Part shown: piece after piece, positions 1-64,000 of the stretch | Layout of the letters: every line of letters begins with the position of its first letter | How positions within the stretch are numbered: the stretch's first letter is position 1 | DNA from: a virus | Taxonomy: Duplodnaviria > Heunggongvirae > Uroviricota > Caudoviricetes | DNA: 64,000 nucleotides | Direction: 5' to 3' (one strand) | Virus record (IMG/VR): IMGVR_UViG_3300022468_000539 | Location: 30,703-94,702 of that record | Notes under the pieces: model-generated | What the model saw: the letters and a program-made list of their open reading frames with translations, nothing else | The model's database searches: none | Told to the model about the DNA's origin: nothing | Translations under genes and position numbers: made by a program

Positions 1-56
1 TCAACAACTCGTGCAGTGGTTGTTGACTCGATCCGTCGCAAGTACCAACGGGTGTA

Positions 57-452
57 ATGCGAGTAGCTGTAGTTGGCGGTAGAGATTTTACTGACTATGG
101 CTTGTTGAAGACAACATTAGCACCACTCAAAATAAGTCATATTATTTCAGGTGGTGCTAATGGTGCTGATACGTTGGCTGTTCAATATGCTATAGAAAAA
201 AGCATACCATTTACAGAATTTATACCTCAATGGTATGTGAATGGTCGATACGATAACCGTGCAGGATTTGTACGAAATAAACAAATTGTACATGCGTCTG
301 AAGTTGTCTATGCTTTTTGGAATGGTAAATCAAAGGGTACAAAATCAACAATTGATTTTGCCAATAAAATCGGTGTTAAATGTTTTGTGGTAACGTATGA
401 AACATTTTATGAAATAGAAGAGGAAAACGATTTATGGAAAATAACCTTGTAA
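57..452 (+). CDS. SLOG/DUF2493-like Rossmann-fold protein (YspA/DprA-like nucleotide-binding)
   Basis: Motif GGANGADTLAVQYA typical of the SLOG/DUF2493 family; 131 aa. Confidence 0.45.
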   Translation: MRVAVVGGRDFTDYGLLKTTLAPLKISHIISGGANGADTLAVQYAIEKSIPFTEFIPQWYVNGRYDNRAGFVRNKQIVHASEVVYAFWNGKSKGTKSTIDFANKIGVKCFVVTYETFYEIEEENDLWKITL

Positions 453-1123
453 AACGCAGCCGTAACGAAGAAGACGGTGATGAAATTGAAATGATTCAGA
501 TTGGTGCCTCACAATCATCTATGATCCGTGCTTCGCGACACACAATTAACAATTTTCGTGTGTACTTAGATGAAAATATCGGTGAAGCTAAAAAATATCG
601 TGATTTGATTGATGCTTTGGTTTCGGCAGGACAGCATGACGAGTTCAACCTGTTTATCAATAATGGTGGTGGATATCTGTATACTGCACTGGCTATCATC
701 GAAGCAATTAAGGCAAGTCAGGCAACTGTCCGTGCTATTGTGGTTGGTGAATGTCACTCCGCAGCCAGTATTATCACTCTGTCATGCCATGAAATCATGA
801 TCACAGATGCTGCAAATATGATGGTTCACTCCGCATCATTTGGCTCTGGTGGTTTTGCTCACAACGTCAAGCATCATGCAGATTTTTCTGTAGCTCAATT
901 GGGTGTGTTGTTTGATGAAGTTTATGGTGGTTTCCTAACCGAAACCGAAATGAAAGAGTTGAAGAGTGGTCGCGAATTCTGGTTCAATGCAAAAGAAATT
1001 GCAAAACGTGTGGCTAATCGCATGAAACATCAGCAATCAAAAACCAAGGCTTCTATCAAGAAAGCTGGAAGCACTCCAAAACGTACCAAAAAGGTCGTAG
1101 GCGAAGATTTGGTTTCTGATTAA
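434..1123 (+). CDS. ClpP-like serine peptidase (S14 family; possible prohead/maturation protease)
   Basis: FINNGGGYLYTALAIIEAI and GECHSAASIITLS resemble the ClpP fold and catalytic Ser region. Start may be downstream at the internal Met at nt 491. Confidence 0.55.
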   Translation: MENNLVKRSRNEEDGDEIEMIQIGASQSSMIRASRHTINNFRVYLDENIGEAKKYRDLIDALVSAGQHDEFNLFINNGGGYLYTALAIIEAIKASQATVRAIVVGECHSAASIITLSCHEIMITDAANMMVHSASFGSGGFAHNVKHHADFSVAQLGVLFDEVYGGFLTETEMKELKSGREFWFNAKEIAKRVANRMKHQQSKTKASIKKAGSTPKRTKKVVGEDLVSD

Positions 1124-1174
1124 TAGCAACCTAACAATAATTATGGAAAGCGCTCTAACGGGCGCTATTGAATT

Positions 1175-2845
1175 TTGAAGTATCAAACTTTAATTGAGAC
1201 TGTTTTCAAAGATATTCAGCGGGAGCCACGTGGCAATCAAGTAGAGATTGTCAACCAAGTTCTCACTGAATTTTTTGACAACGACAAGCAAAACGTAGTT
1301 TTAAACGCACCAACGGGTATCGGTAAGTCGATCCTTGGTGCTGTCATTGCTGGATGTGTTGAATCACTCTCCGAACAAACAAATGGCTTGTCATCTATTA
1401 TTTTGATGGGCACCAACGGGCTTGCAAAGCAATACAGTGAGTCTTTTGATCATCTTGATCACCACAAATTCTTTCAGATTAAAGGCGCTTCAAATTATCC
1501 CTGCGCCTTCATGGAAGCACAACCAAGCGCCACATCCACAACCGGTGAAGAGTGTTGTAAGCCCCTTCTCCATGAAATGGAAGTATCGAAGTATTGCCGA
1601 GGCTGTGAGTTTGACCATGCTAAGAAGATGGTCAACAAGACAGCGAATCTGATTACCAACTTTTCCTACTTCCTTACTGCCAGTTTGAATTCTGGGCACT
1701 TGGAACCTAGGACACTACACATCTTTGATGAAGCACACACGTTCAATGATGCATATACCAGCTTCACCGAAATTTTGATCACATCCGAATTGCTTGGTAA
1801 GTATGTTTCCGAACTGAGCAATGTGAATGATCGTTGCAACGAAGAAGCTGCTGCTCTGGCTATGCTTAAACAGAAGCTGGAAAACAATGAAGTGCATGAA
1901 TCCAGTTATGAGCAAATCATCAACGTTCTGATGAAGATTTATGAGAGTGCCGCATCCACTTTAACATCACAATCTTCTTTGATTGCGGGACATGATAAGG
2001 TGCTTGCAATGAAGTATGCGAAGATGGCGAAGAAGTACGAAAACAACTATCAACGCATCAAGTTTTTGATTGAAGGTGAGTATGAGCATGTTTTCGATAA
2101 TACTGCTCCAAATTGTGCCGCAATTAAGACTATTTTTGTCTCTGACTCTATCGAAGCATGCTTGGGTAAAAAGAACCTCTTCATGTCTGCTACCATCACC
2201 GAAAATATCGCTTGGAACATCATTGGATTGGATCGGGAGAATAGTGCATTCATCATGCTCGATCCTGTCTTCCCACCAGAGAACAAACCAATCTTTTTCA
2301 TTGGTAAACACTCCCTGAATTTCAACACTCTGAAAGACCCTGAAGTCTTGAACAACTTGAAGACTTCCGTTCAAAAAATTTCTGAGCGGTACCCAGATTC
2401 TAAGGGTCTGTTGATCGCACCATCGTTCTATCTTGGTTCAGTTGTTGCAAAAAATGTGAAGGGTGTTAGACTCTTTGAACATGTGTCTGGTGGAAAGAAA
2501 CTACCTGAGTTGATCAAAGAGTTTAAGGCTTACAAAGGCGGTGCCTTGCTGGTGTCTCCGAGCATCTGGGAAGGTTTCGATATTGCAGAGTCTGACTATC
2601 AGATTTTGCTTAAAGCACCCTACGCATCTTTGGGAGACAAGCGTATCAAGTACATCTGTGATAACTATCCGATTGTCTATCAAGAAATGACACTGCTAAA
2701 GATACTTCAGGGTATTGGTCGTAGTGTTCGTTCCCCTACTGATCGTGCAGACACATACATGCTTGATGCCGGTATTGAGAAGCTGTTTAACAGCAAATCC
2801 AATCTCTGGAAAAACCACTATAAAGTTTTGAGTAAAGGAAAATAA
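1175..2845 (+). CDS. Rad3/XPD/DinG-like ATP-dependent DNA helicase with a putative Fe-S cluster
   Basis: Walker A NAPTGIGKS; DEAH box (HIFDEAHTF); four-Cys cluster C..CC..C-x-C between the motifs. The ORF begins with TTG, so the start is uncertain. Confidence 0.55.
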   Translation: MKYQTLIETVFKDIQREPRGNQVEIVNQVLTEFFDNDKQNVVLNAPTGIGKSILGAVIAGCVESLSEQTNGLSSIILMGTNGLAKQYSESFDHLDHHKFFQIKGASNYPCAFMEAQPSATSTTGEECCKPLLHEMEVSKYCRGCEFDHAKKMVNKTANLITNFSYFLTASLNSGHLEPRTLHIFDEAHTFNDAYTSFTEILITSELLGKYVSELSNVNDRCNEEAAALAMLKQKLENNEVHESSYEQIINVLMKIYESAASTLTSQSSLIAGHDKVLAMKYAKMAKKYENNYQRIKFLIEGEYEHVFDNTAPNCAAIKTIFVSDSIEACLGKKNLFMSATITENIAWNIIGLDRENSAFIMLDPVFPPENKPIFFIGKHSLNFNTLKDPEVLNNLKTSVQKISERYPDSKGLLIAPSFYLGSVVAKNVKGVRLFEHVSGGKKLPELIKEFKAYKGGALLVSPSIWEGFDIAESDYQILLKAPYASLGDKRIKYICDNYPIVYQEMTLLKILQGIGRSVRSPTDRADTYMLDAGIEKLFNSKSNLWKNHYKVLSKGK

Positions 2846-2846
2846 A

Positions 2847-3236
2847 ATGACTGATAAAAATGTAGATACAACGTATCCATACCCAACGGGCGGTGTGCCA
2901 TCGATTAGCGCTGGTGGTGTCAGTTCGCGTGAGTATATCCCAACACGTGACGGTACACCAGTGCATGTTAACGGTTGGGTGGATAATGTGATTAATCTGA
3001 AGACATTCGATAAACGCGCACACAACCACTATTTCAAAGATGTTTCGAAACTGGATTTCATTGATGTGTATCGTGTTCTGCAGTTGTTTGCTGTGAATGA
3101 TCCCTGCATTCAACATGCAGTGAAGAAACTGCTTGTTGCCGGTGGTCGCGGTGCTGGCAAAGACATCAAAAAAGACATTCAAGAAGCTATCGATTCATTG
3201 ACTCGTTGGCAAGAAATGCAAAAAGAAAATGGCTAA
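2847..3236 (+). CDS. hypothetical protein
   Basis: 129-aa ORF tightly packed after the helicase. Confidence 0.35.
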   Translation: MTDKNVDTTYPYPTGGVPSISAGGVSSREYIPTRDGTPVHVNGWVDNVINLKTFDKRAHNHYFKDVSKLDFIDVYRVLQLFAVNDPCIQHAVKKLLVAGGRGAGKDIKKDIQEAIDSLTRWQEMQKENG

Positions 3237-3765
3237 ATTTAACAATGTGATGCTCGACTTGGAAACCCTTAGCGAAGTACCTACTGCTGCAGTAGTCGCT
3301 ATCGGTGCTGTTGCTTTCAATATGGAAAATGACAGCGTTGCCGAGTTCTATATAAACGTCGATCCACGTGACTGTAAAGAGTACGGTATGGATATCTCTG
3401 AGAGTACCGTAGCATGGTGGCGTAAACAGAATCCAGAGGCTACGAAGGCGTGGATAACCGATGCTGTGAGCGTTGTAGAAGCAGGGACAAAGTTTGTAGA
3501 ATTTATGGAGGAACACACCGATAAACAGACCGTAAATGTCTGGGCTAACGGTATCGACTTCGACTTACCTATCCTGAAGAATTTGCTAAAGGTGATTAAA
3601 GCGCAGCCATGGTTATTCTGGAATCAATATGATGCACGAACTATTTTTAAACTGGCAAAGTTTGACACTAAAACTGCTTCACGGGTTGGTAAATATCACA
3701 ATGCTTTGGATGATTGTAATAATCAAATAAGATGGATTAAGAGTATCGTAAATGGAACATCTTGA
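3229..3765 (+). CDS. DEDD-family 3'-5' exonuclease (DnaQ-like)
   Basis: N-terminal MLDLETLS Exo I motif and an overall DnaQ-like layout. Confidence 0.5.
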   Translation: MAKFNNVMLDLETLSEVPTAAVVAIGAVAFNMENDSVAEFYINVDPRDCKEYGMDISESTVAWWRKQNPEATKAWITDAVSVVEAGTKFVEFMEEHTDKQTVNVWANGIDFDLPILKNLLKVIKAQPWLFWNQYDARTIFKLAKFDTKTASRVGKYHNALDDCNNQIRWIKSIVNGTS

Positions 3766-4105
3766 GTCTTACAAAGGCCACTTCGTAAAGATCATAAAGA
3801 ATTCGGCGCAATGTCGTTTATGTGGTGACATTATTACATCTAAACATGTTCATGATTATGAACGTTGTAAATGTGGCGAAATAAGTGTTGATGGGGGTAA
3901 TGAATATCTCCGAAGGTCAGCAAAGGATTTACATAATTTAATTGATTGCAGTGAGAGTCGTAACCTCAGTTTTCAGGAGATTAAAAATTTGAAAACTACC
4001 GCAATGAAACAAATGCGCGAATCTTCTTACTCGGATTCTTACTACAAAAATCTGATTGCTGCTGCAGAGTATTACGCAAACCTTTGGTACTCTTGCAAAA
4101 TTTGA
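3752..4105 (+). CDS. hypothetical protein with a Cys4 zinc-ribbon-like motif
   Basis: CRLCGD..(x17)..CKCGE. Confidence 0.35.
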   Translation: MEHLESYKGHFVKIIKNSAQCRLCGDIITSKHVHDYERCKCGEISVDGGNEYLRRSAKDLHNLIDCSESRNLSFQEIKNLKTTAMKQMRESSYSDSYYKNLIAAAEYYANLWYSCKI

Positions 4106-4150
4106 AACCCGTTATAGAATTGAATTTTTAACCCTAGAAAGATATACATT

Positions 4151-4828
4151 ATGAAATTGAGCAAAGCAACTTTGGCGGTACTGAAGAATTTTTCTTCTAT
4201 CAATGGAAACGTCATGATCGAAGCAGGTAACTATCTGCACACCCGTACCGTGGAGCGTAACATGTACGCATGCGCAACCGTGGAAGACGAATTCCCCAAA
4301 ACCTTTGGTATCTATGATCTGTCACAACTTTTGGGTGTGATCAGTTTGTTCAGTGAACCTGAGTTGGAATTTGGTGAGTCTTCCCTGACCATTAGCCAAG
4401 GTAAGAACCGTGTTGAATACCGTTATGCATCATCAGACATTCTGGCTTTCCCAGACAAGAAACTGACTGAGCCTAGTGTTGATGCGACATTCACTCTGAC
4501 CGAAGAAAACCTGAAGTCTCTGCTGAAAGCCGGTGCTGTTTTGGGATCGCAGATGTTGCGTATCGGTGGTGATGGTAAGACCATCACATGTACACTGTTA
4601 ACACTGGATAAGGACAATAACCCATCCACATCGTTTAACACCTTCAGCGTTGATGTTGGTGACACTGATAGCACTTTTAGTGTAGATATTCGCCTTGAAA
4701 ATATTAAGATGATGTCTGGTAACTATGAAGTGTCTTTATCCAAAAAGAAGATCGCTAAATTTGCAAACACAGGCACATCATATACCCTGTATGTGGCAAA
4801 CGAAAAGTCTTCTAAGTGGGAAGACTAA
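4151..4828 (+). CDS. 45: sliding clamp, T4 gp45-like
   Basis: 225 aa. The N-terminus MKLSKATLAVLKNFSSINGNVM...FGIYDLSQLLGVISLF aligns with T4 gp45 (MKLSKDTTALLKNFATINSGIM...AIYDLNGFLGILSLV). Confidence 0.75.
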   Translation: MKLSKATLAVLKNFSSINGNVMIEAGNYLHTRTVERNMYACATVEDEFPKTFGIYDLSQLLGVISLFSEPELEFGESSLTISQGKNRVEYRYASSDILAFPDKKLTEPSVDATFTLTEENLKSLLKAGAVLGSQMLRIGGDGKTITCTLLTLDKDNNPSTSFNTFSVDVGDTDSTFSVDIRLENIKMMSGNYEVSLSKKKIAKFANTGTSYTLYVANEKSSKWED

Positions 4829-4830
4829 TA

Positions 4831-5037
4831 ATGGCTGAAGTTAAATCTCCACCTACTCTTTTTCGTGTTAACATCATGGAATATGAACGGGGTTGGGGTT
4901 GCAAAGTGGATGGTGTAGAGTATTTCGATACCGAAAAATCAGCCAAAGAATTTTGCACTAACTTCAACTCTCAGAACACATCCGAAAGCGTACCAAGCTG
5001 GTACATGGTTGCTGAATACATTGGACAGGTTTCCTAG
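4831..5037 (+). CDS. hypothetical protein
   Basis: ATG 2 nt after the gp45 stop; 68 aa. The ORF-track start at 4816 overlaps gp45. Confidence 0.3.
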   Translation: MAEVKSPPTLFRVNIMEYERGWGCKVDGVEYFDTEKSAKEFCTNFNSQNTSESVPSWYMVAEYIGQVS

Positions 5038-5158
5038 GGTGGGAAGAGCATCGTAACCGGACACGATGTAAAATAAAAGAAAGCGTGAACTATTTGAATG
5101 TTGACCACGAAAGGGTCAAGACGGACACATAACCGTCACGAATAACTATTGGATAAAT

Positions 5159-5470
5159 ATGACTCTTGTTACATCACAGATATCACGAATTGGTTTTACT
5201 GTAGAACGATTCGACAGTCGTTGGGTTCCATTCGAATACCGCATGTTTTACTGTCGTCAAAACAACGACTTGAAGAACAGCATTTTCTATAAAGAATGGG
5301 CACGTGAGTGCGTCAGTCTGATGTCACAATTTGGTTTCAATCACACTTTCAGAAAAATGGAAGTTGGAGAGAGCAGACGATACTTTGCTCATGTTGAGTT
5401 TTCACATTACCGAGACTATTGGGGTGAGAGTGATTACGACATGGAAATCATAAAAATGCGGCGCGTGTAG
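5159..5470 (+). CDS. hypothetical protein
   Basis: 103-aa ORF. Confidence 0.35.
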   Translation: MTLVTSQISRIGFTVERFDSRWVPFEYRMFYCRQNNDLKNSIFYKEWARECVSLMSQFGFNHTFRKMEVGESRRYFAHVEFSHYRDYWGESDYDMEIIKMRRV

Positions 5471-5475
5471 AAAAC

Positions 5476-5486
5476 TGTGTTATAAT
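5476..5486 (+). promoter_or_regulatory. extended -10 promoter TGTGTTATAAT driving the first tRNA pair
   Basis: TGnTATAAT match 9 nt upstream of the tRNA-like gene. Confidence 0.5.
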
Positions 5487-5495
5487 TTGTCTATT

Positions 5496-5616
5496 GCGAG
5501 GGTGGCGAAATAGGTAGACGCACTGGACTTTTACAGAATATCTTCCTAAGAGGGTATTCGATAAAATCCAACGGGGAGTGATCCTCATACGGGTTCGATC
5601 CCCGTCCCTCGTACCA
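5496..5616 (+). tRNA. tRNA-like gene, 121 nt: type-II (Leu/Ser-like) D-arm, perfect T-arm and acceptor stem, but a ~30-nt extra hairpin at the anticodon loop (intron?)
   Basis: Acceptor GCGAGGG/CCCTCGT with ACCA. D-arm TGGCGAAATAGGTAGACGC. T-arm ACGGG-TTCGATC-CCCGT. Insert hairpin AGAATATC..GGTATTCG. Anticodon-stem halves CTGGA / TCCAA are separated by the insert. Confidence 0.45.
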
Positions 5617-5618
5617 GT

Positions 5619-5692
5619 GGCGCACTGTCAGATTGGTTATGTACGGGATTGCAAATCCTGATAGATCGGTTCGATTCCGGTGTGCGCCTCCA
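5619..5692 (+). tRNA. tRNA-Cys (GCA)
   Basis: Acceptor GGCGCAC/GTGCGCC; anticodon loop TTGCAAA; GGTTATGTA D-loop as in E. coli tRNA-Cys; CCA encoded. Confidence 0.75.
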
Positions 5693-5718
5693 AGTGAAAC
5701 AAAACAGGAGTTATATTA

Positions 5719-6212
5719 TGTCTCAATTTAAAGTAGGTGATAAAGTTCGTCGCACAGAAGAAGGTGGCAGTGACGATAAGTTTGGTATATATGTTGGAAA
5801 AATTTATACTGTCTCCAGTAGCGGATCGTGCGGATCGTTCATTCTTTTAGAAGGTATAGCGGGTTCATGGAACTCCAACTATTTTGAGTTAGTGGATGAT
5901 AACGGTGAGTTTCAATCAAAAAAGCATCCTCACGCTGATCTGATCATTGCATGGGCTAACGGTGCTAGCATTGAGCAACTTGGTCAAGGCAAAAATGGAA
6001 AGTGGGTAGTTGTTTCGCAGCCATCTTGGGCTGTTAACTCTAAATTCCGTGTCAAGCCAAAAGTTGTTGAACCAGTTACCGCGAAGCGTAGAATTGCAGC
6101 AGTTGGATCAGCTATTGGTGATTACCTGACATGGTATACAGATGGTGTTCCCAATGTCGAAGTGACCTACAATCCAGAGACAAAAGAAATTCTGACTATC
6201 AAACAAATCTGA
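5719..6212 (+). CDS. hypothetical protein
   Basis: ATG preceded by AGGAG. The ORF-track start at 5649 lies inside tRNA-Cys, so the start was moved to 5719. Confidence 0.4.
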
Positions 6213-6214
6213 TT

Positions 6215-6556
6215 ATGGAACTAAAAATCAAGAAGGAACTTCGTACTACGAAGTCTGGTCAGCCTGAATTCTCAAATAAATTTATTGAGGTCAAGTATGA
6301 CATGGAACACAGGACAGCAACATTTCATAACCCTTATATTGACGTATACACGCATGAATTAAAAATATTTGCCAAGGGTCAATTTCCATCTGATGGTACA
6401 CCTGATCACAGTATAGCAAGAAATGGCTTGATGTCTTTCCTGTACTCTGATATAATTCATGAGTTGCATCTTTTGGCAAATGATATTTCACCTAGAAATA
6501 CAGATGCAATAAAAAGAATTCGACAAATGCAGCATGATTTGTCCACATGGGAATAA
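6215..6556 (+). CDS. hypothetical protein
   Basis: In-frame ATG 2 nt after the previous stop; 113 aa. Confidence 0.35.
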   Translation: MELKIKKELRTTKSGQPEFSNKFIEVKYDMEHRTATFHNPYIDVYTHELKIFAKGQFPSDGTPDHSIARNGLMSFLYSDIIHELHLLANDISPRNTDAIKRIRQMQHDLSTWE

Positions 6557-6558
6557 AG

Positions 6559-6598
6559 CGTGTTATAATTCAGTCTTCGAAACACAAAAGGAAATCCT
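6559..6598 (+). promoter_or_regulatory. early promoter-leader cassette (CGTGTTATAAT + TCAGTCTTCGAAACACAAAAGGAAAT)
   Basis: Member of the repeated cassette family described under findings. Confidence 0.5.
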
Positions 6599-6754
6599 GT
6601 GAATACTGTGAAAAATGTAATAGTAAATGGGTTTGAGATTGGAAGAGTTGAGGGCAGTCGTTTTTACGGTTGTATTAAAATTGGTGAAAAACGCGGATTT
6701 CTGTTTAATACAAAAAAAGCTGCAGTAAGTTTTGCAAAAAATCAAAAACTGTGA
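6599..6754 (+). CDS. small hypothetical protein (GTG start, 51 aa)
   Basis: Directly follows the cassette; RBS AAAGGAAAT. Confidence 0.25.
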   Translation: MNTVKNVIVNGFEIGRVEGSRFYGCIKIGEKRGFLFNTKKAAVSFAKNQKL

Positions 6755-6946
6755 TATAATTCAGTTATCCTACATACATCGAATGGTTCGGACAAGATAG
6801 CAAGAGTTATCTGCGTAGGATTCTCAACAAAAAAGCCGTGACAGTTGAGAACTTGTTGAGGAACTAAAAATAGTTCCCACATGTAAGCAAAATAGTGATA
6901 TAATGCTTACATGTGACAGCAAACTGACGAGTTTATTGTTGCTATA

Positions 6947-7180
6947 GGAAGTAATTAATCCTAGACCTAGTATAGTGTAGTTGGTAAGCACGTGCCCATT
7001 CGTAGGTTCGAATCCTACCACTTCTGTAATGGAAGTGTAGCCAAGAGGTCTAAGGCGGGTTCGAATCCCCTACATAAGGTCATATATAAATTTGCTTGTA
7101 GACGAAATTAGGTAAAGTCGCCGTGAAAACCGGCAAAAAATATCGAAAGATATTTGGTGGTTCGAATCCACTCCGGCAAA
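6947..7180 (+). ncRNA. three consecutive non-canonical tRNA-like modules (T-arm GGTTCGAATCC plus acceptor-like stems, no canonical anticodon arm)
   Basis: T-loops at 7007-7013, 7060-7066 and 7161-7167. Hairpins CACTTCT-GTAAT-GGAAGTG and AAATATC-GAAA-GATATTT. No ORF. Confidence 0.35.
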
Positions 7181-7213
7181 TTTGTGTTATAATTGATTGA
7201 AGACTAATATGAT

Positions 7214-7430
7214 GAGTGTATACCTTAATAAAACAGAGGCGAAGGAAAGAATCGCCAATGTGGTCTAAAGGGAACACTTCCAACATGGTATCGGAGAATA
7301 GGGCAGTAGTGACATAAGAGTGGTATCTTATGAATCGAAGTCGGGATAAGTACCAATCCCGCTAAACAGGAATCCGAACGATACCGGAGAAGATGTTTGA
7401 TTTTAGGTTCGAATCCTAATGTACTCACCA
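7214..7430 (+). ncRNA. 217-nt structured RNA with a tRNA-like acceptor stem (GAGTGTA/TGTACTC), T-arm and encoded ACCA; may be an intron-containing tRNA
   Basis: Perfect T-arm TTAGG-TTCGAAT-CCTAA. 3' end TGTACTC-A-CCA. Internal hairpins GGCGA..TCGCC, GGGAT..ATCCC, GGTATCG..CGATACC. Confidence 0.35.
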
Positions 7431-7460
7431 TATTAGTTTTAATGTTAATTTGGAGTTATT

Positions 7461-7706
7461 ATGAAAAAGTTTTTGGTTATCGCTGCAGTTGCACTTTTGA
7501 GCGCATGTACAAATACATCCAACGCAGAGCGTGTGTTGGCTGATAATGGATATACCGATATCCAAATGACTGGTTATAGTCTATTTGGTTGTGATAAAAA
7601 CGACACTTTTTCAGATGGCTTTAAAGCAAAAAGCCCAAATGGAAAAATGGTGGAAGGTGTTGTTTGCTCTGGAGTTTTTAAAGGTGCCACCATCCGGTTT
7701 AATTGA
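7461..7706 (+). CDS. small secreted lipoprotein (81 aa)
   Basis: Signal peptide with lipobox LLSAC; Cys-rich mature part; RBS GGAG. Confidence 0.5.
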   Translation: MKKFLVIAAVALLSACTNTSNAERVLADNGYTDIQMTGYSLFGCDKNDTFSDGFKAKSPNGKMVEGVVCSGVFKGATIRFN

Positions 7707-7715
7707 TATAAATAC

Positions 7716-7789
7716 TTACTCGTAGCTCAGTGTAGAGCGCCCTACTTTTAATGGGGAGGTCGGTGGGTCGTTCCCATCCGAGTAAACCA
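7716..7789 (+). tRNA. tRNA-Lys (TTT)
   Basis: Acceptor TTACTCG/CGAGTAA; D-arm GCTC..GAGC; anticodon loop CTTTTAA; ACCA encoded. Confidence 0.75.
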
Positions 7790-7904
7790 AGTTTGTAACC
7801 CTAAACGTCTAAGTAACCGAGACATGACGTTGAATTGCAAGAGAACTGCTGGCAAAGTCGATAAATTCCTTCTCAGGATGTGCAGTTAGCAAAGGGTTCA
7901 TTTA

Positions 7905-8029
7905 TTTTGTTGTGAAGGGGAATTGGTATACCCTACTGGTTGGATAATAGTGGGAAAGCGGTGTTTATCACCTTAAAGTAGCCCTCCTGTAAGCCGGTGC
8001 TTGTTTAGGTTCGAATCCTATCAACAAAA
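7905..8029 (+). ncRNA. 125-nt tRNA-like structured RNA (acceptor TTTTGTT/AACAAAA, T-arm TTCGAAT, extra hairpins)
   Basis: Acceptor complementarity and T-loop at 8010-8016; internal hairpins GGTG-TTTAT-CACC and AAGC-CGGT-GCTT. Confidence 0.3.
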
Positions 8030-8114
8030 AAAGAGCAAGTCGGGTAGCGCCCGAACAACTCAGATCAAGAGTTACATTGTTGATCCTGCGGGTGCAAGAA
8101 GTCCCGACCAAATT

Positions 8115-8204
8115 GGGGTGTTGGCCGAGTGGTCTAAGGCAGCGGTCTTGAAAACCGTCACTGGCGCAAGCTGGTCGTGGGTTCGAATCCTACACGCCCC
8201 GCCA
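8115..8204 (+). tRNA. tRNA-Ser (TGA)
   Basis: Type II: GGGGTGT acceptor, GCC-GAGTGGTCTAA-GGC D-arm, anticodon loop CTTGAAA, long variable arm, CCA encoded. Confidence 0.8.
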
Positions 8205-8325
8205 CTATATTATTAGGAAACAGTATGGCATTGCTAGAGTTTTGTTTTGCAATCTATCTAATTTTCAATGATCATCCAGTCATTGGAATAATTTTGTTGC
8301 TTGATTCTGTTTCACGTACATCTTA

Positions 8326-8359
8326 GTGCTATAATCATTGAAATACAAAAGAGGTAGCT
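8326..8359 (+). promoter_or_regulatory. early promoter-leader cassette (GTGCTATAAT + CATTGAAATACAAAAGAGGTAGCT)
   Basis: Cassette family. Confidence 0.5.
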
Positions 8360-8974
8360 ATGCCAACATTCCGCGAAAAAATGATTGATGCAGTTCAGAC
8401 ACAGGAGGGATTTGATGTAAATCCTGACGATTTCTTTTTTGAAACTGGTATTGGTGGAACTGACATCGATTATGAAAAGTTTGATGCGCGGTTTAAGAAA
8501 TATCCAGTTTATACATGGGTGTGTACCGACACTTCTGTTGGCATCTATGCCATTACACTCGATGGTGTACTCGTCGCATACACAACACAAAATGCCCGTA
8601 AAAACCCTGTAAACGTTTACTACTTTTCAAAGCTCATACAAGATTTGGTTGTTAAGGCGGTTTGCGAATGTGAACTTAACTGTGAATCTGAAAAGAATTA
8701 TAGTCTGGTTGATGAATCAATTCTTGATTCTGACTATGACAAGATCAACGCTTTTGAAAATCGCATGTTGGTAACTGAGTTCCCTGCATTGGTTTCCATG
8801 GGTCTGACTATTGAACAAAATGAAAACAAATTTATTGTGTTGAAAGACAGTGTTCGGATAAACGATTTCTCTCATGAAAGTATGGATACTGTTGAACAAT
8901 GCGCCAAGCATCATGTTAGTTATTCGTCTGATCCAGAATCTTTCATCAAACTATTTCTGTTGCCTGAAATGTAA
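8360..8974 (+). CDS. hypothetical protein
   Basis: 204-aa ORF following the cassette. Confidence 0.45.
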   Translation: MPTFREKMIDAVQTQEGFDVNPDDFFFETGIGGTDIDYEKFDARFKKYPVYTWVCTDTSVGIYAITLDGVLVAYTTQNARKNPVNVYYFSKLIQDLVVKAVCECELNCESEKNYSLVDESILDSDYDKINAFENRMLVTEFPALVSMGLTIEQNENKFIVLKDSVRINDFSHESMDTVEQCAKHHVSYSSDPESFIKLFLLPEM

Positions 8975-8979
8975 TTACT

Positions 8980-9056
8980 GCGACCATAGCTCAATTGGAT
9001 AGAGTTACTGTCTTCTACACAGTCTGTTGGGGGTTCGAATCCCTCTGGTCGCACCA
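8980..9056 (+). tRNA. tRNA-Arg (TCT)
   Basis: Acceptor GCGACCA/TGGTCGC; anticodon loop CTTCTAC; T-arm GGGGG-TTCGAAT-CCCTC; CCA encoded. Confidence 0.8.
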
Positions 9057-9068
9057 ATCAAAAATATT

Positions 9069-9398
9069 ATGACAAAACATCTGTATAGATTTGTTGATTC
9101 TGATTATGGAATTGATCCCATTATTGAGAAATTTCCAATCATCAAAGAAACCCCTTGCGCGTATTGGATTGACCGTTCATACAATGAGCCAAAACTTGTC
9201 TATAAAAATTCCACTCGTGGTTTTGCCAAGCAAACAATCGAAGAAGCTATGGAGAGCTATTATCGAAGAAAATTGCGACAACTATCTATTTTGAATAGTC
9301 ATGTTTCTCGTGTGGAGAGTATTCTTGAAGAAATCAAGACAAAAGAGCAGCGTGGCGATATTGTCAATAAATCATTAGAAAGAGTCAAAGAATGGTAA
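9069..9398 (+). CDS. hypothetical protein
   Basis: The ORF-track start at 9027 overlaps tRNA-Arg, so the internal ATG at 9069 was used. Confidence 0.4.
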   Translation: MTKHLYRFVDSDYGIDPIIEKFPIIKETPCAYWIDRSYNEPKLVYKNSTRGFAKQTIEEAMESYYRRKLRQLSILNSHVSRVESILEEIKTKEQRGDIVNKSLERVKEW

Positions 9399-9679
9399 GA
9401 ATTCTTCATAGTTCATTTGCGGGTTCATACTATCAAGAGTGTACAATTGTTGATCATGTCAAGTTTGACCCTGTAAAACACGGAAGTGACTTGAATAAGG
9501 TTATGATTGCCTTCGGTTATAGTAAAGCAGAAGATCACCCACACTTCGATAAAGATGGTGTCATTGTTTCATATTATGATGATGTTTTGGGTGAGTCTGT
9601 AGAACAATGGGTGGAGTTCAGTCGAATAGAAACCATGCGTGATGGGAGTGGTTTAGCTCGGTTTAACAAGGTGGATTGA
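9392..9679 (+). CDS. hypothetical protein
   Basis: 95-aa ORF. Confidence 0.4.
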   Translation: MVRILHSSFAGSYYQECTIVDHVKFDPVKHGSDLNKVMIAFGYSKAEDHPHFDKDGVIVSYYDDVLGESVEQWVEFSRIETMRDGSGLARFNKVD

Positions 9680-10023
9680 AAATGAGTAATCTGAAACTGT
9701 ATATCGCGGTTCTAGACGAGTTTCCAGACTATATGACACCTACCCTAGTGGCACATGCTGTTCTCGCTGCAGATCGCGAATTTGTAGGAACCAAACTGTA
9801 TGAACAATGGTTTGCTGATTCATTTAAGAAAGTTGTTGTTCGGGTCAACCAAAAAGAGTTTGACAAGATTAGTCAACTATTTGGTGTGCATCTGGCGCAC
9901 GAAAACAAGACACTTGGCGGTAAGAAAGCATGTGCTGTTGTATGCCCTCGCGAAGATGTGCCCAATGTATTGAAATTTGCTAAGACTTGGAAACCACTTC
10001 CGGCATCTAGTGAGGTCAGCTAA
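9676..10023 (+). CDS. hypothetical protein
   Basis: 115-aa ORF. Confidence 0.4.
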   Translation: MKMSNLKLYIAVLDEFPDYMTPTLVAHAVLAADREFVGTKLYEQWFADSFKKVVVRVNQKEFDKISQLFGVHLAHENKTLGGKKACAVVCPREDVPNVLKFAKTWKPLPASSEVS

Positions 10024-10109
10024 AGGTTAAGCTGTTGCCCTCGATATCAGAAAAAGGCGTCACTGATTGGCAACAAATTTTTGGTTCGATTCCAAAATCT
10101 CATACAAAC

Positions 10110-10149
10110 CGTGTTATAATTCAGTCATCGAAATTCAAAAGGTGGTCTT
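10110..10149 (+). promoter_or_regulatory. early promoter-leader cassette (CGTGTTATAAT TCAGTCATCGAAATTCAAAAGGTGGTCTT)
   Basis: Near-identical to the copy at 10725. Confidence 0.55.
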
Positions 10150-10368
10150 ATGAAAAATACAAAATACTTTTGGAAAGAAGTTCCACTCAAAGCTGATATT
10201 GAGCGGCACCGTAAACAAGAAAAAGAAATTCAAGATAAGATTGACTTGCTTGAGTCGATTGTTGAACCAACAGAAATGCAATTGAGAACACTTGCTACAT
10301 ATCGAAATTTTATGTATCAACTGCAACTGTCTAAAGCAGAAGTTGTTTCTAAGATTGGTAAGAAATGA
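10150..10368 (+). CDS. hypothetical protein
   Basis: 72-aa ORF. Confidence 0.4.
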   Translation: MKNTKYFWKEVPLKADIERHRKQEKEIQDKIDLLESIVEPTEMQLRTLATYRNFMYQLQLSKAEVVSKIGKK

Positions 10369-10721
10369 CACCACTGAATAAATCTTTTATTGGTGCCGCG
10401 AACACCAAACGTGCAAGTCTAAACGCTATCTTGATTCGCTCAAAAATTGACAAAATTGTCTATCCATCGTTCCATTTAGTGGAACGTATGGTTGAGCGAA
10501 ATATTGATGTTGTCGATGTTGCACGGATGACTGTGCCAATTGTCAAATACTTTCGAGAAACCACATTCAACGACAGAAGCTGTTTAGTTCTGTGGCGCGA
10601 CCTGAAGCTGGCGGCTGACATTCGGATTGGAACCGTTACTGGTAAACGTTCGATTATTTTGAAAACCATTGTTGATGATGTTTCTCGAAAAACTTTTGAT
10701 GAAACGTTCAAAATCGAATAA
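10365..10721 (+). CDS. hypothetical protein
   Basis: 118-aa ORF. Confidence 0.4.
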   Translation: MTPLNKSFIGAANTKRASLNAILIRSKIDKIVYPSFHLVERMVERNIDVVDVARMTVPIVKYFRETTFNDRSCLVLWRDLKLAADIRIGTVTGKRSIILKTIVDDVSRKTFDETFKIE

Positions 10722-10724
10722 AAC

Positions 10725-10765
10725 CGTGTTATAATTCAGTCATCGAAATTCAAAAGGTAAACAAA
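10725..10765 (+). promoter_or_regulatory. early promoter-leader cassette
   Basis: CGTGTTATAATTCAGTCATCGAAATTCAAAAGGTAAACAAA-ATG. Confidence 0.55.
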
Positions 10766-11002
10766 ATGACTACATTCATCACTTCTTACAGCCAGTTGAA
10801 CAATGGTGATCGTATTTCTTATGAATCTAATTGTGGTACACTAACTGCCACTGTGAGTCACATTCGAATCGGTAAGAATGGTCTTGGTAAGATGGTTCCA
10901 TTTTTGGGCCTGAATGTTGATGCAAAGAATGGTCGCAAGGCACATCGGCTTGAATTGCTTGGTGGTAATTCTTTGCCTATGTACAGAATTCAGAAACTGT
11001 GA
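10766..11002 (+). CDS. hypothetical protein
   Basis: 78-aa ORF. Confidence 0.4.
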   Translation: MTTFITSYSQLNNGDRISYESNCGTLTATVSHIRIGKNGLGKMVPFLGLNVDAKNGRKAHRLELLGGNSLPMYRIQKL

Positions 11003-11017
11003 TAGAATAAAGAAAAC

Positions 11018-11092
11018 GCACCAAGTCATCTAGAGGCAAGGATACGTACCCGTCTTGTGGTCGCAACGTAGGTTCGAATCCTACCTTGGTGC
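11018..11092 (+). tRNA. tRNA-like gene with an 8-bp His-type acceptor stem (GCACCAAG/CTTGGTGC), good D- and T-arms, non-canonical anticodon arm (possible pseudogene)
   Basis: T-arm GTAGG-TTCGAAT-CCTAC. The anticodon region CGTACCCGTCTTGTGGT does not fold canonically. No CCA. Confidence 0.35.
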
Positions 11093-11125
11093 ATTTAACA
11101 AATTGATAATGAAAAGGAAAATATT

Positions 11126-11773
11126 ATGAGCGAAAAACAATTGATCAGTGTGACACGTGCTTTGGCTTTGTTGAAGCAAACCGACGAGCGTATTCAGCGC
11201 GCAATGAGCGACAAGTTCATTGATGTGTCTGTTGGTAAGGGTAAGAACCGCCGTGTTCAGCGTGGCGGTAGCGATACAGTTGATGTGGTCGAAAAGAACA
11301 TTCAGTCTGCTATCGACTCCGTGCGTGATTTGCTGTCTCGCCGTGCAGCTATCAAGGCAGCTATCGTTGCTTCGAACGCAAAGACTGGCCTGACTGTTGC
11401 CGGTGAATATGTGACTGTGGCAGAAGCTATCGAAATGAAGCGTTCTGTTGAGTTCAAGCGTCAACTGGTTAACGCCATGAAGACACAGTATCTTCAGGCT
11501 AACAATACAGTTGCTACTCTGAATGTGAAGGTGGAAGCAAGTATTGATGCTATCATCAATACCATGATGGCTTCTGATAAATCTACAAAGGTCGATCCTT
11601 CGGTTTTGGCTGCGATTGGTGAACCCCAACGCAATCAAAGTGAAGCAGCTTTGATTGATCCTGCAAATCTGTCTACCTTCATCAAGAAGTTGGAAGACGA
11701 GATTTCCGAGATTGACACCGAACTGGATTTCTTGTTGAGTGAAATCAACGCGAAGACACATATTCTGGTATAA
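11126..11773 (+). CDS. hypothetical coiled-coil protein (215 aa)
   Basis: Good RBS AAAAGGAAAA; Ala/Lys/Glu-rich heptad-like sequence. The 260-aa antisense ORF 11081..11863 is taken as spurious. Confidence 0.5.
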   Translation: MSEKQLISVTRALALLKQTDERIQRAMSDKFIDVSVGKGKNRRVQRGGSDTVDVVEKNIQSAIDSVRDLLSRRAAIKAAIVASNAKTGLTVAGEYVTVAEAIEMKRSVEFKRQLVNAMKTQYLQANNTVATLNVKVEASIDAIINTMMASDKSTKVDPSVLAAIGEPQRNQSEAALIDPANLSTFIKKLEDEISEIDTELDFLLSEINAKTHILV

Positions 11774-12044
11774 ATAACATTTCAACGTCCTAGGTGAACA
11801 GTCTAAGATGACCTTTCGAGCAGAGAGAATCAAAACATCTGCAACTTTGCTTAAAAAGTACAAATTAAATCTGGAACTTCAAAATTCAAAGATCAAAGTT
11901 TATGCTTCAAAGTTTAAGTTTTAAGTTTTAGAATATCATGTTTTAAAATTGAAAGTTAAAAGGTCTTCAAATCCTGATCAACGGTTTTATGGTGCTGGAG
12001 TCGCACCTAGATTGTACCGCAGGCTGCTTAGTGGGGTTGAAATT

Positions 12045-12129
12045 GGGAGAGTGGCGGAATAGGTAGACGCGCCGGTTTAAGAAGCCGGTACCGTAAGGTG
12101 TGCAGGTTCGATTCCTGTCTCTCCCACCA
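12045..12129 (+). tRNA. tRNA-Leu, type II (anticodon loop TTAAGAA; AAG or TAA reading ambiguous)
   Basis: GGGAGAG acceptor; GCG-GAATAGGTAGA-CGC D-arm as in E. coli tRNA-Leu; long variable arm; CCA encoded. Confidence 0.65.
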
Positions 12130-12136
12130 AATTTAT

Positions 12137-12207
12137 GCGGGTAAGCTAGAGGTTAGTCGCCAGCCTTCCAAGCTGTGCAGAGTGGAGTTCGATTCTCCCT
12201 ACCCGCT
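12137..12207 (+). tRNA. tRNA-Gly (TCC)
   Basis: Acceptor GCGGGTA/TACCCGC; anticodon loop CTTCCAA; T-loop TTCGATT; no encoded CCA. Confidence 0.6.
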
Positions 12208-12251
12208 CATGATTATAATAATCAGACATCGAAAATACAAAAGAGGTAATT

Positions 12252-12383
12252 ATGGCAAACCATGGATTCAAATTATGTGGTAATTTTCCATACAAATTTA
12301 TGGCATATTCACCATCCGACCCTTCCAAAATGGGATTGGGTTTCACTGATATGTTATCTGCTCAGAGACACTGTAACAAATGA
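12252..12383 (+). CDS. small hypothetical protein (43 aa)
   Basis: Follows the cassette at 12215 (TGATTATAAT..CATCGAAAATACAAAAGAGGTAATT). Confidence 0.2.
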   Translation: MANHGFKLCGNFPYKFMAYSPSDPSKMGLGFTDMLSAQRHCNK

Positions 12384-12594
12384 ACAGTCTTATTGAAACT
12401 GAGCCGGAAATATTTGATGTGCAGCATTGGGGTACTGATAAACCAGAAAAGTGGATTGCAGAACAATTACCGTGAATAAGAGTTCGCATAGCACGATATG
12501 GTGATTATGCGAAAAGTTCCTCAAAAATTCATGTAGAACTGGCAAAATCTATGTTATAATTCATTCATCAAAAACACAAACGAGGTAACGAATT

Positions 12595-12966
12595 ATGGCC
12601 TACATGTCTCAACAACAAAAAGCTGCTATGTCTCCCGCTATCAAGGCTGTGCTGAAGAAGTACAATATGAAGGGTACTATTGCAGTTCAACATAAGTCTA
12701 CTCTTGTTGTGAATATCAAATCCGGTAAACTAGATGTGATGGGTGAAACAACAGGTTGCCAAGGTCGCAAATATATTAGCATCAACCCTTACTACCTGAA
12801 AAATAATCATCAAGGTGACACATACTTCTTTTTGAAAGAGTTGATTGCTGTTATGAATGATGGTAACTACGACAACAGTGATGTCCAGACAGACTATTTT
12901 GACACTGGTTGGTATGTTTCTGTTAACATCGGCTCTTGGGACAAACCTTACACTGTGGTGGCTTGA
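12595..12966 (+). CDS. hypothetical protein
   Basis: Follows the cassette at 12550; 123 aa. Confidence 0.45.
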   Translation: MAYMSQQQKAAMSPAIKAVLKKYNMKGTIAVQHKSTLVVNIKSGKLDVMGETTGCQGRKYISINPYYLKNNHQGDTYFFLKELIAVMNDGNYDNSDVQTDYFDTGWYVSVNIGSWDKPYTVVA

Positions 12967-12968
12967 TC

Positions 12969-13139
12969 ATGGCAAATCAGTACAAATCCAAAACAGAAGC
13001 TGAACTGAGGTTCATCATCAAAGATGCTGGTGAAGCAGCTAAGTGTATGCGGGATATCAATCCTGCTGCAGAAGCAAAATATCTTGATCAGGTGAATGAC
13101 GCCTGTAGTGAACTTTATCGTAGAAAGAACAAGAAATGA
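12969..13139 (+). CDS. hypothetical protein
   Basis: ATG 2 nt after the previous stop; the ORF-track start at 12936 overlaps upstream. Confidence 0.3.
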   Translation: MANQYKSKTEAELRFIIKDAGEAAKCMRDINPAAEAKYLDQVNDACSELYRRKNKK

Positions 13140-13459
13140 TTAGTGCAAAAGAAGCCAAAGAACTATACGACAACTCTGGTGCTGAAGTTGAGGATTTTCT
13201 GGCAAAAACTGTCGAGCCTGCGGTTATTAAAGCAGCCAGGGGTGGTAAGCGACAAGCCACTATTCATATTGGTTGTCAACGTGCCAGTATGCCTTATGAA
13301 ATAAAGTCACTGGATAGTAATGTTCTCGCTAAATTGCGAAATCTTGGATATACTGCTGGAATTCAATGGATTGATGAAGAATATGTACCAAGAGGTCTGC
13401 AAGATGATAACGGTAAAGGTACACTCCATCGTAACTATGGCTATCTCATTAAGTGGTAA
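13136..13459 (+). CDS. hypothetical protein
   Basis: 107-aa ORF. Confidence 0.4.
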   Translation: MISAKEAKELYDNSGAEVEDFLAKTVEPAVIKAARGGKRQATIHIGCQRASMPYEIKSLDSNVLAKLRNLGYTAGIQWIDEEYVPRGLQDDNGKGTLHRNYGYLIKW

Positions 13460-13461
13460 TT

Positions 13462-13932
13462 ATGAAAGTTTTTAAATCTCCCCAAGATACAAGTAACGTA
13501 AAAGATAGTGATTTTTCTATCTTTTTGGCAGGCTCTATTGAAATGGGCGTTGCTGAAGACTGGCAGACTCGACTCACTACCGCAATAGCTCTAGGTGGTA
13601 TTGAAATTACCATTTTTAATCCTCGTCGCGATGATTGGGATTCGTCATGGGTTCAAAGTATTCATGACAAGCAGTTTAATCAGCAAGTGACATGGGAAAT
13701 TGATCATTTGCTACAATCATCATTTATCGTTTTTTACTTTGATCCAAACACTAAATCACCTATCACTTTAATGGAGTTAGGATTGATAGCAGGCCAGTGT
13801 CGGGATGCTGTTGTTTGTTGTCCAGACGGTTTTTGGCGCAAAGGTAACGTGGAAATGATTTGTGACCGTTTCAATATTCCTATGGTTGAAAGTTTGGAAG
13901 AGCTTATTCAGTATGTGAAGCAAATTGTATGA
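13462..13932 (+). CDS. nucleoside 2-deoxyribosyltransferase-like protein (SLOG superfamily)
   Basis: FLAGSIEMG...DW and SPITLMELGLIAG motifs typical of the Nuc_deoxyri_tr2/DUF4406 family. Confidence 0.45.
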   Translation: MKVFKSPQDTSNVKDSDFSIFLAGSIEMGVAEDWQTRLTTAIALGGIEITIFNPRRDDWDSSWVQSIHDKQFNQQVTWEIDHLLQSSFIVFYFDPNTKSPITLMELGLIAGQCRDAVVCCPDGFWRKGNVEMICDRFNIPMVESLEELIQYVKQIV

Positions 13933-14720
13933 AATTTGTAATTCAACACAACCTTATCAATAAGCAATCACTCGAAAAGATTAGGAAGGCCACAGAGCAT
14001 CTTCCTGTTGTTTGGGTAGGTGCTATACCATTCTCTGAAGAAATCGCTTCTAACGATGAACTGGAGGGTCTGGAGTACATTCCTTATGGCTCGAACCTTC
14101 TGGCGCGTGTAGCAGCTAAAAGAGGCTGGAAAGGTCTACATCATGATCTTACAAAGCTGAACTATCGCAACTTTGTTGAACATCGTGCCGATATGCTGAA
14201 TTGTAATGTCATGTCTGCGGAGAGAGTTGTTGACTTTTTGGAAGTTGTCAATGGAATTCCATGGCCCAAAGAATATTTCATTCGGCCTAGTCTAGATGAC
14301 AAGCAATTCTCCGGTACAGTCATGGAACCGAAAGAAATCATTGAGTGGTTTAAATCGATGATGGAGAGTGGGCCGGGCAGCTACTACATGTCTCCAGAGA
14401 CAGATATTGTTATTGCTCTACCAAAGAAAATTCAAGCCGAGTGGCGATGGTTCATTGTTGGTGGTAAGATTATTTCTGGCTCCATGTATCGTGCCCATGA
14501 TCAGATGCAGTTGAAACAAGAAACCGACATCGAAGTCATTAAAGAAGCGCAAGCACTTGCAGACGTTTGGTTGCCATGCGATTGTGTCGTGATGGATACA
14601 GCCTTAGTTGATGACAAGGTTTATGTGTTGGAGTTTAACAACATTAACTCCAGTGGTTTTTATGAACACGATATTGGCGCGGTTTTTAACGCACTGTACG
14701 GATATCATACTAAACTGTGA
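13929..14720 (+). CDS. ATP-grasp domain protein (phage DUF4343-like)
   Basis: C-terminal RWFIVGGKIISGSMYR...VLEFNNINSSGF resembles the ATP-grasp fold. Confidence 0.45.
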   Translation: MKFVIQHNLINKQSLEKIRKATEHLPVVWVGAIPFSEEIASNDELEGLEYIPYGSNLLARVAAKRGWKGLHHDLTKLNYRNFVEHRADMLNCNVMSAERVVDFLEVVNGIPWPKEYFIRPSLDDKQFSGTVMEPKEIIEWFKSMMESGPGSYYMSPETDIVIALPKKIQAEWRWFIVGGKIISGSMYRAHDQMQLKQETDIEVIKEAQALADVWLPCDCVVMDTALVDDKVYVLEFNNINSSGFYEHDIGAVFNALYGYHTKL

Positions 14721-14773
14721 TACAATAATAGTTCGAAATCGAAAGGACAACATGACATTTGAAGTGACACCAT

Positions 14774-14941
14774 ATGGATAACTCAAAAAAAGTACCCATG
14801 AAACCAGAATTCGAAAAATTCTGGAAAGAAGCCCATAAATCGGGAGGCATTATTCATACTTTTGAGTTGAATAAGTTTGCTGAATTGGTTTGGGAAGCTG
14901 GATTTAAAGCTGGTGCAAAAGAAAAAAATAATAATGGCTAA
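14774..14941 (+). CDS. small hypothetical protein (55 aa)
   Basis: Downstream of the cassette-like promoter at 14716 (TGTGATACAAT). Confidence 0.25.
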   Translation: MDNSKKVPMKPEFEKFWKEAHKSGGIIHTFELNKFAELVWEAGFKAGAKEKNNNG

Positions 14942-14958
14942 AGCAATACGAATGGAGT

Positions 14959-15387
14959 TTGAAAATGAGTAAAGAAGTAGAAAAATTGACCCCTATGCAA
15001 GAAGAGTTGTTGAGTCGCGCAGATAGCATTTTTGCTACTATGAAAGAAGCTGCTATGGCAGCTAAAGACTTTGCGATGGATCAATTGCCTGATATTGTTC
15101 ATCAGTTGATCGTGTTCGAGCGTGTCTACTTGACATGTATTGTATTAGCTCCAATTATTTTATTGCCACTATTCATCGCACTGTGGTTTAAAACAACAAA
15201 AATAGATGCTTACGAAAATGATGGTATTATAATTTTATTTGGTGCAGGTACCATAATGCTTGGTGTATCATCGTTTTTGGCATTTATATCTATGTTAGCC
15301 AATTTTAAATCGTTTCTGATGGTTTGGTTTGCTCCTAAGATTTATCTGATCCAGTATTTGACTGAACTGTTGAAGAAAGCGACTTGA
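14959..15387 (+). CDS. hypothetical membrane protein
   Basis: Three hydrophobic segments. Confidence 0.45.
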   Translation: MKMSKEVEKLTPMQEELLSRADSIFATMKEAAMAAKDFAMDQLPDIVHQLIVFERVYLTCIVLAPIILLPLFIALWFKTTKIDAYENDGIIILFGAGTIMLGVSSFLAFISMLANFKSFLMVWFAPKIYLIQYLTELLKKAT

Positions 15388-15578
15388 TATGACATTGCGT
15401 AAATTACGGAAACTTCGAAGCAATCGTGCTGGATGGAACCACTTTTTTATGCAGTCATGTCAATTTTTAAGCGTCTTCGGTGTGGATGATAAACAAAAAT
15501 ATCCCATTTTGACAGTCGGGTGGCGAGAATTGAAAGACTTGTGATATAATACAGCTATCGAAAACAAAAGGTAAAATT

Positions 15579-15728
15579 ATGGCAAATTTAAAAATTGTTA
15601 AGACTTATGTAACAAACAGCAAAGGCACTATGAAAGTTGCTTGGAACGTGGTTGAAAATGATGGTTTTGTTGTGGAAACATTCAGTCTGAAGCGCGATGC
15701 AGCAAAGTGGCTGAAAAATACAAAGTGA
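15579..15728 (+). CDS. small hypothetical protein (49 aa)
   Basis: Follows the cassette at 15539 (TTGTGATATAAT ACAGCTATCGAAAACAAAAGGTAAAATT). Confidence 0.3.
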   Translation: MANLKIVKTYVTNSKGTMKVAWNVVENDGFVVETFSLKRDAAKWLKNTK

Positions 15729-15736
15729 GTCAAACA

Positions 15737-15904
15737 TGAAATACGATGGAACATTTGAAGATTTTGTCAATGAAGCACTCCGCGCTGCGTTTGATGGTTT
15801 GATCACCGGTGGAACAAAGGGTATGAAAACTGTCATCTACCAGTATATCAATATCGCTGTCCAACTTGGTCGTGACGGTTCTCAGTTCAAGACTCGGGAT
15901 TGAG
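15737..15904 (+). CDS. small hypothetical protein (55 aa)
   Basis: ATG 8 nt after the previous stop. Confidence 0.3.
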
Positions 15905-16085
15905 TATGAAAGCTATATATGGAATTTTGAATGCTATTTTTAGTATAATTTTAATAGCTGCTTTCTATACATTTACATTTTTCTGTTATGTATTGGAAGA
16001 AACAAAACGTACATACTATACTGTTTTTGGGATTCCCTATTACACATTCAATGATAAAATGCATAATTACTACAAAAGAAAATGA
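15900..16085 (+). CDS. small hydrophobic protein
   Basis: 61-aa ORF with one TM-like segment. Confidence 0.3.
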   Translation: MSMKAIYGILNAIFSIILIAAFYTFTFFCYVLEETKRTYYTVFGIPYYTFNDKMHNYYKRK

Positions 16086-16117
16086 TATTTGTATGAAATC
16101 CGTGCTATAATAGCACA

Positions 16118-16600
16118 ACAGCAATTAATGATCGAGTTGATTGCTGATAAGTTCTTTAGAAATTACTGTTGGAGGTAGGCTTAGAAGTAGCCATTCTGAT
16201 ACAAGAAAGGTATTACCGAATTAAGTTAGGGTAAGGTTTCTCAAGGTCAGACGCAAGTTAGATGATTCTCATATGAGGATTCTCGTAGTCAACAAGGTAA
16301 GGAAAACTGACTGACTTGTGCCTTTAAAGAGTCGAACAATAGCATGATTGTGACATCTACAATTCTTAGAAGGGCATCAATAAGAATTGGAATTCAAAAG
16401 TGTTTCTGGTGAATATGGGGAAGATCGGAAACATCAGCAAATCAACTTTCGCGGGTTGATGAAGCAATGGGGTAGCGCCCCTGAGAATTGTTGCACATGG
16501 GCCACTTGGTTAAGTACAGAGGCACCCCAGAAATGGTAAGGCTGAAGTTTCGTTTGGTGTAGAAACGCACAACAGTAATTTCTAAAGAATTTCAAAAACT
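16118..16600 (+). ncRNA. candidate large structured non-coding RNA (~480 nt, ORF-free) between two extended -10 promoters
   Basis: Promoter CGTGCTATAAT at 16103-16111. No ORF longer than 22 aa on either strand. 20-bp terminal inverted repeat 16152-16171/16570-16589. Direct repeat GCACAACAGnAATT at both ends. Internal hairpins such as GGGGTAGCGCCCC. Confidence 0.4.
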
Positions 16601-16616
16601 GTGTTATAATAGCTAT

Positions 16617-16859
16617 ATGAAAATTTTTGAAGTACCAAAAAACGAAGCAGAAATCAAGCGTGGCTTGATTCTTATTGGAATTGAAGGTTCAGAGTTTGAA
16701 GTGGAATCGGTTACAAAACTGATTTCAAAATCATATCCTAGTACAAATTGTTCTGATGTGGGTGATAAAGAAGGTTATGTAATTGAATATTTTTGCATAA
16801 ACCGTTCTGATAAGTCTCATTTTGTTAATCTTTACAAAACAGCAAAATCTGGTTTATAA
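16617..16859 (+). CDS. hypothetical protein (likely leaderless mRNA)
   Basis: ATG only 5 nt after the -10 TATAAT of CTGTGTTATAAT (16602-16612). Confidence 0.4.
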   Translation: MKIFEVPKNEAEIKRGLILIGIEGSEFEVESVTKLISKSYPSTNCSDVGDKEGYVIEYFCINRSDKSHFVNLYKTAKSGL

Positions 16860-16935
16860 TAAGGTGAATATATGCAATTCTTATGAAAAGAGGAAGATAG
16901 TTTGACCGAAGCATTTAACAAAGGAACCTACTGAA

Positions 16936-17184
16936 ATGGAAAATTTCTATACAGTTTGGATTGTCGCCAGTGTCATCACTTTTGTTTTGTACATTTTTGA
17001 TTATCGTCATCGTAGTAGCGTCACGGTAGGTGAAGTTTTTGCGCATATTCTTTTAACAGTGTTGCCGACATCCATCCTCGTTGTTGTGATTGTGGCTGTC
17101 GTCTATGTTTGGGAATCGGCACTCGGTGGGTTTTCAAGAATTAGTGATATTCTTGATCGTGAAATAAAATTGAAGGGTAAATAA
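16936..17184 (+). CDS. small membrane protein
   Basis: Two hydrophobic helices; 82 aa. Confidence 0.4.
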   Translation: MENFYTVWIVASVITFVLYIFDYRHRSSVTVGEVFAHILLTVLPTSILVVVIVAVVYVWESALGGFSRISDILDREIKLKGK

Positions 17185-17223
17185 ATGACACGCTGTTAAA
17201 AGTGTGTTATAATTGAGAGATAC

Positions 17224-17309
17224 GGACAGGTGGGTGAGTGGTTAAAACCAGCAGACTGTAAATTTGCCGCCTAACGGCTACGTAGGTTCGAATCCTACCC
17301 TGTCCACCA
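17224..17309 (+). tRNA. tRNA-Tyr (GTA)
   Basis: Type II; acceptor GGACAGG/CCTGTCC; anticodon loop CTGTAAA; CCA encoded; promoter GTGTGTTATAAT 8 nt upstream. Confidence 0.8.
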
Positions 17310-17360
17310 AAAAGTTTAAGGAGTATAAAATGAACGAAGGTTCAGGATACGCATAAATAG

Positions 17361-17388
17361 TTGACACTCTATAAAAGTGTGATAGAAT
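17361..17388 (+). promoter_or_regulatory. full sigma70-type promoter: TTGACA, 16-nt spacer, TGtGATAGAAT
   Basis: Consensus -35 plus extended -10, about 20 nt upstream of the tRNA at 17409. Confidence 0.55.
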
Positions 17389-17408
17389 TAAGTTTTAGAG
17401 TATTGTGT

Positions 17409-17494
17409 CTGGGATTAGCTCAGTCTGGTCAGAGCACCTGATTTGGATTCAGGAGGCGAAGTCGTATACGTAGGTTCGAATCCTACATCCCAGA
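17409..17494 (+). tRNA. tRNA with Pro anticodon (TGG) but a type-II long variable arm (unusual)
   Basis: Acceptor CTGGGAT/ATCCCAG; D-arm GCTC-AGTCTGGTCA-GAGC; anticodon stem CCTGA/TCAGG; loop TTTGGAT; 16-nt variable hairpin; no CCA. Confidence 0.55.
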
Positions 17495-17594
17495 CACAAT
17501 ACTTTGAAGCGATTTCGGAATGAAATACTGAGTTCGAAATCTAACGGTTGTAAGTGACGATGAAAAACGGAACTTCCATTTTAAAGTTCTTTGT

Positions 17595-17671
17595 CAGTGT
17601 GTAGCTCAGTCTGGTAGAGTACCCTCACTGTTCAAGAGGGTTGTCGCTGGTTCGAATCCATGCCGCACTGA
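17595..17671 (+). tRNA. aberrant tRNA-Asn-like gene (9-nt anticodon loop ACTGTTCAA, bulged T-stem)
   Basis: Acceptor CAGTGTG/CGCACTG; canonical D-arm; anticodon stem CCCTC/GAGGG with loop ACTGTTCAA (compare Asn CUGUUAA). Confidence 0.4.
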
Positions 17672-17823
17672 CAAAGAATTTTATAGACATACGGTGGAAC
17701 CTGATACGTCATCCGAAGATCATTGAATCATTAGGCGTCCTGCGGCATCGAAAGTACCCCGCATCAACATGAATTAAGTTTTATGCTCTGTTATAATGCA
17801 GGTTTTCTATAAAATTTTGAAAT

Positions 17824-17900
17824 AGAGCGGTAGTTTAATTGGCAAAATTCAGAACTCCAAATTCTTGAGACTCTAGGTTCGAATCCTAGTCGCTCTGCCA
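17824..17900 (+). tRNA. tRNA-Trp (CCA)
   Basis: Acceptor AGAGCGG/TCGCTCT; anticodon loop CTCCAAA; T-arm CTAGG-TTCGAAT-CCTAG; discriminator G + CCA; promoter CTGTTATAAT upstream. Confidence 0.7.
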
Positions 17901-17909
17901 ATGGTTTAT

Positions 17910-18004
17910 ATGTCGGTAGCTTAAAGAGGTGCGCAACTAAATCCTCAACGTCAGAGCGCCTATTCGCGATAGGAGGTGGGGTTAGATTCCTTCCCGGCAT
18001 GCCA
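17910..18004 (+). tRNA. 95-nt tRNA-like gene of uncertain identity (long extra arm CCTAT-TCGCG-ATAGG, discriminator G + CCA)
   Basis: Acceptor ATGTCGG/CCGGCAT with one G.T pair; T-loop TTAGATT; contains TCA in the candidate anticodon region. The fold was not resolved. Confidence 0.3.
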
Positions 18005-18083
18005 TATTGTTAGTTTTATCGGTGAGTGAAAAGTTGGGAGAGATTGTGTATACCATAAATATATGTATAGTTGAGGTATACAC

Positions 18084-18473
18084 ATGGAAAAAACTTACGA
18101 ATGTCTACACTGTAGTAAAATTTGCATTATGCATCGGGCAAAGGTTAACAAATATTGTTCAAACCAATGTCAAAAAGATTATGAATTCTATAAGTCAGTG
18201 GAATCTGGGACAGCATCGCATAGAGTTATAAAACGGTATTTGATTGAAAAGAATGGATCAAAATGTTTTGAATGCGGGATCAGTGATTGGAATGGTTTAT
18301 CTTTGGTAATGGAGTTGGAGCATATTGATGGCAATTCTGAAAACAATAGTTTAGCCAATGTTAAACTATTGTGTCCAAATTGTCATTCCCAGACGCCAAC
18401 ATATAAGGCTAAAAATGTTGGAAATGGAAGGCATTCGCGTCGAATTCGATATCAAAGTGGAAAAAGTTATTAG
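18084..18473 (+). CDS. HNH homing endonuclease
   Basis: ELEHIDGNSENNSLANVKLLCPNCHSQT (H-N-H with a Zn-binding CxxC pair); N-terminal CxxC..CxxC. Embedded in the tRNA array; the stop abuts the next tRNA. Confidence 0.6.
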   Translation: MEKTYECLHCSKICIMHRAKVNKYCSNQCQKDYEFYKSVESGTASHRVIKRYLIEKNGSKCFECGISDWNGLSLVMELEHIDGNSENNSLANVKLLCPNCHSQTPTYKAKNVGNGRHSRRIRYQSGKSY

Positions 18474-18561
18474 CTGGATTGTCTGAGTGGTTGAAAGAAA
18501 CGGTTTTGTAAGCCGTTGGGTTAACTCCCCATCGCAGGTTCGAATCCTGTGTCCAGCACCA
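18473..18561 (+). tRNA. type-II tRNA (Ser-like TCT-GAGTGGTTGAA-AGA D-arm); anticodon loop TTTGTAA, read as TGT or GTA (ambiguous)
   Basis: Acceptor GCTGGAT/GTCCAGC; long variable arm; T-arm GCAGG-TTCGAAT-CCTGT; CCA encoded. Confidence 0.55.
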
Positions 18562-18638
18562 GTTAGCGTGATAGACCACGCACCAACGTTAGAAGTAACG
18601 TTAATGACTTCAATCAAGTGCGAATCTTGTTAAAATTT

Positions 18639-18714
18639 GGGTCTTTAGCTCAGTTGGGAGAGCCGTGCCCTTGTAGGGCGAAGGTCGGCAGTTCAAGTCT
18701 GTCAAGACCCACCA
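18639..18714 (+). tRNA. tRNA-Thr (TGT)
   Basis: Acceptor GGGTCTT/AAGACCC; anticodon loop CTTGTAG; T-loop TTCAAGT; CCA encoded. Confidence 0.7.
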
Positions 18715-18939
18715 AATTGTGGTATAATGTAGGTATACTAAGTTGCTTGTGATTAGTAGAGTAGATGAAAACCGAGCCAGAGCGCAAAGAACTGGTCTTC
18801 AATCATTAGATTGACGTTTACGGAAGGAAGTCGGTTCAGTAGGGAGTCGAAAGCAAGCAATAGCGGAAAGAGTTGGTTGGACGACAAAAGTTATGAGTTT
18901 GTTCCTCAAATAACGCCGTGTATTCGTTCATAGATTATT

Positions 18940-19014
18940 GGGTTGTTAGTGTAATGGTTAGCACCAGAGATTGTGATTCTCTTAGTTCAAGTTCAAATCT
19001 TGAACAACCCTCCA
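18940..19014 (+). tRNA. tRNA-His (GTG)
   Basis: Acceptor GGGTTGT/ACAACCC; anticodon loop TTGTGAT; T-arm TCAAG-TTCAAAT-CTTGA; CCA encoded; no G-1. Confidence 0.65.
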
Positions 19015-19285
19015 AAGTTGTGGTATAATTGCTTTATCAAAGGATAAATAATTATGTCAGCCTTATCACCTGATAGAAAATAGACACCGAATTATGTGGT
19101 TAGCGTAGTTCTATAGATGTCTGGGGTAAGAATCCTAAGTTAACCACGAATTAATCGATCTGATCAGTCGAAAAGTAAGTAGTAGGGTGTCATGTTACAG
19201 CGGCGCTCTTTGCAGTGATATACTGCGTCAGTCTGAGGAAGATTGAGAAACACTGTGGTAAAAACCCAAACGTAGCTGTAACCTA

Positions 19286-19362
19286 TGCCCCGTTGGACTT
19301 CTGGTTGAGGTCATCACCCTTTCAAGGTGAGCAGGCTCGGTTCGAATCCGGCACGGGGTACC
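19286..19362 (+). tRNA. tRNA-Glu (TTC)
   Basis: Acceptor GCCCCGT/ACGGGGT; anticodon stem TCACC/GGTGA; loop CTTTCAA; CCA encoded; T-stem with a one-nt bulge. Confidence 0.6.
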
Positions 19363-19374
19363 AAGTTTTATTTG

Positions 19375-19453
19375 TTGCGGATTAGAGAAGCCCGATCTAT
19401 CTCACTTGGCTCATAACCAAGAGGTCACTGGTTCAAATCCAGTATCCGCTACC
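19375..19453 (+). tRNA. tRNA-Met/Ile2 (CAT) with a 1:72 T.T mismatch
   Basis: Anticodon stem CTTGG/CCAAG; loop CTCATAA; D-stem GAGA/TCTC; T-arm ACTGG-TTCAAAT-CCAGT; CCA encoded. Confidence 0.65.
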
Positions 19454-19464
19454 AATAAAATTTA

Positions 19465-19544
19465 TTCCACAGAACCCGAGCGTGGTGCATGGGCCGGACT
19501 GTTAATCCGTGGTTAGCTGGGATCGTCACCCAGATGTGGAGCCA
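19465..19544 (+). tRNA. tRNA-Asn (GTT)
   Basis: Anticodon stem-loop CGGA-CTGTTAA-TCCG, identical to the bacterial Asn loop; T-arm CTGGG-ATCGTCA-CCCAG; discriminator G + CCA. Confidence 0.6.
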
Positions 19545-19563
19545 TATTTGAAAGAAAAATATT

Positions 19564-19740
19564 ATGAGTGCAAAACTGATTGGTGAAGATATTCCAAAGA
19601 GCATTGGTAAATACAATATCGCATCTGAGCGAATTCGTACTATGATTCCATTTTTTGCGACCTTTGATGGTGAAAAATGGGTTGATATTCCATCTTTTTT
19701 CCTAAATGAAGGTGGTAAACTCTATTTCTTTGAAGATTGA
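19564..19740 (+). CDS. small hypothetical protein (58 aa)
   Basis: ATG with RBS GAAAGAAAAA; sits between tRNAs. Confidence 0.3.
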   Translation: MSAKLIGEDIPKSIGKYNIASERIRTMIPFFATFDGEKWVDIPSFFLNEGGKLYFFED

Positions 19741-19749
19741 TATATCGGG

Positions 19750-19825
19750 GGGGGTGTAGCTCAGTTGGGAGAGCGGTTGCTTTGCAAGCAATAGGTCGCA
19801 GGTTCGATTCCTGTCACTTCCACCA
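19750..19825 (+). tRNA. tRNA-Ala (TGC)
   Basis: G-run acceptor GGGGGTG/CACTTCC; anticodon loop TTTGCAA; T-loop TTCGATT; CCA encoded. Confidence 0.75.
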
Positions 19826-19958
19826 TATTTGAAGGCCAAATTCTCCTGGTGAGTATTAAAAGGCGTTGCGGCACTCGGAAGAGGCGTTAAACATCGAAGC
19901 GCAAACTAATAGGGTTGTGTCCCTGCCTGCCTTCAAATTATTATTATGAAAGTGAACT

Positions 19959-20102
19959 ATGAAACTTGTTGATATCTTCTTGGTGGATGGTATTCGAGTC
20001 TACGGCTATACACTTGAAGGTCACTCTGGTATTTGGCGTTCCATGACTTACTACCCTGAAACATGGCACATCCCAATGATCAAAGATATCTGGTTCGACT
20101 GA
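19959..20102 (+). CDS. small ORF (47 aa), translationally coupled (TGAcATG) to the AlkB-like fragments
   Basis: Stop-start arrangement; possible N-terminal remnant of the dioxygenase. Confidence 0.25.
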   Translation: MKLVDIFLVDGIRVYGYTLEGHSGIWRSMTYYPETWHIPMIKDIWFD

Positions 20103-20103
20103 C

Positions 20104-20298
20104 ATGACACATCTTCCAATCCAATACATTCCATGTGCCATAGATTACCCTACACAGGCTTTCAAACGGCTTTGGAATGAACTGCAGTGGGATCGTCGTG
20201 GTTCAACTCCACGTAGAGAATACTACTGCAACGATGTCAACGTGTCCCTTACACCTATGGCTCTGGCTCTGGTATCAGAACATATGAACCAAGGCTAA
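20104..20298 (+). CDS. AlkB-like 2OG-Fe(II) dioxygenase, N-terminal fragment
   Basis: LPIQYIP...LWNELQW...PRREYYCNDVNVS matches the N-terminal half of the AlkB (2OG-FeII_Oxy_2) fold; ends TAATG into the next frame. Confidence 0.4.
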   Translation: MTHLPIQYIPCAIDYPTQAFKRLWNELQWDRRGSTPRREYYCNDVNVSLTPMALALVSEHMNQG

Positions 20299-20654
20299 TG
20301 CATCCTGTCATAGCTCAGATCAAATCTGATTGTGAGTTAATCATGAACACAAAATTTGAAGTAGTGTTTTTGAATGGATACGAGAATTCACGTGATCATC
20401 TTGGATGGCATGCTGATGACTCCCCAGAAATGGATGATACCAGACCCATTTGCATTGTTTCTCTTGGTGCAGAGCGTGAGATTTGGTTCAGGCCACAGAA
20501 CGACAAAGACGAAGTGACTAAACTTGTGTTGCAGCATGGAAGCCTTTGTGTGATGGAAGCTGGTATGCAGGATACACACTATCACCGAATTCCCAAAGCC
20601 AGCTTTGAATGTGGGCCTAGAATCAGCATTACACTGCGCGGATACACTGAATAA
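20298..20654 (+). CDS. AlkB-like 2OG-Fe(II) dioxygenase, catalytic C-terminal fragment
   Basis: HxD (GWHADDS), distal H (HYHRIP) and RxS (RISITLR) motifs all present. Confidence 0.55.
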   Translation: MHPVIAQIKSDCELIMNTKFEVVFLNGYENSRDHLGWHADDSPEMDDTRPICIVSLGAEREIWFRPQNDKDEVTKLVLQHGSLCVMEAGMQDTHYHRIPKASFECGPRISITLRGYTE

Positions 20655-20656
20655 TA

Positions 20657-20946
20657 TGCCAGAGCAATACAATACATTTCCAAAATTCCCTGCTATGTCA
20701 CGTGCTTTAGCTGATGTACGTCTTATGTTTGGGCTTACCGACTATCCTATTAGATTTACCAAAGAAGAGCTTGAAATCGCTTCTAGGTTTGATGCTGCTT
20801 TAGAATTACGTAAAGTAATGGAACGTAGAAAAGCTATGAGGGAAGAGCAACAGCTTAATGAATTTGATGTGTCTGAATTCATAGAACAGCAAAAACAACT
20901 ATCTGAATACAATAAAAATAATCCAGATAATCCCGCAAAGTTCTAA
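20657..20946 (+). CDS. hypothetical protein
   Basis: ATG 2 nt after the AlkB stop. The ORF-track start at 20605 overlaps upstream. Confidence 0.35.
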
Positions 20947-20950
20947 ATCT

Positions 20951-20992
20951 TGTGGTATAATTCATTTATCTAAATTCAAAAGGAAATTCAAA
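20951..20992 (+). promoter_or_regulatory. early promoter-leader cassette (TGTGGTATAAT TCATTTATCTAAATTCAAAAGGAAATTCAAA)
   Basis: Cassette family. Confidence 0.5.
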
Positions 20993-21412
20993 ATGAACAC
21001 CACATACGCTATTGCATATGTTTCGAATGGAAATACCTATCATAATTGGAGTGGTCAAATTCAAGACTCTTTTGTGACCAAAACCTACGGATCGCAGCGT
21101 TTTGAGAGTGAAAGCGAAGCAGAGTTTTATATGGAAAAACTCTTCCGCGATTACCATGCAATTAAAAAAACAGAGCAAGAATTGTTTAGTGTTGATAAGA
21201 AACACTCAAATTTTCTTCGCTCTGAGAAAAAGGTTTCGCCTTACTGTGATGAAGTGATCCGCCTTCATGATGAAGTTGAAACGAAAAAACAAGATTTTCA
21301 ACTGGAATATGGAATTCGATTCCAAGATTTGGATTTTCATACGTCAGAAAATCACTTTCAAATCCATAAGCAGTATAACTATGACCCAGACGCATACAAG
21401 GGGTATCCATGA
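20993..21412 (+). CDS. hypothetical protein
   Basis: 139-aa ORF. Confidence 0.4.
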   Translation: MNTTYAIAYVSNGNTYHNWSGQIQDSFVTKTYGSQRFESESEAEFYMEKLFRDYHAIKKTEQELFSVDKKHSNFLRSEKKVSPYCDEVIRLHDEVETKKQDFQLEYGIRFQDLDFHTSENHFQIHKQYNYDPDAYKGYP

Positions 21413-21705
21413 TCACCATTGCTGAAGATAACCACATCCCCTTACTGCATAAGTTATCGATAACCGAAACTAAAAACGCCTTGAAATGGGGTTCTTTAGT
21501 TGATATCGAAGAATTCAAGCGGCAAGTTAATTCAGGGTTAGTCTCATATGACGAATCTGCGTTATGGGCATGCGAACACGAAACCAGAATCTACACTGGT
21601 GAAATGGTTGAATGGGAACTCAGCGAGAACGACAAAGACGAAGAAATTGTTTTACTTTTGAATAAACCCGAGTGGGCCACTATGGTTTACTGGTACGGCA
21701 AGTAA
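21409..21705 (+). CDS. hypothetical protein
   Basis: 98-aa ORF. Confidence 0.4.
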   Translation: MITIAEDNHIPLLHKLSITETKNALKWGSLVDIEEFKRQVNSGLVSYDESALWACEHETRIYTGEMVEWELSENDKDEEIVLLLNKPEWATMVYWYGK

Positions 21706-21723
21706 TGTGCTATAATTCCATTC

Positions 21724-22776
21724 ATGAAAACATCTATCTCTCAACTCAAAACATATTTGGTCGGCGGCGCAGTTCGCGATATCTACATGGGAGAAATCCC
21801 AAAGGATCGTGACTACGTTGTGCTTGGTTCCTCTCCAGAAGAAATGCTTTCTCTGGGCTTCGAACAAGTCGGTGCTGACTTCCCTGTGTTTCTACATCCA
21901 GAGACAAAGGAAGAGTATGCTTTGGCTCGTCGTGAGCGCAAGGTTGGTTCTGGTTACCTTGGTTTTGAGTGTGAGTTTGGTGCTGATGTTACACTTGAAG
22001 AAGACCTGAACCGTCGCGATTTCACTTGCAACTCCATGGCAATGGATTTGGAAACAAACGAAATCTTTGACCCGTTTGATGGTCGCCACGACATCGACAG
22101 AGACACTCTCCGTATTACCTCTCCTGCCTTCAAAGAAGACCCTCTGCGCGTCTTGCGCATGGCACGTTTTGCTGCGCGTTATGATTGGCATATTTCGTCT
22201 GAGTCTGTTGGTATTGCACGAGAAGTTGTACTCTCCGGTGCATTGAATGAACTGCCTGCAGAGCGTTTCTGGAAAGAGATTGAAAAGTCTTTTGATGACG
22301 AATCATTGCGTGATTTTTTTGTTAACTTGGATTACCTTCTGGTTATGAATTTTTCCGAGTTTTTTAAGAATGCACTACCAAAGTGGGCTGTTTATAAATC
22401 ACATTTTGATGATCTTGAAAATGTGGAGTGGCTTTCTGCTCTGCTGTCGAATGAAAATACAACAATCTGGCTATCTGCACGTGCCAAACGCATTGCTAAG
22501 GCTTTGATGCTGGTTACACCGAGGAATGCAGAAACAATGTATAGTTACCTACTTGGATGTGATGCATTCCGCATGAGCAGTATCTTGCGCGATGTTGTAA
22601 GTATCAAAAAAACAGTATATTTTAATACATCAACACAAATCACCATTGGTGCATGTAACCTGTGCAAGACAGTCACTGCAACCGACTTCCCAAATCTGGA
22701 AGGAAAAGCGCTTGGTGATGCTATCAAAGACAAACGCATGCAATTGATCGCATGTCTCTATAACGATTTATTTTAA
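21724..22776 (+). CDS. tRNA nucleotidyltransferase (CCA-adding enzyme), class II
   Basis: N-terminal head YLVGGAVRDIYMG...DRDYVV (GGxVRD..DxD), ERRF..NSMA, and an HD-less short body. Promoter TGTGCTATAAT is 7 nt before the ATG. Confidence 0.65.
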   Translation: MKTSISQLKTYLVGGAVRDIYMGEIPKDRDYVVLGSSPEEMLSLGFEQVGADFPVFLHPETKEEYALARRERKVGSGYLGFECEFGADVTLEEDLNRRDFTCNSMAMDLETNEIFDPFDGRHDIDRDTLRITSPAFKEDPLRVLRMARFAARYDWHISSESVGIAREVVLSGALNELPAERFWKEIEKSFDDESLRDFFVNLDYLLVMNFSEFFKNALPKWAVYKSHFDDLENVEWLSALLSNENTTIWLSARAKRIAKALMLVTPRNAETMYSYLLGCDAFRMSSILRDVVSIKKTVYFNTSTQITIGACNLCKTVTATDFPNLEGKALGDAIKDKRMQLIACLYNDLF

Positions 22777-22779
22777 GGA

Positions 22780-22974
22780 ATGAAAATGTTAAAAGATCGT
22801 AAAGTATTGGTTGAAAATGAAATTGAAAAACTCAAACGTGAATGTGGGCAGGAATATCTATCTATGATCCGTGGAGTGAATATTATTGGATATGATGACA
22901 AGCGTGAAAAGCTAACTTCACTTATGGTTGACCTTTCTTTGATTGAAAAGATGATTTCTGATGGACAAGAATGA
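22780..22974 (+). CDS. hypothetical protein
   Basis: 64-aa ORF. Confidence 0.35.
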   Translation: MKMLKDRKVLVENEIEKLKRECGQEYLSMIRGVNIIGYDDKREKLTSLMVDLSLIEKMISDGQE

Positions 22975-23111
22975 CAAAGAAACACGTGAGTGGCTAACTT
23001 CGTGTTATAATCAGGCCAATGACATTACAGTGAAGAATCCTCCGCTATCTACGGATCGAATCTTTGCTGCAATGTTGTATATGTACGAGCTTGGAAAGAA
23101 AGAAACTCAAA

Positions 23112-23336
23112 ATGGAATTCACCGATCTACTTGACGATTATTTGGCGCAAAAAGAAGTGATCGATAAACTGCGTATAGAATACAGTCAAAATCTATATGC
23201 ATACAGTACAACTTTCAAATCTTTTGATGATTACTATTTCGAGCCTGTAGAAAAATATCAACAGGCTCGAAATCGTTTGAACGAATTTATGAACCGCAAG
23301 TCTCTCAGTGAAATACGCTTCGGCGGGAGTTTATAA
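23112..23336 (+). CDS. hypothetical protein
   Basis: In-frame ATG; the ORF-track TTG start at 23064 is less likely. Confidence 0.35.
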   Translation: MEFTDLLDDYLAQKEVIDKLRIEYSQNLYAYSTTFKSFDDYYFEPVEKYQQARNRLNEFMNRKSLSEIRFGGSL

Positions 23337-23782
23337 TGTACAGCACCACACCACTACCAGACCCGAATCAGGGTCATGTCGGTTTTTATTTCGCAATTGT
23401 AGGTTTGCTACTTCTGGGTATCATTTCTTATATGGTATCACTCCAACATCACTCTACATATGAAGACAAATATGAACCATGGAGTCTTAAAAATTCTCCT
23501 GTGTTTACAACATTTTTTGTGATTTACATCATTTTGTTTTTCGCGGCATTTTATGGTTCATTCATTGATACCAAACCTGTCCCAAAGAACGAAGTCGTTA
23601 TAGCAGAACTGGTTGATTTGGACACTAAGATGGTGCAGAAAAACTTTGGTAGCACTAAGCATCCTGAATGGCGTTCGGTTCAGCAAGGTTTCCTTGTTTA
23701 CAAAACTCCTGATGGCTATTTGACACTACCAAACAGTCATTTACAGATCGTACATCAACGGATTATTTTATACAAGAATTGA
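23336..23782 (+). CDS. hypothetical membrane protein
   Basis: Two TM segments. Confidence 0.4.
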   Translation: MYSTTPLPDPNQGHVGFYFAIVGLLLLGIISYMVSLQHHSTYEDKYEPWSLKNSPVFTTFFVIYIILFFAAFYGSFIDTKPVPKNEVVIAELVDLDTKMVQKNFGSTKHPEWRSVQQGFLVYKTPDGYLTLPNSHLQIVHQRIILYKN

Positions 23783-23848
23783 AAATAAAAGTTGAATATC
23801 TTTATTTCGTGGTATAATTCAGTTATCGAAACACAAAAGGAAAATGAA

Positions 23849-24043
23849 ATGCTACTCTCTATCCAACAACTCGTTTCTTTGAACCTGATTCCAAAGACTG
23901 GCTACAAGATGGGTAAGGCATTCCCTGCCGGTTTTAAGCCTGCTGTTTCTGTCTCTAATGACATTTGGAAGAAGCTGCCTCTGTTTATTCAGGTGCGCTA
24001 CGAATACAATCCTGTCAATGGTAGCCACATCTTTAAGGGATAA
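23849..24043 (+). CDS. hypothetical protein
   Basis: Follows the cassette at 23808 (CGTGGTATAATTCAGTTATCGAAACACAAAAGGAAA). Confidence 0.4.
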   Translation: MLLSIQQLVSLNLIPKTGYKMGKAFPAGFKPAVSVSNDIWKKLPLFIQVRYEYNPVNGSHIFKG

Positions 24044-24082
24044 TTTGACATACTGATCTTTCATAGTAGAATTGATCTTGAT

Positions 24083-24158
24083 GGGAGTTTAGTTAAGCGG
24101 TTATAACACAGAACTCATAATTCTGCAGTCTTGGGTTCGAATCCCGACGCTCCCACCA
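24083..24158 (+). tRNA. tRNA-Met/Ile2 (CAT), second copy
   Basis: Acceptor GGGAGTT/CGCTCCC; D-stem GTTA/TAAC; anticodon stem CAGAA/TTCTG; loop CTCATAA; CCA encoded. Confidence 0.65.
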
Positions 24159-24170
24159 TTTTAATTAACT

Positions 24171-24428
24171 ATGAAAGAAAATATGAACTACACTCCACAA
24201 AATAACTACATCATTGTCCGTAAAGAGGCAGCAACTACAGCTACATCTTCTGGTATCATTCTTACTACAGCACAAGGTGCTGATAACGCTAAGGTTATTG
24301 CCGTTTCCGAAGATATCAAATCTGTTAATGTTGGCGACACACTGCTGATTCGTTGGTCTAATGCTCTTAAAATCGATGGTGATTTGTATGCTGTTGACTT
24401 CAAAGAAGTCGTAACAAAGATTTGGTAA
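24171..24428 (+). CDS. GroES-like co-chaperonin (T4 gp31 analogue)
   Basis: YIIVRKEAATTATSSGIILTT...VGDTLLI matches the GroES mobile-loop and core pattern. Confidence 0.55.
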   Translation: MKENMNYTPQNNYIIVRKEAATTATSSGIILTTAQGADNAKVIAVSEDIKSVNVGDTLLIRWSNALKIDGDLYAVDFKEVVTKIW

Positions 24429-24739
24429 TCATGGGAATTTCAACAAGCGCTAGACTTATGGTTGGTTGTCAATATGACGAATTAACACAAACCCTTGATG
24501 ATGAAGAACTTGAGCAACTGAATACTGATTTAAATGATGGTGTTTTAGATTACGCAAGCCCTTGGTATGATGCTGATCGAGAAGACTGGTTTGTTGGTTA
24601 TTGTGTTTCTAAGCAAACAGATGCTGATAAACTAGGTTTTTTGATTGGTGAGATTAATGTATCCACCAACGATTTTAAGAATCGATTTAAATCCGCATCA
24701 CATCTGATTAAAATTAAGGCATGTGCTAATGTTATGTGA
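24422..24739 (+). CDS. hypothetical protein
   Basis: 105-aa ORF. Confidence 0.4.
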   Translation: MVIMGISTSARLMVGCQYDELTQTLDDEELEQLNTDLNDGVLDYASPWYDADREDWFVGYCVSKQTDADKLGFLIGEINVSTNDFKNRFKSASHLIKIKACANVM

Positions 24740-25236
24740 AGGTTAATATGGCTAAAATATTTTTTGATTCTGATGGCGTAGCTGCAGATATGGATGAATG
24801 GATTGACAATAATATGCCATCCATTCGTGGTATGGATGATGCTAACTTTTGGGGCGCATTATCTGAGGTTCCAAATCTGTTCAGCAATTTTCCGCCACTG
24901 TATGGATTCCAGCAAGTGATTGACGCATGTTTGGATGCTGGTCATGATCTGGAATGGCTGACAGCGACTCCATATCCTACAAAACATTTATGTACTGCAG
25001 GTAATGACAAACGGAAATATCTCCATAAGTATTTCTTCCCTGCTCTTCCGGTTTCTACTATCTCTGGTGGAAAGAACAAGGTAAATTTTCTCCACGTTTA
25101 CCCCAAAGCAGTGTTGATTGATGATTACAAGCGTAACATCGATATGTGGAATGAAGCCGGTGGTATCGGTATTCTGCATGAGACTGGAAACACACAAAAA
25201 ACTTTGGATATGTTGAAGATTCATGGCTTGATCTGA
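24736..25236 (+). CDS. 5'(3')-deoxyribonucleotidase-like HAD hydrolase (NT5C family)
   Basis: N-terminal FFDSDGVAADMDEW (DxDGV HAD motif I). Confidence 0.45.
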   Translation: MKVNMAKIFFDSDGVAADMDEWIDNNMPSIRGMDDANFWGALSEVPNLFSNFPPLYGFQQVIDACLDAGHDLEWLTATPYPTKHLCTAGNDKRKYLHKYFFPALPVSTISGGKNKVNFLHVYPKAVLIDDYKRNIDMWNEAGGIGILHETGNTQKTLDMLKIHGLI

Positions 25237-25249
25237 TATAATTTGTTTC

Positions 25250-25528
25250 ATGCAAATACATGAAATAACCTTTGGTCGATTCACAGATTATGTTTTGTTT
25301 ATCATGGGCTTGAATGCTCGTGGTTACATTCATTTGAATGAGGGATTGACTAGACAAGCTATGAATCGTCTTGAACAAGAGAAAAGTTTTGTGACAAGTT
25401 TTGCAGGTCAAACAACGATGAAAATCAATTTTGTTGATGTATCAATCATCGACATGCATAAAGAATTTAAAACAAGCGATAGAAAGAAATGGGGCCACAA
25501 TGAGCTTAATGGAACAGATCAAGCGTGA
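25250..25528 (+). CDS. questionable ORF
   Basis: Overlaps the better-supported YqeY-like gene start. Confidence 0.2.
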   Translation: MQIHEITFGRFTDYVLFIMGLNARGYIHLNEGLTRQAMNRLEQEKSFVTSFAGQTTMKINFVDVSIIDMHKEFKTSDRKKWGHNELNGTDQA

Positions 25529-25919
25529 TCAATTGGAATTTCGCAAGCAACGTCAATCGGTTGAAGTCAGTGTTCTGACTACACTGATTGGTGAGGCTTC
25601 GGCAATCGGTAAGAACAACGGTAATCGTGAAACTACCGATGCTGAAGTCATCGCACTGGTGAAGAAATTTCTGGATAACAATATTGCTACTATTAAACTA
25701 TTAGCTATTGATAATACTCAGGTTGATGTGTTAAACACAGAAAATGCTGCTTTGCAGGTTTACTTGCCAAAGCAAATGTCTGAGCAAGAAATTCGTGATG
25801 CATTGGCGACATGTAGCAAGGAACTTGGAAAGATCATGGGACACTTTAAGAAGGCGTTCCCTGGCATGTATGATGGTACCCTTGTCTCTCGACTTGCTAA
25901 AGAATATGTAGCGAGTTAA
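25500..25919 (+). CDS. GatB/YqeY-domain protein
   Basis: MSLMEQIKRD...SVLTTLIGEA...AEVIALVKKF...YLPKQMSEQEIRDAL...MGHFKKAFPGMYDGTLV follows the YqeY pattern. Confidence 0.55.
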   Translation: MSLMEQIKRDQLEFRKQRQSVEVSVLTTLIGEASAIGKNNGNRETTDAEVIALVKKFLDNNIATIKLLAIDNTQVDVLNTENAALQVYLPKQMSEQEIRDALATCSKELGKIMGHFKKAFPGMYDGTLVSRLAKEYVAS

Positions 25920-25920
25920 T

Positions 25921-26142
25921 ATGAGTGAAGATGTTGCAATCTATGGGGTTAACAAATCCACAGGTGTTATGGAATTTTTAGGAAAAACATCAACACCACC
26001 AAGTATGAAACAACGAGAAATCGCTGTCGAATATTTTGGGAATTTTGAAGATGATGATGGATCAGACGCAGAAATGATGTTTGGTGCATTGGAACAGTAT
26101 CATAATTGGCTAGTCTCACAAGGTTGGAAAAAAGTTAATTAA
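25921..26142 (+). CDS. hypothetical protein
   Basis: 73-aa ORF. Confidence 0.35.
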   Translation: MSEDVAIYGVNKSTGVMEFLGKTSTPPSMKQREIAVEYFGNFEDDDGSDAEMMFGALEQYHNWLVSQGWKKVN

Positions 26143-26543
26143 TGACCCGAATTAATTCAAATATTCCACCTTCGGAATTGACTAGAGTACATCTAGTTGC
26201 TGAACTGCGTGAAATCACTATGGTGCCTGCCAGTTTGAAACGTTCTTTGCGTACTAAAACACCCAAAGACGTTTTGATTGGCATTCCTAAAAATTTCACA
26301 TTAAATGCAGGTCATGTCAAGTTTTTCCATAACAAGTTAGGCTTTCTCCAGAAGCGCTTCCATGCACTGGCTGATGAAATGGAGCGGCGCGGTTATACAC
26401 CTGATAGAAGCCGTGATGTTGCCTTTACAGGCTTCGATGAAGAGTGGATGAACGACTGGCAATCAACAAAGGTTGACGATGACATAGTTCGCGATAGAAT
26501 AGCTCTTCGCATATCAGAAAAACCGCATCTGTATAAAGATTGA
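26142..26543 (+). CDS. denV: pyrimidine-dimer DNA glycosylase, T4 endonuclease V-like
   Basis: MTRINSNIPPSELTRVHLVAELREI...GHVKFFHNKLGFLQKR aligns with T4 DenV ([24 protein letters not shown]...GHVTFFYDKLEFLRKR). Confidence 0.75.
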   Translation: MTRINSNIPPSELTRVHLVAELREITMVPASLKRSLRTKTPKDVLIGIPKNFTLNAGHVKFFHNKLGFLQKRFHALADEMERRGYTPDRSRDVAFTGFDEEWMNDWQSTKVDDDIVRDRIALRISEKPHLYKD

Positions 26544-26559
26544 CATAAGAAAGAATTAC

Positions 26560-27492
26560 ATGTTTGAAAATTTAGTTTGGGAACAACGCTATAGACCAAA
26601 GACTATTAGCGACACTATTTTGCCGCCATCCACCAAGAAAATGTTGAACGATATTATCAAGACCGGTAATATTCCCAATATGTTGTTTGCTGGCTCCGGT
26701 GGTATCGGTAAGACAACTGCAGCACGTGCTATTGCTGATGAAGTTGATGCAGAAATGCTTTACATTAACGCATCGCTTGAAGGTAATATCGATACGATCC
26801 GCACAACGCTCACACAGTTCGTGAGTACCGTTTCCATGGAAGACCGTCGCAAAATTGTTTTGCTTGATGAATCCGATTATCTCTCGAATTCCGCACAGCC
26901 TGCTTTACGTGGGTTTCTGGATGAATTCTCCAGTAATGCATCTTTCATTTTCACCTGCAACTTCCCACAGCGTATTATTGATCCGTTGATTTCTCGTTTG
27001 CAAGTTATCGACTTCAAATTTGCCAAGACCGAAAAGGTCGATGCAATGAAGCAGATGCTATCACGTGCGGAATATGTTCTCACAACCGAAGGCATCACCT
27101 ATGATAAAAAGGCTGTCGCAACACTGGTTGGTAAGTATTTTCCTGATTTCCGTAAGACTCTGGGCCAACTTCAGAAGTTCTCTACTTCCGGTGAGATTAC
27201 ATCCGATATCCTGAGTTTTGGGGATGGTTCTGACATTGATGAACTGATTGGCTACGTGAAGGATAAAAACTTCTCAAAATGCCGCCAGTGGGTCGCTAAT
27301 AGCTCTCCAGACGCATCAACGTTCTATCGTGCTATCTACGACAAGCTGCTGCCTATTTTGGTACCTGCAAGCATTCCTCCTGTCATTTTGGCTATTGCTG
27401 AATCTCAGTATCGTGCAAGTGCTACAATCGATCCAGAAATCAACACGGTTGCTTTCCTGATCCAACTAATGTCAACAGCACAATTTAAATGA
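26560..27492 (+). CDS. 44: clamp-loader large subunit, T4 gp44-like (AAA+)
   Basis: WEQRYRPKTISD, Walker A GSGGIGKTT, DFRKTLGQL all matching T4 gp44. Confidence 0.75.
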   Translation: MFENLVWEQRYRPKTISDTILPPSTKKMLNDIIKTGNIPNMLFAGSGGIGKTTAARAIADEVDAEMLYINASLEGNIDTIRTTLTQFVSTVSMEDRRKIVLLDESDYLSNSAQPALRGFLDEFSSNASFIFTCNFPQRIIDPLISRLQVIDFKFAKTEKVDAMKQMLSRAEYVLTTEGITYDKKAVATLVGKYFPDFRKTLGQLQKFSTSGEITSDILSFGDGSDIDELIGYVKDKNFSKCRQWVANSSPDASTFYRAIYDKLLPILVPASIPPVILAIAESQYRASATIDPEINTVAFLIQLMSTAQFK

Positions 27493-27941
27493 AATACACT
27501 AGATCGATATTAGGATTTTCTGGCGAGTATCGATTTCTTTCTAACTTCTACCCAATTGAGTTTGAAGTAGATGGTGAGTTGTATACATCATCAGAGCAAT
27601 ACTACATGGCTGCTAAATGTGCAGACCCTCTGGAACGTGCTAAGATAATGGCTTTCGACAAACCAAGTCTAATCAAGAAATTGGGTAGCAAGGTTAAGCT
27701 GGTTGAAGGTTGGGATGATGGATTGCGCGACAAAGCGATGATGACTGCTTTGAAGGCTAAATTCTCGACCCACTTAAAAGGTAGTCTGTATATGACTACC
27801 GGTGCCTATCTAGAAGAAACCAATCATTGGAACGATACCTATTGGGGTGTCTGTGACGGTGTTGGTCAAAATAAATTAGGTCGCATGTTGATGTGGTTGC
27901 GTGACCATCATCTGTTTAAAAATTTCGAGGATTGTCCTTAA
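27489..27941 (+). CDS. NADAR-domain (YbiA-like) protein
   Basis: GEYRFLSNFYPIEFEVDGELYTSSEQYYMAAK is the NADAR/DUF1768 signature. Inserted between the 44 and 62 homologues. Confidence 0.55.
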   Translation: MKYTRSILGFSGEYRFLSNFYPIEFEVDGELYTSSEQYYMAAKCADPLERAKIMAFDKPSLIKKLGSKVKLVEGWDDGLRDKAMMTALKAKFSTHLKGSLYMTTGAYLEETNHWNDTYWGVCDGVGQNKLGRMLMWLRDHHLFKNFEDCP

Positions 27942-28345
27942 TGCCCTCCCCATTTGATTACGTAAAATCATTTACATCCACAAAGGTGAACCTGTATGAG
28001 ACAGAATCACTTTTCATAAAGGATTATGTACCCTTTGTTGTCAATCGTGCCCTGTCAAATGATCCTAGGTGCGCTTTATTCGTGGATGCCATAGCTACCT
28101 ACCCAGACCTAGATAAAAAGCTGCAGCACGACTTCTATTTCTATGGCCTACCCAAGTTGAAGACTGGTAGCATGTGGACAAAGAAACAGGATGCCGAACT
28201 GAATATGGATCATGTCAAGATACTGGCAACTGATCTTAATGTATCGATAGAAAGAGCTATTGAGCTACTACCTTTGATTGACGAAGAAGAATTGGTTAAC
28301 TATGCCAAACTACAGGGTGGCAAAGTGGGTAAGCGCGGGAAATAG
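27932..28345 (+). CDS. 62: clamp-loader small subunit, T4 gp62-like
   Basis: Position between 44 and regA; FVVNRALSNDPRCALFVDAIATYP resembles gp62 [22 protein letters not shown]. Confidence 0.5.
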   Translation: MSLMPSPFDYVKSFTSTKVNLYETESLFIKDYVPFVVNRALSNDPRCALFVDAIATYPDLDKKLQHDFYFYGLPKLKTGSMWTKKQDAELNMDHVKILATDLNVSIERAIELLPLIDEEELVNYAKLQGGKVGKRGK

Positions 28346-28388
28346 TAGCATAAATATGTTCATGTTAAACTCTATATCATGAACTATT

Positions 28389-28784
28389 ATGTCAGAAAAC
28401 TTTGAATACGGTGTTGAAATCACTCTTCCCAAACCAGACTCCTTTGCTATCATTGTCGAGTCATTGACTCGTATCGGCATCAAATCCAAAAAATCCAATA
28501 CCCTGTATCAAAGCTGCAGTTTGCTTCATAGGCGTGGTAAGTATTACATCATGCACTATAAGGAATTTTTCAAGATTGATGGTAAACATGCTGAGATTGA
28601 TGAAGAAGATTTACGTAGGCGGAATGAGATTACCAAGCTACTTGCCAAATGGGGACTCTGTGTTATAGTTGATAAAGATTCGGTTGCACTGGCAACACCA
28701 GAAACTCCGATTGATATTATTCCATTCAAAGTTAAAAAAGAATGGGCATTAATTCCTAAATACACGGTAGGTAAAAAGAAATAA
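28389..28784 (+). CDS. regA: translational repressor RegA
   Basis: VEITLPKPDSF...TLYQSCSLLHRRGKYYIMHYKEF...KKEWALIPKYTVGK aligns with T4 RegA. Confidence 0.75.
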   Translation: MSENFEYGVEITLPKPDSFAIIVESLTRIGIKSKKSNTLYQSCSLLHRRGKYYIMHYKEFFKIDGKHAEIDEEDLRRRNEITKLLAKWGLCVIVDKDSVALATPETPIDIIPFKVKKEWALIPKYTVGKKK

Positions 28785-28799
28785 GGTGAAACAAATATT

Positions 28800-29249
28800 A
28801 TGATTGATGTGAAATTTTTAGAACAGTTTGTCAGTAAATTGGATTTAAAAAACCCAACCTTGGATAACAACTTTTATATATCAAAGGTTCAGAAAATAGC
28901 GTCAACCAGACTTATTGGTATGAATTTACCAAGAATGAGCGGAAAGACTGATGCTCTTGAACAATATGCACTGACTCGATCTGCATTACGTTTTGATGGT
29001 GTTCGGTGTAGATTTGTAACCCGCTTTGGAAATGAAAGTTATTTTGATAATTCTTTCACCATAGGTAGTTTCCGTGGGCAACGTAGCAACGGTTTGAAAT
29101 ATCAATGCTGTGTGGCTGACGAATTCAATCTTCATATGAGAAAAGAAGGGGTTAAAGATTTTTTCTGGCAAACTATCATTGATCTAAATAATGCAAATAT
29201 GTTGACCGATGATTTTTATATCCTATATCTTGGTACTGAATTAGTATGA
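28800..29249 (+). CDS. hypothetical protein
   Basis: 149-aa ORF. Confidence 0.4.
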   Translation: MIDVKFLEQFVSKLDLKNPTLDNNFYISKVQKIASTRLIGMNLPRMSGKTDALEQYALTRSALRFDGVRCRFVTRFGNESYFDNSFTIGSFRGQRSNGLKYQCCVADEFNLHMRKEGVKDFFWQTIIDLNNANMLTDDFYILYLGTELV

Positions 29250-29473
29250 TCGATGACGGAAAAGGCCCCATTAACCAGATGTTAGATTCTGCACCACCAA
29301 GAGTATTCGGTGGTCGGTTTTTAGTCAAAGGCTCGACCTTCGATAATGGTGTTGACAAACCATCTATCATGATTATAGTTACTGATCTGATTGACAAAAA
29401 CTTTAAGATCAAATTCTTTAAGGATGCTGAATCTGCTGCCAGCTACCTTAAACTTCTCGACGCAGCAAAATAA
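29246..29473 (+). CDS. hypothetical protein
   Basis: 75-aa ORF. Confidence 0.35.
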   Translation: MIDDGKGPINQMLDSAPPRVFGGRFLVKGSTFDNGVDKPSIMIIVTDLIDKNFKIKFFKDAESAASYLKLLDAAK

Positions 29474-29487
29474 AAGGAAATATCATT

Positions 29488-29772
29488 ATGAGTATCGTGC
29501 AAACATCCCAAATCAACTTCCCTAACGATCCCGCAACCCTGAAGACCATTAAGGATGCATTGTTTGAAATCAGCGCATCCATGACACGTGTAGAGGGTGA
29601 AAAAGATTTCCAGAAAGAAGCACTGAGTGATCTGGCTGAGAAAACCGAAGTGCCGGTCAAGTTTTTAAAGACATGTGCCTCCATTTACCATCGCCAGAAT
29701 AAAGACCAAGTAGAAGGTGATAAAGAGGCAGTTTTTGAGCTTTATGACGCTATTTTTGGAGAGGCTTCTTAA
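29488..29772 (+). CDS. hypothetical protein
   Basis: 94-aa ORF. Confidence 0.4.
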   Translation: MSIVQTSQINFPNDPATLKTIKDALFEISASMTRVEGEKDFQKEALSDLAEKTEVPVKFLKTCASIYHRQNKDQVEGDKEAVFELYDAIFGEAS

Positions 29773-30694
29773 TAGCGTACCAACCTCTAAAAGGTACAAC
29801 TTTATCTAAATGGTGGTTCATTTTAATAGGTGATCCACCATTTCTATATGATATTCGTAGTGCCGATTCTGGTAGACCATTTTCATTACAGTATTCGATA
29901 AAGTTACCGACTGCAGTGTGACGCAAAATACCAAGTTCATCAAAAATTTCAATAATCGAAGCAGTATTTGAGTTTGAACCTGATACCGCCAGTTTGTGAT
30001 TTTCTTTATGTGTTTCTGACCATTCGTTAGGAATACCTATTTTAGAATCTGAGATTTTTTTTCTATGTTCTTGTGAAAGCGGCACACCTTTATTAGGATT
30101 TGAATATGATGGATTTAAATCAGACATCTTCTGATTTTTATTCCAAACAGGCTTTTCTTTGCGTGTCTTTTTAAATTTTTCGATTGTTTCTTCTGAATGT
30201 TTCTTACCTTTCATTCCAGAAACACGACCTTTGAGTGATGCACTTATCTTTTTCTTTGTTGCTTCCGAAGGCTTTCTACGTTTTTTGACACCTGCGCGAA
30301 TATTTTCTAGTGCTGCTCCAGTTCTTTTTGGGTATTTCTTACCCTTTAATTTTGAAGCAACACCTTTGAGTGGATTATACTTTTCATCATATGCCATTTT
30401 TGATGCAAAGGCTCTGTTAATATAAAGTGGATTATTTGGAGCATTAACTGCTTTCTGCAACTTATTTTCTTTCTCTGTTGCCTCATCTCTCGTTTTAAAT
30501 GTTTTTAAAATGATTGTTTTGAAAAGGTGAGGGCTTGTTGCTCTTTCTGAAGCCCAAATGCTTTTAAACATTTTTGATGAAACACTACCGTTGTAGTTTT
30601 CATTTTGTATCCGGTTTACAGTTGTTGAGCCGATATAAAAAGGTGGAAGTTTGTTACCACTATAGATAGTGAGATAGACGCAATAAATAGACAT
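29750..30694 (-). CDS. GIY-YIG homing endonuclease (Seg-like) with NUMOD3 repeats
   Basis: IYCVYLTIYSGNKLPPFYIGST (GIY..YIG), catalytic R/E region, repeated S.E.R.KIS NUMOD3-like motifs. Antisense to, and immediately upstream of, gene 43. Confidence 0.6.
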   Translation of the reverse strand: MSIYCVYLTIYSGNKLPPFYIGSTTVNRIQNENYNGSVSSKMFKSIWASERATSPHLFKTIILKTFKTRDEATEKENKLQKAVNAPNNPLYINRAFASKMAYDEKYNPLKGVASKLKGKKYPKRTGAALENIRAGVKKRRKPSEATKKKISASLKGRVSGMKGKKHSEETIEKFKKTRKEKPVWNKNQKMSDLNPSYSNPNKGVPLSQEHRKKISDSKIGIPNEWSETHKENHKLAVSGSNSNTASIIEIFDELGILRHTAVGNFIEYCNENGLPESALRISYRNGGSPIKMNHHLDKVVPFRGWYAIKKPLQK

Positions 30695-30817
30695 GCTGAT
30701 AGTTCCTTGTAAACTGTTAGAGGTCTTGGGTATTGGCGTACCGCGAAGACCATTTTTGTTGACTGTAGCGATTAGAGGGCTACAATATTATTTATTGTTT
30801 ACGGAATGTCTACTCTG

Positions 30818-30837
30818 TAAACTTTGTGTAAAGTTTA
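30818..30837 (+). promoter_or_regulatory. perfect hairpin TAAACTTT-GTGT-AAAGTTTA in the gene 43 5'UTR (candidate gp43 translational operator)
   Basis: 8-bp stem and 4-nt loop, 22 nt upstream of the gp43 ATG, just 5' of the SD AAAGGTGA. Confidence 0.4.
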
Positions 30838-30859
30838 TGTAAAGGTGAAATAACTATTA

Positions 30860-33391
30860 ATGATCGAACAACAAATATATACACACGTTTCATCGCGATA
30901 TGGAAAAATATTCTATCGTGGATATGAAATGAAGAATGGTAAAAAGGTTCGTGTACATGGCAAGATTCCATTTTCTCCTACCATCTATCTTGAAACAGGT
31001 GAAGAGTCTGAATACAAGAGTATCTATGGTAAAAATCTGAAGCCAAAAAAGTTTGATACCATTCCTGCAGCACGTGAGTATGTGAAGCAGTATAAGGATG
31101 TTCTCAAGCTGTACGGATATGAACCAAATCGTTGGCAGTATGAATTCATTGCCAAAAACTATCCTAATCCAATGCAATCCATGGTGTCGGATTTGAAGGC
31201 TACAGGGTTCGATATTGAGACTCGTGTTGGGGTGAATGCGCCGCCGGGCGTACCTGATCCCTACCTTGCCCTCGAAGAGATTACCCACATTGCTTTTGAG
31301 GATCATGCGACAGGTGAAATGGTCAGTTACACCACTGCACCTATCACCATCACAGAGCATGAAGGCTGTAAACTGATTCGCTTCGATACTGAGGAAGAAT
31401 TACTCGAAGCCATTATTCAATACATAGAGAAAGAAGACCCTGATATCATCTACGGTTTCTACTCCGAATTCTTTGATGTACCTTATCTTATCAACCGGAT
31501 CAATCGGGTGTTGGGTGATGAAGTTGCAAATCGTCTGTCTCCATTTGGCATGATTGACGAGCGTGAATACGAAGTGGATGAAGAGGTTCGTAAGGAATAT
31601 ACCATTGTTGGTAGAACACATTACGACATTCAAGCCATGTACCGAAAATTCGTTCTTCAGAAAGAAGAAAAGTACAGTTTGGATCATTTGGCAAAGGTGA
31701 ATCTAGGCGTAGGTAAGCTGGAAAATCCATGCACGACATTCAAGCAGTTCAGTGAGTCCCCAGAGCATGTGAATCTGTTTGCACAGTACAACGTGATTGA
31801 CACAAAACGTATGACACAGTTGGATAAGGCGAAGGGTCTGTTGGCTTTGGGTGTGATGCTGGCTTACACAATGAAATGCTCTTTTGAGGATGTGTATTCT
31901 CCGGTGCGGTATTGGGAGTGTAGTATCCAATCGATGCTGTTGAATGAGGGTAAGTTTGTTGCTATCAATCGGCAGAGCAATGGGAATGAGTCGATTCCGG
32001 GCGCGTATGTCTCAGAGCCAATTCCGGGCCTCTACGCATGGCTAATCTCCATCGATGCGGCATCGCTATACCCAAGCATTATGAAGGCTCTAAACCTGTC
32101 TCCCGAGACTCTGGTTGGTGTCAAGGATGGTGTCGATGTTGATCAACTTCTTTTGGGCAAAACACTCAAAGATTTTGGTATCACAGAAGACTATACACTG
32201 GCTGCTAACGGTGCCATGTTTAGAAAAGATGTGAAGGGTATCGTGCCACGTGTTGTTGACTTTGCTCTGGGTGGTCGTAAGATTGCTAAGAACGAAATGT
32301 TGCGATTGAAGCAACTTTACGTTGATACCGGTGATGCGCAATACAAGGTTAAATCTGACATTCAGAACGTGCTTCAGAACGCGCTTAAAACGGGCGCTAA
32401 CAGTTTGTACGGAGTGTTCTTACAGCAAGGCTTCATGTTCTATGATCCTCGCCTTGGAAAGGCTATTACGCTGTCTGGTCAGTACATCATCATGAAGGTA
32501 GGTAGTCACTGTGATAAACGGTTCAATGAATTCTTCAAAACCGATAACCTGACATACACTTTCTACAGCGATACCGATAGCTGCTACTTGAACATGCAGC
32601 CGGTGGTTGATAAGTATTGGAAGGATCAGCCCGACATGAAAATCGTGGATGCTCTGGACAAGTTGATGGAAACAAAACTGCGACCATTTATCAACGAAGC
32701 TACTGATGAAATTGCAAGAGTGCAGAATCACTATGACAAGACCATCCACTTTAAACGTGAAGCAATTTCTTCTTCTGGTTTCTGGTGTGCAAAAAAGAAG
32801 TACGCTATCAAAGTGTATGACAACGAAGGTGTGCGATATCCAGAGGGTGATTACAAGATCATGGGTATCGAAGTGGTGCGATCCAGTACACCACAGCTAG
32901 TGCGTGACAGATTGAAAGAAGCTGTTAAACTGATTATTGATGGCAAGTTGCAAGAGACACGAGATTTTGCAGCGGCTGTTAGAAAAGAGTTTGATGGATG
33001 CTCGGTTGCGGAGATTGCGTTTCCGGGTGGCGCTAACAATCTCGCCAAATGGCGTGATCCTAACAAGATTTACAACAAGGGCACACCAATCGCTGCTAAG
33101 GCTTCTTTGCTCTACAACAAACTGTTGGCAGGTGTGGAGAATGGTCTTGAAAAATACGATGCGATTGGTGAGGGTGACAAAATTAAGTTCATTTACATTG
33201 ATGAACCTAATCCCATTAGAGAAAAAATCATCGGCTTCATAGATGACTTGCCGGTTGAATTTGGTCTACACAAATACATTGATAGAGCAGTTCAATACGA
33301 GAAGACTTTTAAGAATCCGTTGAACAATATTTTTAAGGCTGTTGGTTGGCAATTGGAAGAGCAAGTAACGCTTGACGAGTTTTTTGGGTAG
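30860..33391 (+). CDS. 43: family-B DNA polymerase, T4 gp43-like
   Basis: Exo motifs (FDIETR.., YNVIDT); Pol motif A DAASLYPSIM; motif B KxxxNSxYG (KTGANSLYGV); motif C YSDTDS. Confidence 0.8.
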   Translation: MIEQQIYTHVSSRYGKIFYRGYEMKNGKKVRVHGKIPFSPTIYLETGEESEYKSIYGKNLKPKKFDTIPAAREYVKQYKDVLKLYGYEPNRWQYEFIAKNYPNPMQSMVSDLKATGFDIETRVGVNAPPGVPDPYLALEEITHIAFEDHATGEMVSYTTAPITITEHEGCKLIRFDTEEELLEAIIQYIEKEDPDIIYGFYSEFFDVPYLINRINRVLGDEVANRLSPFGMIDEREYEVDEEVRKEYTIVGRTHYDIQAMYRKFVLQKEEKYSLDHLAKVNLGVGKLENPCTTFKQFSESPEHVNLFAQYNVIDTKRMTQLDKAKGLLALGVMLAYTMKCSFEDVYSPVRYWECSIQSMLLNEGKFVAINRQSNGNESIPGAYVSEPIPGLYAWLISIDAASLYPSIMKALNLSPETLVGVKDGVDVDQLLLGKTLKDFGITEDYTLAANGAMFRKDVKGIVPRVVDFALGGRKIAKNEMLRLKQLYVDTGDAQYKVKSDIQNVLQNALKTGANSLYGVFLQQGFMFYDPRLGKAITLSGQYIIMKVGSHCDKRFNEFFKTDNLTYTFYSDTDSCYLNMQPVVDKYWKDQPDMKIVDALDKLMETKLRPFINEATDEIARVQNHYDKTIHFKREAISSSGFWCAKKKYAIKVYDNEGVRYPEGDYKIMGIEVVRSSTPQLVRDRLKEAVKLIIDGKLQETRDFAAAVRKEFDGCSVAEIAFPGGANNLAKWRDPNKIYNKGTPIAAKASLLYNKLLAGVENGLEKYDAIGEGDKIKFIYIDEPNPIREKIIGFIDDLPVEFGLHKYIDRAVQYEKTFKNPLNNIFKAVGWQLEEQVTLDEFFG

Positions 33392-33457
33392 ACGATAAAT
33401 ATAAGCATGGTTACAGGTAGACCATGCTTATTAATCAACACTACCAAAAGGAAACTT

Positions 33458-34357
33458 ATGTTTAGACTACTCGTTAAAACCCATAACAAAACGGGTTTAA
33501 ATTATCTCTGCGTGACAGAGAAAGAAAATTATGAAAAGTATGCTGGCTCTGGTCTTTACTGGAAGCGTCATATTAAAGAACATGGAAGCGACATAACTAC
33601 TGTTGTTCTTTATGAATCTGAAACTAAAACACAAGATTTTATAGATACATGTCTATACTACTCTACTATTTTAAATGTAGTTGAATCATCCGAATGGGCG
33701 AACCTAATACCTGAAAATGCTAATTCTGTTGGATATAGAAGTTCTTCTAATGAAGAAACTATATTCAAGATAAAAAGTGGTTTAAAAAGATTTTATGAGT
33801 CTGAAGAATCTATCAAAACTCGTGATTCCATTTCCAAAAGAATGAAACATCTATGTTCCGATCCGGTATATAGAGAAGAGATGGCTTTACGTCGATCTGA
33901 ATATGTTGCCAATATCGAAAATCGTGAGACAATATCTAAGCAAATGAAAGATTTTTGGAAAAATGCAGATTCAGAATTTAAACACTCGCATAGCGAGAAA
34001 ACATCTATAGGCCGTTTGCTGATGTCTGAAGATGCTAAGAAATCTAGAGCAGACAAAATCACAAAAAGTTTTGCTAATTCTGAAAAGAGAAAAGAATTTG
34101 AGCTAACGATGAAAACTGACAGATTGGGTGGCAAAAACCCATATGCTAGGCAAGTTTATTATTATGGTAAAATTTTTGATACTCGAACATCTTTTTATGA
34201 CTATATAAAATCAATAGGTGTAAGTAAAAATTCAGTTATTATGAAGCTCAGATATAAAACCGATCCTGAATGCTATTTAGTAGATAGAGTTAACGATAGT
34301 CTCTCCAAAACTATCAACCAAACTAAGGAAATAAAATATGAATCCACTAATGAGTAA
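33458..34357 (+). CDS. GIY-YIG homing endonuclease with NUMOD3 repeats (second copy)
   Basis: KTGLNYLCVTEKENYEKYAGSG...WKRHIKEHG resembles the I-TevI/Seg catalytic core; S.E.R.KIS repeats. Start moved to the RBS-supported ATG at 33458. Confidence 0.55.
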   Translation: MFRLLVKTHNKTGLNYLCVTEKENYEKYAGSGLYWKRHIKEHGSDITTVVLYESETKTQDFIDTCLYYSTILNVVESSEWANLIPENANSVGYRSSSNEETIFKIKSGLKRFYESEESIKTRDSISKRMKHLCSDPVYREEMALRRSEYVANIENRETISKQMKDFWKNADSEFKHSHSEKTSIGRLLMSEDAKKSRADKITKSFANSEKRKEFELTMKTDRLGGKNPYARQVYYYGKIFDTRTSFYDYIKSIGVSKNSVIMKLRYKTDPECYLVDRVNDSLSKTINQTKEIKYESTNE

Positions 34358-35399
34358 ATTAATGAAAGCAACATCAGTTGTTGGAGCGTCTGTTTTAGCA
34401 GACTCTTCATTTTTTAATGCAAAAAATCAGGTCACAACAAGTATGCCGATTTTGAATGCAGCTTTTTCTGGAGAATTGGATGGTGGGTTTGCGCCGGGGA
34501 TTACCGTTATCTCTGGTGAATCAAAAACATTTAAATCTGCATTGACATTGTTTTCTTTGAAAGCATATCTAGACAAATACGAAGACTCTGTTGGTATTAT
34601 CTATGACAATGAATACGGTATTACACCAGCATATATCAAATCTTTTGGTATTGACCCTTCGCGAGTTATCCATATTCCCTTTGAGCATATCGAACAACTT
34701 AAATTTGATTTTGTTAAAAAACTGGAAGAGTTGAAGGCGGGTGATCATGTATTTTTTATGGTTGACTCTATTGGTCAAGCAAGCTCTAAAAAAGAAGTTG
34801 AAGATGCTCATGATGAAAAATCCGTGGCTGATATGACTCGTGCCAAAGCTATTCGATCCTTTTTGCGACTTATTACTGTTCAATTAACAAAGAAAGAATT
34901 GCCTTGTTTCTTGATTAACCACGTGTATGTTGAAATCGGTGCCATGTATCCGAAGACGATTATTCCGGGCGGCACTGCCATGACCTACGTTGCTAACCAA
35001 ATTTTTGTGATTACAAAGTCACAAGAAAAAGGTAGTGATGGTGAAATTGAAGGTTGGCATTTCAATATCAATATTCACAAATCACGAAGTGTAAAGGAAA
35101 AATCTAAGTTCACCTTTACAGTTATGTATGAGCAGGGTATTGTGCGGTATTCTGGTTTGTTAGACTTGGCTTTAGAATCTGGTCTTGTACAAAAACCAAA
35201 ACAGGGTTGGTATGTTCTTGTAAACCCCGAGACAGGTGAATTGGGTGAAAAGAATTTCCGTGCAAAAGAGTTTGATACAGTGTATGCTCCTAAGCTGGTT
35301 AAAGAGACAAAATTTAAAGAATTTGTGAAAAATAGGTTTCAACTCACTGCTATGCACGTAGTAGATGCGGAGCCTGAAGCGGAAGATTTGGAAGACTAA
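34338..35399 (+). CDS. uvsX: RecA-like recombinase UvsX
   Basis: LMSKLMKATS...FFNAKNQVTTSMPILNAAFSGELDGG...ISGESKTFKS...EYGITPAYIKSFGIDPSRVIH aligns with T4 UvsX. Confidence 0.8.
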   Translation: MNPLMSKLMKATSVVGASVLADSSFFNAKNQVTTSMPILNAAFSGELDGGFAPGITVISGESKTFKSALTLFSLKAYLDKYEDSVGIIYDNEYGITPAYIKSFGIDPSRVIHIPFEHIEQLKFDFVKKLEELKAGDHVFFMVDSIGQASSKKEVEDAHDEKSVADMTRAKAIRSFLRLITVQLTKKELPCFLINHVYVEIGAMYPKTIIPGGTAMTYVANQIFVITKSQEKGSDGEIEGWHFNINIHKSRSVKEKSKFTFTVMYEQGIVRYSGLLDLALESGLVQKPKQGWYVLVNPETGELGEKNFRAKEFDTVYAPKLVKETKFKEFVKNRFQLTAMHVVDAEPEAEDLED

Positions 35400-35420
35400 C
35401 CACTTCTTTACAAAATGGGA

Positions 35421-35460
35421 AAGGGGCTTAGAATAAAACACTAAGCCCCCTTGTAGTTTA
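35421..35460 (+). terminator. hairpin GGGGCTTAG..CTAAGCCCC after uvsX (weak T-run)
   Basis: 9-bp stem; followed by CTTGTAGTTTA. Confidence 0.35.
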
Positions 35461-35479
35461 TGCATAAGAAAGATAATGA

Positions 35480-36898
35480 ATGTCAGTTGAAAACTTGATC
35501 TTTTCCCAACTCCTGTCTAACGAAGAATACGCAAGAAAAGTGCTTCCTCATTTGAAAGAGGAATACATGTCCACTAACGAAGCAAAGATTTTTCTGAAAA
35601 TCTATCACCGCTTCTTTTCGAAATACAACAAACCTCCAGCGAAGCAAAGCATGCTTCTGGAAATTGAAAAACTCAAGGCATCGGCTGACACATATCAGGC
35701 CATGGTTGAATTCGTTAACCACAAAGAAGAATTTACAGAAAGCCTCGAATACCTTGTAGATAAAACAGAAGAGTATTGCAAAGAACGTGCTTTGTACAAT
35801 GCTCTGCGCGATAGCGTTTTGATCATGGATGGGTCGAACGCAAAAGAGTCACGCACACCAGAAATGATCCCTAGTTTGCTCACTCAGGCACTGGCTGTCT
35901 GTTTTGATACTACCGTGGGTCACAACTATGGCGAAGATTATGAAGAGCGATATGAATACTACCATGATGATGTAGCACGTATCCCTACAGGCATTCCATA
36001 CATCGACAAGATCACACGTGGTGGATTCCCACGTAAAACATTGAACGTGTTGCTTGCGCCTCCGCACGGTGGTAAATCGTTTGCCATGGTGAACATGGCT
36101 GCTGGTGCATTGAAGCAAGGCCAAAACGTTTTGTACATCACAATGGAAATGGCTGAGAAAGAAATCGGCAAACGTTTCGATGTGAATTTGCTTGATGTTG
36201 ACTTTGATATGCTTGAAGATATCCCGAAAGATATTTACATGAAGAAGATGGCGAAACTCAAAACATCTTCCAATGGCAAGCTGGTGATCAAAGAGTATGG
36301 CACTGGTATGGCTAGTGCGGCTAACTTCCGTCAGCTTTTGAGCGAACTGAAGACCAAGCAGAATTTTGTTCCTGACTTGATTGTCATCGACTACATGAAT
36401 ATCTGCGCATCCGAGTTTTACAAGACTGGTAGCAATCACAATTCATACACAATCGTTGGCTCTGTCGGTAAAGAATTACGCGCACTTGCAAAAGAGGCAG
36501 ATGCTGCTATTCTGACTGCTACACAAACAAACCGTTCTGGTGTTGAATCAAGCGAACTGGACATGACCACAGTTTCTGACTCCGCATCTACAAGTATGAT
36601 TGCTGACTTTTTGTTGGGTGTGATCAATACCGGCGAACTGCGTGATTTGAATCAAATTCTGTTTGTTCAGATCAAGAATCGCTACGATGGTGTAAGCACT
36701 CACACTAAGCACATCATGGGAACCACATATTCGAAAATGCAAATGTATGATTTGGATGAAAACGTTGAGAAATTCACTCCAAAGAAAGCTGCAGCGAATA
36801 AGTTAAATAAGAAACCAGACTCCATACCAGTTGATATGAGTCACACAATTAAACCAACAACAGCGTCATTTGACGACTTCACATACGAAGATGAGTAA
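35480..36898 (+). CDS. 41: replicative DnaB-family helicase, T4 gp41-like
   Basis: GIPYIDKITRGGFPRKTLNVLLAPPHGGKS (Walker A); RecA-like core with the H3/H4 motifs. Confidence 0.75.
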   Translation: MSVENLIFSQLLSNEEYARKVLPHLKEEYMSTNEAKIFLKIYHRFFSKYNKPPAKQSMLLEIEKLKASADTYQAMVEFVNHKEEFTESLEYLVDKTEEYCKERALYNALRDSVLIMDGSNAKESRTPEMIPSLLTQALAVCFDTTVGHNYGEDYEERYEYYHDDVARIPTGIPYIDKITRGGFPRKTLNVLLAPPHGGKSFAMVNMAAGALKQGQNVLYITMEMAEKEIGKRFDVNLLDVDFDMLEDIPKDIYMKKMAKLKTSSNGKLVIKEYGTGMASAANFRQLLSELKTKQNFVPDLIVIDYMNICASEFYKTGSNHNSYTIVGSVGKELRALAKEADAAILTATQTNRSGVESSELDMTTVSDSASTSMIADFLLGVINTGELRDLNQILFVQIKNRYDGVSTHTKHIMGTTYSKMQMYDLDENVEKFTPKKAAANKLNKKPDSIPVDMSHTIKPTTASFDDFTYEDE

Positions 36899-37628
36899 TC
36901 TAGGTACTTTTGCAGAATTAATGCAGCAAGCGGCTAAACAAAAGGCCGATAAATTAGCTGCGGAAAAGGCGCGGAGAGAAAAAGAAGTAGCGCCTTTGCT
37001 TTCGGAATTGTTTAAGACAGTTAAGGAAGCAAAGGATGTTGTCAACAAAGAAGTCGTGGAAAAGCACGAAAAAGTTGTTGAACTGGTTAAGAACCTTGAA
37101 ACTAAGGTCGAGGAAGCCACCAAAACCACTCAGGAAGCGATTTCTGACGAAAGTGATAGCGAGGTACCAGAGCCTGATGAAAACGCTGTAATGCGCGTTA
37201 TAAAGCAGCTTCAAAAAGACTTTGCGGCACTCAAGCAACATGTGGATGCTGCAAAGCAACAGACTGCATCAGTTTCTTTTGGTGGTGGTGGTTCTGGTGA
37301 AGTTCAAATTACCCGAATGGATGACGTTGAAAAGGCCACTCCAAAAACAGGTGACACTCTTGTCTGGGATGAATCCTTGGGTAGGTTTGTTTACAAGCCA
37401 ATAAATACATCAGAGGAAGATATGCCATACGCTAAACGTGTAGATTTTGTTAACGATAGCTTGATTTACAAAGGTGAAGCACCTGTTGGGTCGTTTGAAA
37501 CTGATCCTGTCTGGAGAATTCACCGATTGGTTTTGTCACCGGATGGTGATTTAGTTGAAACATGGGCTAGTGGTGACGCTTCTTTTTCCTATTCATGGTC
37601 AGATAGAGCAACATACCCATATCAATAA
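36891..37628 (+). CDS. hypothetical protein (N-terminal K/E-rich coiled coil, Gly linker, C-terminal globular domain)
   Basis: ATG overlaps the gp41 stop (GATGAGTAA); 245 aa. Confidence 0.4.
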   Translation: MSNLGTFAELMQQAAKQKADKLAAEKARREKEVAPLLSELFKTVKEAKDVVNKEVVEKHEKVVELVKNLETKVEEATKTTQEAISDESDSEVPEPDENAVMRVIKQLQKDFAALKQHVDAAKQQTASVSFGGGGSGEVQITRMDDVEKATPKTGDTLVWDESLGRFVYKPINTSEEDMPYAKRVDFVNDSLIYKGEAPVGSFETDPVWRIHRLVLSPDGDLVETWASGDASFSYSWSDRATYPYQ

Positions 37629-37630
37629 AA

Positions 37631-38638
37631 ATGTCAGATAATATACAATTACCAAATAGCCAGATCGTCGCAGCGACAGACGATGTTAATGGCGTACAGT
37701 TCCAACGAGTCAAGCTGGCTCTTGGTTCTGATGGTGTTCATGATGGTGATGTGAACACATTCAATCCATTACCGGTTAAGCTGGATGCTGCGTCACTTGC
37801 TGCTTTGGAAAATATCACAGTTCACGTTGATAATCCATCAAATGCAGGTTTAACTGATGCACAGTTGAGAGCAGCACCACTCACAGTTTCTGTTGATAAT
37901 CAGTATGGTTTGACCAATACTCAGTTGCGGTCTGCTCCAATCGAAGTGAATGTGATGTCGGTTGAGACACAGCCACTACCATCTGGTGCTTCTACAGAAT
38001 TGACACTTGCTGGTCTGAAAACTGTTGTTGAAAACCTGAAGACAGTTATTGATACATTGAATGGTAAGATAACTGAAGTCAATACAAACGCAGTAACTGT
38101 GACCAATCCTACTGCGTTGGGATTAACAAATACTGAATTACGCTCTGCACCACTGGATTTACCAACTGGCGCATCAACTGAATCAACACTTTCAGCATTG
38201 AAAACTGCTATTGATTCATTAAATGCGAAAGTGACTGCTGTTAATACTGGTGCAGTGACGGTAACCAATCCAACTCCTGCAGGTCTAACGAATACTGAAT
38301 TACGGGCTTCCGAAATTCCGGTTGCTGATATTATCACTCAGAGTATTTTGTATGACATGGCTAATGTGACTGACGCTATTAAAGATATGTCTGATTCTAT
38401 GCTTTACATGCAATCTGCCATTCTTGAAAAGATGGGAAGATTAGATAGATTTGATCGAATGACTGTTCAAGTTTCTGATAGTGGTGGTAATGAAATTAAC
38501 TCACCTTATTATGGTGTTTCATTGAATTTTGCTGGTGAATCAAGTGGCGGTAGATCATATTCAAGAATTTTTGAACCATTTCAATTCTCAAACGTTGGCG
38601 CAAATCATCTTTACAATCAATTAACAATTACAGGCTAA
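37631..38638 (+). CDS. putative structural/fibre protein with ~60-aa internal repeats (GLTNTELRSAPL..)
   Basis: Three repeats of the LTxxQLRxAP...TVTNPT unit. Confidence 0.45.
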   Translation: MSDNIQLPNSQIVAATDDVNGVQFQRVKLALGSDGVHDGDVNTFNPLPVKLDAASLAALENITVHVDNPSNAGLTDAQLRAAPLTVSVDNQYGLTNTQLRSAPIEVNVMSVETQPLPSGASTELTLAGLKTVVENLKTVIDTLNGKITEVNTNAVTVTNPTALGLTNTELRSAPLDLPTGASTESTLSALKTAIDSLNAKVTAVNTGAVTVTNPTPAGLTNTELRASEIPVADIITQSILYDMANVTDAIKDMSDSMLYMQSAILEKMGRLDRFDRMTVQVSDSGGNEINSPYYGVSLNFAGESSGGRSYSRIFEPFQFSNVGANHLYNQLTITG

Positions 38639-38641
38639 GTC

Positions 38642-40339
38642 ATGGCAATCACTAATAATTTAAGAAAACTGGTTCATCGCAAATCTTGGGAACTGGTAAC
38701 ACCAGCTGTTTCAAACACCGGCAATGGATCATTTGTAGACACTATTAAAGACCCGACACATCCATTTTATAATATGGTGTTTTTTGTTAACGGTTCTTCC
38801 GGTATATATTTTTATGATGCCAATGAAGACGCTTGGCAACAGTTAATAAATTCCGGTATCACTGGTGCATTTGCTAGTGGTTCATGTGGTGATATGCATG
38901 AAATTGGAACAATGGGCGGTGTCCCTGTTCAAACTGCTACTGCAGGAACAACTTCTACTATTACAACCAATAGAACAATTGTCCGTTCCTTGGTAAATGC
39001 TAAAGTCCGTGTAATTGCCGGTGCCGGTATGGGTTATGAAGGTAAAGTATCAGCAAATACTATTGGTGCTAACGCTGTACTTACAGTAACTCCAGTATCT
39101 GGAACCGCCTTTAACTCAACAACTATGTTTGAGGTCTATTCTGGATCATTACAATTTTTTAATGCTGGATCAACTGCAGTTGGATATTCAATTTATGACA
39201 TTGCAACCAATACATGGACAGCAAAATCTGTTACAGGGTTACCAACCGCATTCGGAACTGATGGTCAATTAGTCACTACAACAAATATACCCGCTGCAAT
39301 TATAAATGGTACTGCAACTGCTGGTGCATCAACTACAATCACAACCAATAAAACTCTACTTCTCAATCAAGTTTCCAATTTTGCAATCCGTATTGTTTCA
39401 GGTACTGGTGCTGGTCAAACCAGAGTCATTGCATCTAACACTGCTGGTGCCAACTCGGTACTTACAACGTCATCTGCTACAACGGCACTTTCTGCAATGA
39501 CTCGCGCAGCAACTGGTATTGTTACTGCCACTGTTGCTTCTGCGGCAGCACCAAATTTGATCCCCGGTCGTGGCTACACGATTACCGCAGCAACTGACGC
39601 AACTTTCAACGCAACATACACGATCCTTACCATTTCAGGCACAACTGTGACTATGTTGGGTTCCAATACTACAGTTCAAGCCACTGTTCAAACTGGTACT
39701 GGACAAGACACATGGATTACAAACCCTGATGCAACATCTGTGTATGCTATTGAAGGTGATTATAATGCTACATATCTTGGTGGTAATGCTGCAGTAACAC
39801 TTTACAAATATAATATTGGAGCCAATACATGGACAACTGTTGCTCCAAGTGCCGCACGTTCCGGTGCATCGGGTGCAGGGTTTACAATGGATGTTGTTAA
39901 TTCAGTACCTAGTTGGACAGAAAGCACAATCGGAACGTCACTTCTTCAAACTGCCGGTATTGTAAAACAAAATGGTCGCTATATATACTCACTCCGTGGC
40001 TCTGGCAGCGCTATTTTAGATGTATATGATATTGCTCTGAATACTTGGATTTCAAGTGTTTCATATGGTAACCAGACAGAAACATTCAATACTGGTTCTG
40101 TTTCATGGGAAGATGATTCTAAGCTGTATATTCAAAAAGAAGGTACAGGTCGTGTTTTCCAATTTGATATTGATAAAAATGAATTAACACCTTTTGCAAC
40201 ACTGGTTTATCCACAATCAACAACTTCTGCTGGTGACAAAATGTTTACCAAGAAATTTGTTGATGGTGCAAACTCTGTGAACTTCTTCTATTCTATGTTC
40301 CATTCACGTGGTGAAATGGTTCGTATGATGGTGATCTAA
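38642..40339 (+). CDS. putative structural protein (Thr/Ala/Gly-rich, beta-rich)
   Basis: 565 aa with low-complexity T/A/G-rich segments typical of fibre or decoration proteins. Confidence 0.4.
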   Translation: MAITNNLRKLVHRKSWELVTPAVSNTGNGSFVDTIKDPTHPFYNMVFFVNGSSGIYFYDANEDAWQQLINSGITGAFASGSCGDMHEIGTMGGVPVQTATAGTTSTITTNRTIVRSLVNAKVRVIAGAGMGYEGKVSANTIGANAVLTVTPVSGTAFNSTTMFEVYSGSLQFFNAGSTAVGYSIYDIATNTWTAKSVTGLPTAFGTDGQLVTTTNIPAAIINGTATAGASTTITTNKTLLLNQVSNFAIRIVSGTGAGQTRVIASNTAGANSVLTTSSATTALSAMTRAATGIVTATVASAAAPNLIPGRGYTITAATDATFNATYTILTISGTTVTMLGSNTTVQATVQTGTGQDTWITNPDATSVYAIEGDYNATYLGGNAAVTLYKYNIGANTWTTVAPSAARSGASGAGFTMDVVNSVPSWTESTIGTSLLQTAGIVKQNGRYIYSLRGSGSAILDVYDIALNTWISSVSYGNQTETFNTGSVSWEDDSKLYIQKEGTGRVFQFDIDKNELTPFATLVYPQSTTSAGDKMFTKKFVDGANSVNFFYSMFHSRGEMVRMMVI

Positions 40340-40540
40340 TGCTTCTTATTTTACTTCATAGCTTTTTCTCAAAGCCAACAAGAATAGCGAAACAGAGACT
40401 TCTAAAGACATTTTCTAGTCTCTCTATTGTTGTCTCCTATCCTGAAATAAAACTATATAAACAATTTACAAAAAGTGACATAAAAGTGGGCTTGACAAAA
40501 GCCAAAATTGTACAAAAATACACATATATGCGAGTAGAAA

Positions 40541-40825
40541 TTGATTAATACTTTCGAACCAAAATTGGTCGGTAACACGATCACAATGACCACTAAGTTT
40601 TACGATTCTGCGAACACAGAAGTGATTCCAGATAGCGTGACTCTAAAGTACAAGAAACCAGATGGCACAGTGACAACTCAAGGTGTTTTGCTAGTTTCTG
40701 ATAAATACTCTTCATCAGTCTTGCTGAATGTAGCAGGTATTTGGTACTTCAGGTGGGAAAGTTCTGGTAACTACGCATCGGCTGAAGAGTTTAGTGTCAA
40801 CGTCAGACCTTCTGCTTTAGATTAA
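40541..40825 (+). CDS. hypothetical Ig-like small protein
   Basis: 94-aa ORF. Confidence 0.35.
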   Translation: MINTFEPKLVGNTITMTTKFYDSANTEVIPDSVTLKYKKPDGTVTTQGVLLVSDKYSSSVLLNVAGIWYFRWESSGNYASAEEFSVNVRPSALD

Positions 40826-40901
40826 ATAGATCAACATCATATTGTGGGTTTGCGCGATTCACAGTATTTCATAATGCATAGCGCGATTAAAGGAATTAAA
40901 A

Positions 40902-41282
40902 ATGGCCGTAACTTACTCTTCTACTACAAAACAAAACCGCATGAATGCTGTTGTGACTACTATTGGTGCCTCTGGTAAACTGAAGTTGTTCACTGCTGCT
41001 GATGCACTCTTGGCAACTTTCACTTTGGCTGCAACTGCTGGTACCGTTTCTGGTTCCACTTTGACTTTCTCTGATGCTAACGGTGCAACTGCAGGTATCT
41101 TGAATACTACTGCTTCTGCTGCGGGTACAGCAACCAAAGCATCTATTACTACATCGGCTGATGTGGATGTGATTACTGGTTTGACAGTGGGAACTACTGG
41201 TACTGATTTGGTGTTGGATAACAACGTGTTGGCATCTTCACAGGCTATCACAATCAACTCTGCAACTATCACTCACGCTTAA
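40902..41282 (+). CDS. hypothetical Ala/Thr-rich structural protein
   Basis: 126 aa. The antisense ORF 40913..41272 is a compositional mirror. Confidence 0.4.
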   Translation: MAVTYSSTTKQNRMNAVVTTIGASGKLKLFTAADALLATFTLAATAGTVSGSTLTFSDANGATAGILNTTASAAGTATKASITTSADVDVITGLTVGTTGTDLVLDNNVLASSQAITINSATITHA

Positions 41283-41288
41283 TAGATC

Positions 41289-41582
41289 ATGGCGTTTTCT
41301 ACAGGTACAGCAACGATTGATTTTGGGGCCAATCCGGGCTCCAATGAAGCGTCTGTTGCTGTCACTGGTCAGAGTGGTATCTTAGGCACCTCAAAGGTCG
41401 AAGCCTTTGTGATGGCAGACGACACAACTTCAGACCACACAGCAAACGATCATCGTTATCTTCCACAGTTTGTATCTTTCACTTGCTCTTCTCCGGTGGC
41501 AGGTGTTGGTTTCACAATCTATGGGCGTTCTATTCATAAAATGACAGGCACATATCAGATTCGTTTTGTGTGGTCTGACTAA
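41289..41582 (+). CDS. hypothetical protein
   Basis: 97-aa ORF. Confidence 0.35.
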   Translation: MAFSTGTATIDFGANPGSNEASVAVTGQSGILGTSKVEAFVMADDTTSDHTANDHRYLPQFVSFTCSSPVAGVGFTIYGRSIHKMTGTYQIRFVWSD

Positions 41583-41592
41583 GGATTAATAA

Positions 41593-43095
41593 ATGGCATT
41601 AGATTCTAATATTCGTGGTGTATCTTCCGGCGTTGGTGCTGAAGTTGATGCATCAAATCAACTGAAAGTTGCTTTGGGTACAGACCCAACAAAAGCAGGT
41701 TTTATTCGTAACGCTTGGCTGCGCGATTCAACAACTGCACGTGAGATGCGTGTAACAGAAGAGGGAGAAAGTTTCTCTGCGTCTGGTCGTCTTTTGTTCT
41801 ATTCGGATTTCAACGGTGCCACACTTTTGAATAACCAATGGAACACTCAAGCAACTACTATGGCTGTTGCTTTGTCTGGTGGTTTTGTTCGATTAAATTC
41901 AGGTTCTATTGTAACTACCAACACTGGTGTGGCAATTAACTCTGCTCGGACATTTTCATTGGAAGATGGTATTCAGCTACGAATAAAAGCAAAGATTCGA
42001 CATAGTAATGGTGCGATTGCTAATAAGCAGTTTGAATTTGGTGTTGGAATGTATCAAGTTGCCGCTAACCAAGCCGGTGCATCTACTGAATTTATTGGAT
42101 TCCGTTGGACACAGGCTGGTAACTTGATTGGTGTTATTGAGTATTCTACCGGTGGCGCACCTACTGCTCTCACTACTGGAACAACTATCAACGGTGGTGT
42201 ACCTTTGAGTGATAACGTGTCTCGTGAGTATGAGATTGTTATTTCTACATCAAGGGTTGAATTCTATATTGATGGAGTTTATCAATCCACTATTGAAGAA
42301 CCTGCGGATGGGCCAGGTTTACTGAAGGGTGCATCTTATCCTATATTGAATCGCTTGTTTATCACAACTGCGACTGCTCTAGCACCAGTGTTTGATATTA
42401 GTGATGTGACTGTTTTGAAAATCGGTGCTGAAGCTGATATTCCAATCAGCTATCGCCAAGCACTGATGGGTCGTCACTCGGCATATCCACAAACTGGTCT
42501 TACTGGTACTAACGGCAACACTGCTGTCGCTGTTGCTAATGCCACTGCTCCTACTGCCACTGCCGGTTCTAACACTGCTGCTGCATCTACTGGATTGGGT
42601 GGTTACTATGCGCTGACTGCTACTAACATTGGTACAGCAAATAATAACACAATAATCAATGCATTTCAAAATCCTGCAATTCCAATCACTGCTGGTGCAG
42701 GTACTCATGGTCGTAATTTGATTATCACCGGCATTCGTATTAGCCCAATGGTGGTTACTACTGCATTGACTGGTGGCGGTGCTGTTTTGAACTGGTTTGT
42801 GGCTGTTGGTAATACTGCCGTATCATACGCAACAACAGACGCTGCAGGTACTACTGCACTCGGTTCTAAGTCACCACGTATTATTCCATTGTCTGTTGTC
42901 GATAGCATTGCTGCTGCTGCTGCTGTCGGTGTTGTTGCTACTCGTGTGGGTGATAGTTACTATGCTCTGGAAACACCTCTGGTGGTGCATCCGGGCGAGT
43001 TTATTTCCGTTGGTGTTAGAACCATTCAAGCAACTGCTGCCGTGACTGCTGGTGTTATTAGTGGCGGTATCGGTTTCGGCGGTTATTGGGATTAA
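41593..43095 (+). CDS. putative structural protein (lectin/LamG-like middle region, Ala/Thr-rich C-terminus)
   Basis: 500 aa; no similarity to T4 gp23. Confidence 0.4.
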   Translation: MALDSNIRGVSSGVGAEVDASNQLKVALGTDPTKAGFIRNAWLRDSTTAREMRVTEEGESFSASGRLLFYSDFNGATLLNNQWNTQATTMAVALSGGFVRLNSGSIVTTNTGVAINSARTFSLEDGIQLRIKAKIRHSNGAIANKQFEFGVGMYQVAANQAGASTEFIGFRWTQAGNLIGVIEYSTGGAPTALTTGTTINGGVPLSDNVSREYEIVISTSRVEFYIDGVYQSTIEEPADGPGLLKGASYPILNRLFITTATALAPVFDISDVTVLKIGAEADIPISYRQALMGRHSAYPQTGLTGTNGNTAVAVANATAPTATAGSNTAAASTGLGGYYALTATNIGTANNNTIINAFQNPAIPITAGAGTHGRNLIITGIRISPMVVTTALTGGGAVLNWFVAVGNTAVSYATTDAAGTTALGSKSPRIIPLSVVDSIAAAAAVGVVATRVGDSYYALETPLVVHPGEFISVGVRTIQATAAVTAGVISGGIGFGGYWD

Positions 43096-43100
43096 TATAA

Positions 43101-45041
43101 ATGTCCCTGTTACTTGCAGGGTCGCAAGGCGGATCAGGTTCTGCAGTTAACGGGAACCTATCTGGTTTTGAGAGTGGAATAGATGTTTCGGCAATTGCGG
43201 GTAATACTTCAATTGCCGGTTCTTTTTCTGCAACTGAATCTGGTGTCGATTCGTCATCAATATCTGCGACTCTTTTAATATCATCTACAAGTTTCTCTGC
43301 ATCCGAAATTGGTTCGGATAGTTTAACTGCGTCTGTTGCATTGATAGTTGCTGGTAGCACAGTATTGACGGAAACTGGCAACGACACTGCGGTAATTTCT
43401 GCTAATGCAACAGCAACTGCATCAATTGCTATAAATGAAACTGGTTTGGACACAACATCCGGTTCTGGTGTTGCTAACATTACTGGATCATTGATTTCAA
43501 CAGACACTAATGATACTGCGACAATTTCCGGTGTGGTTCCTATTGTAGCAAATTTGGCTTCAAATGAAGCAGGAAATGATACACTTGCAGCTACAGGTTC
43601 GGTATTGATTTCTGCGTCATTGGCTGTATCCGAAGTTGGTTCTGATTCAGTATTAATGAGTGGTTCTGTTCCTGTCTCGGCTACTTTGGTAGCAACTGAA
43701 ACAGGTAACGACACAATTTTTATTTCTGCTTCTCAAGTAGCTGTAGGTGTATTTTCTTCAAGTGAAACTGGTACTGATACTGTTACATCATCTGGTAATG
43801 TCATCATTGTGGGAACAATTACATCTAATGAAACTGGTGTTGATATCAGCACAATTTCTGGTGGTGTTTTAGTTACAGGTTCCGAAATTGGTATTGAAAT
43901 TGGTAATGACACTGCAGCTTCTGGCGGATATGTTACTGCTACAGCTAGTGGAAATTGGCTTGAAACTGGTTCTGATAGTGCTGCTTCAAGTGGTGTGGTA
44001 TTAGCACTTGGTAATATACTGACTAATGAAATCGGAAGTGATGTTGCAGCATTTTCTGGCTCCACTTCACCGGTAGATCGATTCGGTACAATGATCAGTA
44101 ATGAATCTGGTGTTGACACTGCAGTTTCTACTGGTCTGGTATTTGTTTCTGGTTCTGCGGCTGGTACTGAAACTGACAGTGATTTGTTTGGTGTGACTGG
44201 CTCGGTAACTCCTGTTGGTTCGATGATTGCTACTGAAACCGGTAGTGACACATCAACTTTAATTGGCGTGGTTCCTGTGTCAGGAAATATCAATCAACTT
44301 GAAAGTGCTATTGATACACTTATTATTTCTGGTTCAGCTTTAGTCTCTGTTTCTTTTGCAGGTATTGAGACTGGCAATGATGCTATATTTGGTAATGGTA
44401 ATGCATTTGTATTAGCATCAGCTTTCTTAAATGAAACAGGTACTGATACAATTAGTTCTTTTGGTGGTGTTTCTATCACCAGTAGCGGTTCGATGACAGA
44501 GATTGGTTCTGATTCCATTGCGTCATCTGGTTATTCTGTTTCATCTGGTTCTGTTGGTGCCGTTGAATCTGGCTCTGATTCTTCTGGAATTATTGGTGTT
44601 GTTTATACTGTTGGCAATTTGAGTGCTACTGAAACTGGTAGCGACACATTTAGCTTGTCAGGCACATTTACACCAATCAATGGTACAATTGTTGCAGTTT
44701 CTAACGGTGTTGATGGTTTTGTTTCCGTTGGAAATTCCAGAGTCTCAATTACTGCACTTATTCAAGAGTCTGCAAATGACAGTTTTTACTGCGAAGGAAC
44801 ATCTGGTAACTCAGGCAGAATGGAAGTCATCGAAAGTTCTGATACAATATCACCTTTGGAGTTGGCGGATGCCTACTACAGGGATGGTAGATCGATGACG
44901 ATCAATAAATACATAGCAGGCGCGGGTAAGGTTTCTGGTGTTACTGGAACTCCCCACACACCACAGATACAGCAGATTTTGGATGATATTTTCGAAGACC
45001 CAAGATCGTTTACCCCGAAGAAATATATAGGATTGAAATGA
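43101..45041 (+). CDS. repeat protein: ~27 tandem copies of a 22-aa unit (E-T/S-G-x-D-T-x(3)-S-G-x-V-x(7))
   Basis: Periodicity is visible directly in the translation (..ETGNDTIFISASQVAVGVFSSS ETGTDTVTSSGNVIIVGTITSN ETGVDISTISGG..). The C-terminal 90 aa are non-repetitive. Confidence 0.55.
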   Translation: MSLLLAGSQGGSGSAVNGNLSGFESGIDVSAIAGNTSIAGSFSATESGVDSSSISATLLISSTSFSASEIGSDSLTASVALIVAGSTVLTETGNDTAVISANATATASIAINETGLDTTSGSGVANITGSLISTDTNDTATISGVVPIVANLASNEAGNDTLAATGSVLISASLAVSEVGSDSVLMSGSVPVSATLVATETGNDTIFISASQVAVGVFSSSETGTDTVTSSGNVIIVGTITSNETGVDISTISGGVLVTGSEIGIEIGNDTAASGGYVTATASGNWLETGSDSAASSGVVLALGNILTNEIGSDVAAFSGSTSPVDRFGTMISNESGVDTAVSTGLVFVSGSAAGTETDSDLFGVTGSVTPVGSMIATETGSDTSTLIGVVPVSGNINQLESAIDTLIISGSALVSVSFAGIETGNDAIFGNGNAFVLASAFLNETGTDTISSFGGVSITSSGSMTEIGSDSIASSGYSVSSGSVGAVESGSDSSGIIGVVYTVGNLSATETGSDTFSLSGTFTPINGTIVAVSNGVDGFVSVGNSRVSITALIQESANDSFYCEGTSGNSGRMEVIESSDTISPLELADAYYRDGRSMTINKYIAGAGKVSGVTGTPHTPQIQQILDDIFEDPRSFTPKKYIGLK

Positions 45042-45904
45042 CAGTAATTAAAACAGTAACAGAAGCATACATGCAAATGTATCAGATTATTTCTGAGGAA
45101 CTACACCCAGAAATTAAATCTATTCTCGATTCTGAGAGTATTCCTACACATCAAATCTTCAAATCAGTTTCTAAGAAATTGAGTGATTTGGGTAAACAAG
45201 GTCAAGACTCTGGTATCGAGAATAGTAAGCCTAAGAAAGGTTCCTCTCGTGCTGTCTACTTCCCAAAGGATCATAAAGAAATTACAGTTGATGGTACTAA
45301 GACCAAGACTCCAACTGCAATTAAAATTGCCTTTGAAGGTCAATTGGATAAACATCACGGCGAAGATACTTTGTTAGGTCAGGATCAAAACCGTCTTGAA
45401 TCTGATCATTACATCAATCGCCATTATGGTGTTTTGGGTCATGATGAAAATGGCAACTTCAAAACAAATCATGATGGTGTTTTGGCTCCAGTATTTGAAT
45501 CACATGCAGAAGGTCATCATCTGGAAATGGGCCGAGTTGAAAAGTACAACGCTAAAGACTTGGCTAACCATACAAAGAATAAAGAATTTCCAAAGGGTTT
45601 GACACATCATCAAATCATTGATTCAATGGAGTATGAACATAAGTGCGCTCATGGTCAGCATGCATTAGAACCAAAAGATCACGACAAGGTTATTGAACAT
45701 CCATATGTCAGTAACATGGTTAGCATGATGCATGATTCGGGAATGCATCCGGGCGATCTTGATCCACGAAATATGGGTGTGTATGTTCACCCTGTAACTG
45801 GTCATCGTCATCCTGTTATTATCGACTATGGTTTCTCGAACGATATTGCCAAAAAATATCGCAAAGCTCGCCATAATATGGCTTTCGGTAAAAATAACTG
45901 GTAA
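45038..45904 (+). CDS. histidine-rich protein (288 aa)
   Basis: 32 His including HH pairs and H-x-H-G runs (HHGED, HAEGHHLE, HKCAHGQH, HRHP). Confidence 0.45.
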   Translation: MTVIKTVTEAYMQMYQIISEELHPEIKSILDSESIPTHQIFKSVSKKLSDLGKQGQDSGIENSKPKKGSSRAVYFPKDHKEITVDGTKTKTPTAIKIAFEGQLDKHHGEDTLLGQDQNRLESDHYINRHYGVLGHDENGNFKTNHDGVLAPVFESHAEGHHLEMGRVEKYNAKDLANHTKNKEFPKGLTHHQIIDSMEYEHKCAHGQHALEPKDHDKVIEHPYVSNMVSMMHDSGMHPGDLDPRNMGVYVHPVTGHRHPVIIDYGFSNDIAKKYRKARHNMAFGKNNW

Positions 45905-46188
45905 TGAGCGCAGTAGCGTTACTGACATCAATTTGTACAGGTCATGGTGGGTTTCCACCTAGACTTGCTACATCTGCATCCACTAATACTTTCATAGAAG
46001 GTATCGGTGTGCATTGTGTCGGTGATACATGGGCTGAACATAGTGATGGTCATTCATCACATTCTTCTGTACTGGCTACAGGATCGCCCAAAACGTTCCT
46101 CAAAGGGCTTCCAATAGGTCGGGTAGGGGATGCTATAGCATGTGGTAGTTTAGTGGCTACAGGAGCCAATAGGACAGAAATAGGATGA
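45904..46188 (+). CDS. PAAR-repeat protein (spike-tip, T4 gp5.4-like)
   Basis: 94 aa: CTGHGG...GIGVHCVGD...SPKTFLKGLPIGRVGDAIACGS matches the PAAR pattern. Confidence 0.65.
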   Translation: MSAVALLTSICTGHGGFPPRLATSASTNTFIEGIGVHCVGDTWAEHSDGHSSHSSVLATGSPKTFLKGLPIGRVGDAIACGSLVATGANRTEIG

Positions 46189-46889
46189 CTAATTTAGTTT
46201 TAGAAGCGATGCGCGACGGTGGATTGTATAATCCTATTCGATCCGCAGTAACAAGTAAATTGGGTTCATTTAGTATTCCAAGTGTTTCGGAATTACAAAC
46301 CTTGGCTACAGGACAGAATTTGATTACAGGTTTACCAGTTCCACCTGCACCGGAGATTACTGCAGCGCAAGAGGCTATTGTAAACTCATATAACAAAATC
46401 AATGAATTACTTGGTCATACGGATCGTCTGTCCGGTGTTGATTTGACAGGAAACACCACTCTGGCAACGATTGCGAAGACTATGGGTGCAGCGCGTAACG
46501 CAAACGGTGAATTAAGTTGTAGCAGCGTTTTAGCAGCTTTTGGCGCACTTAATAAAGCAACTGAGTTTATCAAGAAAATCGAAGACTACATTCAGATGGT
46601 TGAAGACTTCAAACAGAATGTCGCTGCTAAAATTGTTGAAACTGTTGTTGGTGCTACCGCATTGGCTGCAGCCATAACCGAACAAATTGCTAACGATGTT
46701 GGTGCTTATGCGGCAGCACAGGTAAGACTGGCTGAAGAGTTTGTTGCAAATTCAATCGCATCACTTGTGCAGGATGAATGCACTGGTGCCATTCTAACAA
46801 ATATCATGACGCAACAAATGAAAAATGTTGTTAATACACAAATTGAACAAACTGCTACGGAATTAAGGAAAGCAAGATATGGATACTAA
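46185..46889 (+). CDS. hypothetical protein
   Basis: 234-aa ORF. Confidence 0.4.
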   Translation: MTNLVLEAMRDGGLYNPIRSAVTSKLGSFSIPSVSELQTLATGQNLITGLPVPPAPEITAAQEAIVNSYNKINELLGHTDRLSGVDLTGNTTLATIAKTMGAARNANGELSCSSVLAAFGALNKATEFIKKIEDYIQMVEDFKQNVAAKIVETVVGATALAAAITEQIANDVGAYAAAQVRLAEEFVANSIASLVQDECTGAILTNIMTQQMKNVVNTQIEQTATELRKARYGY

Positions 46890-47211
46890 AGAAAAAGTCT
46901 TTCAGCGATTGGATCAAATCAAAGAAGAATGGGTTGGATTGGATCGCAATCCTGATGCAGAGACTGTCGCCCGTAACGATAAACTGCGTGATATATGGAA
47001 GAAAACTCTTTCAATGTCTCATGGTGAATACATGAAGAAAATGTCTCAACAAGCGAATGCAAAAGACCCAAGTTCACATGCAGCTAAGGCTTTGCGAAGT
47101 GTTGTTGATCAGCATGAGGAAAACCCAGATGCTGATGCCGAAAACAAAAAGAAAGTTGCAAAAGGGTTAAAAGATGGCTCTCTTTCCCCTAAGCAAAACG
47201 TATATCAATAA
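46879..47211 (+). CDS. hypothetical protein
   Basis: 110-aa ORF. Confidence 0.4.
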   Translation: MDTKEKVFQRLDQIKEEWVGLDRNPDAETVARNDKLRDIWKKTLSMSHGEYMKKMSQQANAKDPSSHAAKALRSVVDQHEENPDADAENKKKVAKGLKDGSLSPKQNVYQ

Positions 47212-47372
47212 AGAGGTTTGAACTTTTCGGAGTTCATAACCACCTTCTGGCCTTCTTGGAGATTGTGCATGTACTGTGCATACAACAAGAAGGCTTCATG
47301 CATTTTGGATTCAGGATATGTTGTTGTTACGGAATCTTTTTTGTTGAAGTGCAGGGTTACAGAGATTTCCAT
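47205..47372 (-). CDS. small early protein (55 aa) behind a minus-strand promoter-leader cassette
   Basis: ATG preceded by TCATCGAAATTCAAAAGGTGATTCAA and CTGTGCTATAAT (minus). Converges on, and overlaps by 7 nt, the 46879..47211 gene. Confidence 0.4.
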   Translation of the reverse strand: MEISVTLHFNKKDSVTTTYPESKMHEAFLLYAQYMHNLQEGQKVVMNSEKFKPLY

Positions 47373-47413
47373 TTGAATCACCTTTTGAATTTCGATGATT
47401 GAATTATAGCACA
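47373..47413 (-). promoter_or_regulatory. early promoter-leader cassette on the minus strand
   Basis: Reverse complement reads CTGTGCTATAATTCAATCATCGAAATTCAAAAGGTGATTCAA-ATG. Confidence 0.5.
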
Positions 47414-47417
47414 GTTT

Positions 47418-49079
47418 TTAAGAAAACAACCACTTTATAAATGGGTCGCCACCACCGCCGAATTTATTCAAATCCAGTTCATGTGGTTTTAAATCAATAG
47501 AATCTCTTCCATCATCAATAAAGCCAAATGGCAGCATGTTTTCATCAATGTATTGCTCTGTCCTTTTAGCCAGAATTGCTCGAATGTTTGTATCGGTCAA
47601 TTCGGCAAAAAGAGGGTGCTTTGTCAACCAAGCAAACAGCCACAAACAGGTCATCAAATCATCGTTAATTTGTTCGTCTTCGGCAGCATATGATGCACCT
47701 TTCTGAGCGAAAACACCAAACTCTTGCAGAATTTTGTGGGAGTTGATAATCATCTGATCCAGTTCGACAAGACCTTTCAAAGTTGCGCAGCCGATTGATT
47801 TAACTTTCTTTGTGGTACGAACGCCCGGATACCCTCTCCCCTCATTCAGAACATCCTTGTACGTGAAATACAAATTCTCATACTCAAACTCGTAGAACAA
47901 ATTCGAAGAAACCATCTCACCTAGATCATTCACTTCGATCAACACATATGCATCATTATAGCTCTTCGCCACGGTGTAAATCAGATACGGATAGCTCTCA
48001 GGTGAAATTTCGTTATCCTTGTAGATAGCAACAATCTTATATGGAATTGTAGTGATATCGAACACCACAAACGCAGAATAATCCAAGTGGCGACCACGTG
48101 AAGTATCCACTGTAATAACGTAGCTATGACCTTTTTGAGGCTGTTCGAAATACTCCAATTTATCCTTTACGAAAATTGGTTCTTGTGTTGTCAAACGAGT
48201 TAGTGTAGCACCATTCAAAAGTGTTTTACTCGAACCTTGGAACTGGCATTCAACTTCCTGCAAATACTTCAATTCACCCAATGTCTGAAGCTGATCCACA
48301 CGCCATTTTTCATCACGTGTTGGGTTCTCATACCACTCAGCAGCAACAGGGAAAAATCCGTTGGTACCTTTCTCGGCTTCGACCCACATTTTGTGATAGT
48401 GGTTCAAACCTTTAGGGGTTGATGACAGATATATACGGGTGTCTTTACCAGACGAAATTGTAGGGAAAACGGATGTGAAGAATTCTTCCGCAATGTTTGG
48501 CGGAATGAAGGCTGTTTCATCGATATACAGGGCAGATACGGAGAAACCACGGATCGCGTTTGGAGAGGTTGCTGCAGTGATGATGCCGCTACCGTTGGAG
48601 AGTTCGATGGAGCCTTTGTTCCACTCTTTCACGCCGGGCTGCATCCAGAATGGTAAATTCTCATACGAGAATTGGATACGACTCAAAATTTCACGCGCCA
48701 CCGCAGCCTTGTTAGCCATGATACCGACCAACTTCACATCATTGAAAATAATGAACCACAGGAAGAATGCTGCAGTCGTTTGTGTCTTACCTTGCTGGCG
48801 ACCAATCTTACAGATCACTTTACGGTTATTCACATAAGCGTCAATAATTCGCTCTTGGAATGGATACAACTGGAAAGGGATAACCCCACGATCCACGTGT
48901 ACGATTTTTACATAGGTCTTGATAAAGTAAATTGGATCAGCAGCACATTTAGCCCATTCATCTAATTGCCATTGTGTGTAGTTCATGACTACGCCATGGT
49001 TCTTTAAATTCTTGTTGCCGTTGTAATATAAATTTTGATTCTGAGTTGCCATAAAAAAAGCCCCGAGGCTTTCGACCAA
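47418..49079 (-). CDS. 17: terminase large subunit, T4 gp17-like
   Basis: Walker A KIGRQQGKTQT (T4 SRQLGKT); ATPase core followed by an RNase-H-like nuclease. Confidence 0.75.
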   Translation of the reverse strand: MVESLGAFFMATQNQNLYYNGNKNLKNHGVVMNYTQWQLDEWAKCAADPIYFIKTYVKIVHVDRGVIPFQLYPFQERIIDAYVNNRKVICKIGRQQGKTQTTAAFFLWFIIFNDVKLVGIMANKAAVAREILSRIQFSYENLPFWMQPGVKEWNKGSIELSNGSGIITAATSPNAIRGFSVSALYIDETAFIPPNIAEEFFTSVFPTISSGKDTRIYLSSTPKGLNHYHKMWVEAEKGTNGFFPVAAEWYENPTRDEKWRVDQLQTLGELKYLQEVECQFQGSSKTLLNGATLTRLTTQEPIFVKDKLEYFEQPQKGHSYVITVDTSRGRHLDYSAFVVFDITTIPYKIVAIYKDNEISPESYPYLIYTVAKSYNDAYVLIEVNDLGEMVSSNLFYEFEYENLYFTYKDVLNEGRGYPGVRTTKKVKSIGCATLKGLVELDQMIINSHKILQEFGVFAQKGASYAAEDEQINDDLMTCLWLFAWLTKHPLFAELTDTNIRAILAKRTEQYIDENMLPFGFIDDGRDSIDLKPHELDLNKFGGGGDPFIKWLFS

Positions 49080-49086
49080 GGGGCTT
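49052..49086 (-). terminator. rho-independent terminator after gene 32 (minus strand)
   Basis: Stem AAGCCCC/GGGGCTT followed by an 8-nt U-run on the minus strand. Confidence 0.55.
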
Positions 49087-49115
49087 ACATAGTGAAAGTT
49101 AATAGTATTTAACTA

Positions 49116-50090
49116 TTAATCCTCAATCAGCGATTTAAAAAACTCGTCGTCATCACCAGCATCAGACATTGTTGGTACAGGTGGAGCCGACTTAGCTTTG
49201 GCAGGAGTTTCCTTAGCCTTAGATGGTGCTTCAGAGGCTTGTTTTGCAAGCCCTTCCATTTCATCCAAAACGCCTTCTACGCCTTTTTCTTCAGGTGCAG
49301 CAGCCTTGGCCTTACCTTTACCTTTAGGATTGGATGCTACCTCTCCAGTGACCACCAGATAACGTTGCTTCAGGTCATCGTAAGACTTGAATTTATCAGG
49401 TGCGATTTCAAGGTTAATGTCATACAGACCCTTGAACAATTCTTCAATCTTATCTTCATCGCCTTCAAACAAAGGCTTACGCTTCAGGAATGTAGAACCG
49501 TCAAAGTTAGGAAACTTTTCAACGATGGTTTGCTTCAGAGAGAATGCAGCACCTTCGTAAGGATCGAAAGCATTAACTGCTTCAGCGGTTTCCATTTCTC
49601 CATCTTCGTTTTCTACAGCTTCAGGTTTAGCTGCGGCAACGATCTTGTCAAAAATAGTTTTGCCATATTTGAACAAGAAGACCTTACCGTTATTTTCTGG
49701 GTTTGCAGGGTCTTTCACAACCAGAATGTTGGAAATGTATTGCAGCTTACGCTTTTGACGCTGAACAATTTTCTTGTTTGCATCAATACCAGTGTTCCAA
49801 AGCTCACGGTTCACTTCCGCAATGTAATCGGTTTCACCAATCGTGGAGAGAGAATTTTCGATATACCATTGTTGGGTACTTGGGTCTTTGAACGCATGGG
49901 AGTACATACGCACAAATGGGAAGTCTTCGATATTTTTAGAAGGCAAAAATCGGATAATAGCAGAACCATTTCCTTCTTTGTCTTTGGTCAATTTCCAATA
50001 ATTTTTAGAGTCTTCACTGTAATCCTTTTTCGCATTGACAGTATCAATTTGAGAAAGCAAAGAAGCGAAGTTCATTCCGAATTTAGACAT
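49116..50090 (-). CDS. 32: ssDNA-binding protein, T4 gp32-like
   Basis: GNGSAIIRFLPSK, YISNILVVKDPANPENNGKVFLFKYGKTIFDKI and the acidic tail DDDEFF match T4 gp32. Confidence 0.8.
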   Translation of the reverse strand: MSKFGMNFASLLSQIDTVNAKKDYSEDSKNYWKLTKDKEGNGSAIIRFLPSKNIEDFPFVRMYSHAFKDPSTQQWYIENSLSTIGETDYIAEVNRELWNTGIDANKKIVQRQKRKLQYISNILVVKDPANPENNGKVFLFKYGKTIFDKIVAAAKPEAVENEDGEMETAEAVNAFDPYEGAAFSLKQTIVEKFPNFDGSTFLKRKPLFEGDEDKIEELFKGLYDINLEIAPDKFKSYDDLKQRYLVVTGEVASNPKGKGKAKAAAPEEKGVEGVLDEMEGLAKQASEAPSKAKETPAKAKSAPPVPTMSDAGDDDEFFKSLIED

Positions 50091-50231
50091 GTAATATTTC
50101 CTTAATGTATGTAGTATTAAAAAGTATGTTTAAGTGCCGGTACAATACATACCGGTCACATGTATTTATGGGTAAAAATTTCCCCACAAATTAGTTTACT
50201 ATTGACCTTTTATTTGTCAACAGTGATACAA

Positions 50232-50714
50232 TCACAAAGGTGGATTGCTCAATTCAGTAACGTCGATACCAACAAAGTTTGATAGGTCAGCTTTGTAATA
50301 TGTGTCTGGGTTCTTTGCGATCTTGCCATTTGCATCAAAGACAGCCTTACCATCTTTGAATTTGGAATAGTTAGAGCCATTGATTTCATTCAGGCCACCG
50401 ACGATATCCATACCTTGCAAGAAACCGGTACCGGATGCAGTAACGATTTGATCAACCATGGCGTCAAGGAATTCCTTACGATCAGTGATAATAAATCCAG
50501 TTGCATTTTTCTTCAAGTGGTCGGCAATTCCAGTCAGCAAATCAATAGCTTGTGCGATCTGGGTATCCACACCTTGAACGCGAATTGTTTCAAGCATTTC
50601 GACAAATTCTTCAACATGTACACCGAGTTGCACAGCTTGTTTTTTCTTGGTGATGGTTGATTGTGGGATTGCTTCTGCAAACCAGTTGATGGTGTTGAGT
50701 AGGGTGTTGGTCAT
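50232..50714 (-). CDS. hypothetical protein (possible all-alpha NTP pyrophosphohydrolase-like)
   Basis: Start moved to the RBS-supported ATG (AAGGAAATT-ATG). E-rich helical motif HVEEFVEMLETI. Confidence 0.35.
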   Translation of the reverse strand: MTNTLLNTINWFAEAIPQSTITKKKQAVQLGVHVEEFVEMLETIRVQGVDTQIAQAIDLLTGIADHLKKNATGFIITDRKEFLDAMVDQIVTASGTGFLQGMDIVGGLNEINGSNYSKFKDGKAVFDANGKIAKNPDTYYKADLSNFVGIDVTELSNPPL

Positions 50715-50958
50715 AATTTCCTTAGTTAAAGTTAAAGTTAGCCATATCAGAATAATCCTGATGCAGCAGAGGGGAATCGAAAGGGATATTTGTGAGTTCA
50801 ACCGCTTCAGATTCAGTTCTAACGCTATGAAACGGTACTCGGGTATGATCTGTCCTATTGAAGACAGAAAGGGCGTCTGGAAGGGTTTCACCCTCTTCCA
50901 GAGCATAATATGTTGTGTGAGTTTCTTTTACTACAATCGTGCGTACTTCATTCATTAA

Positions 50959-51243
50959 TCAAAAATTTCTTGGCAGTTGCCACCCTGTCACAGTAAACTG
51001 TGTAGCAGGGTCTTCTTCAAAGCAAAGACCTTTTGATTCTAAGTATGCTTGATTTTCGAGAGCGAGGTTAATAATAGCAGATGATACATCAAGAGGAAAT
51101 CCTTGTCGAGTACCATCACGAGTATCACCCATAAGATGTTCCAGATATTCCTTTAGTCTAACAGTTCCCCACGACATGTCAACAAATTGCTGAATCTTGG
51201 GGTACTTGTCCAGTTTGACAAGCAAATGAGCAGGTGCAAACAT
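50959..51243 (-). CDS. hypothetical protein
   Basis: 94-aa ORF. Confidence 0.4.
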   Translation of the reverse strand: MFAPAHLLVKLDKYPKIQQFVDMSWGTVRLKEYLEHLMGDTRDGTRQGFPLDVSSAIINLALENQAYLESKGLCFEEDPATQFTVTGWQLPRNF

Positions 51244-51244
51244 T

Positions 51245-51625
51245 TCAGGTAAAGATTTCTTTCACTGTAAATGGAGCTAGACCCGACCAATCACGTTCTA
51301 GGTGCTGGATATATTCTTGCGATGGAACATCATTTTCAATAATTTGACCATAGAAACTTTTTGACTTTGGTACAAATGTATATGGTATACCGTCGCGATC
51401 AAGAATAACCCAACCAACAAGAGTGGTTTTATTGGATTCTCTCAGTTCTTCAATTTCTGCCTGCAATTCTTTCACCTTACCAATCGCAATGATAACATCA
51501 GCCAGAGTTTTAGAGAAATTTATGCCTTTGGCAAAAGAACCAGCTTTTACATTGTTTTCTAAGCATTCCGCAGATTTTTCCAGCGTAGCGATTAGAAAAC
51601 TTAATATTTCTTTTTTATTTCCCAT
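51245..51625 (-). CDS. hypothetical protein
   Basis: 126-aa ORF, translationally coupled to the upstream small ORF. Confidence 0.4.
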   Translation of the reverse strand: MGNKKEILSFLIATLEKSAECLENNVKAGSFAKGINFSKTLADVIIAIGKVKELQAEIEELRESNKTTLVGWVILDRDGIPYTFVPKSKSFYGQIIENDVPSQEYIQHLERDWSGLAPFTVKEIFT

Positions 51626-51801
51626 TACCGAGGCTGTGCCAAACGTGTACGCATGTTCGAAGGGTGCAGCAGGTATTTAGAACCCATAGCTTTCTTTGCT
51701 TCTTCAACACGCGCACGGTTGCGTTCCTGCAGTTCCTTCAAAGAGTCTGTATTGATATTCACGTTAACATATTCGCCAAATGCATTGTAAAGAGTGATCA
51801 T
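51625..51801 (-). CDS. small hypothetical protein (58 aa)
   Basis: RBS AGGAAA; stop overlaps the next start (TAATG). Confidence 0.3.
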   Translation of the reverse strand: MITLYNAFGEYVNVNINTDSLKELQERNRARVEEAKKAMGSKYLLHPSNMRTRLAQPR

Positions 51802-51823
51802 TTTGATTTCCTATCTAAAGTTA

Positions 51824-51973
51824 TTACCAGTGTCGGATGACGCCTGCTACGATTACCAAGTTAGTGATTATACTCGAAATAACAATGACTGAACGAATTG
51901 TTGCAATTTTATTTGCTTCGGAGTCATTGTTACCAGACTTCTCACCTAGGGCTTTCGCCCATAGTCTCCACAT
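51824..51973 (-). CDS. small hydrophobic protein (49 aa)
   Basis: ATG 3 nt after the vWA stop (TAATCGATG); single TM-like segment. Confidence 0.3.
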   Translation of the reverse strand: MWRLWAKALGEKSGNNDSEANKIATIRSVIVISSIITNLVIVAGVIRHW

Positions 51974-51976
51974 CGA

Positions 51977-54004
51977 TTAGACTTCCTTGTCAACCAATTC
52001 AGCAGTGGCCTTGATTTTCTTGGACAGACCGAAGTTCATTTCCAGAGTTGTATTTTCATACGAACCCAAATCAGTGAACCACTTGCGACCCAAAATTACA
52101 CCAAACTTGGCCTTGATGATCTTGTCACGCAGTGTAGCGATGTTACCCTTCAGGAGCTTTAGAGCAGTTTCGTTATCGGTCACAGGTGCCAAATCCTTCA
52201 GTACATTAGCAACCACTTCCTTAGAAGGGGTCAGGCTCTTGCCAGCAGCGATATCGGCTTCCACATCGGAGATTTTGGGGATGCTGTTCAGACCAGACAA
52301 ACCAATCTCCAGTGCCTTAGCAACGTATGCATCGACACTTTCGCCTTTGACAGACTTGGGGGAAAACCCGCTTGGCGTCACACCATACTGTTTCAGGAAC
52401 AAAGCACCTTCTGCACCGTACTTCTTAGCGAAGTCTTCGGAGAATTCAGGTTTCTCAATTCGCGAATTCAGAATCTTCTGTGCAACACGCAATTTGTACA
52501 GGTCAAACTGCCATGTAAACATGTCTTTAGCGGTCACAGGAGCCGCCATGGAGCGATTGATGACAGGCATGTTGGATACATCGATCACATACGTTGCATT
52601 GATCTTGAAAGGCTCCAGAGGAATGCCATTTTGAACCAACAGATCGTATGTTGCTTTGGTCAACACCACAGGCAACTTCTTCACATTCACAATACCATCA
52701 CGAATGATAGCATAGTTGCGCCAGATGAAACTTTCCACAGAGTTACCAAAGCCCAATTCATTGTCAGGCAGAGAAACAGTACCATCACGGCGAGTCAGGA
52801 TCGACACGTTAGGCCGGTCTTCATCAAATTTCAATGTGCTGATAGCAGCCTTCACTTCACCTTCTTTGGAAGAGAATTCTGGCTTGAAACCGCCTTCATC
52901 AGCCACCACTTCACGCTTGCCACCGATAGCATTGTAGCTGAATTCGGGGTGAGAAATGTGCAACAGGTTACCTTCGGTGTCTGCCAAATCCATCAACAAA
53001 GTCAGCACGTTGTATGCATTGGGGTCTTGCTTCAGCTTCAGATTGCGTGGCTTATCCTTGAACGGTTCGTAGTCACCAACAAAGGATACCACACGGTTGA
53101 AGTCTTGCTTTGAGAATGCATTCTGTACAACATTGAACAGAGATTCATCACCGATCAGACCAGACAGTTCCAAAGCCTTGTCAGATTCACCACGTTGGAT
53201 CAATGCACCCACCACTTGAACAGCAGCGAATTCATCTTCAACGGTTTCAATATCACCGGAACCTTGGAAGAAAGAGTAAGCAATGCAATTCGAGGGGAAT
53301 GCTGCTTTACCGGATGCGTCAGGCTTGACAGTCACATAGCTTTGATCCATATGACCCACAATCAGGGTGTCCAGAGGCAAACCTTCAACCACTTTGCGCT
53401 TACCAGAAGAACGAGTAGTCAAAGAACGTGTCAGAACGTCAGTATAGGATTGGAAGTCACCAGCACCGATCATTTCACCACCCATTTCTTCAGCCATTTG
53501 GGTCAGGAAAGCATCATCGGCATAGTAGCCATAGGAAACCACCACAGAGCTTGCAACATGGTCAGCGACCTTGGTACACACCTTGATGATTTCGGAGCGT
53601 GAGGATTGGTTTTCGCCACCGTCAGACATGAATGTCATGGATACTGGTCGGTCAGTGCTATCGATAGCCAACTGTACCACCTTTTCCAGAGGGTCTTTGA
53701 AACCGGTCAGGCCACGTGCAACCAAGAAACGGTCAATAGCGGTATTGACGCTTTGCAGGTCTTTGGCAGTCGAGATTTGCAGGTTTTCGAAGATGGTGCC
53801 GCAATCGCCACGTGAAGAGAACCAAATCAGTGTCAGCGTGTCTTCTGGTTCGACCAATGTAGGCAGCTTGTTTTTCAGGTGATTGCGCAGCTTAGGTAGT
53901 TCGCCATACATGCTTCCAGAGCAGTCAACCACCACAATACGATGCATAGGAATGACAACTGCTACTTCAGCCTTGTCTTCGAAATGTTTTGTCACAAGTT
54001 TCAT
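51977..54004 (-). CDS. von Willebrand factor A (vWA) domain protein, 675 aa
   Basis: MIDAS motif VVVVDCSGSM close to the N-terminus. Start moved to the RBS-supported Met (MKLVTKHF). Confidence 0.5.
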   Translation of the reverse strand: MKLVTKHFEDKAEVAVVIPMHRIVVVDCSGSMYGELPKLRNHLKNKLPTLVEPEDTLTLIWFSSRGDCGTIFENLQISTAKDLQSVNTAIDRFLVARGLTGFKDPLEKVVQLAIDSTDRPVSMTFMSDGGENQSSRSEIIKVCTKVADHVASSVVVSYGYYADDAFLTQMAEEMGGEMIGAGDFQSYTDVLTRSLTTRSSGKRKVVEGLPLDTLIVGHMDQSYVTVKPDASGKAAFPSNCIAYSFFQGSGDIETVEDEFAAVQVVGALIQRGESDKALELSGLIGDESLFNVVQNAFSKQDFNRVVSFVGDYEPFKDKPRNLKLKQDPNAYNVLTLLMDLADTEGNLLHISHPEFSYNAIGGKREVVADEGGFKPEFSSKEGEVKAAISTLKFDEDRPNVSILTRRDGTVSLPDNELGFGNSVESFIWRNYAIIRDGIVNVKKLPVVLTKATYDLLVQNGIPLEPFKINATYVIDVSNMPVINRSMAAPVTAKDMFTWQFDLYKLRVAQKILNSRIEKPEFSEDFAKKYGAEGALFLKQYGVTPSGFSPKSVKGESVDAYVAKALEIGLSGLNSIPKISDVEADIAAGKSLTPSKEVVANVLKDLAPVTDNETALKLLKGNIATLRDKIIKAKFGVILGRKWFTDLGSYENTTLEMNFGLSKKIKATAELVDKEV

Positions 54005-54026
54005 AATTAAAGTTTCCTTTGTTGTT

Positions 54027-54035
54027 GAGTTTAAT
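54027..54035 (-). promoter_or_regulatory. extended -10 promoter TGGTAGAAT (minus) for the vWA operon
   Basis: 22-nt leader with AAAGGAAAC RBS. Confidence 0.4.
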
Positions 54036-54235
54036 ATTCTACCACGGTTTTTTGGTTTGTACAGTGCGTTCGTCAAACAGTTTTTAGGTCTATACCAAAA
54101 TGCTTTTCTAGATCATTACTGATGATGTCAACTCCGTAATTATCAGCATGTACAAAAACACATTCCTGAATAAGTAGTTTTGCAAACTCATTTTGTTCAG
54201 GTGTAAATTCGATATTCGCAATTAGAGCAATCTTC

Positions 54236-54664
54236 TCAATTGGTGTCAGCATTTATAACTTCTTTCAAGAAATTATGACCAGTAATACACCCAATCATAA
54301 ACCAATTTTCGCCACTAAAACTCTCCACAGTTGTTTGCTGTAGCAATTTATTAAACATGAAATTAATAGTGATATCGGAAATTTCAGTATTCACTCGACG
54401 CAATTTTGCTTCTGCATTCAATGCTCTTTCGCGTGACCAGTTCGCGTCTTCCCTCCACCGAGATAATTCGGTTTGAGTTTCTTTCAGTTTTGCTTCTGCT
54501 TCGAGGGCACGTTTTTTCCAGATATCCAAATCTTCACGCGCACCTTCATATGCCAGAGACATATCGGGTTTGGTTGCAATGCACCTTTCGCAACTACCAC
54601 AGTTGTTGCCGAGTGCCCAACAGCCTCTGCAGACTGCACCTTTGTATACATTTTGATTAGGCAT
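54236..54664 (-). CDS. hypothetical Cys-rich N-terminal / coiled-coil protein
   Basis: CRGCWALGNNCGSCERC then repeated EAKLKET../EAKLRRV.. segments. Confidence 0.4.
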   Translation of the reverse strand: MPNQNVYKGAVCRGCWALGNNCGSCERCIATKPDMSLAYEGAREDLDIWKKRALEAEAKLKETQTELSRWREDANWSRERALNAEAKLRRVNTEISDITINFMFNKLLQQTTVESFSGENWFMIGCITGHNFLKEVINADTN

Positions 54665-54917
54665 TTTTATCTTCCTGCATTTTGTCTAGAACCAGACGGA
54701 TATCGCTCTGAACACCTATCGGCGCAAAGAATACCCACATGTTATGAGTTTTAGATAGGTTACCGGTGATCCAATCCACATTCTCGCGATAGAAAAAGTT
54801 TTGATTGAGGTAATCAAGACGTTCTTTGTCTCGCTCATACACTCGCACCTTTTCTCGTGGAACGAGCATGGTATTGATATCCTTGATATCACCCGTAATT
54901 TCGTAAAGTGTTTTCAT
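54657..54917 (-). CDS. hypothetical protein
   Basis: 86-aa ORF. Confidence 0.35.
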   Translation of the reverse strand: MKTLYEITGDIKDINTMLVPREKVRVYERDKERLDYLNQNFFYRENVDWITGNLSKTHNMWVFFAPIGVQSDIRLVLDKMQEDKNA

Positions 54918-54943
54918 TTTTCCTCGCTATTTTCTTGTATCAA

Positions 54944-55369
54944 TTACATGCAACGCCACATCATAACACACCATTGTGTATCAGTTACATCGACTGGTGC
55001 ATACAGCGCACCTTCTCCATCCCAACCATCTTGATCATGCAAAGGGTGTTCAAAAGATGCACGTTTGAATTTTACCACAACACCAGTGATGTTGGAAGTG
55101 ATTTCCAATTCATCGGGCCAAGAACCGCCATCATAGTGAAAAGACATCACCTTGATTTTCTTGTTCAGTTTTGCATCAGCCATGTTCAACTTTTCAACAG
55201 TTTTCTTTGGTGCTGATTCAATCATTTTCTGTGCAATCTTTTCCAGTGTACGAATTTCTGTGGAGTAGAAGTCGTTCATCTGATCAACCGAACCAACACG
55301 GACATCTTCACCGTTGATTTTGGCCCAAACTTCGGTTTGCATGTTGGCGGCTGGCTTTTGGAAGATCAT
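54944..55369 (-). CDS. hypothetical protein
   Basis: 141 aa; preceded by a minus-strand cassette. Confidence 0.4.
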   Translation of the reverse strand: MIFQKPAANMQTEVWAKINGEDVRVGSVDQMNDFYSTEIRTLEKIAQKMIESAPKKTVEKLNMADAKLNKKIKVMSFHYDGGSWPDELEITSNITGVVVKFKRASFEHPLHDQDGWDGEGALYAPVDVTDTQWCVMMWRCM

Positions 55370-55412
55370 GTTAATTTACCTCTTTTGCGTTTCGATGGAA
55401 GAATTATAACAT
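55370..55412 (-). promoter_or_regulatory. early promoter-leader cassette on the minus strand
   Basis: Reverse complement reads CTATGTTATAATTCTTCCATCGAAACGCAAAAGAGGTAAATTAAC-ATG. Confidence 0.5.
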
Positions 55413-55437
55413 AGAAAAAGGCCCCGAAGGGCCTTTT
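55409..55437. terminator. hairpin AAAAGGCCC-CGAA-GGGCCTTTT flanked by T/A runs (terminator for the SPFH gene, possibly bidirectional)
   Basis: 9-bp stem with GNRA-like loop; U-run on the minus strand. Confidence 0.5.
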
Positions 55438-55452
55438 GCAATCTTTTTGAGA

Positions 55453-56250
55453 TTATTTGCCAATATTCATTACTGACATACCATGTGGAATCAGAATTGT
55501 CTGAACTTTTCCGTTTGAAACTGCTTCCGCTACCTTCAAATTGGCTTGAGCATTCATGTAAGCAATGCTTTGTCCAGAGTTCGATGCCAGTGCAGCCATA
55601 CGCTCAGATTCCAGCTTTGCCAACTTGACTTCGTTTTCCTTGATCTTCAATTCGTTTTGGCTACGCACAAATTCAGTAGCAGAGGCCAAGATTTGATCAT
55701 TAGGGACAACACTTCGAACTTGAACCACGGTCAGTGTCAATGACGAGTTCAATTTCTCACGACTCAATTGATCATTAACTTCTGCCAAGATTTCTGCTTC
55801 CATCTTTTGGCGATTGTCTGCGACTTCAAGTGACTTGTAGTTACGAACCACTTTGTATGCGGCATTTGTTACCAACACATTCATGTAGTCATACATCAGC
55901 AAGGTGTCACCATCATCACGTGCGTGGAACGACTTGCTCTTGGTCGAATACAACTCAGCAACAGAACTTGGATTGATACTGTAAACAACAGTCATGTCGA
56001 AGTCTTTCAGTGGAGAGTTATCCGCTGTCATGGGAGTTTTGTCATTGATCTTGATGGTCAAGTCTTTGACAGGGAAAGTCAAAACATGTCCAACCAAAGT
56101 TTGATTCCAAGAACCGGGAGGTAGTTCAGCACCTTGAATCTGTTTGGATGCATCTACCCGAACGCCAACCTCGCCTGTTTCGATACGGGTACAACCAGTC
56201 ATCAAGACAGAAGCTGCCATCACCAAACCAATCAAAATTTTCTTCATCAT
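55453..56250 (-). CDS. SPFH (band-7/prohibitin-like) domain lipoprotein
   Basis: Signal peptide + lipobox LMTGC; IETGEVGVRV..TIKIN...DMTVVYSI pattern of SPFH domains; C-terminal coiled coil. Confidence 0.5.
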   Translation of the reverse strand: MMKKILIGLVMAASVLMTGCTRIETGEVGVRVDASKQIQGAELPPGSWNQTLVGHVLTFPVKDLTIKINDKTPMTADNSPLKDFDMTVVYSINPSSVAELYSTKSKSFHARDDGDTLLMYDYMNVLVTNAAYKVVRNYKSLEVADNRQKMEAEILAEVNDQLSREKLNSSLTLTVVQVRSVVPNDQILASATEFVRSQNELKIKENEVKLAKLESERMAALASNSGQSIAYMNAQANLKVAEAVSNGKVQTILIPHGMSVMNIGK

Positions 56251-56262
56251 ATAAATTTTCCT

Positions 56263-56430
56263 TTAAAAAAGAATTACAAAACCACTAACAAAAAGAACCG
56301 CTGCAACGATTGTAAGAATGATCTTAAAGAATCGTTGACCAATGAATTGTAGCACAGTTTTATGGTTGTTGTTCAGAAAAGTGATCAAAAAATAAAAACC
56401 AGCCACAACCAACCCAATAAACACAAACAT
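56263..56430 (-). CDS. small membrane protein (55 aa)
   Basis: Two hydrophobic helices. Contains the minus-strand promoter TGTGCTACAAT for the SPFH gene within its coding sequence. Confidence 0.3.
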   Translation of the reverse strand: MFVFIGLVVAGFYFLITFLNNNHKTVLQFIGQRFFKIILTIVAAVLFVSGFVILF

Positions 56431-56431
56431 C

Positions 56432-56689
56432 TTAATCACTATATTTTCTCCATTTCTTCAAACATGTGTGGCAGGTATAATCCCTCCAATAACTATTACG
56501 TTCAAAATAATTACCTGTATCTGCACCGAATGTATGCGTTTTATTAAAATGTTCGCAAGACTCTTGAATTGTCTTAATCCGATCATTCAGAATAGAAATT
56601 TGAGCCTGCAGTTCAGGGACAGACATCTTTTTAATTTTCATATTCTGATTTCCAATACTCTTCGGGCAGAGGGAATTCCCAGAACCCAT
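56432..56689 (-). CDS. hypothetical Cys-containing small protein
   Basis: CEHF..HTF...C.TC pattern. Confidence 0.35.
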   Translation of the reverse strand: MGSGNSLCPKSIGNQNMKIKKMSVPELQAQISILNDRIKTIQESCEHFNKTHTFGADTGNYFERNSYWRDYTCHTCLKKWRKYSD

Positions 56690-56903
56690 ACTCGCTCACT
56701 TTACCATACCCACATGTTGTATTACCTTCGATATCGGAGCTATAACTTGGGTTGTGTCCACGCTTATAAAGAGAGATAGCAACATTCTTGGCTGTGTCAG
56801 AAACAATACGCCGACCAATCGAGATTTCTTGGCGTAACTCTTTTTCATACAGTTGCCGCGCACGTTCACAAATCAAAGCAACCAACTGTTCTTCTGTCAT
56901 CAT
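56631..56903 (-). CDS. hypothetical protein
   Basis: 90-aa ORF. Confidence 0.35.
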   Translation of the reverse strand: MMTEEQLVALICERARQLYEKELRQEISIGRRIVSDTAKNVAISLYKRGHNPSYSSDIEGNTTCGYGKVSEYGFWEFPLPEEYWKSEYEN

Positions 56904-57346
56904 ACACTTGTTTCCTTGTAATGTTGAAAATAGATAAATTTACCCATCTTGTCTAATACTTCATTATGCAGTCGATATTCTTCTTTGAAGATAGCCTGAC
57001 GGATACCAGCCTGAATCATACGAGAGCAGCATTTAATACATGGTGACAAGGTAGTAATCATTATAGCATGCTCTAGAGGAAGGCCACGCTTCGCAGCATG
57101 TAACATAGCATTTTCTTCTGCATGGATAACAGTGTCCAGAGTTTTAAGTTCTGTCTTATCAGCAGACAGTACAACAACCTCTTCGCAGCAGTTGTCAGCA
57201 CCATTATGCGTACCGTTATATCCTGTAGAGATTATCCGACCAAAGCTGTCAACAATTACTGCACCCACCTTACTTCGAACCGCATGGGATCGTTCGGCGG
57301 ATGCAGATGCTACTTTGAAAAGAAATGGTAGCTCTTTTTCAAGCAT
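56900..57346 (-). CDS. cd: dCMP deaminase
   Basis: Zn-binding HAEENAM...SPCIKC (H-A-E / PC-x2-C). Confidence 0.7.
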   Translation of the reverse strand: MLEKELPFLFKVASASAERSHAVRSKVGAVIVDSFGRIISTGYNGTHNGADNCCEEVVVLSADKTELKTLDTVIHAEENAMLHAAKRGLPLEHAIMITTLSPCIKCCSRMIQAGIRQAIFKEEYRLHNEVLDKMGKFIYFQHYKETSV

Positions 57347-57453
57347 TCTTATTCATTTAAAAATATTTTAGAACACAGGCAACAATAATTGCGATTGCTG
57401 CTATATAAACAATACCCTTTACAAGGGCTTTTGTGGCACGTGCCTCTTCTTCA

Positions 57454-57900
57454 TCATACCAATCCATTTTTATCCTCCCATGGTAATACAGGGTCAGCGA
57501 TCCAGCGCCGACGCATACGATCCATTGCCTCTGCAGGCACATTGTGAATAGAACCGAAAGAGCCATGCACGGAAATCACTTGCGGGATAATTCCAAGTTG
57601 CAGTGCAATTTCAAAGTAAGGGTTCAGTTCACGCTGAGTAGTGAAAGTGTTGGATACAACAACACTCCAACCTTCTTGCAGCTTTTGCGCCACATTAGAC
57701 TCACACCAGTGATGTGCAGCACCGAGCTTATTCAGGTCGAAGTTGTAGTTACCTTGCTTGTCATAGAAGTACATGTCAGCTTCATAATGACGCCATCCAC
57801 CATCCATAGCAATCTTTCGGGCAATGGTACTTTTACCCGAGCCCGGCAAACCCCTCACAATCACAAAGTAGGGTTTGGTCTTACCATCCGATGCTTGCAT
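57454..57900 (-). CDS. P-loop kinase (polynucleotide kinase-like, AAA_33 type)
   Basis: Walker A VRGLPGSGKST. Size and pattern are like the kinase domain of T4 Pnk (CPGSGKST). Start moved to the RBS-supported ATG. Confidence 0.45.
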   Translation of the reverse strand: MQASDGKTKPYFVIVRGLPGSGKSTIARKIAMDGGWRHYEADMYFYDKQGNYNFDLNKLGAAHHWCESNVAQKLQEGWSVVVSNTFTTQRELNPYFEIALQLGIIPQVISVHGSFGSIHNVPAEAMDRMRRRWIADPVLPWEDKNGLV

Positions 57901-58096
57901 AATAAATTTCCTTCTTGTAGTTGAAAGCAGCACGAACTGCTTCTGGATATACGACATACCACAAATTGTCCAATGCAGACATTGTGGTTCCACGAACTGT
58001 GCAACGACCTTTACTGTCTGTCTCACGCATCAACTCTTTGTGCATTGCTTCAATGATTTGTTCGCCAATTTTGATTGCGTCAGACTTAGTGATCAT
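57881..58096 (-). CDS. hypothetical protein
   Basis: 71-aa ORF. Confidence 0.3.
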   Translation of the reverse strand: MITKSDAIKIGEQIIEAMHKELMRETDSKGRCTVRGTTMSALDNLWYVVYPEAVRAAFNYKKEIYYASIGW

Positions 58097-58127
58097 TTTG
58101 AACCTCGTTTGAATTTAGATGTATGGA

Positions 58128-59090
58128 TTATACACCAATTTTGTACGGTTTCAAAATATCTGTCTTATTTTCCACAAACAAGAAGTCATCCAAGAAATCT
58201 CGTTTCACTTCAGACAGTCGCAAATAATTAAGTGACGCATATTCACGAAACCAGCCGGATGTCAGAGTCGTACAAATCTTCTGCAACGCTTTCCGGTACA
58301 GTTCTTGCATGTAATCACCATCAAATCCAACACCATCTTCCCGATAGCGGTTAATTCGAATACTTTTGCGGTAAGGCAAATACCCACGCTCCAAAGCAAT
58401 CACCCAAGCCTCTTCCATGACACATGCATCTTTGACAGCATCAGGTGCATTCTCAAACAGATCACCAGATGATAAAACTTCACCCTTAGCGATATGCATA
58501 TACGCAGGCTTTTCGCCTATAGCAATAGCAGCATGAATTGAGTCATGATCATAGATATATTGTACACCATCATTCGAAAAGAATTCAGATTTACTGACAT
58601 TCAGTTTGATAGGTGGTCGATTATATGTCTCTTTCTCTCGCAACTCCAGAATCTGTTTCAGCGGTTCAGAAACTCTAGACTTGTACTGCTTTGACATGTA
58701 GGTTTTCAGCTTCTCCATATTTTTATGGAAATGCATAGAATCCCGATACCGGTGTGATTCACGGATAACATACATCAAGCTAAGTGGTGCCACATTATAA
58801 AGTTTTTCAGGATTCCCTACAGAATCCATCAAATCAAGAATTGCAGCACCAGAAGAACCTTTGAAAGCCAGTTCAACTTCGATAATACTAATCTTGTTTG
58901 TTTCGTGTTTGACCCGAATAACAAGATGGTTGCTGCTAATCGGATATTGTTCGATGATCTTTCCACCAAAGCCATCGAGTAATTGCTTCACAGCATTAGG
59001 CCGAACAATAAAATCCCAATCCCGATTTTCATCGATATCGAAATAGTTGTATTCAGCACGTGATCCGATTAGAACAGCAGTATTTTTCAT
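58128..59090 (-). CDS. hypothetical protein with a pol-beta-type nucleotidyltransferase-like N-terminus
   Basis: LIGSRAEYNYFDIDENRDWDF (G-S ... D-x-D pattern). Confidence 0.3.
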   Translation of the reverse strand: MKNTAVLIGSRAEYNYFDIDENRDWDFIVRPNAVKQLLDGFGGKIIEQYPISSNHLVIRVKHETNKISIIEVELAFKGSSGAAILDLMDSVGNPEKLYNVAPLSLMYVIRESHRYRDSMHFHKNMEKLKTYMSKQYKSRVSEPLKQILELREKETYNRPPIKLNVSKSEFFSNDGVQYIYDHDSIHAAIAIGEKPAYMHIAKGEVLSSGDLFENAPDAVKDACVMEEAWVIALERGYLPYRKSIRINRYREDGVGFDGDYMQELYRKALQKICTTLTSGWFREYASLNYLRLSEVKRDFLDDFLFVENKTDILKPYKIGV

Positions 59091-59548
59091 TAGTAACCTG
59101 ACGAAGACCAGTATTGATCCGAGTTATTGTAAGAAGATGTAGTGGAGTCACCGAAGTTATAAGAGAAGCCCACATAAACAATTTTTGGATCGACGCTGTT
59201 AACCAGACGCTCAATTTCGCTTTCCAGACTATTCAGTTGGTTGCGAATTTCAGAAAGTCGAACGTTGACTGCAGCAGCCTTTTCTTGTTCTTTATCTTCC
59301 TTGCGCGCCTTTTCTTCAGCAATACGCTGTGCTTCCTTACGGGCTTGCTCTTTGCGCTCTTCTTCCTTACGGGCTTCTTCAGCCTTATCCGCTTCCTGCT
59401 TCAGTTTAGCGCGGCGTTGTTTTTCGGCATTGGCAGTTTTCAACAAAGCAGCAATCGCTTTGTCGTTCAATTGGCTCATATCCAATTCAACATCCTGAAG
59501 AGTAGATGCGGAAGTGGTGAGTTGCGAAGTTGTTCTACGAGTTACCAT
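59090..59548 (-). CDS. K/E/R/A-rich coiled-coil protein
   Basis: AEKQRRAKLKQEADKAEEARKEEERKEQARKEAQRIAEEKARKEDKEQEKAAA low-complexity helix. Confidence 0.4.
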   Translation of the reverse strand: MVTRRTTSQLTTSASTLQDVELDMSQLNDKAIAALLKTANAEKQRRAKLKQEADKAEEARKEEERKEQARKEAQRIAEEKARKEDKEQEKAAAVNVRLSEIRNQLNSLESEIERLVNSVDPKIVYVGFSYNFGDSTTSSYNNSDQYWSSSGY

Positions 59549-59572
59549 TTCAGTTTCCTTAAATTAAATGCA

Positions 59573-60142
59573 TCAGTCTCCGTGATGCGTTGACCTTGTT
59601 TCAAATTGGAGACACTTACGAATTTCTTCCAGAGAATATGGTTTCATATCCCCTGCAGCACGTGTATCAATACCAACATCCATACACTTTCCGGTGTTTG
59701 GCTGTTGATAGTTTGAATGCCGATGACCATGCAGATGTGTTGAACCGTATCTTGACGAATCCCATGATTCAATCGGGAAATGACACAGGATGTAAGAAGT
59801 CTTCCCAATCTTCAATTTCTTGTAGTCTTGGATAGACGCAAACACGCCCATGAATCGCAATTCGCTTTCATCATCATGGTTACCGAGAATCAGATGATGG
59901 TTGCAATGATCAGAAATCCGGCGCAGCAGCTTTTTGGTTTCATCATATTTGCCAAAGGTAATGTCGCCCAGATTCCACAGGTCGCCACCCTCTGGAACGG
60001 TGTTAATCACATTATAAATGATCAGTTCATTCATTTCTTCGAGGGTCGAACCCTTACGCGAGAATGGGCAGAATTGCTGAATTCTTTTATGGAAAAGATG
60101 CCAATCCGAAGTGAAGTATGGTTGTTGTTCAATTTTATTCAT
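59573..60142 (-). CDS. calcineurin-like metallophosphoesterase
   Basis: SDWHLFH (GDxH-like), GDITFG (GDxxDRG-like) and GNHDDE motifs. Leaderless arrangement: TGGTGTATAAT is 6 nt before the ATG. Confidence 0.55.
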   Translation of the reverse strand: MNKIEQQPYFTSDWHLFHKRIQQFCPFSRKGSTLEEMNELIIYNVINTVPEGGDLWNLGDITFGKYDETKKLLRRISDHCNHHLILGNHDDESELRFMGVFASIQDYKKLKIGKTSYILCHFPIESWDSSRYGSTHLHGHRHSNYQQPNTGKCMDVGIDTRAAGDMKPYSLEEIRKCLQFETRSTHHGD

Positions 60143-60149
60143 ATGTTGA

Positions 60150-60455
60150 TTATACACCAAAAATCTTGTTGTATTCACTTTTTGAAATTTTTTTGTAGTA
60201 GCCATGTTCAGAAAGTGATACATATTCCCCATTTAAAATTTTCTCTCTTAGGGGTTTAAACAATTCCTCAACAGTGAATTCCTCATATGCGCGATATTGT
60301 ACCATATCATGAGCATCCTGTAATGTTATCTCATTTTTTGCCATACATTCTCGCGTTAAAGCACCAATAAATGATTGAACAATTAGTAATGTAGTTTGAT
60401 CTAAACGTGATCCAACAACCTTTTTGTCAAATTCTTCGCGGAGTCTTGACTCCAT
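60150..60455 (-). CDS. hypothetical protein
   Basis: 101-aa ORF. Confidence 0.35.
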   Translation of the reverse strand: MESRLREEFDKKVVGSRLDQTTLLIVQSFIGALTRECMAKNEITLQDAHDMVQYRAYEEFTVEELFKPLREKILNGEYVSLSEHGYYKKISKSEYNKIFGV

Positions 60456-60456
60456 T

Positions 60457-60774
60457 TCAAGACTCCAAAACTTTAATCATGTGATCAACCCAAGCGTGGC
60501 GGTATGCTTGACGCTTTTCATACGTGCTAAGGTCGATATCTTTATTAAGATATAACCATCCAGTAATAAACATTTCACCTTTAAGTTGTTTTCGAATCCA
60601 ACCTTTAACCAATGCCTTTGATATTACATCACAATCCGTGTCATCAACTGCCCAACATACATATATTTGCTTGTCACTTTTTATGTCGAAGAAATTTCCA
60701 GATAATAGTTTTTTCTTCGCTTCCTTCAAGCATTGAGCCATAGCCAAATGTTGTTCACGTGTTAAATTTGCCAT
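60457..60774 (-). CDS. hypothetical protein
   Basis: 105-aa ORF. Confidence 0.35.
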   Translation of the reverse strand: MANLTREQHLAMAQCLKEAKKKLLSGNFFDIKSDKQIYVCWAVDDTDCDVISKALVKGWIRKQLKGEMFITGWLYLNKDIDLSTYEKRQAYRHAWVDHMIKVLES

Positions 60775-60781
60775 AATAGCC

Positions 60782-61717
60782 TCACAGAGTAGAGTTCAAC
60801 AGATTGCGCATGTATTCCAGACGGTCTTGCTCAGGCATTACCTTAAACAATTCATCATTACGCAGTTTTTCAATCAGAGGATAAAATTCTTCCTCAACAC
60901 GAGCCATGTTCAGTGCCATGATATCAGCCTTACGAGCCACCATCTTTTGGAACAGGTAAGCCTTAGACTTGATCTTGATCATTTCACCTTTAGTGTAGTT
61001 GAAGATCACATAACCTTCATGTGGTGCCTCACGTGCCATTTTCACAGCATCTACGAACCGCATATCAGGAATAGGGTCATACCACTCAGACACTTCAGCA
61101 TACTTTGCAATTTCTTGAAAAGCAGAATCACCATAGGTCAGCATCAATCGTGCATTGTCGAACGAATAGAATTCGGTACCTTGGTAAATAATTGAGAGTA
61201 GATAAGCACCATACTTTTCAGGAATGATGTGTGGATCGTCAGGATGGCAAATCTCAAACATATAGGTAGTTTCAGGGCACAGGGTTGATGGATCAATATC
61301 CTTCAGATACGTTTCGGCATATCCAACAAAATCAGAATCCAGAGAGCCAGTAGTACCAATGAGCAGCTTACCGTTGTAAACACTCAAGGATGCCATGAAT
61401 CCATTCACCTTGCGAGAAACACCCACAAATGTCCGTGGATGCCAGTCTACACCAGCACCGTTTTCTTGGTAGTTGTAGATTTTCTTGAATGGTAATTGAA
61501 CCACATTGAAATCAGCATCCACAACCAAACCACGGCAGTGACGCAGCATTTCGTTTTGATCCCACAAATTGTTGAAAAATACACGACGAGTGTACTTCAG
61601 TACAGACAGACCTTGATAGCGCTTAGACTCTTTACGAGTCACCAGACGAGGATTGTTCAGAACGAATTCTTTGAGATTTTCACGGTCAATACCGTAGTTG
61701 TGCGAAGTGAGTTCCAT
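60782..61717 (-). CDS. rnlA: RNA ligase 1 (T4 RnlA-like)
   Basis: HCRGLVV (T4 ECRGIMF), KIYNYQEN (KFFNLNEN), nucleotidyl-lysine motif RKVNGFMAS (TKEDGSLVS), EGYVIF..IKIKS (EGYVAV..FKIKS). Confidence 0.7.
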   Translation of the reverse strand: MELTSHNYGIDRENLKEFVLNNPRLVTRKESKRYQGLSVLKYTRRVFFNNLWDQNEMLRHCRGLVVDADFNVVQLPFKKIYNYQENGAGVDWHPRTFVGVSRKVNGFMASLSVYNGKLLIGTTGSLDSDFVGYAETYLKDIDPSTLCPETTYMFEICHPDDPHIIPEKYGAYLLSIIYQGTEFYSFDNARLMLTYGDSAFQEIAKYAEVSEWYDPIPDMRFVDAVKMAREAPHEGYVIFNYTKGEMIKIKSKAYLFQKMVARKADIMALNMARVEEEFYPLIEKLRNDELFKVMPEQDRLEYMRNLLNSTL

Positions 61718-61757
61718 GATTTACCTTTCGAGTTTCGATAAACGAATTATAACACAT
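61718..61757 (-). promoter_or_regulatory. early promoter-leader cassette on the minus strand driving rnlA
   Basis: Reverse complement reads CATGTGTTATAATTCGTTTATCGAAACTCGAAAGGTAAATC-ATG. Confidence 0.5.
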
Positions 61758-61930
61758 GTTTCTAGCGTTTTACAACGGGGACACAAAATTCCTCAGTTTG
61801 CCTCTTTGCTAAAAACTGAGACTGTCCAGCAGGAATTTTTGTTTCGCATTCTTGCTTTGTTGGGTATATCTCTACATAAGTCGGTACACAAAATCGTGTA
61901 CATGCAACAAAAATAAGTGCCCAACCCATA

Positions 61931-62515
61931 TCAGAACAGAAACTTGTCTGGTGAACCGTTTTTGTAATCATTCCAATTTGTGGGAGTTACTTGAATGGAA
62001 TGCTTACGTTTATACCAAACGTTGTCGAGTTCGCGCCATGCAGGAACATCCAGTTGATAGAAAACACGTTCACCGGCAAATACCTTGTCTTCAACGATTT
62101 GCATCCGTGGCTTCTCCACAAGACCAAGCAATTCAATCACCACTTCCTTCGGAATATTGATTTTGACATCACCGAATTTATTGGTAATCTGAAGGTTTCC
62201 GCCATCAAGAGCTACAGTTGCTTTAGACACTCCATAAAAATCCGACTCAACTTCAACTTCAAATGTCTTGACTGTAGCATCGTCATAAACAATTTCCGGT
62301 TCTGGTTCGACATAATCTTCGAACATCACAGAATTGTAGTAACCATTAATACCTTGGAAGTATACATCGGTACTGCTACTATGAACTACCGTGTGATCCA
62401 CTGTGTAAACTTGACCTTTTACAAATCCGTTTGCACGTGCATAGTCTTTTTCACACTTGTATCCACCTTCATCAAGGTAGACAACCTTGTCACCACTTTT
62501 TGCCCAGATGTTCAT
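61931..62515 (-). CDS. hypothetical protein
   Basis: 194-aa ORF. Confidence 0.4.
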   Translation of the reverse strand: MNIWAKSGDKVVYLDEGGYKCEKDYARANGFVKGQVYTVDHTVVHSSSTDVYFQGINGYYNSVMFEDYVEPEPEIVYDDATVKTFEVEVESDFYGVSKATVALDGGNLQITNKFGDVKINIPKEVVIELLGLVEKPRMQIVEDKVFAGERVFYQLDVPAWRELDNVWYKRKHSIQVTPTNWNDYKNGSPDKFLF

Positions 62516-62656
62516 ATTTTTTACTCCATTTTGTTAATTTCAGAAACAGACCTTCTACCAAGACGATAGCGAGAATCCAGAAAGCCATAAAGACCGACAC
62601 AAAGCCGACAACAATTATGCCAACGATAAAATAAACCAGATCAAACAATGTTCGCA

Positions 62657-62917
62657 TCATACCACACGTTTACTGAATGGTTTTGAATTTGAAGTTTTGA
62701 ATAATTCGAGTCGAGTTTTTGCCTCTTCCAAAGTTGCGAAAGATGCGAATTCATGTATATAGGATTTTCCGTACCACCAATAATTATCGTTCTGAGACAT
62801 CTTGGAAGTCAGATAACTCCACCCAATATCGTTCAATTTTCGAATAACAAATTCACCACTCCGCAACTGTGCGATATGTGGCTTGAATGGGTTGTAAAAG
62901 AATTTAAATAATTTCAT
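62657..62917 (-). CDS. hypothetical protein
   Basis: 86-aa ORF. Confidence 0.35.
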   Translation of the reverse strand: MKLFKFFYNPFKPHIAQLRSGEFVIRKLNDIGWSYLTSKMSQNDNYWWYGKSYIHEFASFATLEEAKTRLELFKTSNSKPFSKRVV

Positions 62918-62918
62918 C

Positions 62919-63164
62919 TTAACCGCTCTTTAAAAGTTGTTCATGATAGGCTTCGCGCAAAAGTTTTTGACCCTTCTTAGTCACTCTCCATGTCTTTTCG
63001 CCAATTAGCCCCAATTGTACCATAATCATTGTGATAGTGTGACCACAATGATATCCGACAGCACGTTTAAACACTGAAGCATTCAAAAGTTCGCGTTTAT
63101 CAGCACCACCAAAGTTTGTGTTGCGGAAAGCTAATTCCAATTCTTCGTCAGAGACTATAGACAT
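62919..63164 (-). CDS. hypothetical protein
   Basis: 81-aa ORF. Confidence 0.35.
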   Translation of the reverse strand: MSIVSDEELELAFRNTNFGGADKRELLNASVFKRAVGYHCGHTITMIMVQLGLIGEKTWRVTKKGQKLLREAYHEQLLKSG

Positions 63165-63600
63165 AAATTTTTAAATCCTGTTTTTGCCACTTATCAAACA
63201 TTGGTTCGATCTTACTCCAATCACACCCACCAAGACCGCACCCGATTTTAGGAATGACAATTGTATTGAACATCTTCATGACGAATGCGAGATTACTTTC
63301 AATAGCTTCATAAGAAGCATACTGCTTTCCATCTTTTCCGTAGAATTCCTGAGTGATTGCAGACGCGAGATAGATGTCTGTTTTATAGTCTTTTGATAAA
63401 GAGCAGTCTCCGAGTCCAAGACCTGAAGCAAGATCGTCCACGTAATGTTTGAATGCTTTTGGATATCTTTCTTTAAACTCTTTAGCAACACCGCTACCCA
63501 TGACACCTTGTTTGTTGCAACCATGCATGAATACTTTTCTTCCGTGGTCTTTGGAAAAATCATGATCAAACATGTTACCTTTACGATATTCAATCTGCAT
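63148..63600 (-). CDS. macro-domain protein, TARG1/C6orf130-like (ADP-ribose hydrolase family)
   Basis: HGCNKQGVMGSGVAKEFKERYP and IPKIGCGLGGCDW...KIYVYSL parallel human TARG1 ([21 protein letters not shown] ... MPRIGCGLDRLQW ... ITVYTL). Confidence 0.5.
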   Translation of the reverse strand: MQIEYRKGNMFDHDFSKDHGRKVFMHGCNKQGVMGSGVAKEFKERYPKAFKHYVDDLASGLGLGDCSLSKDYKTDIYLASAITQEFYGKDGKQYASYEAIESNLAFVMKMFNTIVIPKIGCGLGGCDWSKIEPMFDKWQKQDLKIYVYSL

Positions 63601-64000
63601 AATCTTCGTCTGTGTATTCTTGAATAGCTCGGTTAATTTCAGCCTGCAAATTGCGCAGTCGTTTCATTACCGATTCGTTTACCAAATCTTCAAGTGGTTT
63701 ATCCATTTTCTTGAATACGGTATCATTGACCATGCTACGAACTGTCTGTTCGCTAACCTTTGTCAACTCTTCCCGCACGGCTGCTTCGATACCATCGACA
63801 CCCGCAAAATGATGTGCCATTGTGTAATTTTTTGCCTGTAAGTTGGCTTCATTCTTTACAGCGTCTTGGAAAGCTGTGAATGTCTCATTCTGCGCAATAG
63901 CAGTAATCATCTTATGCAACAGACGATTTGCGATATCTTCTTTATCCTTATCGGACAATTCAATTTGAATGTTCATTTTTATACCTCTTAAACAATACAC
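63590..64000 (-). CDS. hypothetical protein (N-terminus beyond the window edge)
   Basis: ORF runs off the window. Confidence 0.3.
   Translation of the reverse strand: MYCLRGIKMNIQIELSDKDKEDIANRLLHKMITAIAQNETFTAFQDAVKNEANLQAKNYTMAHHFAGVDGIEAAVREELTKVSEQTVRSMVNDTVFKKMDKPLEDLVNESVMKRLRNLQAEINRAIQEYTDEDYAD

Follow-up and report, generated by a model that had tools for sequence, protein, structure and literature searches.

The window analysed here is a 64,000-nucleotide stretch of phage DNA, and positions 5496-5616 within it hold a class II tRNA-Leu gene of 121 nt that is interrupted in the anticodon loop (Table 1). The cloverleaf body has the features of a bacterial class II tRNA-Leu, with a 7-bp acceptor stem (GCGAGGG/CCCUCGU, including a G1·U72 pair), a D-arm with a 3-bp stem and an 11-nt loop, a long variable arm, a T-arm of sequence ACGGG-UUCGAUC-CCCGU, the discriminator base A73, and an encoded CCA. 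The Rfam tRNA model (RF00005) scores 41.6 bits on positions 5496-5613, for which the cut-off is 29 bits, with a 33-nt insertion assigned to the anticodon loop. Consistent with this, the two halves of the anticodon stem, CUGGA and UCCAA, are separated by 39 nt where a 7-nt loop is expected. The original prediction, made from the sequence of the window without database searches, had described a 121-nt tRNA-like gene with a canonical acceptor stem, type-II D-arm, T-arm and encoded ACCA, in which the CTGGA and TCCAA halves are split by an anticodon-loop hairpin; both points are confirmed by the sequence and the Rfam score, the hairpin being slightly longer than noted, at 10 bp.

A contiguous anticodon in a 7-nt loop with U33 is absent from the gene and appears only after 32 nt are removed in silico. 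In its default mode ARAGORN makes no call at 5496-5616, it detects the gene when the intron option is used, and after in-silico removal of the insert the default mode calls an 89-nt tRNA-Leu(taa) with the loop CUUAAAA. The interruption does not result from a misplaced registration, since no alternative canonical cloverleaf exists unless about 32 nt are taken out. The predicted fold of the 121-nt RNA has a free energy of -48.8 kcal/mol (z = -5.0), and none of 200 shuffled sequences is as stable. The codons TTA and TTG make up 45% of leucine codons, and a search of the window with ARAGORN in both default and intron modes found no second tRNA with the anticodon UAA.

Table 1. Coordinates and supporting evidence for the interrupted tRNA-Leu gene, its surroundings and the candidate RNA-repair genes of the window.
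Feature	Position	Strand	Evidence and remarks
Extended -10 promoter-like motif TGTGTTATAAT	5476..5486	+	Ends 9 nt before the tRNA 5' end
5' exon	5496..5530	+	Acceptor 5' strand, D-arm, CUGGA, C32 U33 U34; Rfam and insert-free ortholog alignments
Intervening sequence, 32 nt	5531..5562	+	UUACA-GAAUAUCUUC-CUAA-GAGGGUAUUC-GAU; clean 32/34-nt indel relative to L010, L144 and L145
10-bp hairpin with tetraloop	5536..5559	+	Two of its pairs are invariant U·G; a conserved 2x2 internal loop (CA/GA) flanks it
3' exon	5563..5616	+	A35 A36 A37 A38, UCCAA, long variable arm, T-arm, acceptor 3' strand, A73, CCA
tRNA-Cys(GCA)	5619..5692	+	ARAGORN; Rfam 46.3 bits; 2 nt downstream of tRNA-Leu
P-loop kinase, candidate 5'-end healing enzyme	57454..58026	-	Pfam AAA_33, E = 2e-10
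Calcineurin-type metallophosphoesterase, candidate 3'-end healing enzyme	59573..60232	-	phrog_547 'phosphoesterase', E = 1.5e-48
T4 gp63/Rnl1-type RNA ligase, candidate sealing enzyme	60782..61717	-	phrog_562 and phrog_8238

The same gene is present without the insert, and with the anticodon UAA, in three related phages (L010, L144 and L145), where the insert-free orthologs at the same locus score 55-57.5 bits with the Rfam tRNA model. The loop of L144, CUUAAAA, is the exact product of deleting 32 nt from the window gene, and the loop in L008 and L010 is UUUAAAA. The 5' half of the window gene is nearly identical to that of the uninterrupted orthologs, and the exon differences between alleles preserve structure (A-U to G-C at pair 6:67, and G-C to A-U at pair 49:65). 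L145 is the closest relative, and its sole difference from the window is a pair of compensatory base-pair changes in the anticodon stem, which look like a conversion patch; because this closest relative lacks the insert, the insert is dispensable at this locus. L142, L144 and L145 were found as neighbours of a flanking protein. Comparison of the locus among related phages, as suggested in the original prediction, yields three uninterrupted orthologs and one further interrupted allele (L142), and the presence of the insert among relatives is patchy.

Alignment with L010, L144 and L145 places the insert between the wobble nucleotide 34 and nucleotide 35, although the boundary may lie one base earlier (33/34, with the insert at 5530-5561) because of a repeated U. 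The strands of the hairpin, GAAUAUCUUC and GAGGGUAUUC, occupy 5536-5545 and 5550-5559 and are joined by the loop CUAA. It was proposed initially that the insert is positioned like an archaeal or eukaryal anticodon-loop intron, and this is not borne out, as the site is 34/35 (or 33/34) and not 37/38. No bulge-helix-bulge can be drawn at these junctions, the 5' junction being the one nearer to the anticodon stem, which is the opposite stagger. At 32 nt the insert is indeed too short for a group I intron, and its presence in a phage is as unexpected as it first appeared. The hairpin occurs once in the 64-kb window (0 copies are expected by chance), and a REP- or MITE-like DNA repeat was rejected given the single copy in 64 kb, the strand-specific structure and a context that is always a tRNA.

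A family of hairpin inserts in phage tRNA genes

Related inserts of 32-34 nt are present at the identical tRNA position in three other loci (L142, L121 and L013). L142 carries a 34-nt variant in the orthologous tRNA-Leu(UAA) gene. L121 belongs to an unrelated phage, none of the 34 ORFs in its 12.5-kb locus matching the window, and has a 32-nt insert in a tRNA with the anticodon UAG (ARAGORN Leu(tag) i(36,32); Rfam 48.7 bits). In L013 a 34-nt insert splits the anticodon G/UU (ARAGORN Asn(gtt) i(36,34); Rfam 39.3 bits), and the base before the 5' junction is G, not U. All four inserts have tails of 5 nt on the 5' side and 3 nt on the 3' side of the 10-bp hairpin, and 34/35 is the sole boundary that fits all four members; the last insert base is U, U, C or A. 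On the sequence comparisons, the window insert is a member of a small family of hairpin inserts that uncultured phages carry in three or more different tRNA genes.

Removal of the insert in silico gives a canonical tRNA in every member by the ARAGORN default mode, with a 7-nt loop of the form C-U-NNN-A-A. The restored anticodon agrees with the body of the tRNA: UAA or UAG comes with A73 and a Leu-type D-arm, and GUU in L013 comes with U1-A72 and G73, which are features of bacterial tRNA-Asn. Such a match between anticodon and body would also follow recent insertion into working genes. The L013 gene is a mixture, with a Leu-type D-arm and an anticodon stem the same as that of the window, yet an Asn acceptor end and the split GUU. 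None of the phage regions examined has a second gene with the anticodon of the interrupted one.

The structure of the insert is conserved across the four distinct sequences. The 10-bp hairpin has standard pairs in 40 of 40 cells, with two pairs changed on both sides; eight of the ten pairs are invariant, as are the CA/GA internal loop and two U·G pairs, and RNAalifold predicts the same helix and fold independently. Taking the three helices together, 91% of cells are paired compared with 35-54% when the partner is slid, and six pairs are changed on both sides, a number reached by none of 500 shuffles; these counts derive from four distinct insert sequences and hence from few events. A covariance model gives 65-71 bits for the sense strand, compared with 13-26 bits for the antisense strand. 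Left to fold on their own, L013 and L121 each adopt a cloverleaf in which one arm is extended (z = -4.8 and -4.3 respectively). The predicted structure of the family, with covariation in support, combines the 10-bp hairpin and a 2x2 loop with a 5-bp helix and a 1-nt bulge.

Both junctions lie in the predicted helix, 2 bp apart with 5' overhangs, and the stagger therefore fits neither RNase III nor an archaeal splicing endonuclease. Inspection of the four sequences by eye showed no bulge-helix-bulge, no RNase III-type stagger, no hammerhead or other ribozyme motif, no twin loops of the Ire1 type, and no direct repeats that would permit polymerase hopping.

Additional members were sought by scanning IMG/VR, a metagenome collection and reference genomes with exact patterns, and these scans added only L121 and its duplicate L134, the other matches having no tRNA context or a low covariance-model score. 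The covariance model found no further copies in ~230 kb comprising the window and related loci, every copy being in a tRNA anticodon loop and in the sense orientation. A megablast search with 4500-6500 returned no close relatives among cultured phages, and blastn at sensitive settings, run with the genes of the window, L121 and L013, matched ordinary tRNA parts and never the insert. Use of the window's own proteins as queries to extend past 64 kb recovered only a 934-nt contig. Short introns other than group I are not reported for phage tRNA genes in the full-text literature searched. With related hairpins at the same position in other phage tRNA genes, the insert looks like a type of tRNA intron that is absent from that literature, and we infer that it is removed.

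Neighbouring genes and RNA-repair functions

The motif TGTGNTATAAT is found 12 times in the window compared with 0.38 expected, and the same promoter-like motif lies upstream of the orthologous gene in L008, L142, L144, L145 and L001; TGTGTTATAAT is thus a putative promoter. The Leu-Cys tRNA pair is also present in L008 and L145, and the two tRNAs are probably on one transcript. The locus is otherwise variable. In L001 the tRNA-Leu is truncated after nucleotide 30 and followed by a nuclease-like ORF (phrog_9019, Holliday-junction-resolvase type, E = 6e-5), which has no homolog in the window, and then by a replacement class-I tRNA(UAA); L003-L007 have the replacement tRNA only.

Other tRNA-like elements are present in this region. 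In a tRNA-like gene at 10010-10105 there is a hairpin of 22 nt, assigned by ARAGORN to position 37/38 in the orthologs, and non-canonical tRNA-like RNAs lie at 6960-7183 and 7195-7432, ~1.4 kb downstream of the tRNA-Leu gene. There is also a weak match to YrlA in the same phage region. Positions 7908-8031 resembled another interrupted tRNA by eye, a candidate rejected on its folding z of 0.44.

A cluster at 57.4-61.7 kb holds separate ORFs for a ligase, a phosphoesterase and a kinase. The ligase matches positions 24-307 of the 377-position profile phrog_562, 'RNA ligase and tail fiber protein attachment catalyst' (E = 3.7e-43), and phrog_8238, 'RNA ligase' (E = 4e-15), with no match to a Pfam model; the TGTGTTATAAT motif recurs just upstream of it, at 61746-61756. 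The phosphoesterase matches Pfam Metallophos with E = 8e-4, below the family cut-off. The kinase matches phrog_2071 (E = 1.8e-35) and, more weakly, phrog_505 'polynucleotide kinase' (E = 4.8e-9). These three proteins are candidate partners of the tRNA-Leu precursor, and the cluster is only circumstantial in this regard because such enzymes are standard in T4-like phages. Scans of the window ORFs with Pfam (~12,000 residues) and PHROGs, covering about a third of the phage genome, revealed no splicing endonuclease, including any of the EndA/Sen type.

A possible protein-spliced mini-intron

We moderately favor the interpretation that the tRNA-Leu(UAA) gene of this T4-like phage carries a protein-spliced 32-nt mini-intron at U34/A35, with phage enzymes resealing the tRNA. 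The tRNA-Leu would be transcribed together with tRNA-Cys from its own extended -10 promoter and its ends trimmed as usual. As sequence and covariation show, the insert lengthens the anticodon stem, with a weak helix containing both junctions followed by the 2x2 loop, the 10-bp hairpin and a small loop. A putative endonuclease would recognise the hairpin and internal loop and cut on both sides of the hairpin, at a distance of 5 nt upstream and 3 nt downstream, while the tRNA body would keep the two halves together during the break. The kinase, phosphoesterase and T4 Rnl1-type ligase could then heal and seal the loop to give the 89-nt tRNA-Leu with the loop CUUAAAA. The patchy distribution among relatives suggests that the insert is gained and lost by recombination between co-infecting phages, and it may be kept by splitting the target of nucleases that attack the tRNA-Leu gene. 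The broader proposal, that the inserts are true introns of a new protein-dependent phage pathway in which a hairpin-measuring endoribonuclease acts with phage repair enzymes as a third kind of tRNA splicing, in addition to the group I and bulge-helix-bulge modes, is one that we think somewhat doubtful at present.

Several other explanations must be weighed against a mini-intron. A selfish or immunity-related insertion, either a hairpin or a recombination patch, could simply inactivate the tRNA-Leu gene and may persist by breaking a nuclease recognition site. The locus is a recombination hot spot, as seen in the truncation and nuclease-like ORF of L001 and the lone replacement tRNA of L003-L007; L145 lacks the insert and has a patch-like stem, relatives carry the insert patchily, and phage tRNA genes are dispensable accessories. 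We nonetheless regard inactivation as rather unlikely, since the compensatory hairpin changes occur on the tRNA sense strand only and the U·G pairs are invariant, the four distinct copies all lie exactly at 34/35 in tRNA genes with none elsewhere in ~230 kb, and the interrupted gene is the sole carrier of its anticodon in each region seen. The combination in L013 of a Leu-type D-arm with an Asn acceptor end and split GUU also argues against it, and suggests that an interrupted gene was remodelled under selection for decoding. The 121-nt RNA might alternatively function unspliced, as a decoy for tRNA-targeting nucleases, a leucine-charged non-decoder or a protein-binding scaffold resembling the stable tRNA-like RNAs of T4 or Y-RNA-like RNAs. 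E. coli LeuRS is reported from minimal-substrate studies to have no need of the anticodon arm; the hairpin is conserved beyond the needs of pairing (8 of 10 pairs, and the CA/GA loop), which suggests a protein-binding site, and other non-canonical tRNA-like RNAs occupy the same region (6960-7183, 7195-7432 and the weak YrlA match). This reading is unlikely given that each member restores a 7-nt loop with U33, A37 and a body-matching anticodon, that the insert-free orthologs are ordinary tRNAs, and that the AsnRS identity elements of L013 (G73 and GUU) are united only by removal of the insert. The decoy or tRNA-mimic idea in the original prediction has lost ground, the Asn-type acceptor and split G/UU of L013 being sensible only if the insert is removed.

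The remaining possibilities have much lower probabilities. An archaeal/eukaryal-type intron, with a bulge-helix-bulge recognised and cut by an EndA-family enzyme, would share the short anticodon-loop insert that pairs with loop nucleotides, and the gene at 10010-10105 with its 22-nt hairpin at 37/38 in orthologs (ARAGORN) offers some encouragement; the 34/35 position, the lack of 3-nt bulges with 4 bp between them, a junction geometry that mirrors the bulge-helix-bulge (5' junction nearer the anticodon stem, 3' junction farther) and the failure to find an EndA-like protein in the window make it very improbable. There is similarly little to commend a self-splicing or self-cleaving RNA, such as a remnant or miniature group I intron at U34/A35 or a small ribozyme: an insert of only 32-34 nt is without the catalytic core (P3-P8, ~200 nt or more), matches no Rfam intron or ribozyme family even at E <= 1 (Intron_gpI included), has U, C or A in place of G as its last base, and is preceded by G rather than U in L013. 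This holds even though 34/35 is where the group I intron of tRNA-Leu(UAA) is inserted in cyanobacteria and plastids, and three of the four members have U as the final base of the 5' exon. Least credible is an ochre suppressor, based on the ARAGORN registration tRNA-Stop(tta) with a 30-nt intron, a label that the intron option gives to the window gene and L142. It requires a shifted anticodon stem, no single such registration suits all four members, the uninterrupted orthologs have the anticodon UAA and read the Leu codons UUA and UUG, and TAA, the most frequent stop codon, terminates 23 of 37 sampled ORFs; the label was rejected on orthology and stop-codon usage.

The proposed mini-intron has points in common with several known systems. 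The group I introns of bacterial and plastid tRNA-Leu(UAA) genes are in the same tRNA at the same U34/A35 site and are likewise patchy among relatives, but they are self-splicing ribozymes of ~200-300 nt with a conserved core and end in G, whereas the phage inserts are 32-34 nt long, have no core, end in U, C or A, and match no Rfam intron family. Archaeal and eukaryal introns, processed by EndA/Sen with RtcB or Trl1, are also short, lie in the anticodon loop and extend the anticodon arm by pairing, and both they and the phage insert presumably need an endonuclease and a ligase; the phage insert differs in its 34/35 rather than 37/38 position, the lack of a bulge-helix-bulge, its reversed stagger and its bacteriophage host. 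Ire1 splicing of XBP1 and HAC1 mRNA parallels the proposal in having a very short hairpin-defined intron (26 nt in XBP1), a protein endonuclease and a tRNA ligase, although it is eukaryotic, acts on mRNA, and cuts in two consensus 7-nt loops, of which the phage insert has no counterpart.

An enzymatic parallel is the repair of anticodon loops in T4 by Pnkp and Rnl1 after cleavage by PrrC, as the window phage likewise encodes an Rnl1-type ligase, together with a kinase and a phosphoesterase that are candidate end-healing enzymes, and the proposed intermediate, nicked beside the wobble base, is the kind of substrate that Rnl1 seals. In T4 a defence enzyme of the host damages the host's own tRNA and no nucleotides are removed, whereas here 32 nt would be excised at two sites from a phage-encoded precursor. 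The T4 tRNA cluster also contains SegB, a free-standing homing endonuclease (PMC2330249). Homing endonucleases and endonuclease-less introns likewise generate alternative alleles, comparable to those of tRNA-Leu here (the nuclease-like ORF of L001 and the patch-like difference of L145), but no endonuclease gene is linked to the mini-intron. The T4 species 1 and 2 RNAs and YrlA are non-decoding tRNA-like modules among phage tRNA genes, and there are similar oddities in the window; the tRNA-Leu gene is distinguished from them by its complete tRNA body and uninterrupted tRNA orthologs.

Protein-spliced tRNA introns are regarded as an archaeal and eukaryotic trait, and the reported tRNA introns of bacteria and their phages are, to our knowledge and in the literature searched, all self-splicing. 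Neither class accommodates a conserved, structured insert of 32-34 nt that several phage tRNA genes carry at one fixed site. Should the insert stay unspliced, it would be either a site-specific tRNA-disabling element or a new tRNA-shaped RNA, both of which are unusual. If it is spliced, it would reveal a new RNA-processing activity, and standard tRNA finders would be overlooking working phage tRNA genes. Splicing would also suggest that the phage ligase and end-healing enzymes mature the phage's own tRNAs, besides repairing the damage caused by host nucleases.

An interrupted tRNA-Leu(UAA) gene

The window belongs to an uncultured T4-like phage (G+C ~40%) to which none of 50,697 GenBank phage records is closely related. 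It encodes a gp45-like clamp, clamp loader, RegA, UvsX and a family B DNA polymerase, together with a gp41-like helicase, gp32, DenV, a CCA-adding enzyme and several homing-endonuclease-like ORFs, which are numerous in this phage. Small + strand genes are interspersed with at least 17 tRNA genes at ~5.4-24 kb. The extended -10 type motif TGTGNTATAAT, present at 12 sites versus 0.38 expected (a 30-fold excess), lies ahead of the RNA ligase gene as well as many of the RNA genes, and probably represents the early promoter type of this phage. The gene described here starts at position 5496, 9 nt beyond the end of one such copy, and a tRNA-Cys begins 2 nt past its CCA.

This gene reads GCGAGGG-UG-GCG-AAAUAGGUAGA-CGC-A-CUGGA, then 39 nt, then UCCAA-C-GGGGAGUGAUCCUC-AU-ACGGG-UUCGAUC-CCCGU-CCCUCGU-A-CCA. 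Rfam recognises 5496-5613 as a tRNA (41.6 bits, cut-off 29) with a 33-nt insertion within the anticodon loop, and ARAGORN, which does not call the gene in default mode, calls it with the intron option. The RNA has a folding energy of -48.8 kcal/mol (z = -5.0), with a long arm predicted to continue the anticodon stem, and its hairpin occurs only once in the window. The Rfam match, intron call, fold and unique hairpin therefore confirm the original prediction of a tRNA-like gene with a hairpin in its anticodon loop.

Relatives were found via the protein encoded just downstream and their contigs retrieved; all alleles share the locus and the upstream promoter motif. Genes without the insert score 55-57.5 bits with Rfam, and a six-way alignment has a clean indel of 32/34 nt within the anticodon loop. 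By these alleles and this alignment, the window gene is a tRNA-Leu(UAA) gene with the insert after U34, or equivalently U33, since the U is repeated. Exon differences among alleles keep pairing (6:67 A-U to G-C; 49:65 G-C to A-U). ARAGORN itself labels the gene tRNA-Stop(tta) and gives it an intron of 30 nt; this reading requires a shifted stem with which the orthologs disagree, and is also contradicted by stop usage, TAA being the commonest (23/37).

Alleles at the locus and insert-bearing genes (L numbers denote the phage loci or contigs compared). Insert sequences are given as 5' exon end - insert - 3' exon start.
Source	Flanking protein identity	Gene	Insert or loop
Window		Leu(UAA), Rfam 41.6	CUU - UUACA[GAAUAUCUUC]CUAA[GAGGGUAUUC]GAU - AAAA
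L011	100%		32-nt insert of window
L145	88% (closest relative)	two compensatory pairs changed in anticodon stem	none; loop CUUAAAA
L003-L007	75%	class-I tRNA(UAA) alone, 77-nt type as in L001	
L008/L009/L010	59%	89-nt class II tRNA-Leu	none; loop UUUAAAA
L142	50%	Leu(UAA), Rfam 46.4	34 nt; CUU - UUACA[GAGUAUCUUC]UAAAAA[GAGGGUACUC]GAU - AAAA
L001	48%	tRNA-Leu truncated after nt 30; 246-aa nuclease-like ORF; class-I tRNA(UAA)	
L144	46%		none; loop CUUAAAA
L121		Leu(tag) i(36,32), Rfam 48.7	CUU - AUGCA[GAAUAUCUUC]UAAC[GAGGGUAUUC]GAC - AGAA
L013		Asn(gtt) i(36,34), Rfam 39.3	CUG - AUACG[GAACAUCUUC]GAAAAA[GAGGGUGUUC]AAA - UUAA

The insert family and other unusual tRNA-like RNAs

Homologous inserts in other tRNA genes were found by ARAGORN intron mode and one pattern scan. 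Each sequence alone admits one or two boundary registrations, and 34|35 (between the wobble nucleotide and nt 35) is the sole fit to all four; with it, every insert is 5 nt, a 10-bp hairpin and 3 nt. When the four sequences are aligned, 91% of cells are paired, versus 35-54% with partners slid, and there are six double-sided pair changes, a number reached in 0/500 shuffles. Pairing in the insert hairpin is complete across the four sequences; one pair changes from A-U to G-C and another from U-A to C-G, both compensatory, and two U·G pairs never vary. RNAalifold returns the identical structure, and a cloverleaf with an extended arm is also what the L013 gene (z = -4.8) and the L121 gene (z = -4.3) form when folded unaided. 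With a covariance model trained on three members, the sense strand reaches 65-71 bits and the antisense 13-26 bits, and no extra copies turn up in ~230 kb (window plus related DNA); exhaustive exact-pattern scans of public collections yielded nothing new except a duplicate of L121. The gene identity, exact insert position, family and RNA structure are well supported, and the family is real and rare, confined to the anticodon loops of tRNA genes and under RNA-level constraint. Other unusual RNAs and genes of this phage group are collected in the feature table. Long variable arms in bacteria are normally confined to Leu, Ser and Tyr tRNAs, so the aminoacylation identity of the tRNA-Pro and tRNA-Thr listed is uncertain.

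Coordinates of features in the window and, where named, in related contigs.
Feature	Position	Description
Interrupted tRNA-Leu	5496-5616 (+)	insert 5531-5562; hairpin GAAUAUCUUC-CUAA-GAGGGUAUUC at 5536-5559
Flanking protein	5718-6212	
TGTGNTATAAT sites (examples)	5476, 6750, 7183, 17203, 61746(-)	
Nested tRNA-like modules	6960-7080	two, with D-arm and T-arm motifs; acceptor 3' strand ahead of its 5' strand; conserved in L001, L012; weak YrlA (Y-RNA-like) match at 6995-7059 (23.9 bits, cut-off 69)
Class II cloverleaf	7088-7183	z = -2.4; anticodon loop UGAAAAC, G in place of U33; L001, L012 orthologs 'tRNA-Phe(aaa)' in ARAGORN; probably non-decoding tRNA-like RNA
~220-nt conserved RNA	7195-7432; L001 ~10440-10680; L012 ~11590-11815; L013 ~10700-10880	own TGTGTTATAAT motif upstream; T-arm; terminal helix varied in sequence between phages, complementarity kept; central ~100 nt (roughly alignment columns 112-200) near-invariant; no Rfam family, not recognisably a tRNA, tmRNA or group I intron
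Second interrupted tRNA-like gene	10010-10105; L012 13613-13708; L013 12697-12792	class-I body; 22-nt hairpin AUCAGAAAAAGGCGUCACUGAU placed by ARAGORN at canonical 37/38, 'Ser(cga) i(37,22)'; U37 would be unusual; 97% identical in three phages, neighbouring proteins just 59-75%; no Rfam detection, minimum-energy fold not cloverleaf
tRNA-Leu(AAG)	12045-12129	A34 unusual in bacteria
Gly(UCC)-like tRNA	12137-12207	27.1 bits (Rfam cut-off 29); missed by ARAGORN in the window
tRNA-Pro(UGG)	17409-17495	long variable arm; also in L013
HNH endonuclease ORF	18084-18473	several PHROGs matches, the best at E = 4e-23; its last base is the first of tRNA-Thr
tRNA-Thr(UGU), one of two	18473-18561	long variable arm; also in L013
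NADAR-domain ORF	27489-27941	
ORFs like GIY-YIG homing endonucleases, by eye	29750-30694 (-); 33407-34357	NUMOD3 match in the former only
RNA-repair-like cluster	57454-63600 (-)	at 57.4-61.7 kb, T4 gp63/Rnl1-type RNA ligase (phrog_562, E = 3.7e-43), metallophosphoesterase, P-loop kinase
DUF7275/DUF7277 protein	58128-59090	in cluster; nucleotidyltransferase-like GS...DxD motif, by eye
Macro-domain protein	63148-63600	in cluster
Truncated tRNA-Leu locus of L001	L001 7915-8800	tRNA-Leu cut off after nt 30; 246-aa ORF, weak PD-(D/E)XK/Holliday-resolvase-like match, its stop codon overlapping a 77-nt class-I tRNA(UAA)
GGGUGUG...CACACCC-ACCA tRNA-like gene with T-arm	L001 8810-8925; L142 ~1010-1105; L144 ~1285-1370	D-loop 18-19 nt longer in L001, L144 than in L142, a further short insertion in the group's tRNA-like RNA
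Permuted (two-piece) tmRNA gene	L121 11356-11625	Rfam RF04321, 66.7 bits; 30 nt downstream of insert-bearing tRNA-Leu(UAG), in this unrelated phage contig

Nature and possible removal of the insert

The insert occupies the site where tRNA-Leu(UAA) genes classically carry a group I intron, but differs in nature from that intron: it is, as the original prediction held, too short (32-34 nt), has no core, does not end in G, and has no Rfam match as a group I intron even at E <= 1. The suggestion that it is positioned like an archaeal or eukaryal intron does not hold; the idea is common to both, but the position is wrong and the bulge-helix-bulge motif is absent. The arm consists of a 1-nt bulge, a 5-bp helix with both junctions, a 2x2 loop and the 10-bp hairpin, with the 5' junction nearer to the anticodon stem, the reverse of the bulge-helix-bulge arrangement. 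This stagger, which leaves 2-nt 5' overhangs, also speaks against the arm being an RNase III substrate, and a dispersed DNA palindrome was rejected too.

Removal, in which an endonuclease would excise the insert and the Rnl1-type ligase would rejoin the tRNA, is in our judgement the best explanation, and somewhat more likely than not. Deleting the insert in silico yields a canonical tRNA each time, called by default-mode ARAGORN as an 89-nt Leu(taa), a 75-nt Leu(tag) and an 84-nt Asn(gtt), all with loops C32-U33-NNN-A37-A38, and the reconstituted anticodon agrees with the tRNA body in every member. These properties argue for removal, as do the structure-preserving exon differences, although the canonical tRNAs and the anticodon-body match would look the same had the insert recently entered working genes. 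With U1-A72 and G73, the L013 gene bears the bacterial tRNA-Asn signature, alongside a split G|UU; AsnRS recognises the anticodon, so this Asn end and the split GUU are meaningful only with the halves joined. It retains a Leu-type D-arm and has the anticodon stem of the window gene, which suggests that an interrupted Leu-type gene was remodelled while under selection.

Removal is further argued from ARAGORN's finding no second tRNA with anticodon UAA in the window, where 45% of Leu codons are TTA or TTG, and from the RNA-ligase cluster, although repair genes are common among T4-like phages. Counting against it, Pfam and PHROGs scans of the window ORFs revealed no candidate splicing endonuclease. 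In T4, tRNAs broken in the anticodon loop are sealed by Rnl1; the enzymes are in common, but T4 repair excises nothing. Ire1/XBP1 splicing, which together with T4 repair, the tRNA-Leu group I intron and archaeal and eukaryal tRNA introns makes up the closest analogues, involves a short hairpin-defined intron sealed by a tRNA ligase. In the full-text literature searched, no phage or bacterial tRNA gene is reported to carry a short intron that does not self-splice. That the insert marks a categorically new splicing pathway is possible, though less likely than not.

Possible mobility at a putatively contested locus

Insert presence does not match relatedness, an 88% relative lacking it and a 50% relative having it. 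The hairpin is ~90% identical in L121, a 12.5-kb part of a 104-kb contig. None of the 34 L121 ORFs matches the window, and the L121 anticodon stem is unlike those of the other three. Insert aside, the gene of the closest relative differs from that of the window at five positions, four forming the two compensatory pairs and the fifth in the T-loop, which looks like a recombination patch.

In L001 the nuclease-like ORF (phrog_9019, E = 6e-5) is placed 4-5 nt ahead of the insertion point, and the arrangement looks like a nuclease cassette with its own replacement tRNA. Homing endonucleases are known in phage tRNA clusters, e.g. T4 SegB (PMC2330249), and we infer that this locus may be contested by homing-type nucleases. 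Speculatively, a spliceable insert would shield the gene by splitting the nuclease target site.

Follow-up and report, generated by a model that had tools for sequence, protein, structure and literature searches.

Repeated promoter-plus-leader units as putative early-gene expression cassettes in a divergent T4-like phage

T4-type phages carry mobile regulatory cassettes known as PeSLs (promoter-early stem-loop; Arbiol et al. 2010, PMC2839356; Comeau et al. 2014, PMC4122927), described for RB49/phi1, T4/PST, and KVP40/nt-1 (PMC2839356, PMC4122927). Single genes can also be added to phage genomes as morons, which bring their own promoter and terminator, have no conserved flanks, and usually lie antisense to their neighbours (PMC2839356). 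At the level of translation, the RegA sites of T4 and RB69 overlap the AUG or sit just 5' of it and are A+U-rich, with no fixed upstream block (PMC3014915).

The 64,000-nucleotide stretch of DNA that we analysed (the window) belongs to a divergent T4-like phage and encodes gp43-, gp44/62-, RegA-, gp41-like, gp17-like, and gp32-like proteins, with the T4-like gene order 44-62-regA-43 (gene 44 at 26560; gene 62 at 27941; regA at 28389). The translation repressor gene, already recognised in an earlier sequence-only reading, is the plus-strand ORF 28389-28784 (phrog_242, E = 3.4e-46). Sequence and analogy suggest to us that a family of repeats in this window probably represents self-contained early-gene expression cassettes that are functionally analogous to PeSLs.

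Copies of the repeat and their placement

TGnTATAAT (TGNTATAAT) has 26 matches in the window compared to 3.15 +/- 1.95 in shuffles, and the promoter-plus-leader motif recurs where the sequence-only reading had placed it. All 26 sites lie on the coding strand, 24 of them between genes; the 22 plus-strand sites fall within 5.4-25.3 kb, a zone of plus-strand genes, and the 4 minus-strand sites within 47-62 kb, a zone of minus-strand genes, with none in the replication/structural block (25.3-47.3 kb). The full cassette TATAAT-N6-ATCGAAA-NN-CAAAAGG, searched with up to 3 mismatches, gave 10 matches where 0.01 were expected, and a PWM built from only the 16-nt leader gave 10 hits above 15 bits, each immediately 3' of a TATAAT. 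The tally is 11 canonical copies (named by the first base of TGn), 3 degenerate copies, and 2 partial relics (6752 and 19021):

6551..6601, plus strand: canonical cassette 6561, gaataaagcg-TGTTATAAT-TCAGTC-TTCGAAACACAAAAGG-aaatcct-GTG, 24.0 bits, ahead of ORF 6599-6754 (51 aa, ORFan)
8317..8362, plus strand: degenerate cassette 8327, TGCTATAAT-c-ATTGAAATACAAAAGAGG-tagct-ATG, discriminator minus 5 nt, 16.5 bits, leading plus-strand ORF 8360-8974 (204 aa, phrog_4518)
10102..10152, plus strand: canonical cassette 10112, 27.3 bits, ahead of ORF 10150-10368 (72 aa, ORFan)
10717..10768, plus strand: canonical cassette 10727, 27.3 bits, ahead of ORF 10766-11002 (78 aa, ORFan)
12201..12254, plus strand: degenerate cassette 12211-12215, TATAAT-aatcagac-ATCGAAAATACAAAAGAGG-taatt-ATG, no TG, 8-nt discriminator, ahead of ORFs 12252-12383 and 12380-12475
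12542..12597, plus strand: canonical cassette 12552, leader 1 nt longer (ATCAAAAACACAAACGAGG), ahead of ORF 12595-12966 (123 aa, phrog_10415)
14708..14754, plus strand: degenerate (relic) cassette 14718, TGATACAAT-aatag-TTCGAAATCGAAAGG-acaac-ATG, with TACAAT, followed by a 9-codon ORF relic
15532..15581, plus strand: canonical cassette 15542, leader 1 nt shorter (ATCGAAA-ACAAAAGG), ahead of ORF 15579-15728 (49 aa)
20943..20995, plus strand: canonical cassette 20953 (ATCTAAATTCAAAAGG), 24.1 bits, ahead of ORF 20993-21412 (139 aa, ORFan)
23800..23851, plus strand: canonical cassette 23810, 26.6 bits, ahead of ORF 23849-24043 (64 aa, ORFan)
47370..47421, minus strand: canonical cassette 47411, 27.3 bits, ahead of ORF 47205-47372 (55 aa, ORFan)
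47418-49052: large-terminase gene, directly upstream of cassette 47411
55367..55437, minus strand: canonical cassette 55411, 23.0 bits, ahead of ORF 54944-55369 (141 aa)
55416-55437: terminator hairpin AAAAGGCCCTTCGGGGCCTTTT preceding cassette 55411, the only canonical terminator hairpin adjoining any cassette
56354: TGCTACAAT, promoter plus TCATTG discriminator with no leader, inside ORF 56263-56439
58094..58145, minus strand: canonical cassette 58135, GTG-TATAAT-CCATAC-ATCTAAATTCAAACGAGG-ttcaaa-ATG, 15.1 bits, ahead of ORF 57881-58096 (71 aa, ORFan)
61715..61764, minus strand: canonical cassette 61754 (ATCGAAACTCGAAAGG), 25.8 bits, ahead of ORF 60782-61717 (311 aa, RNA ligase, phrog_562)

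Three of the minus-strand copies proposed earlier (47411, 55411, and 61754) were recovered as such, while the one at 56341 has no leader and lies inside an ORF, and 58135 had been overlooked. Ten of the 14 cassette-led proteins have no PHROG match.

A shared promoter core and a cassette-specific block

Each cassette runs from an A-tract through a TGTGnTATAAT extended -10 and the 6-nt discriminator TCAkTC to ATCGAAA and CAAAAGGwAA, with the start codon 5-10 nt downstream of the Shine-Dalgarno (SD). The extended -10 and the A-rich SD ahead of protein-coding genes are as first described, and so is the lack of an obvious -35: every position from -45 to -11 relative to TATAAT carries <0.35 bit, and there is no excess of classical -35/-10 pairs (68 vs 55.7 +/- 7.5; 46 vs 47.3 +/- 6.8). 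The one copy that had been credited with a full TTGACA -35 (17361-17388) does have it. Early expression of the cassette genes is a reasonable inference because the promoter belongs to the host sigma-70 type and has no MotA box, and because the genes lie in a hyperplastic location rich in tRNAs and ORFans.

The block is modular. Its 5' part (AAAAcTGTGnTATAAT) is common to tRNA, small-RNA, and leaderless units, and its 3' part, CAAAAGGwAA, is the genome-wide SD flavour, with non-cassette genes using (T/A)AAGGAAA SDs; the one cassette-specific element is the 13-nt core TCAkTC-ATCGAAA, lying across the predicted +1. What the 16 promoter-only sites have in common is AAAA.TGTGnTATAAT with A(T) as the 7th/8th nt downstream of the -10; they share neither discriminator nor leader:

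5478..25242, plus strand: promoter-only family (AAAAcTGTGnTATAAT, no TCAkTC-ATCGAAA core), in three groups
5478, 6752, 6896, 7185, 16103, 17205, 17380, 17789, 18720, 19021, 23003, plus strand: promoters of RNA units (tRNAs or non-coding RNA)
16602, 21708, 25234, plus strand: promoters of apparently leaderless units
6448, plus strand: intragenic promoter, inside ORF 6215-6556
5478: promoter leading to Rfam tRNA 5496-5613
17205: promoter leading to tRNA-Tyr 17224
17380: promoter leading to tRNA-Pro 17409
17789: promoter leading to tRNA-Trp 17824

Reuse of the -10 alone by tRNA units, another element of the sequence-only reading, applies to 5478, 17205, 17380, and 17789, while 18720 and 19021 are >200 nt from the next tRNA.

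Extended -10 promoters of sigma-70/sigma-A (TGn or TRTGn in the -16 region) are a general promoter class with a start expected 7 nt downstream. For the cassettes, we predict promoter activity, early timing, and a +1 at the A of ATCGAAA, the 7th nt after the -10; this position is compatible with the tRNA 5' ends (9-10 nt 3' of the -10 at 5478 and 17205) and with the leaderless ATGs (6-7 nt 3' of it at 16602, 21708, and 25234). Conservation is registered to the -10: aligning the copies on it gives 1.5-2.3 bits, aligning them on the AUG no more than 1.1 bit. The predicted 5'UTR is 21-28 nt long (median 24 nt), 50% A, and G/U-poor, and its predicted accessibility at the ribosome-binding site is barely above that of controls (0.63 vs 0.58, p = 0.03). 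The earlier suggestion of a translational enhancer seems partly plausible; CAAAAGGwAA itself follows the ribosome-binding sites of the whole genome. The core would not be needed for promoter function as such because tRNA and leaderless units presumably work without it, and its near-invariance (ATCGAAA is 96% identical at positional orthologs) exceeds what a generic unstructured A-rich leader needs.

Gene turnover at the cassettes and conservation of the leader

The relatives phage B, L047, and L221 have the same cassette consensus, which holds in relatives at 65-80% nucleotide identity. Around it, gene content changes: at five loci, a single promoter in one phage stands against a pair of promoters around an ORF in the other.

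6561 to 6752: cassette, ORF, and second promoter in the window vs a single promoter in phage B, where cassette 6561 and its ORF are missing
12215 to 12552: two cassettes around 2 ORFs vs one cassette in phage B, where a module of ~400 nt (cassette 12215 and the 2 ORFs) is missing and tRNA-Leu is directly followed by a nearly identical ortholog of cassette 12552
14718 to 15542: two cassettes vs one in phage B, where a ~1-kb block bordered by relic cassette 14718 on the left and cassette 15542 on the right is missing; the single phage B cassette is the same short-leader variant as 15542 and directly precedes the ortholog of 15736-15903
55411: one cassette vs two in L013, which has an additional 65-aa ORF between them; homology switches within the cassette
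21708: one leaderless promoter vs a cassette, an 85-aa ORF, and a leaderless promoter in phage B

Elsewhere, the orthologous promoter of cassette 8327 is kept in phage B with the downstream gene replaced; the phage B ortholog of 10112 has an upstream flank that is ~98% identical, and identity falls inside the cassette; 10727 has orthologs in phage B and L047; 20953 corresponds to a phage B cassette followed by unrelated genes; 47411 is kept in its L013 ortholog ahead of a gene that is only 40% identical; and 58135 is missing from L013. A cassette or relic borders ~12/17 differential blocks by manual count in one relative pair plus fragments; at the level of single genes, cassettes show no significant association with differential genes (12/25 vs 34/96, p = 0.26). 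Taken together, the cassettes appear to mark junctions of gene insertion or replacement between related phages. A role as gene-exchange junction had not featured in the sequence-only reading.

As the most probable explanation, we propose that host RNA polymerase would read the cassette promoters straight after infection and supply every small gene (ORFans for the most part) with a strong transcript of its own that is ready for translation, with the -35-independent extended -10 promoter starting it at the A of ATCGAAA. The 13-nt core would tune start-site choice and promoter escape and provide an unstructured 5' end, with no dedicated regulator bound. Gene insertions, deletions, and replacements between relatives would have their breakpoints at the promoter or cassette or within it, and the cassettes could act as portable junctions because ~40-50 bp are common to the copies.

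Three other explanations address the conserved leader. The copies might simply be recent, spread or homogenised by recombination with a functionless sequence from -10 to SD, as the cassettes at indel borders, the identity of 10112 and 10727 over 35 nt (while the phage B orthologs of both differ), the swapping of +8/+9 subtypes (CA vs TT) between positional orthologs, and the mapping of PeSL crossovers between -10 and SD/ATG (PMC2839356) would fit. We nevertheless find this unlikely: conservation is position-specific, with columns of 0.2-0.4 bit beside neighbours of 1.5-2.3 bits; the consensus persists in L221 and down to ~65% identity (L047); similarity within genomes (0.57/0.54) does not exceed that between genomes (0.56, p = 0.86); and at positional orthologs TATAAT is 100% and the discriminator 59% identical vs 30-40% for the flanks. 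These patterns point to selection rather than recent copying.

It also seems quite unlikely that a dedicated trans-acting factor binds the core, either a phage or host protein that contacts DNA over the +1 and turns protein-coding early units off (or on) but leaves alone the tRNA and sRNA units with the same promoter, or one that recognises a 5'-terminal AUCGAAA in the mRNA and acts on stability, 5'-end modification, or translation. Such a factor could account for a core that is the sole cassette-specific part, is missing from tRNA, sRNA, and leaderless units, stays nearly invariant at orthologs while flanks diverge, is kept equally within and between genomes, and has variable positions (4th discriminator base; +8/+9) beside invariant ones like a protein-binding motif; moreover, the shut-off of T4 early promoters has been described as not fully understood (PMC3014915). 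However, the core has no dyad symmetry, no candidate factor was identified, and A-T-C starts also occur in other phage and host promoters, such as ATC(G/A)A in ~11/24 promoters of the unrelated phage L195, which points to a preference of the polymerase itself instead of a specific factor; the observations fit factor binding and tuning of initiation alike.

The proposal of the sequence-only reading that the leader is a shared operator through which RegA shuts off all leader-bearing early genes together is very improbable: regA is present, a UTR this short would let any bound factor compete with the 30S subunit, and a few SD-AUG spacers look like T4 operators (T4 rIIB has the same AAAAUUAUG as 15570-15581), but conservation ends at the SD (at most 0.6 bit at positions -7 to -1), the conserved block lies 10-24 nt upstream of the AUG in register with the -10, ~6 of its nt (TCAkTC) are upstream of the predicted +1 and would be outside the RNA, genes 44, 62, and regA as the canonical RegA targets in the window do not have the motif, and RegA-like A/U spacers occur in 1/13 cassette genes vs 4/99 others (p = 0.47). 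No test run here linked regA to the cassette, and the module is probably not a RegA operator.

Comparison with known systems

Like RegA operators of T4 and RB69, the cassettes would give early genes an unstructured, A-rich stretch of RNA where translation initiates, but as a fixed, promoter-registered block that ends at the SD. T4 RegB endoribonuclease sites (GG*AG, then RAYARAA, in early SDs) similarly combine an SD with a following A-rich stretch in early-type mRNAs, but GGAG or GGAU occurs in only 1/27 cassette leaders, where the SD is AAGG(A/T) or GAGGT. TGTGnTATAAT with its perfect -10, the A-tract in the spacer, and the missing -35 information match the extended -10 class, which differs in having no conserved discriminator and leader repeated as a unit. 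Like the morons of lambdoid phages, the cassettes are autonomous units that each express a single gene and have been added to a phage genome; unlike morons, they are co-oriented with their neighbours and have conserved junction sequence in common.

Several features set the cassettes apart from PeSLs: an extended -10 promoter of the TRTGn type with no -35, a conserved tract of ~40-50 bp instead of ~100 bp that lies mostly 3' of the -10, a block of 13 nearly invariant nt spanning the predicted +1, and a promoter core that also drives tRNA, sRNA, and leaderless units within the same indel topologies. A consistent stem-loop or terminator is missing as well (1/11 copies), with an upstream hairpin z of -0.60 vs -0.44 in controls (p = 0.15), a z of -0.36 for cassette-spanning windows, and no enrichment of terminator-like sites. 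What they share with PeSLs is a composite intergenic motif, repeated in a T4-like genome, in which a host-type early promoter leads up to the SD and start codon of the next gene; it is concentrated in hyperplastic regions ahead of ORFans and shows homology breakpoints between -10 and SD, and one-vs-two-cassette topologies surround ORFs by which close relatives differ.

Repeated promoter-plus-leader cassettes and their predicted start sites

Megablast against phage genomes finds no near-identical deposited genome for the window, which has a GC content of ~40% and a T4-type gene set that includes a DnaB-like helicase and the genes listed below. Its hyperplastic region at 5.4-25.3 kb holds 17 tRNA genes and many small ORFs. 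The T4 late-promoter consensus TATAAATA occurs only twice in the whole window (7707 and 11769) and never before a structural gene, so this phage must have different late promoters or have them at other places.

T4-type genes of the window with coordinates
26560-27492: clamp loader gp44
27941-28345: clamp loader gp62
28389-28784: RegA (phrog_242, E = 3e-46)
30860-33391: family B DNA polymerase (nearest isolate ~41% identical)
47418-49052: T4-type large terminase
49116-50090: gp32-like SSB
60782-61717: RNA ligase

The sequence-only reading had proposed a repeated cassette of early promoter and leader. A repeated promoter-plus-leader cassette is borne out by enrichment, by fixed spacing to the -10 and by a 3' end made of SD and start codon. 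The extended -10 TGNTATAAT (TGnTATAAT) occurs 26 times versus 3.15 +/- 1.95 expected from dinucleotide shuffles, with 24 of the 26 sites intergenic and all 26 on the regional coding strand. The full cassette TATAAT-N6-ATCGAAA-NN-CAAAAGG (up to 3 mismatches) is found 10 times versus 0.01 expected. Scored by itself with a PWM, the 16-nt leader has 10 matches above 15 bits, each directly after a TATAAT with constant spacing, while matches of lower score are at chance level. All 14 copies end in AAGG or GAGG followed, after 5-10 nt, by the ATG or GTG of an ORF. The tRNA/small-ORF region at 6.5-24 kb holds 10 of the 14 copies and the stretch at 25.3-47.3 kb none, and 10 of the 14 cassette-led proteins have no PHROG match. 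The copy at 58135 (-) had previously been overlooked, and the site at 56341, previously listed as a variant, is dropped as intragenic and devoid of a leader.

Cassettes of the window
6561, 10112, 10727, 12552, 15542, 20953, 23810 (+ strand) and 47411, 55411, 58135, 61754 (- strand): canonical cassettes (n = 11)
8327, 12211, 14718: degenerate cassettes (n = 3)
6752, 19021: partial relics (n = 2)

An alignment of 27 copies, taken from the window and from relatives and anchored on the -10, shows conservation as one unbroken block, AAAAcTGTGnTATAAT-TCAkTC-ATCGAAA-yy-CAAAAGG. The -35/-30 region carries zero information, so that the cassette has neither a -35 nor a MotA box; a MotA-type middle promoter (TGCTT-type box near -30) is ruled out because no column is conserved from -45 to -11 relative to TATAAT. 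Classical -35/-10 pairs are not enriched over shuffles in the window either. Anchoring on the start codon instead blurs the block (at most 1.1 bit per column), which shows that its register is set by the promoter.

Two of its modules are shared with other units. The promoter module (A-tract plus TGTGnTATAAT) is common to 16 other perfect sites that have no leader and carry an A(T) at nucleotides 7/8 in common; these sites drive tRNAs or conserved non-coding RNA, or have an ATG 6-7 nt past the -10, which agrees with the earlier observation that tRNA units reuse the -10. The 3' module CAAAAGGwAA has the same (T/A)AAGGAAA SD flavor as genes without a cassette. The sole cassette-specific module is a 13-nt core, TCAkTC|ATCGAAA, which is absent from tRNA, small-RNA and leaderless units of the same promoter. 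Transcription is predicted to start at the A of ATCGAAA, a position that fits tRNA 5' ends 9-10 nt past the -10 and leaderless ATGs at 6-7 nt, so that ~6 conserved nucleotides of the block should lie outside the transcript. The predicted 5'UTR is 21-28 nt long (median 24) and 50% A. Judging by sequence and by analogy to T4-type phages, the cassettes would be active early promoters, and annotators of this phage group can use the motif to locate early transcription units, probable start sites and the borders of genes.

Relatives of the phage and gene shuffling at cassettes

Pattern scans and BLAST recovered the relatives listed below, all with the same cassette. Seeding a search with peptides of the CCA-enzyme homolog gave no relatives, and an alignment-seeded search gave phage B only; a pattern scan of metagenomes gave mostly single chance matches, with L047 the sole relative among the matches listed, a scope that likewise applies to the outcome of the TGNTATAAT-N6-ATCGAAA scan for relatives.

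Relatives carrying the cassette
Phage B: one 85.9-kb IMG/VR contig (L002, L009, L015, L251), ~78-80% nucleotide identity in genes
L013: fragment, sister to or part of phage B
L047: metagenome contig, more distant, ~65-70% identity
L221: consensus cassette, no genes shared with the window

Between positional orthologs, identity is 100% for TATAAT, 96% for ATCGAAA and 59% for the discriminator, with flanks at 30-40%. Cassettes are as similar between genomes (0.56) as within them (0.57/0.54), leaving no signal of concerted evolution within a genome (permutation p = 0.86), and the consensus therefore behaves as if selection maintained it as a motif, unlike a product of recent copying or homogenization. 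A comparison of the best paralog with the ortholog was left out, since picking the highest value among 10 copies biases it.

The gene order of the window was set against that of phage B, L013 and L047, and topologies were derived from nucleotide alignments. In five cases, a single promoter or cassette in one phage corresponds to two that flank extra ORFs in the other.

One-versus-two topologies (W, window site)
1. W6561, ORF 6599-6754 and W6752 versus a single phage B promoter, which is exactly where two BLAST segments overlap
2. W12215, two ORFs and W12552 versus a phage B tRNA-Leu directly before the orthologous cassette
3. Relic W14718, three ORFs and W15542 versus one phage B cassette; yet other genes in L047
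4. Two L013 cassettes around a 65-aa ORF versus the single W55411
5. Phage B cassette, 85-aa ORF and leaderless promoter versus the single leaderless promoter W21708

At W55411, the two L013 copies divide the homology between them, one matching upstream and the other downstream. The phage B cassette near the W21708 ortholog is an inserted module, and the leaderless arrangement itself is conserved. Further replacements start right behind the orthologous cassettes 8327, 20953 and 10112, and by manual count a cassette or relic lies at the border of ~12 of 17 differential blocks. At the level of genes, the association of cassettes with differential genes is not significant (12/25 versus 34/96, Fisher p = 0.26), and the link to shuffling thus rests on breakpoint anatomy and not on statistics.

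Two relic cassettes are followed by 9-codon ORFs (14752-14781 and 19046-19075, +; MTFEVTPYG* and MSALSPDRK*) that look like the remains of deleted cassette genes, and both lie at indel borders relative to phage B. Elsewhere, phage B has an inserted 281-aa ORF on the opposite strand, possibly a mobile endonuclease, with its gp32-like SSB and pyrophosphohydrolase orthologs on either side (L013 5808-6653, reverse complement); it is absent from the window at 50090-50232.

Units without the leader and the function of the core

Four units appear to be leaderless, with the ATG of a real ORF 6-7 nt past the extended -10. For the CCA-enzyme gene, this arrangement is kept in phage B (TGGTATAAT-taaaat-T-ATG, L251 18702).

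Apparent leaderless units
16602-16619 (+): 80-aa ORF
21708-21726 (+): 350-aa PolyA_pol/CCA-adding enzyme
25234-25252 (+): 92-aa ORF
60142-60157 (-): 189-aa phosphoesterase

Several further units are free of ORFs or resemble tRNAs. A stretch of ~700 nt without ORFs (6745-7460, +; promoters 6752, 6896 and 7185) is 85-95% conserved in phage B, which has an additional tRNA-sized insertion there; it consists of hairpins plus modules that resemble tRNAs and have GGTTCGAATCC T-arms, has only sub-threshold tRNA, YrlA and tRNA-Sec matches in Rfam and possibly encodes divergent tRNAs or tRNA-like small RNAs. The 118-nt Rfam tRNA at 5496-5613 (+; 41.6 bits), not called by ARAGORN, starts 9 nt past the -10 of promoter 5478 and is long enough to suggest that it contains an intron or a large insertion. 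At 16103-16150 (+), the palindromic promoter TGCTATAATAGCA precedes a conserved hairpin, CAGCAATTAATGATCGAGTTGATTGCTG, in ~500 nt free of ORFs, a possible small RNA kept in phage B (L251 11192). Just 5' of cassette 10112, a T-arm-like tRNA remnant (10060-10100, +; TTTTGGTTCGATTCCAAAA) is ~98% conserved in phage B (L009/L251) and called as a tRNA by neither ARAGORN nor Rfam. Phage B also has two identical units of promoter and structured RNA 3.3 kb apart (L251 12068-12110 and 15343-15385; TGTTATAAT-gtggct-AGAGGTACTGGAAACGGCTAATTTCGTGAGTACC), with no counterpart seen in the window.

Conservation of the 13-nt core exceeds what a generic short, A-rich and unstructured leader needs, and the effect on leader structure is marginal (predicted RBS accessibility 0.63 versus 0.58 in controls). 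We infer that the core has a tuning role in start-site choice and promoter escape, besides giving a clean 5' end. Strong phage promoters such as T7 A1 and lambda PL also start with AUC. Pure hitch-hiking with recombination, for which the breakpoints at cassettes could speak, is an unlikely source of conservation in a consensus that behaves as if held by selection. It seems equally unlikely to us that the core is an operator (as DNA) or a 5'-terminal tag (as RNA) read by a factor of the phage or host dedicated to it, which the tRNA, small-RNA and leaderless units of the same promoter would escape; if it were, early units that encode proteins would be turned on or off together by this factor, a sequence-defined system of early shut-off or marking in a T4-like phage. 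The core across the predicted +1 is a compact candidate determinant of initiation or early shut-off, with tuning of initiation as the preferred reading.

The proposal that the leader is an operator for RegA, which is indeed encoded in the window, is rejected. Sites of T4 RegA overlap with the AUG or are located immediately upstream and are A+U-rich with no fixed upstream element; genes 44, rIIB and dexA are among those that have one (PMC3014915). Here, the conserved block is promoter-registered and stops at the SD (positions -7 to -1 carry at most 0.6 bit), no leader match lies near the conserved RegA targets, genes 44, 62 and regA (26560, 27941 and 28389), and RegA-like spacers show no enrichment, being present in 1 of 13 cassette genes versus 4 of 99 others. 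Single cassette genes could be RegA targets through A/U-rich SD-AUG spacers like any other gene, which does not explain the conserved leader. A RegB cleavage site, which has GGAG/U within the SD and an A-rich stretch 3' of it, is rejected, with GGAG or GGAT in 1 of 27 leaders.

Comparison with PeSL cassettes of T4-type phages

Promoter-early stem-loop (PeSL) cassettes are repeated composite elements of T4-type phages that consist of an AT-rich region, sigma-70-like -35/-10 and a stem-loop, ending in SD and ATG; they are mostly located in hyperplastic regions before ORFans and occur where close relatives differ by indels, and crossovers have been mapped to the interval from the -10 to the SD/ATG (PMC2839356, PMC4122927). 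The window cassette likewise is a repeated intergenic motif with a host-type (sigma-70-like) promoter, ends in the SD and start codon of the next gene, sits mostly in a hyperplastic region before ORFans and shows one-versus-two indel topologies (window versus phage B including the L013 fragment). Unlike published PeSLs with their -35/-10 pairs, it has no -35, and it also generally lacks their stem-loop or terminator: folding is not significantly stronger in the upstream 50 nt (mean z -0.60 versus -0.44 in controls, p = 0.15), mean z is -0.36 across the cassette (-40 to +25), terminator-like sites are not enriched over shuffles, and the sole clear terminator next to a cassette is at 55416-55437. 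We therefore treat the cassette as PeSL-like in its working and not as a strict PeSL member. In our search of the literature, early cassettes of phages with TGnTATAAT had no direct precedent.

Two further promoter arrangements also resemble PeSLs. A 10-bp inverted repeat (6880-6916, +; ACATGTAAGC...TGATATAAT...GCTTACATGT) has promoter 6896 in its loop, resembling the PeSL subclass whose stem-loop overlaps the -10, and its phage B counterpart (L251 2745-2785; ACATGTAAGA...TCTTACATGT) has a compensatory C:G to A:T change. L195 (IMGVR_UViG_3300012979_000032; 46% GC), a phage with no protein homology to the window phage, has ~24 near-identical promoters in 13.6 kb (700-13300) with AAAAAGGGG-TTGACA-AACCCC (GGGG/CCCC stem) and an extended -10, TGnTATAAT. 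Its transcripts often start with ATC(G/A)A, often have a GC hairpin in the leader and have the SD AAAGGAAtTGATACtATG (AAAGGAA type). This array is textbook PeSL-like, and such arrays are therefore not unique to the lineage of the window phage.

The PeSL idea of elements that express ORFans and provide junctions for shuffling thereby extends to a deeply divergent, uncultured T4-like lineage. A cassette with a rigid short leader and neither -35 nor stem-loop suggests that the part that matters for modular exchange may be shared promoter/leader homology and not the stem-loop.

Follow-up and report, generated by a model that had tools for sequence, protein, structure and literature searches.

The window analyzed here is a stretch of 64,000 nt from a Caudoviricetes genome. 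Between positions 6947 and 8029, it contains five elements (1 to 5, called E1 to E5 below) which the first-pass annotation had read as tRNA-like RNAs, with a T-arm and without a normal cloverleaf. The T-arms are real: The exact sequence GGTTCGAATCC is found at 7005, 7058, 7159, 7406 and 8008 in a motif scan of the window. With at most one mismatch, 21 copies are found in the window (0.78 expected), and none of 100 shuffled sequences had as many. More modules are found outside this interval (Table 1), and 16 tRNAs have been called in this phage. The phage is distantly T4-like, and the interval probably lies in an island of tRNAs and non-coding RNAs. A search of IMG/VR for further relatives, by means of flanking proteins, gave a single contig. 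Lipoprotein homologues are mostly found in unrelated phages.

The acceptor-like stems ascribed to the elements are confirmed for E3, E4 and E5, where the 7-nt strand directly 3' of the T-stem is the complement of an upstream strand. In the case of element 1 the proposed partner is wrong, and element 2 has no acceptor of its own. A 7-bp acceptor with a 5-bp T-stem and a TTCGAAT loop is present in E3, E4, E5 and the closed hairpin of E1/E2. An encoded CCA had been reported for some of the elements, but ACCA is only found in E4.

Neither tRNAs nor tmRNAs are detected in 6947-7430 or 7905-8029 with ARAGORN at default settings or with Rfam at gathering score, and no Rfam family matches elements 1-5 at that score. 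The suggested ARAGORN check with intron and pseudogene modes has been carried out, together with the tmRNA mode: E1/E2, E4 and E5 are still not called, so the absence of a normal tRNA layout stands for them. It does not stand for E3, which is called as tRNA-Phe(aaa) at the relaxed threshold (-ps), while its orthologues are called at default. This is the only cloverleaf obtained for the elements in the window with ARAGORN or with RF00005 at threshold. An anticodon loop of 7 nt, having U33 and a purine at 37, is absent from E1/E2, E4 and E5, and also from E3.

The elements had been assigned to a single transcription unit. This is contradicted by extended -10 motifs both before E1-E3 and before E4. 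Such motifs (TGTGNTATAAT) occur 37 times in the window, against 7.8 expected in the motif scan. The inverted repeat around the first of them has a compensatory change from C-G to A-T in L001, one of the related genomes from metagenomes which were used for comparison.

Table 1. Features of the tRNA-like modules and their surroundings (positions in the window).
Feature	Position	Strand	Remarks
Inverted repeat CACATGTAAGC/GCTTACATGTG	6879-6916		motif at 6894..6904 sits in its loop
Extended -10 promoter-like motif AGTGATATAAT	6894..6904	+	upstream of E1-E3; motif scan
Hairpin TAGGA (6945-6949)/TCCTA (6959-6963)	6945..6963	+	holds the bases first read as 5' strand of the element 1 acceptor
E1/E2, single RNA	6964..7081	+	alignment A3 and pair counts
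E1/E2 outer strand GACCTAGTATA	6964-6974		
E1/E2 D-arm 1	6975-6991		
E1/E2 linker GTGCCC	6992-6997		
E1/E2 T-arm 1	7002-7018		
E1/E2 closed 7-bp acceptor-type hairpin CACTTCT-GTAAT-GGAAGTG	7019-7037		followed by TA spacer
E1/E2 D-arm 2	7040-7056		
E1/E2 degenerate T-arm 2, GGG-TTCGAAT-CCC	7057-7069		
E1/E2 outer strand TACATAAGGTC	7071-7081		
E3, class-II tRNA look-alike	7092..7180	+	ARAGORN -ps; five-genome alignment
E3 acceptor TTGCTTG/CCGGCAA	7092-7098 with 7173-7179		6/7 pairs
E3 D-arm	7101-7119		
E3 4-bp stem, loop TGAAAAC	7120-7134		
E3 variable arm AAATATC-GAAA-GATATTT	7138-7155		
E3 T-arm	7156-7172		A73 present, no CCA
Extended -10 promoter-like motif TGTGTTATAAT	7183..7193	+	upstream of E4; motif scan
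E4 with extended terminal stem	7200..7440	+	leader 7200-7213 pairs with trailer 7427-7440
E4 tRNA-like body	7214..7430	+	
E4 acceptor GAGTGTA/TGTACTC	7214-7220 with 7420-7426		7/7 pairs, then ACCA
E4 D-stem CCTT/AAGG			41-nt D-loop insertion with hairpin GGCGA-AGGAAAGAA-TCGCC
E4 conserved core	7286..7386	+	closing helix P1, invariant strands GAATAGGGCAGTA and ACAGGAATCCGAAC, two hairpins
E4 T-arm TTAGG-TTCGAAT-CCTAA	7403-7419		
E5, 123-nt cassette	7906..8028	+	interior not cloverleaf
E5 terminal stem TTTGTTG/CAACAAA	7906-7912 with 8022-8028		7/7 pairs
E5 T-arm TTAGG-TTCGAAT-CCTAT			4/5 pairs
Further T-arm modules outside the interval	10010-10103, 11019-11091, 12137-12206		stem and T-arm scan
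Further module	~17912-17997		recognised by eye
tRNA nucleotidyltransferase (CCA-adding enzyme), phage-encoded	21724..22776	+	PHROG 2244, E = 1.9e-90; Pfam PolyA_pol head domain, E = 1.5e-18

The acceptor stem proposed for element 1 joined GGAAGTA (6947-6953) with CACTTCT (7019-7025). This pairing is refuted: CACTTCT pairs with GGAAGTG (7031-7037) and covaries with it in four genomes. Elements 1 and 2 thus form a single RNA, E1/E2. The bases first taken as the 5' strand belong to an upstream hairpin, with all five pairs kept in three genomes without any variation. In L027 they read GGAATTA, which is unable to pair with the CTTTGGG of that genome.

In alignment A3, 90% of the cells of E1/E2 are paired, compared with 34-50% when the partners are slid. 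Compensatory changes are found in four of the seven pairs of the acceptor hairpin (CACUUCU/GGAAGUG, CACUUCC/GGAGGUG, CACUCUA/UGGAGUG and CUUUGGG/CCCCGAG in four genomes) and in four of the six pairs of the linker helix (GUGCCC/GGGCAC and UCGCUU/AAGCGA). The outer helix is 73% paired, with zero covariation. As predicted from this alignment, E1/E2 is a permuted YrlA-like domain (T-arm, closed acceptor hairpin and D-arm) placed inside a second tRNA-like frame. The copy in the window has an 11-nt deletion which removes the second linker strand (GGGCAC in L001), and its second T-stem has only 3 bp. Because a strand of a covarying helix is lost and this T-stem is so short, the window copy may be decaying. 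A pattern scan for double tRNA-like RNAs gave more than 100 chance matches, and the same lineage alone was left after a structural filter. We have also considered a hammerhead ribozyme in the E1/E2 leader (CUGACGAG). It was rejected: The L001 sequence UUGACGAA loses the invariant C3, and there is no GAAA or cleavage-site context.

The arm order of E1/E2 is that of YrlA, whose T-arm, looped acceptor-like stem and D-arm are circularly permuted. E1/E2 might then be a YrlA-type Y RNA, which would steer exonucleases to structured RNA together with a host or phage orthologue of Ro60 (Rsr). Phages are known to carry YrlA RNAs (PMC4201824), and the Rfam YrlA model RF02553 gives weak matches, with 23.9 bits at 6995-7059 in the window and, for the full model, 22.8 bits in L035. 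Both fall far short of the gathering score (69 bits). The GNCGAAN0-1G motif, which YrlA has near its 5' end, is absent from the four genomes, which only have GACGAG or GACGAA, in the loop of an upstream hairpin. Moreover, the stem which binds Ro60 in YrlA is replaced in E1/E2 by the second tRNA-like frame. No gene for Rsr is apparent either: There is no ORF longer than 230 aa within 4 kb of E1/E2, the three other ORFs of 500-650 aa in the window (38642-40339, 41593-43095 and 43101-45041) have no match to Pfam TROVE, and no TROVE match was found among the ORFs tested in this 64-kb window of a ~198-kb genome. We consider a Y RNA of this type improbable.

E3 looks like a class-II tRNA. The GNRA hairpin described at this place is present, and it is merely the variable arm of a class-II tRNA. 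In the alignment of five genomes, 93.5% of the cells are paired, and four pairs show compensatory changes. The loop has the consensus U(G/U)AAA(A/G)(C/U), for example UGAAAAC, UGAAAGC or UGAAAAU. Four of the five genomes have a G at position 33, and the loop is kept while the acceptor, the stem and the T-arm covary. In the window copy, one acceptor pair is mismatched and the stem has 4 bp.

The modules might also be decoys. According to this explanation, they would act as decoys or sponges against host defences which target tRNAs, such as anticodon nucleases, by offering bodies shaped like tRNAs whose loops are uncleavable or altered. The evidence is circumstantial: The tRNA body is kept in E3, and its shifted UGAAAA loop resembles the loops of the phage tRNA-Ser (CUUGAAA) and of E. 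coli tRNA-Phe (UUGAAAA), the modules adjoin tRNA-Lys(UUU), and the phage invests heavily in tRNAs. tRNA-Lys is an established target of anticodon nucleases. Nevertheless, E4 and E1/E2 present no anticodon-like loop, and no defence or counter-defence gene has been identified nearby. We consider this role improbable.

The largest module is E4. Its leader pairs with its trailer (12 bp exact, 14 bp with at most one mismatch), and the encoded ACCA is therefore inside a helix. Long stems with a different sequence are also found in relatives, with 22 bp in L001, 18 bp in L010, 19 bp in L012 and at least 14 bp, as read by eye, in L027. Inside the tRNA-like body there is a core which scores 109.3 bits with covariance model R1. 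In alignment A7, 89.5% of the core cells are paired, compared with 30-38% when slid, and 25 of the 32 pairs have compensatory changes. Two of the core loops pair with each other (TGGTA at 7321-7325 and TACCA at 7352-7356), with CGAAGTC between the hairpins. This kissing helix is 79% paired, and all five of its pairs have compensatory changes. From these pair counts, the anticodon loop of E4 is predicted to be replaced by a 100-nt three-way junction with kissing loops. In its topology it is reminiscent of the SRP Alu domain and of the fold of purine riboswitches.

The E4 family (~215 nt) is found in at least ten phage lineages, with 13 distinct sequences. Eleven of them come from pattern scans, counting the near-identical L006 and L015 as one; those of L027 and L035 were located by synteny and confirmed by model R1. 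The D-stems covary (CCUU/AAGG, GUUC/GAAC, AUUC/GAAU, GGUU/AACC, GCUC/GAGC and GUUU/AAAC), and the GG of the D-loop is retained. One member lies within a tRNA array. Stand-alone members start a few bases 3' of a promoter (TTGAC-N17-TATACT), and their last bases are NCC(N). The contigs which contain E4 reach ~250 kb, with the complete genomes at 127-253 kb. No neighbour protein common to the lineages, which might have pointed to a partner, was found for E4. In three relatives the identity of the core is 90-91%, against 76-78% for the whole element and 61-63% for the DNA of the flanking ORF. The core is near-invariant across unrelated phage lineages from different environments, with 42-64% G+C.

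E4 does not appear in Rfam 15, and a blastn search with its core gave no match in 50,697 GenBank phage records and E. coli genomes. Nor does it occur in a set of 185,579 bacterial and archaeal species, each represented by one genome. No description of E4 was found in the literature, searched by topic and by sequence string; a catalogue from 2023, with 10,006 candidates for phage RNAs (PMC10690425), could include it.

Several known RNAs have been compared with E4 and rejected. Some core sequences (AUAGGGCAG, GAAGUCGGG and ACAGGAAUCCGAAC) recall CR-I and CR-V of RNase P RNA, but the order of the motifs is wrong, the GAAGUC stem is a local covarying hairpin and not P4, and there is no Rfam RNase P match. 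The A|GUC site of a hairpin ribozyme reads AUC in L005 and GAC in L027. In some members, the variable region has an SD-like sequence and an AUG, as for a tmRNA-like tag; they are not conserved in the lineages, and no frame has a conserved stop. For a K-turn in the internal loop beside P1, GA is present on one strand only. The core also presents a possible AGUA/GAA loop-E-like motif. A tentative suggestion, to which we give rather little weight, is that the E4 family is a new class of large phage RNA with a complex fold, not a passive stable RNA but one acting directly on conserved machinery of translation or tRNA processing, or else a ribozyme or ligand sensor, and that E1/E2 is a two-headed tRNA which RNase P opens into two pieces.

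The first-pass annotation had also proposed that the elements are tRNA genes interrupted by introns. Canonical decoding tRNAs would then be produced by self-splicing, or by an endonuclease and an RNA ligase. Inserts do exist in this group of phages. For example, tRNA-Leu(UAA) at 5496-5613 has a 32-nt insert in its anticodon loop; its removal restores a CUUAAAA loop, and the L027 orthologue has no insert. In L035 and L036, genes for tRNA-Lys and tRNA-Ser are interrupted by inserts with ORFs, and an ORF located between tRNAs (18084-18473) has a weak HNH similarity (E = 0.006, under the curated cut-off). The five elements do not fit this pattern. Intron-aware ARAGORN makes no call in the window for E1/E2, E4 or E5. 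With ARAGORN -i, four of the 13 E4 members are called, and these calls are in conflict (Ser GGA, Cys GCA, His GUG, with different intron positions). Conservation in E4 is highest in the would-be insert. The supposed exons differ between members in sequence, in how long the anticodon-stem substitute is, and at the 3' end. Rfam gives no match to a group I intron or ribozyme, with E-values up to 10, and no RNA ligase or kinase has been found among the window ORFs tested. The inserts have 32-120 nt; to our knowledge, known group I introns are longer. There is little chance that introns explain elements 1-5.

E5 is a different case. Its only other copy is found in L001, with 96.7% identity, and two of the four differences weaken the T-stem. 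Its fold has a z-score of 0.0. With only two near-identical copies and neither covariation nor a thermodynamic signal, a structured RNA is unsupported for E5.

This raises the question of whether the modules are functionless, that is, tRNA pseudogenes in decay and debris of recombination, in a fast-evolving tRNA island shuffled by homing endonucleases. Cassettes do come and go among close relatives: E5 is missing in L027 and L036, the latter also lacks E4, and L001, L027 and L035 have additional T-arm cassettes. The 11-nt deletion in E1/E2, the weakened T-stem of E5 in L001, and the mismatch and short stem of E3 are also signs of debris. On the other hand, the helices of E1/E2, E3 and E4 are held by compensatory changes, the E4 core hardly varies between unrelated lineages, and the abnormal E3 loop is kept while its stem changes. 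Debris is thus an unlikely explanation, although a little less so than the introns.

We consider it probable that the T-arm elements are not decoding tRNAs but stable non-coding RNAs on a tRNA scaffold, which tRNA enzymes would process, as also seems to be the case for T4 species 1 RNA. The modules have conserved structures which match no known family; their processing, stability and partner binding are what we infer. They keep an acceptor-type stem stacked on the T-arm, usually with a D-arm whose GG contacts the T-loop. This is the part of a tRNA which RNase P, 3'-trimming nucleases, the CCA-adding enzyme and T-loop-modifying enzymes recognise. The anticodon arm is swapped for a cargo: a second tRNA top half, circularly permuted, in E1/E2, an abnormal but conserved 7-nt loop in E3, and the 100-nt junction in E4.

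According to this scaffold model, the modules would be transcribed from promoters at ~6894 and ~7183. RNase P and 3' processing would then excise each module as a discrete, nuclease-resistant RNA. The phage CCA-adding enzyme is a possible processing partner for the modules without an encoded CCA. [quoted passage not shown] The cargo domain would finally bind a conserved partner. For E4, a conserved factor (of the host or the phage) or ligand is suggested by a core which is near-invariant in phages of such different base composition. In the T4-like lineage, the E4 acceptor runs on into a helix of 14-22 bp. A buried ACCA is atypical for a substrate of RNase P or the CCA-adding enzyme, which suggests that another nuclease, for example RNase III, may act first.

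The comparison with the stable RNAs of T4, already made in the first-pass annotation, holds for the architecture. Species 1 RNA (rnaC) lies among tRNA genes in a T4-type genome and has no cloverleaf; its T-arm (GGGTTCGAATCCC, CCGGG-TTCGAAT-CCCGG) adjoins a terminal stem, as in our modules, and other hairpins replace the D and anticodon arms. It does not hold for the sequence: blastn of 6800-8300 against the 50,697 phage records only matched the tRNA-Ser. The window also differs from T4 in having at least seven or eight modules instead of two, with distinct, defined cargo domains, and E4 is found well beyond T4-like phages.

As in the modules, the two ends of tmRNA, also a large RNA, make up an acceptor stem and T-arm, with a big structured insert containing pseudoknots. 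E1/E2 resembles two-piece tmRNA in the permuted order of the gene (T-arm, acceptor 3' strand, spacer, acceptor 5' strand). Nevertheless, a G3:U70 pair and a tag reading frame are absent from the modules, the acceptor identity is not conserved, a D-stem is retained in E4, and neither ARAGORN nor Rfam calls a tmRNA in the elements. As read from the sequences, E4 has G-C as its 3:70 pair in the window, L005 and L008; in L004 it is C-G. In engineered tRNA scaffolds and in MALAT1 mascRNA, a tRNA frame recruits processing enzymes and protects a foreign RNA domain located within or beside it. The modules differ from them in being natural, phage-encoded and evolutionarily conserved, each with its own cargo. 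GOLLD and ROOL are also borne by phages or prophages, often beside tRNAs, with a complex fold; they are much larger than the modules, they have no tRNA frame, and their Rfam models match nothing here.

In summary, the tRNA clusters of phages are usually regarded as aids for codon usage or as spares against host nucleases, and here the tRNA frame would be a chassis for several different structured phage RNAs. T-arm matches in phage genomes are not necessarily tRNAs, which should be taken into account in annotation. E4, whose conservation extends from T4-like phages of low GC to phages of high GC, is a well-supported new RNA structure for biochemistry, and E1/E2 would extend the permuted tRNA mimicry of YrlA to a setting without a nearby Rsr gene. 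The modules are a concrete candidate for what the long-unexplained RNAs of the T4 species 1 type may be.

The five elements examined here (E1–E5) carry the textbook T-arms reported in the first-pass annotation, with exact copies of GGTTCGAATCC at 7005, 7058, 7159, 7406, and 8008. With one mismatch at most, 21 copies are found in the window vs 0.78 expected. Scanning for T-arms whose next 7 nt have an upstream complement recovers all known tRNAs, as well as E3, E4, E5, and three further modules. Within the interval, every Rfam model stays below its gathering score; at E ≤ 10, the only matches are YrlA (6995–7059, 23.9 bits), a partial tRNA (6969–7022, 23.9 bits), and tRNA-Sec over E3 (19 bits). 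ARAGORN, whose use had been proposed as a check, adds only E3, as tRNA-Phe(aaa), in its intron, pseudogene, and tmRNA modes; the other four elements are uncalled.

E1 and E2 are a single RNA. The bases claimed as an acceptor of element 1 belong instead to a small hairpin that is invariant. In all four genomes, T-arm 1 is followed by 7 nt that pair with those immediately 5' of the D-arm of "element 2", with nearly all positions changed (CACUUCU/GGAAGUG, CACUUCC/GGAGGUG, CACUCUA/UGGAGUG, CUUUGGG/CCCCGAG). This layout, in which a T-arm, a closed acceptor hairpin, and a D-arm follow one another, is the top half of a tRNA in permuted order. A 6-nt strand follows each D-arm, and the two strands covary as complements (GUGCCC/GGGCAC in the relative L001, UCGCUU/AAGCGA in L027). 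The equivalent of the anticodon stem leads to a second frame formed by D-arm 1, T-arm 2, and a weak outer helix (73% paired, no covariation). In the E1/E2 alignment, 90% of the cells are paired, vs 34–50% with slid partners, and nine pairs show compensatory changes. The window copy is a reduced version, since its second linker strand has been lost by an 11-nt deletion and T-stem 2 has just 3 bp.

YrlA, a bacterial Y RNA-like RNA, has the same permuted topology, but E1/E2 is ruled out as a member: Its score and the GNCGAA motif fail, and the Rsr gene is absent nearby (YrlA features from PMC4201824). In M. smegmatis YrlA, a 7-bp acceptor-like stem makes the RNA a substrate for RNase P and CCA addition (PMC4201824); because of this precedent, an RNase P cut is predicted between 7030 and 7031 in E1/E2.

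In the window and L001, the central 100 nt of E4 are nearly identical, while the flanking stems are fully compensated. The pattern AATAGGGCAG-N45-75-ACAGGAATCCGA has members in 4 IMG/VR and 11 metagenome contigs, but none in bacteria or archaea, with one genome searched for each of 185,579 species; GenBank phages and E. coli genomes contain no E4 matches. Five chance matches score 16–24 bits with a covariance model of the core, vs 83–109 bits for true members. There are thirteen distinct sequences, with a core G+C of 42–64%. The core contains invariant strands, GAAUAGGGCAGUA and ACAGGAAUCCGAAC, and two hairpins that covary, as do their mutually complementary loops (UGGUA/UACCA, UGACU/AGUCA, UGGUC/GACCA, AACGC/GCGUU, UGAUA/UAUCA); the 5–7 bp closing helix has ten different sequences among the thirteen members. 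With the kissing helix in register, 89.5% of the core cells are paired, vs 30–38% when slid; the kissing helix itself falls from 79% to 24% one column out of register. Compensatory changes are found in 25 of the 32 core pairs.

A tRNA body surrounds this core, with a 7-bp acceptor stem, a 4-bp covarying D-stem, a T-arm and, in most members, U8 A9. The D-loop keeps GG and has a 26–50-nt insertion, absent in one contig (L004). Stand-alone members start a few bases 3' of a promoter of the form TTGAC-N17-TATACT; their 3' ends read ACCA, ACCG, or GCCG. Members within tRNA islands (window lineage and contigs L010 and L012) have 14–22-bp terminal stems of unrelated sequence; in L010, E4 sits between tRNA-Ser and tRNA-Ala. 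We have found no protein shared among E4 neighbourhoods.

E3 is a conserved tRNA look-alike. It has a class-II layout; the GNRA hairpin previously claimed as an extra does exist, as its long variable arm. Acceptor, stem, and T-arm covary over five genomes (93.5% paired). The 7-nt loop is kept as U(G/U)AAA(A/G)(C/U); four of the five genomes have G at position 33. The 3' end has A73 without CCA. We take a loop this abnormal to be incompatible with ordinary decoding. The E5 cassette has a T-arm and a terminal stem. L001 has its only other copy, with 96.7% identity; of the four differences, two weaken the T-stem. The fold is not better than that of shuffled sequence; neither this test nor the window–L001 comparison gives evidence of a defined structure.

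A distant T4-like phage is the source of the window. The gp43-type DNA polymerase encoded there has at most 41% identity to any of 50,697 GenBank phages; the window also encodes clamp, clamp-loader, UvsX-like, and DnaB-like proteins, a large terminase, and 16 tRNAs according to ARAGORN. Through a flanking ORF and the lipoprotein gene, we found three syntenic relatives (L001, an 86 kb IMG/VR contig; L027, 198 kb; L035) and a partial one (L036). The RNA island is a mosaic of small cassettes: Among these genomes, the window and L001 alone have E5, E4 is absent from L036, and L001, L027, and L035 have extra T-arm cassettes at sites vacant in the window. The modules might be considered as debris, which explains this turnover and the damaged window E1/E2, but leaves unexplained both the compensatory changes and the conservation of E4 across lineages. 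The E4 core has 90–91% identity among relatives vs 61–63% DNA identity in the flanking ORF.

The lipoprotein gene that lies between the RNA modules resembles a mobile accessory gene in its behaviour. Its homologues (44–89% identity) are found in many unrelated phage contexts, including lambdoid-type contigs. The extended -10 motif TGTGNTATAAT is present 37 times in the window vs 7.8 expected, nearly always on the coding strand, upstream of small genes or RNA modules, a distribution which suggests many short early transcription units.

The earlier alternative, tRNAs interrupted by short introns, fails for E1–E5; it is relevant next door. A 32-nt hairpin insert falls within the anticodon of tRNA-Leu(UAA); its removal restores a CUUAAAA loop, and the otherwise near-identical L027 orthologue lacks it. 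We know of no splicing mechanism that fits an insert of such a size. In relatives, ORF-bearing inserts split tRNA-Lys and tRNA-Ser, in the anticodon itself or immediately 3' of it. Homing elements probably drive cassette turnover.

Other conserved or unusual elements are also found (see the table). The flanking genes are far less conserved than the element next to tRNA-Lys, which folds into a three-way junction (AACCCU/AGGGUU, AACGUC/GACGUU, AACUGC/GCAGUU) and has no Rfam match. In the conserved region upstream of E1, the 11-bp inverted repeat CACATGTAAGC/GCTTACATGTG surrounds a -10 box; in L001, one C-G pair has become A-T by a compensatory change. An operator, or a hairpin that occludes the promoter, is a possible role. 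Some called tRNAs depart from the norm: the variable region of tRNA-Pro is 16 nt long, and its leader and trailer form a perfect 17-bp extension, without CCA; extended terminal helices are likewise found in tRNA-Asn and one tRNA-Met; the "tRNA-Thr" at 18473 combines a class-II body with a 9-nt anticodon loop; and the L027 tRNA-Lys has an 8-nt loop, its anticodon being called as tttt. Several extra cassettes in L001 and L027 have a T-arm, a long terminal stem, and TATATA repeats on their flanks.

Location of RNA elements and associated genes (window positions unless a contig is named)
Feature	Position	Remarks
Accessory genes near islands	3229-3765, 25431-25919, 27489-27941	Rv2179c-like 3'-5' exoribonuclease, YqeY-like protein, NADAR-domain protein
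tRNA-Leu(UAA)	5496-5613	Insert about 5533-5564, in anticodon loop; ARAGORN -i: intron-containing, anticodon tta
tRNA-Leu orthologue	L027 985-1073	
Conserved region	6760-6917	Several hairpins; conserved in L001 and, for 6852 onwards, in L027
E3	7092-7179	
E4	7214-7426	Followed by ACCA
Lipoprotein gene	7461-7706	81 aa; sole real-looking ORF in 6947-8029
Element directly 3' of tRNA-Lys	7790-7900	~110 nt; 95.5% identity among window, L001, L027; also in L036
E5	7906-8028	
Conserved non-coding element	8033-8112	GTCGGG...CCCGAC round CAACAA...TTGTTG; 94% identical in L001, in L036 with changes; missing, like E5, from L027
T-arm + acceptor stem module	10010-10103	Uncalled by default ARAGORN
T-arm + acceptor stem module	11019-11091	Uncalled by default; tRNA-Gly(ccc) with ARAGORN -ps
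T-arm + acceptor stem module	12137-12206	Uncalled by default; resembles tRNA-Gly(UCC)
T-arm + acceptor stem module	~17912-17997	Uncalled by default; 3' end GCCA
Unusual called tRNAs	17409-17495, 17595-17672, 18473-18561, 19376-19454; L027 3256-3330	
ORF between tRNA genes	18084-18473	Weak HNH similarity, E = 0.006, below curated cut-off
CCA-adding enzyme	21724-22776	Phage-encoded
Split tRNA-Lys	L035 946-1224	Insert ORF: weak NUMOD3 match
Split tRNA-Ser	L036 723-905	
Non-coding cassettes absent from window	L001 5286-5400, 6700-6800, 7150-7310; L027 2510-2640	
Non-coding cassette absent from window	L027 3749-3824	Rfam tRNA score 38 bits; uncalled by ARAGORN

The common denominator of the modules is an acceptor and T-arm minihelix with a D/T elbow, in which the decoding end has been replaced. 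This is the part of a tRNA recognised by RNase P, the CCA-adding enzyme, and T-loop-modifying enzymes. The modules match a natural tRNA-scaffold strategy, which would yield discrete, stable RNAs; their processing, stability, and binding to partners are inferred. T4 species 1 RNA has the same outline. Our search found no published description of the E4 family; a 2023 catalogue of ~10,000 unnamed phage RNA candidates lies beyond that search. tRNA-like non-coding RNAs such as tmRNA, YrlA, and T4 species 1 are already known, and the window modules are new variants among them, made up of a permuted tRNA nested in a second frame and a family of RNAs outside Rfam.
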